NCBI RefSeq assembly: GCF_004010195.1
Contig: NC_057736.1
Span: 26,885,579-26,949,578, forward strand
DNA: 64,000 bases
DNA from: Chiloscyllium plagiosum
Lineage: Eukaryota
Direction of reading: 5' to 3'
Each line of letters begins with the position of its first letter. Positions within the stretch are counted from its first letter, which is position 1. The position numbers were made by a program, and so were the translations under genes. Of this stretch, positions 1-64,000 are shown piece by piece. The notes below the pieces were generated by a model. That model ran no database searches and had not been told where the DNA came from. It saw only the letters and a list, made by a program, of their open reading frames with translations.

Positions 1-520
1 TGACTGGCCTGGACGTAGCCAGCAACAGTGGAAGCTGCTGCAGGACGGCCAACCGTTCACTCTTACCCACTGGGGCGTACACATTAATCAGTCTCAGAGG
101 AGCATTCCTGTACATGACGTCGGTGACGAGGATGCGCATGCCCACCACCTCCTTAACCTCGGAGATGGTGAAGTTGCCTCCTCTCAACAGGATACCCAGG
201 CCGGAGGCGCGGCTATCGTTGCCCCCCAACCAAACTGACGGCCCATGGACCCGTAAGCTCGACCATCTCCTGCAGCTGCTGAGGTGCGGTATCCCACACT
301 CCTGCAGGAACAGGACGTCGGCTTTAACGGTGGCCAGGAAGGCCATCGTAGAAACACATCGTGTAGCCGATTTGATGCTACGCACATTAATGCTGGCAAC
401 TCTTATCCCCATTTTAACAGTTTACAAGGTTAACAGTGTCCATTTGCTGCTGGTCTTGCCCCTCTGTGGGTAGCTGTGTGCATTCTCGTGGTGACGGCAA
501 ACTGCTGGACCATCCCAGGG
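1..520 (-). mobile_element. Tx1/L1-clade LINE: end of ORF1 and open start of ORF2 (APE endonuclease), ATG at 412, running off the window
   Basis: Stop-free MGIRVASINVRSIK...DVLFLQEC...SGLGILLR...LRLINVYAP, which are the APE endonuclease motifs. Confidence 0.85.
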
Positions 521-2940
521 CGACCCTTTTTGCCGTAATAATCCATAATGAAATTGCCTCTGGAAATCTGGTGGACACATCCATTATGGTTAGTAAGTAC
601 TGGTTTTCACTTTTAGTTCATGGGAGGGGATCTACACAGTTAATCACAACCCGTGTAAAAGGTTCTTTGAATGCAGGAAAATGGACAACAAAGGTGCTGG
701 TTTTATTCCTGCCTGTGGCTTACCTACTATTTGGCATGTATGACATGTACAGCAAATGTTAACCACATGCTTGCGCATTCTAGGCCAATAGAAATGCCTT
801 TGTACCTTAGCCTGAGCCTTTTGTACACCTAGGTGAACTCCTACAGGTAGTTCATGTGCTACCTGTAACACTTCCTGTCTGAACGCCACTGGTAACACAA
901 TCTGGTGCAGTTCTGCCCATTTCTTTTCTGCACTAACGTGCCATGGTCTCCATTTTCATCTTGGGATTCTATCTTTAAGATAATAACCCTCAGGAATATT
1001 CTCTGACTCCTTTTCTGTGTATGCATCAAAATACATATCTTTAACTGTTTCATCTTTCTGTTGTAAATTCCTTAGCCTTTCTGGACTAAACATGTCTGCC
1101 TGACCCTCTGCCTGTTCAGGTTTTTCCTGCACCATTACATCAAACGGGGCAAACCGGGTGTCCACTAACTGAACCTCAACTCATGTATCTTTCTCTTTAG
1201 TGTTTGCTTCATGCTGTGACTTATGATAATGGGATCTTGTCATTACACAGTCTGGGAAAATTCCAGGGTATTTTTCTTTTAACTCCTCAGTTCCCTTGTC
1301 TTCCTTTGGCTTCTGCACAACAAGGGGTGTCACTCCCACCTTGGATCCCACTAAATCATTCCCAGGAACAAACTGTATTCCTGTAACTGTCACTTTGTCA
1401 ATCACTCCCACTGTTATTTCCTCAGTCTTGAGTTGGCACTCCAACCTGATCTTACATAGGAAAACATTGAATTTCTGTCCATCTATCCCACAAATTACTT
1501 CTCTCTCGGGTAACATGTCAGAAAAAGTGCAAATACGTTCATCACTTATTATTAGAGACTGGTTAGATTCTATATCTCTCAAAATTATAACATCTTTCCC
1601 TTCTCCCCCTGTTCTTTCTGAGTAAACGTTATCCACAGAGGCAAAGTCTTTATAGAGATCAGGCACTAACCCCATACCCAGCCCCTGCCTAGGCTGTGCG
1701 CTCTCCTGCAGCTCCTTAGGGTTTCCTTTACTACTTTCACTAATGCCACTGGCTTAACTTCTTTTACCACATCTTTTCCCACAATGCCTTCCTTTAATGA
1801 CCAGCACTGTGACTTTATATGTCCCACTTTACCACAGTGGAAACATCTGAGGCCTTTCACCTCCTTTCCAACCTCTTGGGCGTCTCTTTTACCAGTGTTC
1901 TCTACTCTTTGTTTTATAGTGTTGAATCTCCCTTTCTCCCAATTTCTATCCCTCACAGGATGAAATTCTTGCCAGAAGCTAAACTTTGCCTTATGCACCA
2001 ATGTATGTCCATTTGCCATCTCTGCTGCTCTTCTCACTTCCTGAACTTTCTGTTCATCCACATGAATTCTTATCATCTCTAGAAGTGAGTTTTTAAAACT
2101 CCTACAACAAAATAAACTCTCTTAGAGCCTGGTTGATCTTATCTATTTTTAAGGCCAGCACCCATCTATCATAATGACTATGTTTAATTCTTTCAAAATC
2201 AACATAAGTCTGTCCTGGTTCCTTCTTTATGTTTCTGAATCACGGTCTATACGCTTCTGGTACCAATTCACAAACACTCAAAATAGCATGTTTGACATCT
2301 TCATAATCTCTTGACCTCCTCATCTGACAGCGCTGCAAATATCTCTGTAGCTCTGCCGACCAGCTTGGTCTAAACTAGCATTACCCACAAGTTCTCTGAC
2401 CATTCCATCTGCCTAGCCAATTTTTCAAATGAAATAAAGAAGGCATTGATATCTTTCTCATCAAAATGTGGCAGTGTTTTAACATATTTGTATATATCAC
2501 TACTTTCTCTCTTCATTCTGTTAACTTGACTTTCCCAACTAGTTGAGGCTTATGCCCAAAACGTCGATTCTCCTGTTCCTTGGATGCTGCCTGACCTGCT
2601 GCGCTTTTCTAGCAACACATTTTCAGCTCTTTCCTAACTAATTTGCAACTTCTGAAGTTCAAATTCTCTCTCCTTTTCTTTCTTTTCTCTCTCTTTTTCT
2701 TCCCTCGCTTTTTGTTCAGCTAAGAACCTTCTCTCTCTTTCCTTTTCCTCTAACATGGCTCTTCTTTCCTTTTATTTATTTTCTAACTCCATTTTCCTCA
2801 ATTGTAATTTAAGTTTTTCTAGTTCTACTGCACTTGTCTGCTTCTCTGCCACAGCTAAGTGACTAACTGCCTTACAAATTCAGCTTTACTTTTGTCTCTG
2901 GTTAAACCCAATTCTAACTTCTTTGCTAATTCTGAAAGTA
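520..2940 (-). mobile_element. Degenerate Ty3/Gypsy LTR retrotransposon of Gmr1 type (gag, zinc knuckle, protease, integrase)
   Basis: CFHCGKVGHIKSQC knuckle; protease-like VIILRD; integrase HHCC (VAHE...VHLG...CHTCQ) and core start (QYLLTIMDVSTRFPEA) directly after the protease; frameshifts and stops present. Confidence 0.85.
2542..2629. mobile_element. Short Penelope-related element
   Basis: GATGCTGCCTGACCTGCTG family sequence; TSD TTTCCCAACTA/TTTCCTAACTA (2531-2541, 2630-2640). Confidence 0.7.
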
Positions 2941-3671
2941 TTACTCTATTTAGATTCAGGACCTTAGTCTCAGAATCACTATGTCACTCTCCACCTTGAT
3001 GAGGAATTCCCCAAAGAGCCTAACACAACTAGATTGCCAATTTTTTTTTCTGATTATACAATACCCGGTCTAGGATGACCTGTTCTCTAGTTGGTTCCTC
3101 AATATATTGATCCAGAATACCATCACATATACAGTATTGTTACTCACTTGATTTTCCCAATCTATATGCAGATGAAAGTCACCCATAATTTCAGACATTC
3201 ATTTATTACAGGCATCTCTGATTTTCCTGTTTAATGCCATTTCCAACATCAGTCCTACAATTTCATGGTCTCTAAACAAACCCCATTAATGTTTTTTTCC
3301 TCTTAGTATTTCACAGCTCTACGTACACAGATTTCACATTGCTGGAGCTTATCCTTCCTGAGTGTTGCATTAAATCCCTCTTTAATCAGCAATGCAACTC
3401 CACTGCCTTTTCCTTTTATCTGTCCTTCTCTGATATTCAGTCCTGCAGCAATACCTTCATAATTCTCATTATACCATGCCTGTTTTCATCTATTTGTGTG
3501 ATTCCTTCATCTTCTTTATTGCAAATTAAATTAAGGCACAAAGCCTTATCCTTTTTAGCATTACTTGTCCCATTCTATTATTTTTTGTTGTATCCCTGTT
3601 TGATCCTGACCGTTAATTTCTAAGCCTATCACTCCTGGAAAATGGCTCAATAAACATCATTGAGTGTTGAG

Positions 3672-3943
3672 TCATAGAGTCACAGAGATGTACAGCATGG
3701 AAACAGACCCTTTGGTCGAACCAGATATCCCAACCCATCTAATCCAACCTGCCAGCACCCGGCCCATATCCCTCCAAACCCTTCCTATTCATATACCCAT
3801 CCAAAACTCTTACATGTTGCAATTGTACCAGCCTCCACCAGTCCCTCTGGCAGCTCATTCCATACCCATACCACCCTCTGCGTGAAAAAGTTGCCCCTTA
3901 GGTCTTTTTTATATCTTTCCCCTCTCACCCTAAACCTATGCCC
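3672..3943 (-). mobile_element. HER1/CR1 LINE 3' fragment
   Basis: Same tail as 11670-12207 and 28283-28636 (CATAGAG...ACAGCATGGAAACAGACCC). Confidence 0.8.
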
Positions 3944-4354
3944 TTGAGTGTTAAATTTACATTTGTTTTGTTAATAAATATGATTTAAACCTCCACTTAG
4001 GCCGTGTTATACTTTGTGTTAGGCTTTTGGTTGATTTTTGAGCGATCGTGAGTGATACTTTTTGCTGGTCTGCCTCAACCCTACTTTTCACATAGGCCCC
4101 ATTATTTCTATTAAGCGGTTTTCTATTAAGCAAGGTTGCTGGAATGTGTTATAGGAGAACGACCTGTTAGATCTGAAGATGCTGGAAATCACACCAAATT
4201 TGTCAACGGCACCATCCTCGAATCTAAAATACATTTTGAGCCTTCGTCGTGTAAACCTCCACCAGGGCTTTTGCTTTTTCTTCTTCTAATGCAAGTTGCA
4301 CTGATTGCTTTTTGAGTTATCAGTTTTTGAGGAAACTGATCAGCATTTTTTAAT

Positions 4355-4542
4355 ACCAAGAGAAAATGCTGGAAAACCTCAGCAGGTGTGGAAGCATCTG
4401 TAAGGAGAGAAAAGAGCTGACGTTTCGAGTCTAACTGACCCTTTGTCAAAGCTCCTTATAGATGCTGCCAGACCTGCTGAGATTTTGCAGCATTTTCTCT
4501 TTTGGTTTCTGATTCCAGTATCCGCAGTAATTTGCTTTTATC
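4355..4542. mobile_element. Short fold-back Penelope-related element with hammerhead-like motif, just upstream of the RPL11 promoter
   Basis: Inverted arms AAATGCTG...CAGCAGGT / ACCTGCTG...CAGCATTT; TSD CAGCATTTT(T/G)TAAT at 4341-4354 and 4543-4556. Confidence 0.75.
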
Positions 4543-4699
4543 CAGCATTTTGTAATGAAGTTTTTGTGAGGGAGATGAGGAGGGTGTATTCTCCTGGCGG
4601 TGGAAAGGGGGCGCTAATCGGTAAGAATGTGATGCTTTGGTTCATGTCCAGGGCGATGCGGGCCCCGGTTTAAACCGTTGCCTTGTCTCCAGCACCAAC

Positions 4700-17707
<13,008 letters not shown>

Positions 17708-20700
17708 AAATGTTTTGTAATTGTCATTAATACAAGAATCTGATCCTTATTCAGTTTTAGTTTAGTGATAGTTACTTCATCATTGTAACTTGAATTAGGC
17801 AGAAAGATAACTGTCAGTTGTACTGCTGGTTTACCTGTTTTCTGACTCTATTATAATTTGACAAAGTTCATGTCTGGTGATGAATTTACAATTGTTTAGT
17901 GAATGTAGCCTTCTCTTGAAGCTGCTATTCGATATGTGCTCTAGCTATCTGTGAACTCAAAAACCACAATTCCATGAATGCAATAAGAGCTATTTGGTGT
18001 GAATCATCCTGTTGTTGATCCAAATTTTCTCAACAGCCCTAAAATTTAACAATTTCTTTTTTAAAAATCATTTCAGTTTTCCCTTGTGTTGAGAATCCCA
18101 AAGTTATGGTTCAATAATGTCAATCAAATGCTAATGCTTCTGATGTAAGCCTGAACAATAAATTAAATCTTCCACCTGTGCATCCTCAACAAAGTTTCAC
18201 CCATTATAAGCGGGGAATCTTGGGTTTTGTAAATGTGATTTCCTGTCTATGCTATTGCTGGTGGAAAGCTGAACTCACCATGAACTCACTACCAGGAAAC
18301 ATCTATTATCAATGAACAGTTCTGCAGAGAAGAGCATTGTACTCAAGTCCAATGTTAGATCTTGTGACTCCAGATGATATGTTGATTGGGACTGGATGGT
18401 CTTTCCCTATGTTTAATTGTAATGTCCCACTGATAGCTGTCTTAACTGAAGGTGTTCAGCATACAAGGAACTGAACAAGGTAATGAGGAAGGAGAAAAAT
18501 ACTACTGTGGGGAGAAAGAAAGCTGATGGATACCAATGGTGCAGATTGCCTTCCAGGTATTCTATATTCTTGATGTTAAGCTGATTTTTGTTTTCCATCC
18601 CCTCCTTTACTGAGTTACTCAGTTCTACAAGACCAAATGGCTCTACTGAGAACTGGCCCTACTTTGCCAGATATTCAACTTTCCACTTCTGGGTCTTGTG
18701 TCTGTAATTTCTTTGCTTTACTCATGATGTCTACTGTTGTCACATTGCTGTCTTTCATTTGAGCACTTTATAGATCATTCCTATTTTTCTGATCCTTTGT
18801 TATATTTCCCCATTGTATTTTTTTAAAAAATCAGTATTTTCTTCCAAAGAAAGTCTTCTGGCAAAAAATCCTCATTGTGCTGTTGACAAATATTCCCTGA
18901 TCTACTAAAGGCTTCTAGCATTTTCTTTTGTTATTTTTATGTAACCATTGTGATTCATTTTTACATCGATAAATTCAGAGAATGAGAAAGAGTGCTTTCA
19001 ATTCAATGTGTTGGTGGAATAACTATTTTCAGAATATAGTGTAAAACATTATGACTATAAGGTAGTGACAACACAATAAATACACCATATTTACTATTTA
19101 TATATTTTTATTCACACATAAATAGTAATTCAAACATTTTCATGACAGTGAATATGCAAGGAATTTGACACATTTCTGTATTGGATGAATGCAATTTTCT
19201 TTGAAAAGCAGTTTTTGCTACTTCTTCTAGCATTCAAACATTTCTATTAACTTCAGCCATCAGCGTGCCTGTGTTACAAAGAACAATATTAACTTGCCCT
19301 CTCTTTTCCCCATCCCTTGCCCACCCCTAAACTCACTTCCACCATCACTCTCCCCTTCCCTCTTTCTTGGGGTATGTGAAGTTTAAATAAATGCAAACTT
19401 GATCTGAATACATTGTATAATTTCATTCAACCTTGAGAGAAAGATTCTCAGCACTATTCTGCTACATAGGAATCTTGATTCATATGTAACCTAGTCATCA
19501 TAAATTTAAGAAATCAGTTCTCAGAGCTCAGCTACATTGACTTGTGTTTATTAGCCCATATTAGTTGTCTTTCACTTCTGGATCCAATGTGTATCTTGTC
19601 TCCTGTGAGCTATAGTAGCAATGATTAATTGCAAATTAGTCATTATGTTTATCAGCAGTCTCAATCCCTGCTGCTGAGAGTGATCATTCCTCCTGTATTC
19701 CAAATATAAAGTTTACAGCAGAATTTATTTTTTCTTGAAAAGAAATCCTTCAATTCCCTTGTGAGCCATGTTGAATGAACTGCTTTTGTGGTTTATTTTT
19801 AATGCTTGTTTGCATGATCTCATCTAGACTATTTCCTGATAGTTCAAATACTCAATTGTACTTTGTGTTGAACTGCGTTTGCAACTGAATGTTATAAGTT
19901 GTCGATTTAAAGAGGAATGCTCTCCAACATTCTTCACCATCTCATTCCACCAACCCATATCTCATGTATGGCTATTTTCCCAGTTTAATTCCAATAAATC
20001 TGTTCTGTGGGCATTTTTCCAGTGTATTCATTTGGAAACTCTGTGCTTTATAGAACATTTACACAGTTGGGAGAAGTGATTGCTTGATTAGTCAGATACA
20101 GTTTCAATGATACTGATATTCAGTAATCCCTATTATTTCAATTGTGTTAATTATAAATAATGTAAGGTTATTTTGAAATATTTATAGCTTGTTCACTTTT
20201 TGGGCCAATAGGTTTTTTTTAAAAGTGGCATAAAATGCTGGGAGACAGTTTTGTCTTTTAAGCAATCAATTTTTGACTTTTTCCATGATATTTCCTATTT
20301 GTTTTACATTAGCTTAAACATTTTAACTGCAACAATTTAAAATTACTCAAGATTCCATTGCTTTCACTGTCACCTTGGTGAAGTCTCTCACCTTTTATTA
20401 AGATCTATAGAAGCACAATTTTGATCATTCCTGGCTGCTTCTGATCCATTTAGGAAATTGTACTTTCATTTTTAATTAAACTTGAAATTGAATTCTGTTC
20501 CAAGTTTTGAGTAAACTAATACAAATTGTACTTTTTTTGTTTCATACTGTATGCTGTGTCATCAGGTCTCGTGTAAAGTGGGCTTCATTGAAAGAATTTC
20601 ATATTTAAAGTTTTTCTCCATGCTGTTATACCATTAGGAAGATGAAGAAGGTCAATCACTGCTCAAGCCCTGGCCACTATTTATATTAATGCCACTTCTA

Positions 20701-20751
20701 ATTCAAGACAACTGGAATGATGCCAGTAGTGCCTCTTACTAATTTATACCC

Positions 20752-20941
20752 AACACCAGGTTATAGTCCAACAGGTTTAATTGAAAGCACACTAGCTTTC
20801 GGAGTGCCGCCCCATGAGGTGGTTGAAGGATGAAGGAGCGGCGCTCCGAAAGCTAGTGTGCTTCCAATTAAACCTGTTGGACTATAACCTGGTGATTTTT
20901 AACTTTGTACACCCCAGTCCAACACCGGCATCTTCAAATCA
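20752..20941. mobile_element. Fold-back element (second family) with hammerhead-like motif
   Basis: Inverted arms CACCAGGTTATAGTCCAACAGGTTTAATTG / CAATTAAACCTGTTGGACTATAACCTGGTG; exact TSD TAATTTATACCC at 20740-20751 and 20942-20953. Confidence 0.8.
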
Positions 20942-22306
20942 TAATTTATACCCCTTCTCTACATCGCTAGGCCCTCTGTCTAATTGTTTATCTGTGAGCT
21001 ATTTAACTTGACCCTGTGGTCTAAAGTGTGATGTTTAAACAACTACTTTGAACAAGCTGTTATGTGGGCTGAATAGTCACGTGCCTGACTTAGTGATTTG
21101 TCTCAGTCTTGGGCAGACATATTACAGCTGGAAGACTGTTAGAAGTATTAATTTGCCTCTCGTCCTTCTCCACCTCCTTTTCTATTCTTGTGCATTGTTA
21201 TCCAAACTACTTTTATACCTTGCTGCATTGCCCAGTTGCTACATTTCATTTTAATTTTGCCATGGGACTAAACCTCCAGAACTACATCCCAATTCTTTTT
21301 GCAGTGTGATAAACCAGAGATAAAGGGAAGTTAAATCTCAGGTCTATGACCCTTCCATCTTGTCCTATCGTTTTACTTGCAGACCTATTTCTTTTTTCAT
21401 TTGATAAGTTGTTTTAATTTTTAATCAAGAGAACTTGGATTTGATTTTTGACAACAATTTGAAACAGCAGATTGTTTTAAAATTAAAAAAAATGTGGAAG
21501 GTGAAGACACAAATCCTCACAAATGTGAAAAGAAAATTTCTAATTACAAAATTTTAGTCAAGATCTGAGGTTTATCTACTACAAATTGTTGTTTTCCTTA
21601 AACTTAAGAGTTACAAAATTCCATCATTGCCACTACCCCAAATTTCTACTTACAACCTTCTTCAATTTTGCTAATTTTTTTGGCACTAGGTATTTTCATA
21701 GTCCAAACACTCCCTCTTGTTACTCTCATGGTCACTCCAGTAATCTGAAAATTTTGCTTTTACCTTCATACAGCTAACACTAAAATGTTGATACTTCAAT
21801 GTTTGTCTTTTTAAACCATCTTGATAAGAATCAAAGTTAAAATTGACAACTCATTTGTTAAATTTGTTGGACTTCCACTTCCTACTTTGGTTAATTAACA
21901 AATCAAGATGATTACAGAAGTGGTACCTCAAAAGCTTTTGATAGTTTTTTGGTGAAGTTGTCTCAAGTGTTTAGCAAACCACTTAAGAAGCTTTTAGATG
22001 AGGCACAGCCACCCTTAAGTCAACAGAACATTTCCTTACCTTTTGTGTACAACATTCACTTTATCTCAAGACATGATAGTAAAGGAGAAGAGAGTTGACA
22101 AATTCCTTTACTTATTTTTCAAATGAGAAATGCAATAAAATTGGTGTTTTTAAAGAAGGTATTCTCCATTTTGTTCCTCTTTCAGACTTGTCATGTTGAT
22201 GCAACTTTATTGAATCTGAAGTCTAGAAATATAATTGCTTTCATTCTTCAGAGCATGTCAGATCGTAATAAAATCAATTATATGATAGATAGAAAGTGAC
22301 CATCAC

Positions 22307-22617
22307 GGCAGCACAGTGGCTCAGTGATTAGCACTGCTGTCTCACAGCAGTAGGGTTCCAGGTTCGATTCCAGCCTCTGGCAACTGTCTGTGTGGAGTTT
22401 GCACATTCTCCCTGTGTCTGCATGGGTTTCCTCCAGGTGCTCCGGTTTCCTCCCACAGTCCAAAGATGTGCAGGTCAGGTGAATTGGCCATGCTAAATTG
22501 CCCATAGTGTTAGGTGCATTAGTCAGAGAGAAATGGGTCTGGGTGGGTTACTCTTCAGAGGGGCGGTGTGGACTTGTTGGGCCGAAGGGCCTGTTTCCAC
22601 ACTGTAGGGAATCTAAT
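22307..22617 (+). mobile_element. HE1-type tRNA-derived V-SINE
   Basis: A box TGGCTCAGTG, B box GGTTCGATTCC, V-domain GTGTGGAGTTTGCACATTCTCC...CTCCGGTTTCCTCCCACAGTCCAAAGA, LINE-derived tail. Confidence 0.88.
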
Positions 22618-23021
22618 ACTGCATCCAGTGAACAATTTTTTTTGATTGAATTAGGATATTGATGTATCTTGGCCACTTGTATTGACATTTAAGAAGCACT
22701 ATCTTCATGAAACATTTGACAAAACTTTTATTTTTTTGTAAAAACAAAATTCAGTGCACCAGTTTAGAGATTTTGGGGTAATTGTAAAAATATTTGTAGA
22801 ACGCATCTGTAAAGATATCCATCTGGAAAATGCTATGAGACAAAGTTAACCAGCTGCTGCCCACTCTGCCATGAAATCAATAATGCAAGTTTTTCTAGAC
22901 ATTGTCAGGGAAAATGTGTGGTAAGGCCTTTATGAATGAAAGAACTGGGTGGTAATACTGGGGTTTACATTTGAAATCTGGTTGTATAAAGAGTTTCTTA
23001 AAATTTTAGATATGCTGCTTA

Positions 23022-23754
23022 TTAGATACTGATTGCTGCAGACGCCACAGAACTAGCTCTGGACTCTCGAAGTTTGTTGTTGGGCAACAAAATGCTGCAG
23101 CAAGAGACACCCACCGTGGCTTCTGGTAGCTCATCCTCATCAGTCCATTCATTTAGATCTGGATTGTAGACCTGGATGCAGCTCTTGTACTTCTTTGCAC
23201 TTTCATTCCAACCTCCAACTAGATAAATTCTGTCATTCAGGGTTGTTACACCAGCTGTACTTACACCGATTGATAGGGGAGCTACGTAGCTCCATTGCCC
23301 ATTATAAGCATTGTAGCGTTCAACTGTTATCACATCAACCCGCTCACCTTGCGGCCCAAGCTGACTGCCCCCCATCACGTAGCTGTAATCACCAAGAGTG
23401 ACTGCACAGTGCCAACCTCTGGGTGTACTCAAACTAGCATAGTCTTTCCAAGTGTCTGTTGTTGGATCATAGGCACACACTGTACGAGAGTAACCATTGT
23501 TGATATAGCCACCAGTTATCAGGATCTTGCCATCGCTAAGAGCAGAAGCATGGCAGCAGCGGGCAACATCCATCCGAGCCTTCATCTGCCACTGGTTAGT
23601 GGAAGGGATGTAACATTCCATGGACAAAAGAGGACCATCTGAGTTCCGACCACCAATTGCAAAAAGCAAGCCATTGTAAGCGCACATACTGAAATGGGTT
23701 CGCCTCTGAAGCATGCTGGCTAAATGAAACCATGTGTTGAAACGAGGGTCATAT
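23022..23754 (-). CDS. KLHL31-like: KLHL31-like last coding exon (Kelch repeats and C-terminus); full CDS join(26824..25638,23754..23022), 639 aa
   Basis: TTTTCAG|A TAT GAC CCT CGT (RYDPRFNTW...) in phase with the previous exon; [12 protein letters not shown]...[12 protein letters not shown]...[11 protein letters not shown]. Confidence 0.93.
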
Positions 23755-23959
23755 CTGAAAAATACAATGATTTTTTAAAATATACCTTTCAGATATGAAA
23801 AGATCACATCAAGGAGATGATTTCATAGGTTTGTCATTTAATATGAATTGCTTGTTGAAAAGCTGAAGATTCATCTATTCTACCATCCACAAGTCAGATT
23901 ATAAAGTGGAATTATTGATTAATCATAGCAGTTGATCTATTAGTCAAAAAATGACAACA

Positions 23960-24620
23960 GCAGAAAATCAAGGAAATTTTGTAACACACTTAATTACCAC
24001 TTAATAACTTCCATCATGTTTCCTTTCCTACATTATAACAGTGACTATGCATCACGGATGTACTTCATTGGTCATAAAACACTTTGGCATCTACTGAGAT
24101 CATGGAGGGTGCTGTATAAATGTAAATTTTTCTTCCTATTTTATTACTCCTTCGAACCCTCAGTGTTACTTCATACTGTGGGAGTTGCCTCTTCACTCAG
24201 GTTTCTAATTGAAAAAAATGTTGCTTTTGAAGACATGGTATTCAAGGCAAGAATTTCAAATGAAAGATTTTTTAGTGACTGAAAAGGAACTTGTATTATA
24301 CTGTGCTTTGTCATGTCTCTGGAGAAAAAGTACTTGGCTTTATATAGTCTCTTTAATATCTCAAGTTATCCCAAAGTTAAACAAACCTGAAGTGAAGTTA
24401 CTCCCATAAATAATGCAGCAACTAAATTGTGCACAAAGGAACAGCAATGTGATAATCAGTCCTATGTTTTTCAAAATGTTGGTCGACGATAAATGTTGGC
24501 CATGATTTCGTAGAGAATTTCCTTCTCTGAATAGTGGCAGGGGATCTTTTACATCTACCTGTTCCCTCAGCCTATAATGGAATAGACAACTAGTTTAAGT
24601 GCTCAAATCAGGAGTGGAAT
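23960..24620. mobile_element. Ancient SINE/L2-tail remnants (Deu-SINE-like) in the KLHL intron
   Basis: TTTCCTACATTATAACAGTGACT...GCTGTATAAATGTAA tail plus an oppositely oriented related remnant. Confidence 0.45.
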
Positions 24621-25637
24621 TCAATTGATGAAATATTTGATCCAGAGAGAGATTTAAGATTTATATTAGTTCCTAAATGGTTGCTTCCATCTCCTTAAAT
24701 TTTGCAGTCAATCCCACTACAAATGTCAAAGCTAAAACTGAGAGCTCTTCACTCCTCCCCTGGTCCACAGCTATTTGAATTTTAGGTTGAAGTTCACAAT
24801 ATTGTAAAATAATTCAGTTTGTATTAACGCCTGAGTACAACCAAGAAAAAACTAATTGGTTTCAGTTTCTGCAAATGCAAAACAGTTCAGCTGACTGCAA
24901 AAGGACAGCAGGAAATTTCTGGGATTAATTAGGAACGTTTGAAAAATTCTGAAAAGACCTAGAAGGTTAGTATTTGTTTCAGTTAGTAGTAAAATTCTCT
25001 GGCATGTACTGAGGATATGAAAAGCACAGGTAAACCCCAATTCTATCATACTTTAAATCTAAAATACAATGTCAATATATTGTGACAGACACTACCAAGT
25101 GTCTGGTGTACTTAGCATCATAACTGTAATGAGATGGTATCAGGCCTGTGAAGGTATGCTAAATTTAAAGGAAACACAAGTTGTTAAGGCATCTCTTGCA
25201 AATGAACAAATCTGAGTAAGGCATTATAAAATAGTAATAACTGGATAATCTTTAGTTAGTTTAGAACAGGGCGTGTTAATACTGCCATCTTTTTAGAATC
25301 TTCTAATAGATTTTAAAGTTGCCTTACCACAGCTTTAATAACCAGTTTTGATTTGAGTTATAAATATCAGTTCTACAGTGTATAAATTCTGCTGCGAATT
25401 TGATTGTACACTATCACAATAATGACAATGCTTCAGAAGTATAATTGGTGCTGAAGGGTTTTTGGATGTCCCATGGAAATTATAGGCACTAAATTGGGCA
25501 AGTTTCTTTCTTTAAAAACTAGAACATGTCCCTCGGAAGAAAGAAAAGCCTTAAATAGTTCACAGATTTTGTTTTTATCCTGAGTTTGAAATAGTCAAAC
25601 ACTTAGCATGTCCAACAGAACAATTAACTTACGTTAC

Positions 25638-26824
25638 CTGTTTAAACTGCTGACAGCGTGTTTAGCTTGGTTTCTGGCATCATTCTGATCCTCACCACCA
25701 GCAACATATAAAAAGCCATCCATCACAACTACACATTGATTGAAGCTTTTGGCCGGCATTTCCGCAAGTTTGTTCCATCCATTTTCAGGATCTCTGTATA
25801 AAATATCTCTACTCAAAGCCTTCTCAGTCAAAGCTGGTCGACCACCTACGGTTAGCAGAACCTTCTGTCCTCCCCTGAGCTTTGTTCTTCTTGATTGCAT
25901 TGAGTTCTGTTGATGAGGCAGGAGGTGATAGTTCATGGCATTAACCAGGAGTCGATGGCAATCTGGATCTTGCATCATGCATGGGATAGGTTGAACATAA
26001 CTGACTAGATCATGAGCTGAAATGGTACCAAATCTTATATTACTCAACAGGTCAGCTGCATGCTTCACCCTTTTGGAATCAAACTGCAACCATTTCATAG
26101 CAATTTGAAATGCAGTGAGCTCAGAGGGCAGTTGCAGGCTGTCATCCATCAACAAATCACTTATTTGGTCATATGTCAGTTTCATGAACTGATCATTTTC
26201 TGAAAACTCCAAGAAATTTTCACGGATGAATTTCTTTGCTGACTCTTTCACCTGATTTAATCCATATGTCCCAGCAATATTTGAGATGTACATACAGTTT
26301 TCCACATTAATTTCTTGGATGAGGAAGTCAGTGCACATATTGATCAAGGTACACATTTGAAACTGGGTGGCAGTGGCAATGGTGCATCCAATGGTATAAA
26401 GAGACAAGCTGAGTCTCCCTGTGTAGGCATAGGTTATCACAGTGGTCAAACCCAAAGGTGAAACATCATTAACATCAACACATTGAATTGAAGGATCTTT
26501 TTTCAACATGTTACGGAAATAATCACTACACGCAGCCATCACCACTTTATGGACATCAAAGGATTTATTTTTAGTGGATAGTGTAAGATCAGAGAACAGT
26601 CTCTCCTGGCGCATCCTGCTGATTTCCTCCAAAAGGATATTGCCATGATTAGGATTGGAGACTTCTGTGGCTGTGCATCGAAACCCATTTGATCCACTAT
26701 CATAGAGTGTGTTAAGGTGGTTCAACTGATCGATGTCAATAGTTGTGTCCTCAACAATGCTTATTTTTGGTAATTCATTCTTTTCCGTCTTGTTTTTCTT
26801 TGTGCTTTTCTTCTTTGGTGCCAT
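25638..26824 (-). CDS. KLHL31-like: Kelch-like protein 31 family (KLHL31-like, likely paralog), first coding exon: BTB, BACK and start of Kelch repeats
   Basis: MAPKKK...[29 protein letters not shown]...GGRPALTEK...[37 protein letters not shown] closely resembles KLHL31. Acceptor TTTTTAG at 26851 upstream of the ATG; donor AG|GTAACG at 25637. Confidence 0.93.
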
Positions 26825-27380
26825 TGTGTGTTTTATAGACACAACCCAATCTAAAAAGTAGAAATGTAACAATGTTCATTATTTCATATTTCTATTACCC
26901 CCAACAAAAGCTTGAAAATAACTTAGTGTAAACTAGTCTTGATTTTTTTTCTGAATTGAAATCCCTGCTAATCAAAATTAAGATTTTATTAGATATTGGA
27001 ATTACACACTTGGATACTTGCGTAGTTAAAATTTAGCTCTACAGTTCTACAAATTTCTACACATATCAAAAAGGACCACATCTTTTTGATAATGAATTCT
27101 GAAAAACATGAAGATTCATAACTTCTCTTGCAATACATTTTGTTCACCTTTCTGTTTATTGTAAAATAACTTATCAGTCAGTTTGTGTTTGGTTGCACTA
27201 TGTAGTAGTTACTCAATTGCTTTAGACAGATCAAATCAACATTTGCGTTTTGATATGCTAACAAGATGTGTAACATGGCATTATTAATATGGAGTTAGCT
27301 ATCGGCTACATTTATATTGGCCAACCAGAAGTCACCAAATGTTTAATCAAGAACAGCAAAAATATAAACACAAATTACTC

Positions 27381-27486
27381 ATCTTGATATACCACATCCT
27401 AAATATTGTATACAATCTTGATATACCACATCCTAAATATTGTATACAATCTTGACATACCACATCCTAAATATTGTATACAATCT
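27381..27486. repeat. Minisatellite, 3 x 34 bp (ATCTTGATATACCACATCCTAAATATTGTATACA)
   Basis: Three near-identical tandem units, one substitution. Confidence 0.95.
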
Positions 27487-28282
27487 GGCCATTGAGGCAG
27501 CTAGAAACAATGTTTAAGGCATAAAGTAAATCTTTGGTGTTAAATGTATGAATTGTGAGGAAAAGCGAGAAGTTTGGACTTTAGCACCTTCAAAGAAGCA
27601 ACTCTGACAATCTTTAAAAAATAGATTAGATAGAGAAGTGGTCCAGAAAATGTTGAATCTCAAATTATTTCAGTCTAAATTAATTTCAAATGCCGGGCAA
27701 AGTTTGAACAAATGATAATCACAAATTGTAATGGGAATTCTACATGAAAAAGCTGAAGTAATGTATTGGAAGTACTGAAGAAACAAAATACTGGAAGCAC
27801 TGAAGAAGCAATTGGCCGAACAATAGAAGGACCACAGGAACATTCTGCTTGGACAATATAAATGGGGTGAATGCACTTTTTGGTCTGTATCTAACTTATA
27901 AAAGTTTAGCAAAATTAATGTTAAAAAGCCGAATGTAAAATATTCCAAAATTTAAACTAAGAGTTTCAGATTTCTTCTAATCACTATTGAGAGTTTGATG
28001 TCATGGGCCTGGCAGGCCCAGCTGCTGTTTCTTCTATTAAAAGATTGCTATTTTGAGATTAACTACTCCAGCACCTGTGATCCCTCATAAGAAAGCAATT
28101 TGTGCATTTTGACTGCTACTTTTTAGGTGATACAGATTTGGAAGATTTAGGTGGGAAAATTTGTTGATGTTCTCACTTTTTATATTTGTTCACAGGACAG
28201 GGCTTTACTGACTTGGTCAGCATTTCTTGCCCATTCCTAATTTCCCTTGAGAAGGAAGTGGTGAGCTGCTTTCTTGAACTTA

Positions 28283-28636
28283 GGAGTTTATAAAATCATG
28301 AGGGGCATGGATAGGATAAATAGACAAGGTCTTTGGGGTGGGGTAGTCCAGAACTAGAGGGCATAAGTTTAGGATGAGAGGGGAAAGATGTAAAAAGGTC
28401 CTAAAGGTAATCTTTTTACACAGAGGGTAGTGCATGTATGGAATGAGCTGCCAGGGGAAGATGGTACAATTACAGCATTTAAAAGGCATCTGGACGAGTA
28501 TGTGAATAGTAAGGGTTTAGAGGGATATGGGCCAAGTGCTGATAAATGGTACTAGATTAGGTTAGGATATCTGGTCAGCATGGACGAGTTGGACCGAAGG
28601 GTCTGTTTCCATGCTGTACATCTCTATGACTCTATG
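28283..28636 (+). mobile_element. HER1/CR1 LINE 3' fragment
   Basis: AAAATCATGAGGGGCATGGATAGG...TTGGACCGAAGGGTCTGTTTCC tail. Confidence 0.85.
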
Positions 28637-29239
28637 CTCTAGTCTATGGGGGAGTAGTTACATCCAGTGCTTTCAGGAAGGGAATACCAGGGTTTTGAAC
28701 CAACAAATGTGCAGGAATGGTGTTATATTTGCAAGTCCAGGTGGTATGTGGTTTGAAGGAAAACGTACAGTGGTACTCCTAAGCTTCTGTTGCCCTCGTC
28801 CTCCTACGTAGTTGAAGTCATGTGTTTGGAAGGTGTCAGTTGAGCCTTTGTGAGTTATATCATATTGTAGAATCTCTACAGTGCAGAAAGAGGTCATTTG
28901 TTCCATCATGTCTGCACTGATCTTCTGAAGACCATCCCACCCAGACCGAGCTTCCCAGTCCTATTCCCATAACCTTGAATTTTATCATGGCTAATCCACC
29001 TAGCTTGCACATTTCTGGACACTACAGGGGAATTTAGCATTGTCAATCTACATAACCTGCACATCTTTGGAGTTGCTGTACTTTATCTGGTAGATGACAC
29101 TGCACATTGATACTGGAGCAGCAAATGTTGAATATGGTGGATGGCTGCCAATCAATTAGGATGCTTTGTCCTGGATGTGGTTGAGCTCTTGAGTACTACT
29201 GGAGCTGCATTCATCTAGTTATGTGGAGAATATTGCAGG

Positions 29240-30175
29240 AGTCTTCTGTGGCTATCCCCCTCTCCAACAAGTATGCTGTTTTGGAAAATGTAGGGGTTAA
29301 TAGATTCTCAGGGGAATGTAGCATGAACAGCCAAGTGTCTAGTATCATGACAGGCTGTAATGTAATGAGGGGCACGTTGGGTTCCAAGTGATCAATTGTG
29401 TTAGGGGACTCTCTAGTCAGAGGCACAGACAGACATTTCTGCGGCCAGCAACTGCCTCCCTGGTGCCAGGATCAAGGATGTTTCAGAAAGGGTGGAGTAT
29501 GCTCTCGAAGGGGAGAGGGACCAGCAGGAGGTCATTGTACATATTGGAACCAACAACATGGTTTCTTTTATTGGTCAGAGCATTGAGTATAGGAGTTGGG
29601 AGGTCAAGTTGCAGTTGTACATTATGTTGGTTAGGCCACTTTTGGAATTTTACGTGCAATTCTGGTCTCCTCTCTATCGGAAGGATGCTGTGAATCTTGA
29701 AAGGGTTCAGAAAATATTTACAAGGATATTGCCAGGGTTGGAGAATTTGAGGTGTAGGGTGAGGCCAAATAGGCTGGGGCTGTTTTCCCTGGAGCTTTGG
29801 AAGCTGAGGGGTGACCTTAGAGGTTTTATAAAATCATGAAGGGCATGGATAGGATAAATAGACAAAGTCTTTTCCCTGGGGTGTGGGAGGCCAGAACTAG
29901 AGGGCATTGGTTTAGGGTGATAAGGGAAAGATATAAAAGAGACCTAAGTGGCAACATTTTCACGCAGAGGGTGGTGTGTATGGAATGAGCTGCCAGAGGA
30001 AATGGTTGAGGCTGGCACAATTGCAATATTTAAAAGGGTATATGAATAGGAAGGGTTTAGAGGGATATGGGCCAAGTGCTGGCAAATGGGACTTGATTAG
30101 ATTGGGATATCTGATTGGCCTGGACAAGTTGGACCGAAGGGTCTCCTTCTGTGTTGTACATCTCTATGGCTCTCT
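29240..30175 (+). mobile_element. Internally deleted HER1/CR1 LINE (ORF1 esterase fused to ORF2 end)
   Basis: LGDSLVRG...VIVHIGTNN (SGNH esterase) joined directly to LVRPLLEFYVQFWSP and the 3' tail. Confidence 0.8.
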
Positions 30176-30219
30176 ATTCCATTACACCTCTGTCTTATGT
30201 TTTGTTGATGGTTGACAGG

Positions 30220-30438
30220 CTTTGGGGTTCAAAGTTTGGGAGAAGATTTGTAGCTCGGGTGCTCGTTGTTGTGGTTCTGTTCGCCGAGCTGGGAATTTGT
30301 GTTGCAGACGTTTTGTCCCCTGTCTAGGTGACATCCTCAGTGCTTGGGATCCTCCTGTGAAACGCTTCTGTGATGTTTCCTCCGGCATTTATAGTGATTT
30401 GTACCTGCCGCTTCCGGTTGTCAGTTCCAGCTGTCCAC
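30220..30438 (-). mobile_element. Penelope pseudo-LTR (same family as 8898-9073)
   Basis: Sequence shared with 8898-9060 and with inverted 10175-10285. Confidence 0.75.
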
Positions 30439-30605
30439 NNNNNNNNNNNNNNNNNNNNNNNNNNNNNNNNNNNNNNNNNNNNNNNNNNNNNNNNNNNNNN
30501 NNNNNNNNNNNNNNNNNNNNNNNNNNNNNNNNNNNNNNNNNNNNNNNNNNNNNNNNNNNNNNNNNNNNNNNNNNNNNNNNNNNNNNNNNNNNNNNNNNNN
30601 NNNNN
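30439..30605. other. Assembly gap (167 N)
   Basis: Run of N. Confidence 0.99.
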
Positions 30606-30609
30606 ACAA

Positions 30610-32540
30610 CAAGCTTTGGGGAATCACAAGGTGAATTATTCACTTCAGAATTCCTGGCCTCTAATCTGATGTTGTAGTCAATGCTTATATAACTGGTCCA
30701 GTTCAGTTCCTGGTCAATGATGTCCCTCAAGTTGTTGATAATGGAGGATTCCATGATGATAATGCCATTGTATGTCAGGAGAGTTGGTTAGATTCTCTTG
30801 TTTTAGAGATGTTCATTTTCTGCTACTTGTATTATTTGCCACTTATCAATCAAAGCCTCAAAATTGTCTATATCTTGCTGCTTATCAACATTGACTACTT
30901 CAATAAATGAGAACTCATGAATTATGCTGAACATTGCACAATCAGCAGCAATGATCCCCACTTCAGAACTTAAGATGGAGGAAGGTCATTTAGGAAACAG
31001 CTGAAAATGATTTTTTCAAGGACATTACCTTGAACAACACCTGGTCCAAAGCTGAGACGAATGTTCTCTAACAAACACAACCATCTTCCTTTGTGTAAGG
31101 TATGACTCCAACTAGAAGAGTTTTTTCCTGATGTCCATAGACTTCAGTTGTGTGGGGGCCCCTAGATGCTATACTCAGTTAAATGTTGTCTTTATGTCAA
31201 TAGCAGTCACTTTCATTTCAGCCCTGGACTTCAGCCCTTCATTCTTGTTTGTAGCAAGACTGTAATGAGGTCAGGAGTTGACCAGCTTTGGTGTAATGTT
31301 ATTTACTAAATGCCACTTGAAAGCACTAGTTGTAACCCTTTCCATTGCTTTTCTGATGATCAACAGTAGGCTGGTGTGCCAGTAATTCGCTGGCTTGGAT
31401 TTGTCCTGTTTTTTGGTCACAAGAAGTACCTGAGGAATTTTTTTCTGTTGTCAAGTGGGTGCTGGTGTTGTAACAGTACTGGGCCATGGATAATTCTAGT
31501 GCACTAATCTTCAGTACTATTGCTGGCATATTGTTAGACTGCATGGACTTTGAAGTACCAAATACCATGAACCCCAATTTGATACCATGTGAAGTGAATC
31601 GAATTGGCTGAAGACTGGCATCTGTGATGCTGGGAATCTCTATGAAGCCAACTTGGATCATTGCTCAGCAGGTCTAGCAGCATCTGTGAAGAAAAATCAA
31701 AGTTAATGTTTTGGGTCTGGTGATCCTTCCTCAGAATCCCGGAGCCGAATATTAACTTTGATTTCTCTGCACGAATGCTGCCAGACCTGCTGAGCTTTTC
31801 CAGCAACTTCTGTTTTTATTTCTGATTAACAGCATCCGCAGTTCTTTTGGTTTTGACTTGGATCATTACTGGGCTCCTCTTCTAGAAGATGGTCGCAAAT
31901 GCTTCTGTATTGTTCTGGACCCCCCCCCCCCCCCATCATCAAAAACAAGCATAATTCTGGAGCCTTCTCCTCTTAGTTAGCTGCTTAATTGTCCACCACC
32001 AGTCATGGATGGATGTGACAGGACTGCAGAGTTTGGAGCTGATCCATGCTCAGTCTATCACGCTACTTATCATGCTTGACATGTAAGTAGTCCAGTTTTG
32101 TAGCTTCACATGATTCATACCCCATTTTTTGATATCCATGGTGCTGCTCCTGGCTTGTTCTCTTGCACTCTATATTGAAATACAGATTTTCCCCCGCCCC
32201 CAGTAATAGTAAAGGGTGGATATGCCAGACAATGAGGTTGCAGAGGAGAGTTAAATACAATTCTGCTTGTGCTCATGGCTGAAAGCATCTCATGCATGCT
32301 TAGTTTTCAGTTCTAAATCTGTTCAAAATCTATCTCATTTAGTGCAGTGATCACTGCCACACAACAGAGTCAAGGGTATTCTCCATGTAAAGGTGGGTCA
32401 TCATTGCCACAGGCTGTGTGGTGGTCACTCCTATCAACATTATCATGGACATATGCGTCAGTGACAAGTACACTGGTGAGGATAGTACCATGGCAGTCTA
32501 GGTGATGGATGGTGAAGACCCCCATCCACAGTACACTCTG
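30610..32540 (-). mobile_element. Degenerate CR1/L2-like LINE (same family as 62885-64000), with a short fold-back insertion at 31663-31855
   Basis: Shares sequence with 63480-63960; the insertion has exact TSD ACTTGGATCATT at 31651-31662 and 31856-31867. Confidence 0.7.
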
Positions 32541-32917
32541 TACTATTACGTTCTACTTGATTGACAAGATTTTTGACTTGGAAGAATTTTCTTCATTGAC
32601 AACTTTTTAAAGTAAATTAACTTTAAGAACAAAGACTATGCACCATCTACATGATTTCAAGTTTATAACTTATTTTATGTTAGCTCACTAAAATCCTTAA
32701 TTTGAATGTAGTTTGCCAAAATGTTAGAGAGCAGAGAAATTATTGATGATAGCCATAGACTAGCAAAATGCCTAAATTTTCAGTCAGCAGTGAAAATGCA
32801 GTGCTCACCCCTGACCTCTATGAATGCTGCCCATGAAAATCTAGTGATCTAACTGTTGCATTCAACCAGAATTGAAGATGGCAAAATTGCAATACAAAGG
32901 AAACTATTGATACTTAC

Positions 32918-33120
32918 ATTTGACTGCTGTGTTCTGCTGTGTACCTAGGTGACTGGCTGAACTGTGAACCTTTGTACATTTTGCTTTGCTTGATTAGAAA
33001 TGGCTTTTGTCTGCAAAGTTCTGTGGTAACCCAAACCAAGTTGACGAGCCATCTTTCACAAGGTTCAAATTATTTACAATTAGATTCCCATTTGCAGGTG
33101 TTTCTCCATTGGAATGCCCG
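32918..33120 (-). promoter_or_regulatory. Candidate non-coding exon 1 and muscle-type promoter of the KLHL31-like gene
   Basis: Strong minus-strand donor AAT|GTAAGTA at 32917. Upstream: TAAATA (33071-33076), two adjacent E-boxes (33089-33100) and M-CAT/TEAD GGAATG (33111-33116). The coding exon begins with an acceptor, so a non-coding first exon must exist. Confidence 0.45.
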
Positions 33121-35234
33121 AAAGGATCAACTCCTCCTTTGCCCCCTCTGATTTTCAACCCTTCCTCATTTTAGCAATATAGTTAATGTATATGAATATT
33201 GAAGCCAAAGGATGATCTTGTTATTGCAACAATGTTAGAATGACTAATGCGGTGGGCAAAATCAAGAGCAACAGTAACTCACCAATGCTTCTACAAATGC
33301 ACATTCCAAACCCCAAACTCTATCACCAAGAGGGATAAAGGGCAGCAGATATATATGGGAACACCAGCAACTACAAGTTCCTGTCCAAGTCACGTACCAT
33401 CCTGGCTTGGAATAATACTGTGGGTTATTTACTGTAGTTAAGTCAAAACCGTGGTATTCCAATTCTAACAATATTGCATGTCTCCCGACACCCCAAAGAT
33501 TCCAGCAGTTCAAAAAATGCAGAGCTGGCAATAAATGTTGGCCTTGCTCATAATTTCGCTTTGAAATATATTAGGAAGTGTTACAGAAAATGTTTAATCT
33601 TGAACATTATTTCAATTTAAATCAACTCGAAAATGTCGAGAACATTCACACAAACAATAATTACAAACTGTACTGGAATTCTAGTTGAAACAGTAGAAAC
33701 AAAATATTGGAAATACTGAATAGACCATAGAAACCTTCTGCTTAGATGGCAGAAATAGTATTCACTTTCTGGTCTGTTATTTATTTGTAATTAATTAACA
33801 AAACTACTGTTAAAAAGACAATTATAAATTATTCCAACATTTATAGTAGATAAATCCTATATCCCATGGACGACTCGAAAAAAGCGATCCCTAAGCCTGA
33901 AATGCAGTATCTCTTCAAGCGATCTCTAAGCCTGATCCCCCCTCCAGTTTTCCAAAATCCGCAATATTTTGTTTTTATTTAACAAGTTGGAGGTTGGTGA
34001 AAAGTTACATTCACACTACACTGTACCCAAAGCAGAGCTTTTTAAAGTCTTATGTCGGAAATGTTTCTATATTAAAGATCGCTCCACTTCATCATCCTAA
34101 ACGTGTTTGAACTTTGAACTTGCTCTCAATCACATCTGTTCGCAAGGTTAGCTATGCACATATATCACCCTGGTTTCTGAATCTGCGAGATCCCCTCAAA
34201 GACAGATCTATTTTTGAGGTTGGAAACCCAAAATTCAACCTTGGCGAGTTAGCCAAATCTCTAAAACGTGCTACAGGTGATTGGAGAGCGGAATTAACCC
34301 TAGCGAGTTAATGTAGAATTAAAAAGTGTATAGTAATGAAGACCTGATTTGAGTGAGAGCAGTTGAAAATTTCTCCCGGGAGAAAAGACGCTAGCATAGT
34401 GCCATGACAGACCACCAGAACCATATGATGTATATTATTCCAGCTCACAGGTTGGTTAACAAAATACCCCATAAGAACTCAGTGGAAAAGTGGAAGTTAA
34501 GATTTGCTTTTGTGTTGTTTTTAAAGGATGCTACCTTACAGGTTTTTGAGAATGGCCGGATCTTTATAAAGCTGACCACGCTGGTTTTCTTTGGGTCCTG
34601 ATTAAAATAGAAGAGTAAAAATACCAAGAGGGCGCATTTCATTCCAACCAACCCTATAAATATTCACATGTCGTCAAGCGAAATGCGCGAATATGGAAGG
34701 AACCGCAGGGGGACAGCTACCAAAGCAGCCCCTTCCTAGGAAATGCACCGAGTTCCACTCTGAGGTCGGAGCGGTTTCCATGTTTAGTTCGAGTTTTTTA
34801 AAAAAAACACCAGCCGAAACCTTAAACGCATTTCAATCATTTTAAAAATAAATAACAAAAGACAAATATTCACAAAGTCTTGCTAGTACGTTAATAAAAG
34901 CCGGTGTTTCATTTATATTTGTCGCTCGGTTTAGTATTGTACTGCATTTTAAACTGGTACGTGTATGTCATAGACAGTCGTGTGAATCAAGCGTCAGGTG
35001 TCCTGGGATCTGTCGATCTATGATGTGGATATTTCTAATCAACCTGTTCAAAGATGTTATTACACCGGTGCGGGAGGACCTAAGCCTGGGCTTGCTGACT
35101 CAGAGGTAGAGACACTACCACTGCACTACAAGAGTTTACTTTCGGGACATCCACATTCACAACAGGTGGCTCAAGGAGTCGAATGGAAAATGACTGGGAC
35201 CTAAAGGGAAATAAAATACTACCTCAGAAAAAAA

Positions 35235-35835
35235 ACCCGAAAAAACTGCAGATGCTGAAAGTCGGACACAAAAACAGTTATTGCTGGAAAAGCTCAGCAG
35301 GTCTGGCAGCATCTGCGGAAAGTAATTAGTTACCGTTTTGGGTCCAGTGACCCTCAGCTCGGAATACGTCTCATTCTCGGCGAGAACCACATACTATAGC
35401 TTGCTCTCTGATGAATGTGACAATGGAAAATTCCACTTTTCCCTTGAAAAGATTGTTTTTACCCCCGCGCCCTAATCTGCACTTCAGGAATCTCAGCACT
35501 TCAACACAGAGAGACATCAGCCCAGTGCGTGCAAGCTGCATTAATCCCGACCTGAACAAAACAGGCTGTTATGAGCCAGGGAAATGTCATATTTCCACAA
35601 CTTCTAAAAAAAAGTTGGAACAGACACTGAATGCTGGAGGAACTCAGCGGGTCAGGCAGCATCTATAGGGAGAGAAATTGACTTAACATTTCGATTCTCG
35701 TCCAGAATTGTTCAGAACAGGTATCATTTTGCACACGTTAATGGTGTCTCTCTACCAAGATGCTGCCTGACCTGCTGAGATTTTCCAGCAATTTCTGTGT
35801 TTGATTCCGATTTCCAGCATCTGGAGTATTTTGCT
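35235..35835. mobile_element. Two short Penelope-related elements (about 35235-35365 and 35620-35835)
   Basis: CTCAGCAGGTCTGGCAGCATC / GATGCTGCCTGACCTGCTGAG family arms. Confidence 0.65.
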
Positions 35836-37879
35836 TTTATTTAAAAAGTTGGAGCTGGGTGAAGATACATTCACGCTACACTGCACCCATAGTAGAGATT
35901 TTTTTTTAAAAAGTCTAATGTTAGAAATGTTTCTATATTATAAATTACTCCACTTCATAATCCCAAATATATTTAAACTTACTCCTATTCACATATGTCC
36001 GCAAGGTTAACAGTGGACAGTTATTAGCCTAACGTCCTGACCGGCTGAAGGTGAAACAAGGGTATGTCATTTCATTGAGCTCTCATTTCTGGGAGGCTAT
36101 CCGTCCGTCATGTGGCTATCGCAGCTGCTCGGATAGTTACTAAGGTATTCTAGGACAGAAATAGCAACACCCTGTCGTAGCCTGGGTTGTTTATCGAACG
36201 CCGGGGCCATTTTTAAAATCGTTCATTTTGCAGTCGACAACAGAATAAAGATCGCAAACGAATGGACGAAGCGGAATCGACAAACAAATTATAGTAACAG
36301 AGAGCACCGTTGTAGTTGGAAATCAATTACACGCGGTCAAAAATTGTGACCGCGTGTAATTTACCCCGATTCAGAAGCACACTCTCGCCTGTTAAAGCTG
36401 GAAACAATATTCTGAACCATCAAAACCACTGAACAGGCATTGAGTAGTCTCGGGTGCAATTTCAAGTTCTAACAGCGAGGAATCAGAGTCGATTCCAAAA
36501 TCAAACTTTTGGGAAAACAAACCCCCACACCGACTATTGCTTAACAACATTTCAAAACAATTGGTACCACTTCAGGAATTCGTTCGACGGATTGTTCTGC
36601 TTTGATTTAAAATAAATATTCCCACCGCCCGCCAATGTTAAATTTGAACATTCAGCTGAAAACGCCTGGTTACATTTTTACTCAGCATTAATCAACATTT
36701 GGAAATTAGGACCACAATCCTCCTCCGTCTACAAACAAGAGCGAACTTCACTTGGTAATACATCGCGAAGTGAATCGCAGCATTGCTCGGTGTGGAGGTT
36801 CCACCTCCCCTCCATCTCCCCTTTCTAGTCTCTGAATGTTGTACCTTATTTGATGGAACTCGCTGAGAGTTGGTTTCAGGAGAGAACTGTGGCTTCGTGC
36901 GGAGGACTTGGATCAGCAGCCAGCTTCTGAGAGCTGGAGAACGAGACTGTCTGAAACAACACACAGGAACTGACGTCTCCAACCCGACCCAGTAGCTGGG
37001 GGTGGGTTGTGGTAGCCTGGAGAACCATCCAAACAGGCACAGAAACAGACCATTCACCCCGAAGGATCCAATGATCCACATGTCTTGTCTCCACCCAATT
37101 CAGAAGCGTCCGAACACCGTTCACTCTCATGTCACACAAGGAATGTATTCAGGAGAGGAAGGGAATTTTTATCAGTCGAAGAACACTTTTTATTTTGTAC
37201 TCGCATTGTTTCAGGCTATGGGTTGAATTGAACCATTCTTCCAACTTAAAATCTCATTTCAGAAAAAGATAGAGAAACTCAGCAGGACTGCCAGCATCTG
37301 TAGTGAGAGAAACACAGTTAACATTTTAAACCCAATATGACTCCAGAGGAAAAGTTTCTGTAGCACTGTTTTTATTTCAGAATTCCAGCATCAGCAGTGC
37401 TTTATGTTTAACTGTCTAATTTTATTGTTCAGGAGATTTTTGTTGCTTGTCACTTGAAACTTTTCTTGTCTCTACCAGCAGTTAGCTTGTTTAGAACAGT
37501 TATATGCTAATAACTATCGGTCATTCAACCTTTCAAAAAAAGTAGATTGTATCATTTAAGGTAATTCAACTGGTTGACTGATCTACTAATATCCCCTGTA
37601 AGAAACAAACTATACATTTACTGCAAAGTAAATCTATAGCTCACAATACAAGACCTAATTTCTGCTGAGTAAAATGGTGTGTGGTAGCATGGTGATTATG
37701 TTCCTGATGTGGTAATTCAGAGGGTAGGACCATTAATTTGAAGACATAACAATTGCACAAGTTCTATCAATTGGTTCACTAATATCCTTTTGGGAAAGAA
37801 ATCTTCTGCCCTTACCTGATTGGGCCTATGCAGCATTTCACACCTTGGGGCTTGTTTGTAAGTTCTGGCAATGAGACAC

Positions 37880-38140
37880 TCTGCCAAATGCCCTTGGCAG
37901 GCTGAAAACAAAAATTGTTGGAAATCACAGCGGGTCAGGCAGCATTCGTGAAGAAAGAGCAAGCTAATGTTTCAAGTCTAGATGACAGTCCATCAGAGAC
38001 TCTTCATCATGATGAACAGTCACCTAGAATTAAAATGTTAGCTTGTTCTCTCTCTATGGCTGCCTGACTGATCCACCGTGATTTCCACCTTTTTAACTCC
38101 ATTTGCAGCAAAGACTCCAGCATCTGCAGTAATTTGCTCC
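37880..38140. mobile_element. Short fold-back Penelope-related element
   Basis: Inverted arms GGAAATCAC..GGTCAGGCAGC / GCTGCC...GTGATTTCC. Confidence 0.65.
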
Positions 38141-38149
38141 ACCTTTGGT

Positions 38150-40560
38150 AGTCTCCTCAGGTTATCATCCAATAGGATCTACCATCTAATTTTCTCATAA
38201 GGTCTTGAGGATAGTTGAGAATAGTACATGCTGACCACTGCCTGATGGGTCCTGGGGTCAAAGGTGCTTTTCTGCATAAACATCTCCATGAGAACCAGGT
38301 GGTATGGAACAGTCCAAGTACTTGGAGAGTTGCACAGCAATGTGGCAAGACCTATTCTTTGTAACGCTGAATTAGAAACTCAGCATTGTGTTTGTGTACT
38401 GAGAGTCTACACACAGCTACACACAAAGATGGTCATCAGGATAAAGGTTCATTTTTTTTTCCCTTTTAACTAGAGGATTGTAAATCATATTCCAGTGAAC
38501 ATGACTCAAAGCAGAAAGGTGCTTCGGTGATTGCCCTGATGCAGGAGTGAGGAATGGGTCACATTCGCGCATGTAGAGCAGCATTGAGAGCTCCTTGCAT
38601 CAATGATCAGGTTCTTACCTGTAATGAACAGGAAACAACATTTCCACATGCTCAATTCTTATTTTATCATCACTCCTTGCTCCTTCCTGTGTTTTTAAAG
38701 CACATAATCTGGCCCCTATAAACTAAATCATCCTCAGGTAATCTGATTGGACAGTGAAAGGGAAAAAAAGGATCTATTAGCCCAATTCCCAAAGAAAATA
38801 GCTTCTCTCTTGCCTCAGTTTACTTTGTCTCCTGAGGCCAGTGCGAACTGGTTGCAGATACCAATAGTCTGCACACTGACAGTGGGTCCAAGCAGCAGGA
38901 TGTGACCTCAATGCGTAAAAGCAGGCTTTGACCTGACAACCTCTGCTACCTGGGATGGTCACATCTCTTTTGTTTATATCCTTTCCTGATGGACTAAGCA
39001 AAACATTCTATACAACACATGAATAAGATGAGAAGTGAGAAAAAAACAGCCCTGCCAGACTTCAGGTTTATACAGACCACTTTCTGAGTTGTAACAATTG
39101 ATTGCAACTGCTCTCCTGGTGTTTGTGTAGACTAGCTGTATCCAACTATAGATTCCTTCATGAAAGTCCATTCAGGGCAGACCAGCTATCATGGAGCTGT
39201 ATGATATTCTCCTGGTCCAGGCTGATGAAACAGGTATTCATACCCTCATCTGTACCAAAACTATCATAAGACCCTCTGAGATCTCCCAGGAACAGCACAG
39301 GTCTCGTCACAGTGAATTATAAACTCCAGAGCAGTTCTGACCTGAACTTGGACAGGATTCATAACCCACATTCAGTAGTGAGATTGGTCACCAATTGCAA
39401 ATTTCCTCTGTCTCCTTCTGCTCGTAGATGAGGATAATGATGTATTTCCTCATGGGTTAGGAACTGCTGTTGGCCAAAAACATTCTCTTGTGCTCCTCCA
39501 ACAGGTCCTCACTGATCAAACCCCACAGCAATAAATCCAACCTGACCAGTAAACAGTTGTTTCTGGGAATAAGACTTTTCTCAAAGCACTCAGGAACCTC
39601 ATTCAGTACATCCTCCCACATACTAGCATCCTTAGTGATGGAGAACAGGAGTAACCAGGGGGCCATGCTATGGTCTTCATGTTGTGTGGTATGGCATAAC
39701 AGGATTTTCTGATTTTCCAAAGTCAGACTATGATGACTTCACCAAATCATCATCTTCCTACAGAGTGTTGATCACAGACCTCCCTGTATGTATCTTCTGG
39801 AAGAAGAAATATGAGTATAATACATCCTGCTCCACAGAATGGAAACTGGACTGGAGGATTGCTTTGAAGACCTCTAAGGCAATGAGTGAACCTTGTTGGC
39901 GCTTTACTTCTTAGAGATTATTCTTGACATCAACCCGTATTGACTGTAAATGGAGCAGATTCTGCAGCTTTTGGGAACTAGGTGCATTTCCCTCTGTTTC
40001 CCTCTTGCCTTATGAACACCTTTGCGGATTAAGAATATCTTGATGTCTGTGTTGATTGTTTCCCAGCAGAATGCCAGAGTTCTCCAATCTTTGAAATCCC
40101 ACTTAAGTTGTCTGACGTTTTCTAGAGTCAACAGACTCATGTTCAATTTCCATAACCCCTTGCCAACCCTCTGGTTTGCTTGTGGATGACAGTCATCATG
40201 TAGAAAGCAGTAATCAGAGAAGAACACCCCCAGCTTAATACCTGTGGATTTGATGGCACAGACGTGGGACACAAACAGGAAGTCTGTTCTCGAATGGACT
40301 TGTTGAAGATGTTGTATAATTTGGCATCTTTTCCAGTTGCCATCAGGAGATGGCATGCAGTTTGCTATCAGTGCTGCTGGATCACACCGCAACAGTGATG
40401 ATGTTGTTGGAGTCACCAAGCAGAATGTTCAGTGTGGACATTGCCAGGTGGGAGCTACTGAAGAACATCTAGTTGTTCACTGTTTTGAGATGAGACATAC
40501 ACATAAAGTAACATGGAGTAGAAAATGTTTGCACATTTCATCTGCTACAAGGAGGTGCCA
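38150..40560 (-). mobile_element. Degenerate Tx1/L1 LINE ORF2
   Basis: Remnants SRTDFLFVS, FFSDYC, GKGLWKLNMSLL, WETI; many stops. Confidence 0.65.
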
Positions 40561-40567
40561 AAAAGGG

Positions 40568-40920
40568 GAGGTCATGGCCTGGTGGTAATATCACTGGGCT
40601 GTTAATCCAGGTAATGTTCTGAGGACCTAGGTTCAAATCCCACCACAGCATATGGTGGAAATTGAATCCAATTTTTTAAAAATCTGGAATTACCAGCCTA
40701 AAGGTGACTATGAATCTATTGTCAATTGTTGAATAAAACCCATCTCGTTCATTAACATCCTTCAGGGAAGGAAACTGTCATACTTACCTGGTCTGCCCTA
40801 CATGTGACTCCAGACCCATAGCAATGTGATTGTCTTTTAACTGCCCTTTAGGCAATTATGGATGGTAAATGAATGCTGGCTTAGCCAGTGACGTCCTCAT
40901 CCCGTGAATGAATAAAAAAA
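40568..40920 (+). mobile_element. tRNA-derived SINE with LINE-derived tail
   Basis: TGGCCTGGTGG A box, GGTTCAAATCC B box, tail ATGCTGGC...CATCCCGTGAATGAATAAAAAA; sister copy at 44617-44925. Confidence 0.75.
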
Positions 40921-41344
40921 CTCACCATCTCCTTAACTTTTCAAAGTGGTGAATTTGCCTCCCCATGGTAGAATACTAGGCTGAAGGAACATGAGTCATT
41001 TCCTCTCAACTAGATCAATGGCCCATTGGACCACTATCATGACCACTGCCTGTAGGAGCTGAGATGCATATTACACATTCCTAGCAGAAACAGAAGGGTA
41101 GCTTTAACATTGGCCAAGTAATCCAATATTGAAGCACACTTAATGCTATGCACATTATTGGAAGTGTATCAATACCCATTTTAGGAAGTTCTCTTATTTA
41201 TCATAGCCATTTTTCTTTTACAGTTCCACTCCTTGGGTCTGCTCCTGCAAACCTAATCTAGCCTTATTAAGGAATGTGCCTTTGCAAAGAAGATCTGCAG
41301 AAAAATGCAATGGTTCATTCCCAGCAGCTCCATAATGCCAGACT

Positions 41345-41657
41345 GATTAGATTCCTTACAGTATGGAAACAGGCCCTTTGGCCCAACAAGTCCACACTGA
41401 CCCTCCGAAGAGTAACCCACCTAGACCCATTTCCCTCTGCCTAATGCACCTAACACTATGGGCAATTTAGCATGGCCAATTCACCTGACCTTCACATCTT
41501 TGGACTGGGGGAGGAAACCGGAGCACCCGGAGGAAACCCACACAGACATGGGGAGAATGTGCAAACTCCACACAGACAGTCGTCCGAGGCTGGAATCGAA
41601 CCTGGGACCCTGGTGCTGTGAGGCAGCAGCACTAACCACTGAGCCACTGTGTCCTCC
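41345..41657 (-). mobile_element. HE1-type V-SINE
   Basis: Reverse complement of the 22307-22617 element. Confidence 0.88.
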
Positions 41658-42489
41658 CAGGGACACACACCAAGAAAAACAACTGAGCCTGGTGGACCAT
41701 CAAGTCCTTTACATCTATCTGAAACTTACTGGTCTTCCATTGCATAGAATTGTCCTTGACCAAGGATATATGCAGACTGGCACATTCCAAGGTACAGGAT
41801 TATATGAGGTTTGCAGTAAAGCATGGGCGGCCATTGCAGAGATAGAATGGGGATAGGTAATTGTCAATTGCATTTCAGCCATTGTACAACGGGGCCTGAA
41901 AACTGTAGATGGCTTGAGCTGTGTGTTTTATGAAGAATGCACTTTGTAAAACAAAAGGATTGAAAATACATTGAAGTGCTGTGTGATTATACAGGAAGAG
42001 TTTACATCTTCTGCATTTCATGTAACTTCCAAGTTGAGTTGTTTTCATCACTGGGCTGTATACCTGACATTGATTGCATTTTATAAATATTAAATCAATT
42101 ATATTCATATTGAGTGGAACAAGCTGCATGGGGATAAGTTGAGTATTATTACAAATTTTCCAAGGTTCAAGTTGAAATGTTTTGGTATCATTTTTACAAA
42201 TGTTAGGAATAAAGTATATTTTTGGAGAAAAATGTGATTCCAGTCTGTAATAATGACATTGGCTCTGAACTTGCCTAGAAAATCACTCAGTTGTCAAGAG
42301 GTGACCCTTCATAATCTTCTCAATGATGATTTGGAATGGGAAATAAATGCTGACTTTACCAGTGGCTCCTACATCCTGTGAATAAATTCTTTAAAAATGG
42401 TCACAGATCAATCAATGTTAACTGTTGTTAGATGACATGCCAATAATGTTACTGGCAAGGCCAAGACTTCTTTTTCTTTAAAGTTTATG

Positions 42490-42518
42490 CACACACACAC
42501 ACACACAGACACACACAC
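42490..42518. repeat. (CA)n microsatellite
   Basis: CACACA... with one interruption. Confidence 0.9.
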
Positions 42519-44616
42519 CTTCCCCCACCCCCAAGGGAGATGTATTAAGGTTAACAAAAATATAATCGTTAACCCAGGTCAATCAATAAAGTTCTCATTA
42601 CAACTCATTTTATGATCCCAGATGAGATCAGCAGACTCAAGTCACAATCCTGAATGTGACCATCACATTTATGTTATGATCCTGTTGGGATCAGTAATTT
42701 TTTTTTTCAGATAAGTTTTGGAATCCCAAGTACTTGTGAATAAACTAAAGCCCCAGGATTCCACAGTTTTCAATAAACAGACCAAACATTATGAGACAAG
42801 TTTGCCAAAAGAAAAACAATCTACTATGTAGACAACTTAGACTCTAACATTCAGGCCTAACATGAGGAAAATACAAGTTGACAGTTAAACTGTGGTTGAA
42901 CACACCACAGATTGCATTTTTTATGTCAATGCATACAAGATAGATTTTACCCAGATGTCAGTGTCACTGTCAGTCACCAAACTTCTTTACAACATTGTCT
43001 CCTTTGCAAGAGGTTCCACTTTTTTCAAAGATCCTGCCTTGAAAGTCATTCCATCACATACTTCCTCAACAACTGCTCACATTCCAGTAGTTAAATCTCT
43101 TCACCCAAGACTGAATTTTTTAGAATCAGTGAAGTTGTACTCCACCACCTACTCACAGCTCTTTGGCAAAAAGTTTCAGTAAACTGGCACTGTCCCGGGG
43201 TTTGTCCAACTTCCAACATTTCCCAGCTGTTCAACTGCTTATTGGCTTCCTTTATCCTCCACTCCCAACTGCACTGATCTTCCAGGGACTTCTTAATTGG
43301 CTGGAGTCTGAAAGCAGCAGAACTGCTTTGATTCAAAACTCTCCCAGGTACAATTACACAAGCAAATTGAAATCAGAGCCTTCTTAAGGTTCACACATCT
43401 ATGAAGACATAACCTGCTCTGGACTGTCCTTTATGGTTTAGCATCCCCAATTTGCAGTTTCAACTATGAGCTAAAGAAATAAATGCATCTTACAGCAGTT
43501 CAAAGTTAACTGAATGATTGTATTATAATATTAATATAGGTCAAATTCACAAACATTTTTCTGGAGTGTCATTATTACAAGCAGTGCGTAGACAGCATGG
43601 CTCCAGTTTTTCAGCTCAGTAAGCCCACCTCCCTTTTTTTGATCCTACCTTCCTAGCAATAACCTCTTAAAGGAACAGAGCCATAACCTATCAACTGTAA
43701 TATTTGTATTTATCAAATATTCTATAATTAATCTTTGATCTCAAAACTAAAAATGATATACCAAAATTCACAAACACTGGCATACGAGGAAAAAGAATAT
43801 GTTTCAGGGTTGTAGGGAGACAGAACTATGAAAATCGTGAAAGTCTGAGTCTGATTTTGAGGATTGTTGAGAGAGATGTTATTCCTCCTCTGTAACAATC
43901 AGATAAGTTTATAATATTCATTGTTCTTTGGTGGTGTTTAAACATTGAGACCTGGCTATTGGCACACCATGCAGGTATCCACATTAACAAAGGTGTTCTG
44001 ATCTCCCATTAGAAAAACCTGTAGGTTCTTCACAGCCAGAAGTGAGCTGAGTGGCTCTAACTTCCAGGTCACAAATTCTCAGCGTCTAGTCGGTAAATTA
44101 GGAAACTGCATATTAATGAGGCAAGATCTGTGGTTAATAAGTTCATGACAGGCAATAATCCTCTTTAATGTGCAAATTGCTACTGCCTGGTGAAAACTTG
44201 CCTCAATGCTAGCTGTTGCGTAAAAGATGCAGTGAGTTGCTTCCAAACATAAGATAGGTTTTTCCCAACTTTTCATTTGTTCTGCCAAAAAGTCTGCTAT
44301 ATCCCACATTGTTCAGGTCCCAGCTCAGTGTCCTGGCTCAGTTAAAGATGTTTTCTCTCAAATAGAAGTCCATCACTTAATGGAATTAAAAACTAATTGC
44401 CCTTATTTTTACCTTCATGGTAACATTAAGACAGGATGGTTAAATGTTTGGCCATGGAATTTTGTTTAATAAGTCCTAAAAAAGTGGAGAGAGAAAACTT
44501 TGAGAGATGGGGGATGGTTGAACGGAGTTTGAGGTGGGCCAATAAACAATGGTTTTAGTTTTCATGTTGTTTAATTGAAGGAGATTTCAGCTCTTGTAGA
44601 ACTGGATATATGATAG

Positions 44617-44925
44617 AGGAGGTGATGGCCCAGTGGCATTGTCACTGCTCTGTTAATCCAGCAACCCAGGTAAAGTTCTGGGGATCCAGGTTCGAATCTC
44701 GCCAGATGGTGGAATTTGAACTCAGTAGACATCTGGAACCAGGAGTTTAATGATGACCACAATACCACTGTTGGAAAAACCTATGTGGTACCTTTAGGGA
44801 AGGAAACTGCTGGCCTACCTGTGTGTGCAGACACAAGGTTGACTCTTAAATGCAATGGCAATTAGTGATAGACAATAAACGCTGACCTCGCTAGTGATGC
44901 TCTTATCCTGTGAATGAACTTTTAA
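44617..44925 (+). mobile_element. tRNA-derived SINE (family of 40568-40920)
   Basis: TGGCCCAGTGG, GGTTCGAATC and the shared tail. Confidence 0.75.
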
Positions 44926-45779
44926 AAATGATAACCAGACTGAAAACACAGAGGCAGTGGAAGGGCCAAGAGAAATGGTGGTGAAAAAGTACTGGGTATT
45001 GTCAATGTACACATGAATCAGACACCTTGTCTGTGCATGATATTGATAAGGGGCAGTTTGTAGATGAAAATCTATGGAAGTTGAGGATAAATTCTTGGGG
45101 AAGGTGACTGATGCAGAAGCAGGAAGAGAGGCCATTACAGAAATGCACTGGTCATTTTCTAATCAACCTGCGCAGAGATGTTATTACACTGCTCTGGAGC
45201 AGGTGGGACTTAATCATAGACCTCCTGATTCAGAGGTAGGCATACAACCACAAGAGTCTTTGTGCGCTAGTTATAACTGAATAAGAAAGAATGGAAGCAC
45301 TTGGACCATGGAGCAGTGTTAGCAGATCATGGTTACAGTCACAGAGAATGCGATTTATTACTTTGATTAAGGGGATTGCAGTGCTGAAGCGGTGACAATC
45401 TAATTGGAAATATTCATTCAGAAAGGCAGATTTATAGGATGACAACATGCCATCTTGGGAGAGAATGGGAGAACTTGGAAGAAGAAAGGAAGATTAGAGT
45501 TGGGCGATTTGTAAAGAGGGGAACAGTGGATGTTTTGATGAGGGGTATAATGAGAATACAAATGCGATTTAAAAAGATGGGGGAAATAGTATCTGAGGAA
45601 AGGGAAACTCTACAATATCAAATGTCTTTTAATTATTCCCCTGGTCTTTTGATTTATGTTTTTGTACTTTTTGTTGAAGAAACTTAACTGTCTTTGCAGG
45701 CTTTGTTTCTTGGCTAGATATGTCTCTTATTGGCAGTAGAAAAACAGGAAAACAACACATACGGACCAAATATTGAACT

Positions 45780-46668
45780 GCAGAAGTAATCACCCCAACA
45801 TCCACAAATGAACCTGCATCAGAACATTACTCCAATGAGCCACCACATACTGCAGCACAGAGGAACTACGCAGAGCAGAGAAAAATCACCTATACAGTGT
45901 ATTAAAAAAGAACGGGTACCCAATGAACACAGTCTACCGATTTTCCAGCAACAAACCCAAACAAGCATACAAAATGCATCCAGAAACCCTAGCTACTCTT
46001 TCTTTCATCAAAGACATCTCTGAAATGAATGCCAGACTACTCAGATCCCTTGGCATCATGGGAGCCCACAAACCCAACAACACACTAAAACAGCAGCTAA
46101 TGAACTTGAAAGACCCTATACAGACAACAAGCAAAACTAATGTTATTTACAAAATATCATGCAAGGACTGTAACAAACAGTACATTGGTCAAACAGGCAG
46201 AAAACTAGCCAGGATACATGAACATCAACTAGCCACAAAACGAAATGACCCTCTCTCACTAGTATCCTTATGTACAGATGAGGAAGGACACCACTTCGAC
46301 TGGGACAACACATTCATCCTAGGACAACCAGAGACACACACGAGAATTCCTAGAAGCATGGCATTCCAACCAGAACTCTATTAAGAAACACATCGAGTTA
46401 GACCCCATTTGCCACCCCACTGAGAAAAAGAACAGGAAATGACATCACCACATGAAATGATGTCATCATAGGAAATGACATCACCAACCCAAAGAAACCC
46501 AAACATATAATTAGAAAGTAGGAATTATCAACAGTGCCTCGCCTGGAGGCTCACTGAAGGTGTTACCTAGTAGGGTGTTGAAATGTCAGGAAATGAACCT
46601 TCCAGCTCAGCGACCAAACCTACATCCAGAACCTCAACCTGAGCTACAAATTTTCTCAAAGCTCACTA
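45780..46668 (+). mobile_element. Penelope-like element 3' part with GIY-YIG endonuclease and pseudo-LTR
   Basis: NVIYKISCKDCNKQYIGQTGRKLARIHEH (GIY-YIG); pLTR with hammerhead-like motif at 46552-46590. Confidence 0.88.
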
Positions 46669-47329
46669 TTGAACAGTATGGATAGTATCTGAGTTGCTAA
46701 TATCACCAGTTGTTGTCATTCACTGATATATATTGATAAAACAACCTATAATATTCACATCAGTGGAATACATTATTTTGGCTAATTCTTTGATAAATTG
46801 ATCACATACTGTAATGAGAAGCAAACTTAATTTTGTTTAGTATAAAACAATAACTTATGTTTATATAATGGTTTTAATATAATCAGACTGCCCAAGGTGC
46901 TTCATTGATCACTGTCCAATTTGTAGCATCACACCCATGTAACATTACATAAAAATGCACTTTTTATAACCTACACCGCAACGTTTAAAGGCAAGCATCC
47001 AGTATATCTTCTTAATTACCCTATTAATCTGTCCTGTCACCTTCAGCAATCTGTGGACAAGTACTCCAACAGGATTTTTAAATCCAGTAAGTATGTTAAA
47101 AAAAGACAGTGAAGCATGTAAAAAGAGATTAGGTCAGATGACCAAATGCTTGGTCAAAAAGACAGGTTTTAAGGAGTGCCTTAAATGTTGAAAATAAAGG
47201 TAAAGAGACAGATTGGTGTAAGGACGGAATTCTGAAGCTTGGTACCCAAGAAACTGAAGGCGTGACCATAAATAGTATAGCAATTAAAATTGGAGATGTG
47301 CAAAAGACCAGAATTACATGAGCATATCA

Positions 47330-49215
47330 TCTCATTCTAACATCAGTGTTAGGGAAACTACTGGAGAAAACAGTGAAGGAGAAAATTTATTTCCATTTAG
47401 AGAGGCAAGGTTTGGTCAAGAATAATCAACACGGCTTTGTCAGATGGAGATCATACCTTACAAATCTACAGAATTTCTTTCAAGGAGGTGACCAACTGTT
47501 TGGATGAGGATAGGGCAGTTTATGTAGGCTATGTGGATTTCACCAAGAGCTTTGACAAGTTCCCATATGGGAAACTGATCAAGAAGGTAAGAACTCCTGG
47601 GATCCAGGATAATTTGCAAGTTGGATCCAGAATTGGCTTCATGACAGAAGACAGAGGGTGCTGGTAGAAAGCATTTTATAATGTAGCTGAGAATGTGGGG
47701 GAATGGATAAGTAAGTTTGTGGATGACACAAAGATTGGCTGGGTTTTTCACAGTGACGAGGAAGGTGTTAGGTTACAGGAGGATATATACGGATTTGTCA
47801 GTTGAGCAGATCAATGACAGATGGAATTTAACTCTGATAAATGTGAGATGATATACTTCAGAAGAGGAAACAAGGTAAGTGTGTACTCAATGAATAACAA
47901 GACACTTATAAGCTAAAAGGAACAAAGGGATCTTAGTCTGCTTGTCCACAACCCTGAAGGTGCCAGGACAGGTTAATAGGGTGGTTAAGAAGTGAGATGC
48001 TTCCCTTTAATAGTCAGCATGGATTATAAGTGAGATGCTTCCCTTTAATAGTCAGCAGGGAGGTCATGTTGGAGCTGCACAGAACTTTGGTTAGACCATT
48101 AGCTGGAATTCTATGGTCATATGAAAGATGTGAGTGCATTGGAGGGGGGTGCAGAAGAGATTACCAGGATGTTACCTGGGATGGAACATTTCAGCTAAAA
48201 AGAGAGGTTGGATGAGCTTGAATTGTTTTCTTTAGAGCAGAGACCTGGAGTTGGGGGGTGGGGTGGCATGCTAGAGGTGTATAAGATTATAATGAGAATG
48301 TGTATAGGGTAAAAGCAGGTGGGGAAAGAGTTAAGTTCTGAGTTTTGTGAAACAAGAGTTTCAGCTGAGCATGACTCAGATCAGAACTTGCAATTAATAA
48401 TGGGATGCTGGAGGCGAGGGTAATGGGTTAACAAGGGTGGAAAAGCATTGATTATGTAGAGCCATTTAACAATATTAGAAGCATTTAGTATGTAAGATCA
48501 GCTTAACAAAGTGAAAAGTATTCATTATGTGAAGCCAGTTAAGGTTAAGAACATTCATTGTGTAACACCAGATGGCTTAATCTTTGCTATTGACACTCGC
48601 TGATTGTAACGGTCAACCAATCATATGCATGTTGCCTTATCTGGATGCTCCTCCCTGTAAAATAACTCTATAATTCATTAAGAAATTGCTCTTGCAGAGA
48701 AGACCAAGAATTCATGTCTCTATGCACATGGGCGATTGTTCTCTCTCCCTCCAGGGCCTGGAATAAAGATGAAGGAGATAAAACTATACAGTGTCTCTGA
48801 GTGTTTTCCTTCAACTGAGCAGGGGTGGGGGAGCAGGATGGCAATATTCGACTGTGGGGGGAGGGGGGGGACGACAATGAGGGGCATGGACAGGGTGAAT
48901 AGAAAGCAGCTGTTCCCCTTAGGCGAAGAGTCAATAACACAGGCTCATAATTTTAAAGTTAAAGGTAATAGGTTTAAAGGAGATTTGAAGAAAATGGTTT
49001 TCACCCAGAGGGTGGTGGGGGTCTGGAATGCACTACCTCGATTGATAGTTGAGGCAAAAAACCATTTTACCTTTAAAAAGTAATTGGATGAGCATTTTAA
49101 GTGTCCTAACATTCAAGTCTATGAGCCTAGAGTGGAAAAGTGGGACTAATGAAGGTAGTATCTTTTTGTCAGGGCAGACTTGATGGGCCAAAGACCTCTT
49201 CTGTTCGGTGTGCTT
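47330..49215 (+). mobile_element. Degenerate CR1 LINE nested in L2-like remnants, itself interrupted by a probable solo LTR (about 48290-48876)
   Basis: YVDFTKSFDK, SKFVDDTK and LVRPL remnants; the CR1 tail TATAAGATT|ATGAGGGGCATGG is split by a roughly 590-bp AATAAA-containing insert. Confidence 0.7.
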
Positions 49216-50179
49216 CAATGAATGACACATATTTCAGAGGATTGTGTGATTGGAAGAAATTACAGAGATAGGGTGGAGGCAGGCTGTTGAGAAATTTTAA
49301 AACTAGGATGAAAAATTAAGTATCAAGTAATAGTTTGAACAGGAACCAATGTTGCCCAGAAAGCACAGTGATTATAGTTGAATTCTGTTTTCTACAAGTT
49401 AAGATAAGGATAGCAGAGTTTTCAACGTCTTCAAGTTTATAGAGGGCACAATATGAGAGACCAGTTCATTGAAGTAGTTAAGTCTAGAGGTAATAAGAGC
49501 AAGAATGAGGTTTTCCACTTCATGTAAAGTGAAACAAATGAATTCAGGTGCTGATATGGAAGAGGAATGGTGCAAATATGTGGTCAGAATATTGTGTCTG
49601 GGTCAAATACAACAACAATTTTATGAATGGACATATTAAAGCAATATGGAAATATGAGGCTTTTGTTTAGCTTTTGTTTCTACTCTTGTTGAGTTTTATG
49701 CTTATCAAGCTGATTTATATCTGCATTTGTTAAAGGAACACTTATATACATTTAGTATTATCAGGAGCACTCCCAGGACAAGCACAACTCGCATCATATA
49801 AAGGCTATAACATACTGTCCTGCCCCAACAATATTCACCAACATCATCAGAAAAGGTTCACAATCTTTTGTGATTTTTTTTCATTTGTGTTTACTATTTC
49901 CAACAAGCAACCATTGACAATTACTGCTAAGTTATGAGAAGTCTTGTGTTATGAATTTATGTCTACAAGCAACTGGAATGATTAAATCCATTTCTCTTGC
50001 GATTCCTTAAAGACAGCTGAATTCAGATAGGTCTCTTTCTGATCTGCATCCAAGGACAACTAATGGAAAATTGAAGGGAATACATAGAAAAACAATTGCT
50101 AAGCAACTTATCTTAACTCTCAAAAGTGTTGCAAAGCTTGCAATAGATTACTTTGAACTAGGAAGTGGCGAGATGAGTA

Positions 50180-53100
50180 CAGCATTAGTAATTGGGGATT
50201 CCATAGTTAGGTGACAGAGAGGAGGTTCTGTGTGAATGAGAGAAACTCACATTTGGTGTGTTGCCTCCTAGGTGCCAGGGTTCGTGATGTCTCTGATCGT
50301 GTTTTCAGGATCCTTCAGGGGGAGGGGTCCACATAGGTACTCATGACATAGGTAGGAAAAGGGATGAGATTTAAGGCAGAAATTCAAGGAGCTAGAGTGG
50401 AAGCTTAGATCTAGAACAGACAGAGTTGTTATCTCTGGTTTGTTGCCTGTGCCACGTACTAGCGAGGCGAGGAATAGGGAGAGAGAGGAGTTGAACTTGG
50501 CTATAGGGAAGGTGCAGGAGGGAAGGTTTTGGATACTTGGTTAATTGGGGCTCATTCTGGAGTAGGTGGGACCTCTACATACAGTATAGTCTACACCTGA
50601 ACCAGAGGGGTACCAATATCCTTGGGAGGACATTTGCTAATGCTATTCGGAAGGGTTTAAACTAATTCAGCAGGAGGATGGGAACCTAAATTGTAGTTCC
50701 AGTGTCCAGGAGGTTGAGAGTTGAGGTCACAAGAGTTTGCTGCCAATCAGAAAGTGTGTCTACTTCAATACTTCTACTTCAAGGCAGAGATTGATAAATT
50801 CTTGATGTCACAAGGAATTAAGGGCTACGGGGAGAATGTGGGTAAGTGGAGTTGAAATGCTCATCAGCCATGATTGAATGGCGGAGTGGACTCGATGGAC
50901 CGAATGGCCTTACTTCCACTCCTATGTCTTATGGTTTTAATGCCAGGAGCATCTGGAATAAGGTGGGTGAACTTGCAGCATGGGTTGTTACCTGGGACTT
51001 CAATGCTGTGGCCATTTCAGAGACATTGATAGAGCAGGAACAGGAATAGTTGTTGCAGGTTCTGGAATATAGATGTTTCAGTAAGAACAGAGAAGATGGT
51101 AAAAGAACGGGAGGTGTGGCCTTGTTAGTCAAGGACAGTATTATGGTGGCAGAAAGGATGTTTGAGTACTCGTCTGCTGAGGTAGTATGGGCTGAGGTTA
51201 GAAACAGAAAAGGAGAGGTCACCCTGTTGGGAGTTTTCTATAGGCCTCTGAATAGTTCCAGAGCTGTAAAGGAAACGATAGCAAAGATAATTCTGGATAG
51301 GAGTGAGAGTACAGGGTAGTTGTTATGGAAATACTATAGTTTGAATACTTCAGATGGGTCAGTTTTGTCCAATGTGTGCAGGATGGTTTCCTGACACAGT
51401 ATATAGACAGGCCAACAGGGGCAAGGCCACATTGGATTTGGTACTGGGTAATGAACTTGGTCAGGTGTTGTATTTGGAGATAGGTGAGCACTTTGATGAT
51501 AGTGATCACAATTCGGTTATGTTTACTTTAGCAATGGAAAGGGATAGGTATACAAGGCAGGGCAAGATATATTGCTGAGGGAAAAGCAATTATGATGTGA
51601 TTAGGCAAGATTTAGGATGCATAGGATGGGGAAGGAAACTGCAGGGGATGGGCACAATTGAAATGTGGAGCTTATTCAAGGAACAGCTACTGATCGCCCT
51701 TGATAGGTACGTAGTTGTCAGGTAGAGAGGAAGTGGTCGAGCGAGGGAGCTGTGGTTTACTAAAGAAGTTGAATCTCTTGTCAAGAGGAAAAAGGAGGCT
51801 TATGTTAGGATGAGATGTGAAGGCTCAGTTAGGGCGCTTGAGAGTTACAAGTTAGCCAGGAAAGACCTAAAGAGAGAGCTATAAGAAGGGCCAGGAGCAG
51901 ACATGAGAAGTCATTGTTAGGTAGGATCAAGGAAAACCCCAAAGCTTTCTATAATAAAAAAATGAGTACAGAGAGATTATGGCCAATCAAGAATAGTGAT
52001 GGGACGTTGTGCGTGGAGTCTGAGGAGATGGAGAAGCGCTAACTGAATATTTTTCATCATTGTTCATACTGGAAAAAGACAATGTTGTTGAGGAAAATAT
52101 TGAGATACAGGCTATTAGATTAGATGGGATTGAGGTTCACAAGGAAGAGGTGTTAGCAAATCTGGAAAGTGTGAAAATAGCTAACCGGATGGGATTTATC
52201 CTAGGATTTATCCTGGGAAGCCAAGTAGGCGATTGGAGAGCCTTTGGCTTTGATCTTTATGTTGTTATTGTCTACAGGAATAGTGCCAGAAGACTGGAGG
52301 ATAGCAAATGTTGTCCCCTTGTTCAAGAAGGAGAGTGGAGACAAGCTTGCTTATTATAGATCCGTGAGTCTTACTTTGATTGTAGGTAAAGTGTTGGGGA
52401 AGGTTATAAGAGATAGGATTTAAAATCATCTAGAGTGGAATAAGTTAATTAGGGATAGATAATACAGTTTTGTGAAGAGTAGGTCATACCTCACAAACCT
52501 TTATTGAGTTCTTTGAGATAGTGACCAAACAGGTGGATGAGGTAAAGCGGTTGATGTGGTGTGTATGGACTTCAGTAAGGCGTTTGATAAGGTTCCCCTT
52601 GGAGGCTTGAGATCGAGGGTGACTTAGCGGTTTGGATCAAAAATTGGCTAGCTGAAAGAAGGCAGAAGGTGGTGGTTGATGGGAAATGTTCATCCTGGAG
52701 TTCAGTTACTAGTGGTGTACCGCAAGGATCTATTTTGGGGTCACTGCTGTTTGTCATTTTTATAAATGACCTAGATGAAGGTGTAGAAGGATGGTTTAGT
52801 AAATTTACAGATGACATCAAGGTCGTTGGAATTGTGGATAGTGCTGAAGGATGTTGCAGTTACAGAGGGACACAGATAAGCTGCAGATCTGGGCTGAGAG
52901 GTGGCAAATGGAGTTTAATGCAGAAAAGTGTGAAGTGATTCACTTTGGAAGGAGTAACAGGAATGCAGATTGCTGGGCTATTGACAAATTCTTAACAGTG
53001 TAGATGAGCAGCGAGAGCTCGGTGTCCTTGCACATAGATCCCTAAAAGTTGCCACCCAGGTTGATAGGTTTGTTATGAAGGCATATGGTGCGCTAGCTTT

Positions 53101-53685
53101 TATTGGTAGAAGGATTGTGTTTCGGAGCCACAAGGTCATGCTGCAGCTGTACAAAACTCTGGTGCGGCCACACTTGGCGTATTGTGTGCAGTTCTGGTCA
53201 CCGCATTATAGGAAGGATGTGGAAGCTTTGGAAAGGGGTCAGAGGAGATTTTACTTGGTATGGAGAGAAGGTCTTACGAGGAATGGCTGAGGGATTTGAG
53301 GCTGTTTTCATTAGAGAGAAGATTGAGAGGTGACTTAATTGAGACATATAAGATAATCAGAGGGTTAGATTGGTTGGGCAGTGAGAGCCTTTTTCCTTGG
53401 ATGGTGATGGCTAACACAAGGGGTCACAGCTTTAAATTAAGGGGTGATGGATATAAGACAGATGTCAGAGGTACTTTCTTTACTCAGTAGTAGAGGCATG
53501 AAGTGCACTGCCTGCAACAAAAGTAGGATCTCCAGCTTTAAGGGCATTTAAATGGTCATTGGATAAACATGGATGAAAATGGAATAGTCTAGGCAATAGA
53601 TGGGCTTCAGATTAGTTCCACAGGTTAGCACAACATCGAGGGTCAAAGGGCCTGTACTGCGCTGTAATGTTCTATGTTCTATCTG
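50180..53685 (+). mobile_element. Near full-length degenerate CR1/HER1 LINE (ORF1 esterase, APE, RT, 3' tail)
   Basis: VIGDSIVR; FNARSI..K, VAISET, GGVALLVK, GVFYRP, LDLVL, SDHN; [28 protein letters not shown]; LVRPHLAYCVQFWSP; (TTCTATG)n tail. Confidence 0.9.
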
Positions 53686-54679
53686 GCCAATTCAATAGCC
53701 AATTGTGCATGGTCAGATTGTACATAGCAATTGCTAGATGGATTTAATCTATTATTAAACAAATTGATTTGAGTTAAGGGTAGAATGTTGGCTTAGACAC
53801 ATGGAGACCTCTCCATTCTTTTACACATAATGACATTATTCTTTTATTTAACATCTTTACAAATCAGTGGAACAATTAGATGGACCTTAGTTTAACATTT
53901 CTTTGGAAGGATGGGACCACTGGCCAATTGCTCAAGACTTGGAGACAATATTACTTACTACATCAAGCTTGCATTTAACATCATGTTAGATTGGATTTGG
54001 ACAGTAAAATAAGTTATAATTACGGCCATTTTCGTTAAACTAGACTCCAAACATTTTCTTTTAGGTTTACCTGAATGCACATGCTTTCTAACAATTACTT
54101 CAGCTTTTGGGTCTATGAATACTTTGTAAACAATTCTTAATTTAATCAAAAATGTTTATAAAATTACCTCTTGGACAGAGAATTGATGATAACTTTGGTA
54201 ACAGAGCCATGAAAATCAATAAGATCCCAAGTTTAATTTCCCAATCTGTGCTTAGATGCTATAATCAGCTCAGTAATAGGAATGCTACAACTGGTGTCAA
54301 TGTACTTACATTAAATAAAGGACAATTATCCAAGATTCCTGTTCTTCATTGCTATCCATTGTGTCTTGGTGAACGTTTACAGATGTTGATGCCCAATTAA
54401 CGGTCACTTCTATGAGTCCGTGCAATAAATTATCTTTGTAATTAAGCTGTCACACAGAGAATAGTCATTTAAGAAAAGTATTGCTGTGCAACAGTGGTCT
54501 AGGAACTCTGTTCCCTTTAGAATGGGAGAGAGAAAAAGAAGGGAATTAACCTGAGGCGGGGAATATGTGGAGAGAAATGTAATTATTTTCATATTAAAAG
54601 TAACTCATGATTCTGCATACACTTCTCAACAGCAAATTCGCAACAGAAAGTTGGTCATTGTATGAGGCTCCCATTAGAC

Positions 54680-55205
54680 TCTACGGTAGACAAGCAGGAG
54701 ACTGGAAGAACACAGCAAGCCAGGCAGCATCGGGAAGTGGAAAAGTCAACATGTTGAACCACTTCTTCGGGTCGATCAAAGGAATGGAAGGTAGGGGGAG
54801 GGGGAGGGGCTGGGAAGGGAGTTGGGGATGGGAAGGGAGGTTATTTGAAATGGAAGAACTCAATGTTGAGTCCTCTGGGCTGTAGGCTGCCCAGGTTGGA
54901 GATGAGGCATTGTTCCTCCAATTTGCAGTCTGATTCGATGTGGCAATTGAGAAAGCCAAGGATAGTCATGTTGGAAAGGGAGTGGGAAGGGGAATTAAAA
55001 TGGGGGGGTGACTGGGATTCAGGTCGGCCCCCTCAGGCCCAGCTGAGATGCTCAACAAAACGTGCACTGAGTTTACATTTAGTCTCCCCGAAGTAGAGAA
55101 GACAACATCGGGAGCACCAGATACAGTAAACTAGGTTGGAGGAGTGGTAGGTGAATCTCAGTCTCACCTGGATAGGCTGCTTGGGGCCTTGGATGGAAGC
55201 GAGGG
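54680..55205 (-). mobile_element. Penelope-like element 3' fragment
   Basis: Reverse strand reads C.RC.LLYFGETK-like and ...LEEQCLI..LGSLQP.GLNIEF, a GIY-YIG C-terminus. Confidence 0.7.
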
Positions 55206-55439
55206 TTAGGGCTCTATGTCAAAAGTCCTGTTAATAGTTTTCTATATTAGGTTTCTCGTTCTTTTTTGTGCAGACTATATCCCAAGAGATGTAAGATATA
55301 TACCTTGAACAAACTTGCAATTCATCTATTAAATGCAGAATGTTTTCATGTCGTTTGAGTCAAATAATAGTCATAACAATGAGATGAATGAATGTCTCAT
55401 ACTTCTTTAGCTCACCCTTATCCATAAAACCCTGCAAAT

Positions 55440-55920
55440 TTAATTGTGTCCTTTCTCAGGCCAACATCTCTGTCACATCTGTGGTGCATCAGCTGTGCTG
55501 GGTGGGTCACATTGTCTGCATGTGGAACACAAGATTCCAGAATAAATTACTTATTCTGAGTTTTATATGGCAAGTGATTACCAGGAAGGCAGGGCAAATG
55601 CTTAAAGGATGTCCTCAAGTTATCCCTTAAAAATTATAACATTCCTACTGTCACCTGGGAATCTCTCTTCCACAACCACACAAAGAGCAGAAACATCCAT
55701 GTGTCCCCACTGTGAATGCCCGAGACGGTTTAGAAATCTTGCAAATTGCAATTCTTTACCTTTTTGAACAGGCACAAGCACAAACATGGGCAGAAATTTG
55801 AACATCCCAAAAACCTCCATAGCTCCATACAGCTAGCCGTGGATTCTTTTGTGATCTCAGGAGTCACAACTTCAGAGTGAAAGAAAACAAATCCTCAGTC
55901 TCCAAGGACTGCCTGAGATG
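55440..55920 (+). mobile_element. RTE-clade LINE 3' remnant
   Basis: HQLCWVGHIVCM (QLRWAGHV.RM motif) and KDVLK-like remnant. Confidence 0.55.
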
Positions 55921-56299
55921 CAGAGTCAGAACAGTAAGCCTTGTTCCTCTTGAAACCAAACTGTTTAATATCAGCTTACTACATGGAGCAGTTATATTAG
56001 TTATTAATAAAGAGAATTATAACAATAATTCCTATAAAATCTAGCTTTCATGTACCATTGATACATTTAATCAACTGTACCTGTTTGTATTACTATTATA
56101 AACTGCAACAACAACTTGTATCTGTATGGCAGCTTTAATAATGCCACAAGCGGATTTAAAGGAAAATTCGACAGCCTTACCGCATTTTTTATGATTCCAA
56201 ACGGTTATATTAGGATAGGTTGTCAGTGAGCAACGCTATTTAATTTAATGGAAATTAGCAATTTTATCTTTTCGTGAGCATAGATTTTTTGTGTTGACC

Positions 56300-56465
56300 G
56301 ATGTTGAACTCCTGAAAAGCACAAAGTGGAAGTTGCCAAGCCACGCGTCAAATTAAGATGGAGGTTGTGAATAAGATCTATCAACTACAACGGGCAGCTA
56401 TTCAATTCCAGGTTGAATGTGTGGAAGCACTTCCGGGTGGTTGCTGGGCCAGAGACGGTGGGATC
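56300..56465 (+). promoter_or_regulatory. ELOA CpG-rich promoter
   Basis: CpG enrichment; ETS/GABP-like CACTTCCGGGT at about 56428-56438 and GGAAGT at about 56328; YY1-like AAGATGG at about 56355. Confidence 0.6.
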
Positions 56466-56540
56466 ATGGCTGCAGACGGGTTGCAGGAGCAGGTTTTAAA
56501 GCTGCAGACTCGCTTGTCAGAGACTCAGGAACCGAAGAAG
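56466..56540 (+). CDS. ELOA: Elongin A (TCEB3) first coding exon; gene continues beyond the window
   Basis: GGGATCATGG Kozak; MAADGLQEQVLKLQTRLSETQEPKK|GTAAAG resembles the Elongin A N-terminus (MAAES...VEKLQARL...PKK); phase-0 donor after KK; RPL11-ELOA synteny is conserved in vertebrates. Confidence 0.85.
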
Positions 56541-57299
56541 GTAAAGAATTGCAAGTTGCAAGGTTTCTAAACCATCTCGGGCATTCACGGTGGGGGCGCA
56601 ACTCTAGAAACGGGGGAACGAATCTTAACACGAAGACATTTGACTTAACACCTGGAAAACCAATGATCGATCCATTGAATAATACAGTCCAAGCATTGGG
56701 GAACTAGGGGTCAGGCCAAGGGTCCTTTGCCTGGATGTTTATATTTAATCTGAGGTGTTAATCAGCTTGTTTTATTAATTTTACATCTTAACTTTCTGTT
56801 TACAAAAACAAAAATACGCGTGTGTCTTCACTCTGTGAGTGAAAGTGATGACATTGCATTCTTTGATTCTTATAGGAGCCCCCATTTAACTGAATTAAGT
56901 AGAACTGGTTAGTATACTTAAGAGAACAGAAATGTTTTGCTGCCACGTTGACTTCAAATGTAATATTTTTTTTTATTTTACAAACCATCCAGAACACTTT
57001 TTGATGGGATTAGTTCAATTTTTAAAAAATTGGTAATGAATAATTAAGTGATGGATAGAGTAAATGTATGAAATGGTGTTAGTAGATAATTTTGATAGCT
57101 CTGCATTTGGGGATCTCAAGAATGTAAGTTATGTATAAAGAAAGCTTGTTGATTGCTTAGTTGAATTCTGTTGATTTTTTAAAAATTGAATTAGTGGATA
57201 TTATATCAGTGCTGCAATTTGTTCAGTATAGGATGCTGAGCAGGCAGACTCTCTGGCCTAGCCTCTTGTAAATATGAGGTTCATTGAAAAATTTGCCCA

Positions 57300-57735
57300 T
57301 GTCATAACTGGTGCTAAATACCATTCATTCATCACCTCTTGGCTCGCTGACCAGAATTGGGTTAAACAATTGCTTAATTTTCAAATTTTAATCCTTATTT
57401 TCAAATTTTCATCCTTCTTTTCAAAACCTTCAGTAGTCTAGCCCCTCCCTGTTGTACAATGTAATCCAGCTCCACAATCCTCTGGGAAATTTCACGTTTC
57501 TTTAATTCATGACTCTTGAGCTGTGCTTTTAGCTGCCAGGCATTTAGCTTTGGAATTCCTTTCCCAAAACCCTCTGATTCTATCCTCTTCCTTTAAGATA
57601 CTCTTGAAAAGAGACTTCATTGTTAGAATTTGTCCAAATATCTTTTTCTGGCTTGGTGCCCTGTTTTCTGCATTATAATACCTCTAAAGTGCCTTAATGT
57701 TTTGTTATGTTAAAGGTACTATATAAATGCAAATT
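57300..57735 (+). mobile_element. L2 LINE 3' remnant
   Basis: ...TTTAGCTG...TGGAATTCC...TTAAAGGTACTATATAAATGCAA tail. Confidence 0.5.
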
Positions 57736-58632
57736 GGTTTTATAAAGGGCAACTATTTCCACTTTCTCTAATCAAAGGACAATGTGATGTTATAACAGAA
57801 GCTTGCCCTAGTTGTATCTCTCTAAGATGTGGCAGAATGTGAAGCTTCTGTCTAAAGGTAAAAATTTTAACTCTTAAGATCTATGCTTTGCAACTGGATT
57901 TCAATTTGATTTATTTTGGGCTTTCTCGTTCATTCTTTTCTTATTTCTGTAGTTTCTATTTGTCAGGAATTGCAGACTAGATCCCCTTTTGAAGCTGATG
58001 TCTTTGATTTAAGTCCCACCTATTTAGATGTAGTATTCCAATAGTTGTATGTTATAAATTACAACCAGTAAAGATTGCACCCTACGTTAGAAGCCATACT
58101 TTGCTGCAATATGTTGTAAATAGGGCATAAAAATCAAATTGGATCTGAATCATTTTAATCCTAAACTAAATTTAATCTGCTATTGCAAGGGTAATGTTTT
58201 AATCAACTGTATGAATGCTTCTACTCAGTCCTAATCCCCACTCCTCAGCAGGACAGCTGGCAATCTGGGAGCCAAGTGTACTGTAACAATTTCAAAGATG
58301 TCTGCATCAATGCTCAAAGCAATCTGGCCATTTTGGGGATATTGCAATAGTCTGTAATGGATATTGAATTCTACCATCAGTTAAGTGATTATGTGTACCC
58401 TGAGGGTAATCTTGTGACTTTTTCATACATGTCTAACTTGTGAGGCCAGTTTAATGACTGTTGTTTGAATGGCCAGGTGAAATACATTACGTTCAGTCTC
58501 ATAGTGTCATAGAGGTCTATAGCATGGAAACAGATCCTTCAGTCCAACTTGTTCATGCTGACCAGATATCCTGAATAAATCCAGTTCCATTTGCCAGCAT
58601 TTGGCCCATATCCCTCTAAATCTTCCTATTCA

Positions 58633-59260
58633 TGTTGTGATGATGCTCCTTTTAACAAGGTTATGTTATGCTTGTTTTTTTTTCAGTGCAGTCGTAAAAG
58701 ATACAGACTCTACAAAGTCTAAATTGAAGGGTTTAAGGGCCAGTCTGATTATAGCAAACAGATACTACCTCAGGGAACAGGCTTTCAAGTTTTTTTGGGG
58801 AAAAAATACACTTGTACAATGAAAGGGGAGCAGCCAGTTCTCCCAGCTCAGCTTTACCTTGGTTTGGTTTTTAGTAGTAGTGTTGAAAAAACTGCTGGAT
58901 CTTAAAGAAGCAGGTCCGTGCTGACCTCTCTCTGACTTCTCTCCCATAAGAAGCTGTTTGATGTTACCTTTTGTGCCAAGGGGTGCTTATGAGGCTTGTT
59001 GCAAATATTGGGAATAGCATCATTAAGTTGGTATAATTTATTGGGTTTTTGGATGGGTTAAGTTATTTGGTATTCTGTTCTCTTTTGTGTTTTATTCGGT
59101 AATCTTGTAAATAAACTCTGTTTTGTTTAAAACAACATGGTTTGACCAGCTACATCCCTCCTGGGATATCTGCGTTACATCTACTTAAAACAACTAGCAA
59201 AGTTAGAGTCTGTGACACTTTCTTGAAATGCTTTGAAGGGATCTGGCCTTGTCAATGATA
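58633..59260 (+). mobile_element. Probable solo LTR inserted into a HER1 tail (58505-58632 / 59261-59283) in ELOA intron 1
   Basis: The tail sequence CTTCCTATTCA|TATACCCATCCAGATGCC is split by a roughly 630-bp insert starting TGTTGTG with an internal AATAAA. Confidence 0.55.
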
Positions 59261-62200
59261 ATATACCCATCCAGATGCCTTTTGTGAGATTTGAAAATGT
59301 TGGTGGCCTTTCTTCTTTAGCAGTTTAACAGCTAAATGACTTTGACTGCTTCAAAAGTCATTTAATAGTCTCACATTTATCATATTTTATGATCTGAAAA
59401 CTTTGAATTCTAATACTGTATTTTGTTTTACTGATTCCAGATTTTTAAAACTGAATTATTTGTGAACTCTCATTCCAAGGATTAATAATCCAGTATTATA
59501 GCCACTGTACCCATGATAAGCATTGTAGGTTTTATTTCCAGACTTGGTGTGGAGCCTTAGTTCAACTCGACATGTTTTCCAAAGAGAGGGCAACTTATTA
59601 ATTTGGGACTGATGAACATCACAATCAGATTTTTGAGTGGAAGAAATATGTGTATTTATCAATTCCTTGTAATATGAAAATATTTTAACTCATCCTGATA
59701 TTGACCTTTTAATTCGCACTGCAAAGTACTCAGTCTAAAGTTTTACCATTTTGTCTAATGAAAAGCCATTGGTCTCAAACATTGTGTATTCTTAGTCCAT
59801 TGATGCTGCCTGATGTGCTGAGTATTTCCAGCATTCTGTTTTTAGTACATGGATTTTAGCATTGTTTGTTTCCATTTTTATTATTGGATACTTTCTAAAT
59901 ATAGGTGAACAAAAGTTATCCATGTGTGAATAGTTGTCCACAAGGGATCCCTTCAGCAGCTGTGTTTGTAGGATTGCTTTATTGAAGAGCTACAGTTGCC
60001 TAATTAGACTGAAAGGTGAAGTCTTGATAAACATCTGCCTGGACTAAGTGTAAAACGGCTTTGCACTATTCCAATTACTCCAGTTTATAAAGAGAATTTA
60101 TTCCTGGAAAATTGATTATTTTTCCAAAATTGAGCAGTAGAATAATGTTAAAAGGCAACTAGTTGGCTGGGAAGAAATTGCAAGTTGGTATGCAGTCAAG
60201 ATTTTGATGCCATGCGCACATCACATTATTATCTTTCACTTCTACTACAGTCATTTTTATACAATCACTGAAAAGAACTTTTTTTGAAATGCAAAATTGC
60301 TGATTGTCAATTGGAAATTATAGCAAAAAAAATTGTAATTTGATTAGTTTGTAGGACATACATTCTGTGTATCATTTAAGTATAGATTTAAAAAATGCTT
60401 TCCTGATGACCCAAATAGGTAAGATTAGTTCTGACAGACCCAAGAAAGATGTGGAAGGTTCCACTCCCAAGATTCAATTGTTTCTGAACAAGTTGATATG
60501 ATTAGTTACAGGTTAATTCACAACACTGGTAAGATGGGAAAGAGAAACTTGCTGTCTTTCTGCTGATTTGTTATCCAGGGCCATCTGCTGGAGGTACATG
60601 TAGATATAAGATAATGTTTTGGCTATGTGTGTTCCCTTGTTAAGTCACCTGTTGACAATTTCACTCTCTGAGCATGTGTAGAAGTGATGTTTTCTAAGAA
60701 ATATGTCATCTGCTTACTCTTTTGAGCAAAATGTACTGCTTCACATTTGCTGATGTTGAAATTAATTTGGCAATTAAATGCCCATTCTGCAAATTTGTTA
60801 ATGTCAACTTGTACTATTTCATTTTGTCTCCTTCATTACTAATGACACCAATTTGGTGTCATATTTAAATTAATAATCCAAATCATTTATACACAGCGAA
60901 CAACAGTCGTCCCACAAGAATCTTTACGGAACATCACTTCACATCTATAGCCAGTCTGACTGACTGACTGATTATTTTCTATTTTGTCTGACATGGAAGG
61001 AGTTCTGATTGAATTATCTTCCAGTGCTTCAGTTTTGTTCCTTGTTGTCTTATGCATTATCTGAGTTCCATCTGAGTGTCTTCCTGCTTGAAACTGAAGT
61101 TCATGTAGGCTTTTCCATTTGAAATAGGAATTGCGTTGAACATTCATGTGGAAGGATAATGTATGTCATATAAATCTTGTTGGTTTGTTTATGCTGATGA
61201 GAATTTTGGATGTTCAAACAGTGATTGATATAAGTTGAGGTCTGCCATTACACCATTTGTTGAGCAGACCTTGTTTCCTCTGGGGTACCTGCAGAAAAAC
61301 AATGAACAGCTGCTTTGAACCTTGGGTTGAGTGATCAAACTGTGTGCTCCTCTTGCCAAACATCCTAGGCAACTATTTCTGTGCAATTGGTCAGTAAAAC
61401 TATTTACTGTATACCATTGCATTGAAAGCTCTATCATGCTGTAGTGTTACCTATAATCACTTGGAAAGAAGACATAGTGATTCGTTAGCAAGAGAGCTGG
61501 TGTTCAACTGCTCGTCTTGGTTAGCTGGAAGACTCGGACATTCTTTTCTCTTGATTTTGAAATGGGGCACAAGGACTCAAAGAAAGCCAGTTTTGAACAT
61601 GTAGTAGTGTCAGGTTTACTGGTACAGAAAGGACTACATATTTTTGTTGAAATGATTTTCTGCATTTTCTTTTGTTTTTTTTAGATCTGTTAGAATACCT
61701 TGTAAACTGAATCTGATTTGATATTGTACTTCTTGCTTTTGTGGTTGCCTTGACACCCTTTTAAAGGAGAAAAGATACTGAAAACTGGAATCGGGGAATA
61801 TAACCATTTCCTCAGTATTGTAAACAAGTATAAAAATCTCTTGAAGAACAGAGGAAGTGGTAGAGGTGGATATTACAACATTTAAAACAGATTTGGACAG
61901 GTACATGGATAGGACCAAATGCAGGCAAATGGGACTAGTTAAATTTAGGATACCTTGTCAGCATAGGCAGGTTGGACCGAAGAGTCTGTGTTTCTGTGTT
62001 TGTGTTTTTGACACTGACTATAATTCTATAAGTGTAAGTGTTAGGTGATCTGATGTTTTAGAAAGAAGTACACAGTTGGAGTTCTGTAGCTGCTTTCATG
62101 ACCCCAGTTTGCTCTAAACATTTTACAGCCAATGCAGTACTTTTAGAAGTATAGGTACTGTTGCAATTTCGGAAATGAGGCTGTCTGTTTGTATCCAGCA

Positions 62201-62884
62201 AACACCCATAAACAGTTCTGTGATGAAGACCAGATAATCTTTTTAGTGGTTGTTGATTGAGAAAAATAGAGGCTAGAATAATTTAAAGTCAATTTGAGAA
62301 GACAAGCTGATGTGCCAAACCTGAGGTATCTGTATCCATGTTTCTCTGCTCACAGAGATTAACGCTATGGGAATATTTTCATTACCTGGGTTTGATTGTC
62401 ATTATAGTTACTCCTATTTAGTTTCCCACAGAAAGTCCATGATATTCAGACTCATTTGAGGCAATGATATGTTGTGCTTTAAACAGCTGGTTTTAAATGG
62501 TGTACAGTGTTAAAGAAGGACAAGAAACATTGATTAAGAAGTACATTGTGAAACTTGAATTCTGTTTGTGTTTTGTGGGTAGCATTGTTACTGTTCTAAA
62601 AGGCAAAATTCTTGTGTGTTTAAAAATTAATAATATTAGTCACCACATTTCTATGTAAACTGAGGTATGAGAAATGCTTATTGTTGCGATGTAAGCAATT
62701 ATTAGTGAATCTTTAATAATCAGTTGATATTTAACACAACCATTTCAGATAAAGCAACTATGCCCTTGATTGTTTTTATTTTGTTTCGTATTAATAAAGA
62801 GGAACATTTTTAAAATTCTTTTTGATGTTTCTAGATTTTTGACAATTAATTTGCTTCCTCACTTTCCATGTTTACCAGGACCTC

Positions 62885-64000
62885 TCTTTGTGTTCATTTG
62901 TGGGGCACAGGCACCATTGGCTGGCCAGCATTTATTGCCTGTCCCTAGATTCCCTTGATAAGGTGGTGGTAGTGAGCTGCCTTCTTGAACTGCTTTAGTC
63001 CATGTGCTGTAGGTAGACCCACAATTCCCTTGGGCAGGGAATTCCAGCATTTTGACTCAGCAACAGTGAAGGAAAAGTGATATATTTCCAAATCAGGATG
63101 GTGAATGACTTGATGGGGAACTTGCAGATGGTGGTGTTCCCTTGTAACTGCTGCCCTTGTCCTTGTGAATGGAAGTAGTCATGGATTTGGAAGGTGCTGT
63201 CTTAAGATCTTTGGTGAATTTCTGCATTCCATTTTGTAGATAGTACTGAACATCAGTAATGGAGAGAGTGGACACTTGCGCATGTTGTGCCAATGATTTG
63301 TTCTGGGTGGTGTCAAGCTTCTTGTGTCATTGGAGCTGCACCCATCTAGGCAAGCTGGAAGCATTCCATCACATTTCTGACATGCCTTGTAGATCATGGA
63401 TTGGCTTTCGGGAGTCAGGAGGTGAATTACTTGCTATTTCTAGCCTTTGACCTGCTCTTGTAGCCACTATGTTTATGTGGTGAGTCCAGTTGAGTATCTG
63501 GTCAATGGTAAACCCTCCAGATGTTAATATTGGGTTTTCAATGATGGTAACACTAATGCATGTAAGGAGCAATGGTTAGATGGTCATTTCCTGGCATTTG
63601 TGTGGCATGAATGTTATTTGCCATTTTTCAGCCCAATTCTCAATATTGTTCCGATCTTGTTGCATTTGAACATGAACTGCTTCAGTATCTGAGGAGTCGC
63701 AAATGGTACTGAACATTAGGCAATCACTGGTGGACATTCCCACTTTCGACCTTGTGATTGAGGGAAGGTCATTGATGAAGCAGCTGAAGATGGTTGGGCC
63801 TAGAACACTACCCTGAGGAGCTCCTGTAGAGATATCATGGATCTCCAACAATGACCTCCAGCAACTACGGCCATCTTCCTATGTGCCAGTTCTGACTTCA
63901 GGAGAATTTGCCCCCTGATATCCATTGATTCCAGTTTTGCTAGGGTTCCTTAATGTCATACTTAGTTGAATGCGGCCTTGATGTCAAGGACTTTGATTCT
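62885..64000 (-). mobile_element. CR1/L2-like LINE RT and 3' end
   Basis: GAPQGSVLGPTIFSCFINDL, WAEKWQITF..KC; its 3' tail matches the SINE tails at 40860-40920. Confidence 0.8.

Follow-up and report, generated by a model that had tools for sequence, protein, structure and literature searches.

Short fold-back elements in a shark genome as probable abortive copies of Penelope-like elements

The short fold-back elements of Chiloscyllium plagiosum are probably abortive "strong-stop" copies of Penelope-like elements (PLEs), left when the reverse transcriptase (RT) ran off the predicted 5′ end of the element mRNA; we give this reading a probability of roughly two in three. The new observation is that the 5′ ends of element arms pile up at the 5′ edge of a minimal hammerhead ribozyme rather than at its cut site. 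How PLE insertion is completed and what the hammerhead does are treated as open questions in the available parts of two studies (PMC8557442, PMC11167929), and fold-back copies likely record how PLEs copy themselves. Their ends predict, to the base, the transcription start and both RT starts, together with a rule of one RT start of each kind per insertion. The window is a 64,000-nucleotide stretch of contig NC_057736.1, and it was compared with a genome sample of 1,141,196 bases.

Hammerhead-bearing elements in the window and the genome sample

The elements, their target site duplications (TSDs) and the minimal type-I hammerheads are real. An earlier note had reported TSDs of 11 to 15 bp for at least six copies; we found such TSDs, with 0 to 2 mismatches, around eight short elements, and a ninth of 14 bp around a Neptune fragment (Table 1). 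In the genome sample, directly joined pairs of arms had TSDs in 31/44 (A), 7/13 (B), and 11/22 (C) cases, compared with 1/132, 2/39, and 2/66 in the respective random controls. The units make up ~3.8% of the sampled DNA, short fold-backs are estimated at 200,000 to 220,000 genome-wide, and in family A short copies outnumber long ones by ~3 to 1.

Table 1 Penelope-derived features of the window
Feature	Position	Strand	TSD	Details
Family A solo arm	2545..2628	+	2530-2544 / 2629-2643	5′-truncated inside hammerhead stem II; no tail
Family B1 fold-back	4355..4542	.	4341-4354 / 4543-4556	
B1 fold-back, hammerhead arm	4355-4453	-		No tail
B1 fold-back, partner arm	4452-4542	+		Begins 42 nt past U3; with tail
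Intact minimal type-I hammerhead, U3-A8 variant	4415..4453	-		First base is the putative B1 transcription start
Family A fold-back	6126..6321	.	6111-6125 / 6322-6336	Stem II duplicated at junction
A fold-back, tail-bearing arm	6126-6255	-		G12 decayed to A
A fold-back, short arm	6270-6321	+		
Family C fold-back	7490..7615	.	7476-7489 / 7616-7629	Both arms truncated 3′ of hammerhead; ribozyme gone
Inverted pair, Poseidon-type (family D) ends	8897..10282	.		Decayed; Neptune insertion between halves
Family D end of inverted pair	8897-9073	-		Decayed hammerhead
Family D end of inverted pair	10050-10282	+		Decayed hammerhead
Neptune-type PLE fragment, internally deleted	9074..10049	-	9060-9073 / 10050-10063	RT thumb coding piece, C-rich 3′ UTR, tail-less family A unit with hammerhead 9130-9165; N gap 9293-9572
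Family A fold-back	16787..16963	.	16773-16786 / 16964-16977	Junction inside hammerhead; no CUGANGA box
Family C fold-back	20752..20941	.	20740-20751 / 20942-20953	Tailed + arm begins inside CUGANGA box; - arm extends to putative start site
Young Poseidon-type (family D) 3′ end	30226..30438	-		TATA box, tail; hammerhead 30304-30343, G12 decayed; enters N gap
Old family B fold-back	31666..31855	.	31651-31665 / 31856-31870	Decayed hammerhead 31700-31735 (-)
Old family B solo arm	35228..35354	-	Searched, none found	With tail; truncated in hammerhead
Old family B fold-back	35620..35842	.	35609-35619 / 35843-35853	Decayed
Old family B fold-back remnant	37261..37409	.	Not found	Decayed
B-related fold-back, other subfamily	37902..38138	.	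Not found	Decayed
Poseidon-type PLE, 5′-truncated	45839..46674	+		Endonuclease-coding 45839-46384, then pLTR with tail; decayed hammerhead 46552-46590
A-like arm	54702..54771	-		Decayed; beyond the range of the earlier note
B-like arm	59782..59862	+		Decayed; beyond the range of the earlier note

The earlier note was partly borne out: elements, TSDs, and a family-level motif stand, but the motif is not shared by all elements. The seven motifs quoted in it all lie where it placed them; the element at 7490-7615 lacks any hammerhead, and the CUGANGA box is missing from 2545-2628, 16787-16963, and 35620-35842. Strict minimal hammerheads numbered 52 in the genome sample and 0 in each of 12 Markov controls, and the genome-wide load is estimated at near 160,000 intact-looking motifs. 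The window holds one strict intact motif, at 4415-4453; its UUGACAA core is not a lesion but the normal U3-A8 variant of its family. A loose scan of the window for core and stem II gave 10 matches, most of them outside any element, and an Rfam search gave nine weak matches, none to a hammerhead; the case for the ribozyme is thus made at family level, not from single copies.

At that level, 11 of 14 subfamily consensuses parsed as minimal type-I hammerheads, with CUGANGA and GAAA boxes, an NUH site, and a base before stem II; 10 had the palindromic stem III. In 12 hand-picked copies of A, B1, and D, chosen as intact and with C left out, both sides changed in six of nine pairs of stem I, stem II, and C3-G8 (covariation score 0.609; at most 0.186 in slid controls). 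The suggested CpG decay was also evident, C11.1-G12 reading CG, CA, or TG in 110, 32, and 28 of 178 A arms. Folding predictions indicate that a hammerhead dimer can form, although it is not the lowest-energy fold.

The short families as ends of coding Penelope-like elements

Judged from sequence, families A, B, and C are the terminal 100 to 135 nt of protein-coding Neptune-type PLEs, a clade assigned here from linker motif and domain order alone, and family D is probably the end of a Poseidon-type PLE. Upstream of the unit, long copies in A, B1, old B, and C contain a PLE 3′ UTR and, beyond it, a GIY-YIG or RT frame. At locus L207 an A unit terminates a Neptune-type ORF that combines RT and GIY-YIG with a CxxxxCxxC linker and whose relatives are RT + GIY-YIG proteins of about 890 amino acids; B1 units lie ~400 nt downstream of the end of a GIY-YIG ORF (loci L305, L309, L313, L317). 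Old B and C units likewise follow an endonuclease ORF, of which the endonuclease end was seen. A CX2-5CxxC linker between RT and endonuclease occurs in A and B1 (the C sequence ended before it), and features described for EN+ PLEs of the Neptune clade were found in L207 for A and in L317 and L313 for B1. Other PLE hallmarks are a pLTR in the form of a partial tandem holding the hammerhead (L343+L320, L326), a tail of 30 to 40 bp on one end, and an adjoining inverted, 5′-truncated copy. For family D, ORF ends (45839-46384 in the window, and further loci) show no linker Zn finger and are followed by a hammerhead pLTR, which fits the Penelope/Poseidon clade.

Long coding copies carry the unit at their 3′ end, and near full-length ones carry it a second time, between a TATA-like box and the start of the ORF. 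In L343+L320 the TATA box is at 119, the unit starts at 149, and the ORF ATG is at 320; in a near full-length B1 copy the ORF begins 35 nt after the unit, and two A copies have the same ORF start after the tail. Each of the six commonest A subtypes was found as both short and long copies.

Arm ends, tails and the proposed copying mechanism

Arm 5′ ends are concentrated ~13-fold at the 5′ edge of the hammerhead. In family A, 107 of 221 arms end at -10 to +4 from C3 (0.061 per nt, against 0.005 on either side), and in family C 27 of 78 arms fall in the pile-up (0.038, against 0.005-0.009). The B1 edge is a single base, 30 nt downstream of the TATA box: in a set found with a query beginning at U3, 22 of 35 arms end exactly at -4, six pass the TATA box, and seven end elsewhere. 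Loose ends at this very base are also present in three further sequencing runs (15 reads, 73 and 36 contigs). TATA-like boxes are located at -35/-37 in A, -34 to -37 in B, and -38 to -40 in C, and the pile-up moves along with them. The A box is non-canonical (TTTAT), with offsets of 23 to 39 nt in the reference-extended subset. Family D, with a TATA box at -53, showed no pile-up (1/37 arms at -30 to -15), and that of old B is confounded, with only 11 upstream references. Among the 107 A arms, an inverted partner lies within 30 nt of 58, and a TSD marks the boundary of 14 of the other 49; the remaining 35 have neither boundary check. Arms starting at the cleavage site were not in excess (A, 4 seen versus ~7 expected; C, 0 versus ~3). 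These positions suggest a transcription start on the first base of hammerhead stem I or a few bases upstream of it. A literature search found no paper linking fold-back ends to a transcription start.

The pile-up could instead mark a barrier, such as a pyrimidine-rich tract or a structure just 5′ of the hammerhead, at which RT drops off while copying from a downstream pLTR; the source elements would be unchanged. A C/T-rich or T-run stretch does lie directly upstream of the stop in all three families, heavy 5′ truncation is usual in the PLEs treated in the consulted part of PMC8557442, and raw poly(A) single-cell RNA from the one run that covered these stretches, in which units occur on both strands, shows no pile-up of read starts or ends. 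However, a structural stall is expected 3′ of the stems, whereas the observed stops follow copying of the entire hammerhead; the stop position follows that of the TATA box (at 30 nt in B1, moved upstream in C), not that of the stems, and arms beyond the site resume the background end rate. We regard such a barrier as unlikely, though it is the strongest competitor of a transcription start.

All four families have a bimodal distribution of 3′ ends, and exactly one arm is tailed in 74 of 83 directly joined pairs; in TSD-checked pairs the rule holds in 40/41, 6/6, and 11/11. In 22 of 70 pairs the tail-less arm reaches beyond its partner at the 5′ end by 10 nt or more, so that neither arm is contained in the other. 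Arm lengths are coupled, short together or long together (44/5/9 versus 37/18/2 expected), and all 41 A fold-back junctions are distinct. Among B1 arms without promoter, 7 of 68 have their start at -4 and are joined to internal segments of the element they belong to, at loci partly chosen for RT content; joints back to the same base are present in other sequencing runs. Only 1 of 225 A arms showed such a jump-like fusion, against an incomplete A library.

A single cDNA that snaps back near its 3′ end and copies itself, with an endonuclease trimming one end so that the tail is lost, would account for the coupled lengths (Spearman 0.68, nine long pairs) and for overlaps at 17 of 41 A junctions. 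It also suits the B1 junction, which recurs at the self-complementary stem I (in a query-biased set, 22 of 26 hammerhead arms are at -4, many of them with a partner arm that begins at the cut site), and Craig et al. ascribe the tail to endonuclease resolution in the part consulted (PMC8557442). We nevertheless consider it improbable: in the 22 pairs above each arm has sequence missing from the other, which would need later deletion, rare variants in A arms are shared in 10 cases and unshared in 196, and the Anolis enzyme primes in vitro at both tail borders (PMC11167929).

The earlier note had proposed a diversified, retrozyme-like, non-autonomous system; retro-insertion, the link to PLEs, and the ribozymes with their decay hold, but the separate system is not supported: in A, B1, old B, and C, the long copies reach coding frames. 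Self-propagating short elements borrowing PLE proteins would fit the excess of short A copies, their retention of ribozyme and RT start region, and the presence of units in RNA; with internal RT starts, host transcripts containing a copy could serve as templates, and PLE-pLTR-derived non-LTR retrozymes, one chondrichthyan included, have been reported (bioRxiv 10.64898/2026.07.22.740005). Against this, every common subtype has a long coding counterpart, no junction is shared between copies, and the self-cleavage site does not delimit A and C arms. Same-strand tandems within 300 nt are rare in the genome sample (A 3, B 1, C 2, D 2), which does not fit an array of head-to-tail units that each bear a hammerhead, and in a fold-back transcript the hammerhead is predicted to be buried in a long hairpin. 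A separate non-coding lineage was not found in the 1.14 Mb sample, a size that rare short-only lineages could escape, and we hold this explanation to be very unlikely. Long perfect palindromes are unstable, and N gaps occur at some palindrome centres, but centres deleted after insertion or collapsed in assembly can practically be dismissed, since TSD-flanked solo arms stop at the same place (14/49) and the single-base B1 edge is seen again in contigs of other runs.

Under the strong-stop reading, a start at stem I would make the unit the 5′ UTR of the element mRNA. RT would begin inside the RNA at two sites 35 to 40 nt apart, on target DNA nicked on both strands; two internal starts are known for an Anolis PLE and are matched here by the two classes of 3′ end. 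The two target ends, ~14 bp apart, would be primed one per site on the same RNA region, both cDNAs would run off the RNA 5′ end, and their 3′ ends would be joined head to head by end-joining, which would leave a unique junction, a TSD, and one tail. Longer copies may arise by a start in the downstream pLTR or by a template jump from the 5′ end. Short copies have no TATA box, show CpG decay, and are likely dead; the hammerhead is conserved in source elements, but the RNAs copied were seemingly mostly uncut at it.

More tentatively, Neptune PLEs might use a retrovirus-like cycle of strong-stop and strand transfer primed on chromosomal nicks, with fold-backs as failed jumps. The mRNA would begin at stem I and RT 100 to 135 nt inside, a full copy would require a jump to the far end of the RNA, and the downstream hammerhead, paired with its 5′ counterpart in a dimer, would cleave that end and keep it in position. 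If true, a single scheme would give PLE hammerheads a job and account for pLTRs, for inverted copies, and for the tail being on one side only. In any case the units load the genome very heavily with hammerheads and add many long hairpins, which could feed double-stranded RNA pathways or pass for microRNA precursors.

Comparison with known systems

EN+ PLEs (Neptune; Penelope/Poseidon clades) were described by Craig et al. in 2021 (PMC8557442). In the part of that account available, as in A and B1, they have a single RT ORF with C-terminal GIY-YIG and a Zn-finger-like linker, and, as here, a pLTR hammerhead, strong 5′ truncation, an adjoining inverted copy, and a one-sided tail of 30 to 40 bp. 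By contrast, the commonest product here is a double-ended copy of 130 to 230 bp with no coding sequence, and its 5′ end is fixed behind a TATA-like box, a feature missing from the descriptions in that part. In the Poseidon element of Anolis carolinensis, PAc (Frangieh et al. 2024, PMC11167929), RT likewise has two internal start points on the RNA, which flank the tail and lie downstream of the hammerhead, and both DNA strands are nicked and extended with uncut RNA as template, the scheme proposed here. The PAc ORF starts inside the hammerhead, whereas here 35 nt lie between the end of the tail and the ORF start; that study mapped no transcription start and did not discuss fold-backs. D. virilis Penelope counts against our proposal: its promoter is internal and TATA-less and, in the portions consulted, transcription starts well upstream of the hammerhead (PMC2377424, PMC4209133).

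Dispersed hammerhead motifs, as far as the published survey was available, share with ours the core boxes, the extra base before stem II, the G10.1-C11.1 pair, the palindromic stem III, the U3-A8 variant, and many copies, some in close opposite-strand pairs. That portion names no shark; its counts are ~4,000 for coelacanth and 9,000 for Xenopus, against near 160,000 here, with differing descriptors. Non-LTR retrozymes are also non-coding, hammerhead-bearing, PLE-pLTR-related, and flanked by long TSDs, and they are head-to-tail tandems giving circular RNAs of 170 to 400 nt (PMC7229834; bioRxiv 10.64898/2026.07.22.740005). Unlike them, the units here occur singly or in pairs joined head to head, carry the ribozyme at the 5′ end, and have direct coding parents. 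In the minus-strand strong-stop DNA of LTR retroelements, the cDNA is begun at an internal site and soon runs off at the 5′ end of the RNA; the priming proposed here differs in using nicked chromosomal DNA, not tRNA. LINE-1 twin priming involves two primings, one from each target strand, whereas here both would copy the same RNA segment.

Hammerhead motifs and the elements that carry them

Self-comparison of the window sorted its elements into four groups: A, B (B1 and an older B) and C, short fold-back families from the ends of Neptune-type Penelope-like elements (PLEs), and D, the probable end of a Poseidon-type PLE. Each copy of a unit is hereafter called an arm, and two arms joined head to head form a fold-back. 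The seven motifs quoted in an earlier note, which was made from the sequence only, were all found where it had placed them in the window. Its count of at least six copies flanked by target-site duplications (TSDs) was borne out by eight short elements with TSDs of 11 to 15 bp; a ninth TSD surrounds a Neptune fragment nested inside a D pair. The claim that all the elements share one motif held only in part: the copy at 4415-4453 is intact and alone passed a strict minimal-hammerhead test on the window, but in four of the elements flanked by TSDs the motif is absent or has no CUGANGA box. Other features of the window are listed in the table.

Further features of the window
Feature	Window position	Strand	
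BTB-BACK-Kelch gene, presumably KLHL31: two large exons	25634-26875 and 23022-23774	-	
Disrupted coding fragments resembling an LTR retroelement; one contains a zinc knuckle	418-2121	-	
LINE-like repeat fragments, of which one matches RVT_1 weakly	52024-53290, 11668-12210, 28214-28636, 29565-30173, 63404-63987		
Abundant SINE-like repeat: a pair of oppositely oriented 306-bp copies that are 92% similar	22312-22617 and 41346-41651		
Isolated 37-bp palindrome, assigned to none of the families	36325-36361		
Three near-perfect tandem copies, 34-bp period	27381-27486		

Searches with window copies yielded 30 loci per family, a set biased towards the shape of the query, and unbiased counts were obtained from 24 arbitrary 50-kb blocks on 24 contigs (1,141,196 non-N bases) of the 3.56-Gb genome. 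This sample contained 221 A, 98 B, 78 C, and 37 D arms, which make up approximately 3.8% of the sampled DNA; extrapolation from the 24 blocks gives approximately 128,000 A, 41,000 B, and 50,000 C short fold-backs.

The minimal hammerhead motif in the four families is real. With a strict descriptor, 52 motifs were counted across the 24-block sample and none in any of 12 Markov controls, and the intact motifs in the fetched loci all came from the four families. Natural intact copies outside the window include L327:2723-2758, L033:1538-1574, and L093:1592-1633. Among the 14 subfamily consensuses with at least three members, 11 parsed as stem I, core, one extra base, stem II, GAAA, short stem III, and NUH, and stem III was palindromic in 10. 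Stem covariation, proposed in the earlier note as a check, was also found in 12 intact A, B1, and D copies whose selection by hand favors this result: both bases vary in six of nine pairs, with far lower scores for slid controls. B1 has U3-A8 throughout in place of C3-G8, a variant previously seen in Schistosoma (PMC4209133). At positions 1440-1570 of both L230 and L238, two fetched loci, are B1-related arms with the core UUGAUGA (U3 with G8); these loci have their upstream flank in common and may represent a duplication. In all four families C11.1 and G12 form a CpG, which is decayed in inserted copies, as the earlier note had guessed. Within inserted copies, non-CpG change was 0.011-0.049 in the core versus 0.027-0.089 elsewhere; as a measure of selection this comparison is confounded by mixed subfamilies and was set aside.

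An Rfam scan of the window gave no hammerhead family match and nine weak matches; four of the top five were miRNA models on fold-backs. Sub-threshold matches to miRNA precursors lie on the fold-backs at 16827-16967, 6223-6302, and 4366-4493. Such copies could be misannotated as miRNAs or could feed dsRNA pathways. A fold-back transcript is predicted to fold into a single extended hairpin (z -12.1 and -10.3), which in an A copy would bury the hammerhead. In folding predictions, a structure other than the hammerhead dimer always had the lowest energy, most A monomers favored another hairpin over the hammerhead, and a single B1 unit was no more stable than its shuffles (z -0.82). Downstream of the cut site in all four families, a stem-loop is predicted in which the tail region base-pairs with the body; its z-scores are weak, at only -1.2 to -1.8. 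These dimer, A-monomer, B1-unit, and tail-stem predictions neither favor nor refute the predicted ribozyme activity.

Coding parents and anatomy of the insertions

The A, B, C, and D units are the ends of coding elements. In L207, a fetched locus, the A unit stands at the end of an ORF that encodes the catalytic motif of reverse transcriptase (RT), a CxxxxCxxC linker, and GIY-YIG, and the relatives of this ORF are RT plus GIY-YIG proteins of approximately 890 amino acids. B1 units are placed after an ORF related to that of the A family, the sequence upstream of long old-B and C copies leads to GIY-YIG C-termini, and the D unit is preceded by a Poseidon-like endonuclease piece. One near full-length B1 copy comprises a 3' UTR, a TATA box at 119, the unit from 149, the tail, and an ORF start at 320; a homologous ORF start lies downstream of the tail in two A copies. 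Each of the six commonest A subtypes has both short and long copies. The short copies lack a TATA box and showed no sign of self-copying.

Arms are arranged head to head within TSDs, which flank 31 of 44 A, 7 of 13 B, and 11 of 22 C directly joined pairs versus 5 of 237 controls. In all four families, 3' ends fall into two classes 35-40 nt apart, and the tail is on exactly one arm in 74 of 83 pairs. Arms are short or long together (44/5/9 versus 37/18/2 expected), each arm holds sequence missing from its partner in 22 of 70 pairs, and shared variants were not in excess as a sign of arm-to-arm conversion. The 41 short A junctions (17 with overlap, 5 blunt, and 19 with inserted bases) are all distinct, and same-strand tandems are rare in the first 12 blocks and the window. 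Together with the origin of the short copies as ends of coding PLEs, these two results leave the earlier reading of the elements as non-autonomous retrozymes unsupported. Junctions at window 6256-6269 and in two fetched loci, L005 and L224, carry brief repeats of the 5' end of the arm itself, which resemble the templated insertions of end-joining.

A fixed 5' end and a candidate replication route

In A, 107 of 221 arms end within -10 to +4 of hammerhead position 3, approximately 13 times the rate on either side, as do 27 of 78 C arms; 22 of 35 B1 arms end exactly at -4. Long copies have a TATA or TATA-like box upstream, at -35/-37 in A (62 motif matches at -34 to -37 among 79 copies; the box is atypical and its offsets scattered), at -34 to -37 in B, and at -38 to -40 in C (23 matches among 31 copies). 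The C pile-up is moved upstream by the same few bases as its box. As with the atypical A box, two further points speak against a transcription start at this edge: the 37 D arms show no pile-up despite a TATA box in that family, and old B lacks upstream references for such a count. Among 68 promoter-less B1 arms, seven start at -4 and are joined to stretches from inside the element they belong to, as would be expected of an RT that jumps once it has run off an RNA end. The B1 -4 base and both 3' ends recur as loose ends in one RNA run and in two further sequencing runs, and in an A copy the depth changes stepwise at the place matching the B1 -4 edge; no RNA start or end peak was seen at the units in the one raw RNA run covering them. 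A splice-acceptor reading of the B1 edge (a T-run followed by AG) was rejected because arms retain the AG and have no upstream exon in common.

No footprint was seen at the cut site itself, with 4 ends versus approximately 7 expected in A and none versus approximately 3 in C. B1 junctions at this site came from the query-biased set and are explained equally well by the 4-nt self-complementary stem I; in a less biased set, none stood out among partners.

We propose that the mRNA begins at the 5' edge of the hammerhead. The PLE protein would nick the two target strands approximately 14 bp apart and prime one target end at each of two internal start sites, with a presumed pairing of site to strand, and both cDNAs would mostly run off the RNA 5' end before being joined by a putative route. 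The second RT start would lie in or near the loop of the predicted tail-body stem-loop.

Comparison with known Penelope-like elements

Our search of the openly available literature returned no publication on PLE hammerheads of sharks or on a strong-stop pile-up; the supplements of bioRxiv 10.64898/2026.07.22.740005 may list shark units, and families A-D may be catalogued in subscription journals, Repbase, or Dfam. The text of that preprint describes PLE-derived tandem retrozymes with one chondrichthyan among the hosts. PMC4209133 reports pLTR hammerheads, dispersed minimal motifs, and opposite-strand pairs, and PMC8557442 reports inverted PLE copies and a one-sided tail. For an Anolis element, PMC11167929 shows internal two-site starting, two-strand extension, and use of uncut RNA; the loop of the predicted D tail stem is AC-rich, as in that element. 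The hammerhead fold-backs are a real feature of a known class. What is new here is the fixed 5' end behind a TATA box, the one tail per pair, and the apparent jumps from that end, a quantitative signature that makes the PLE replication cycle testable.
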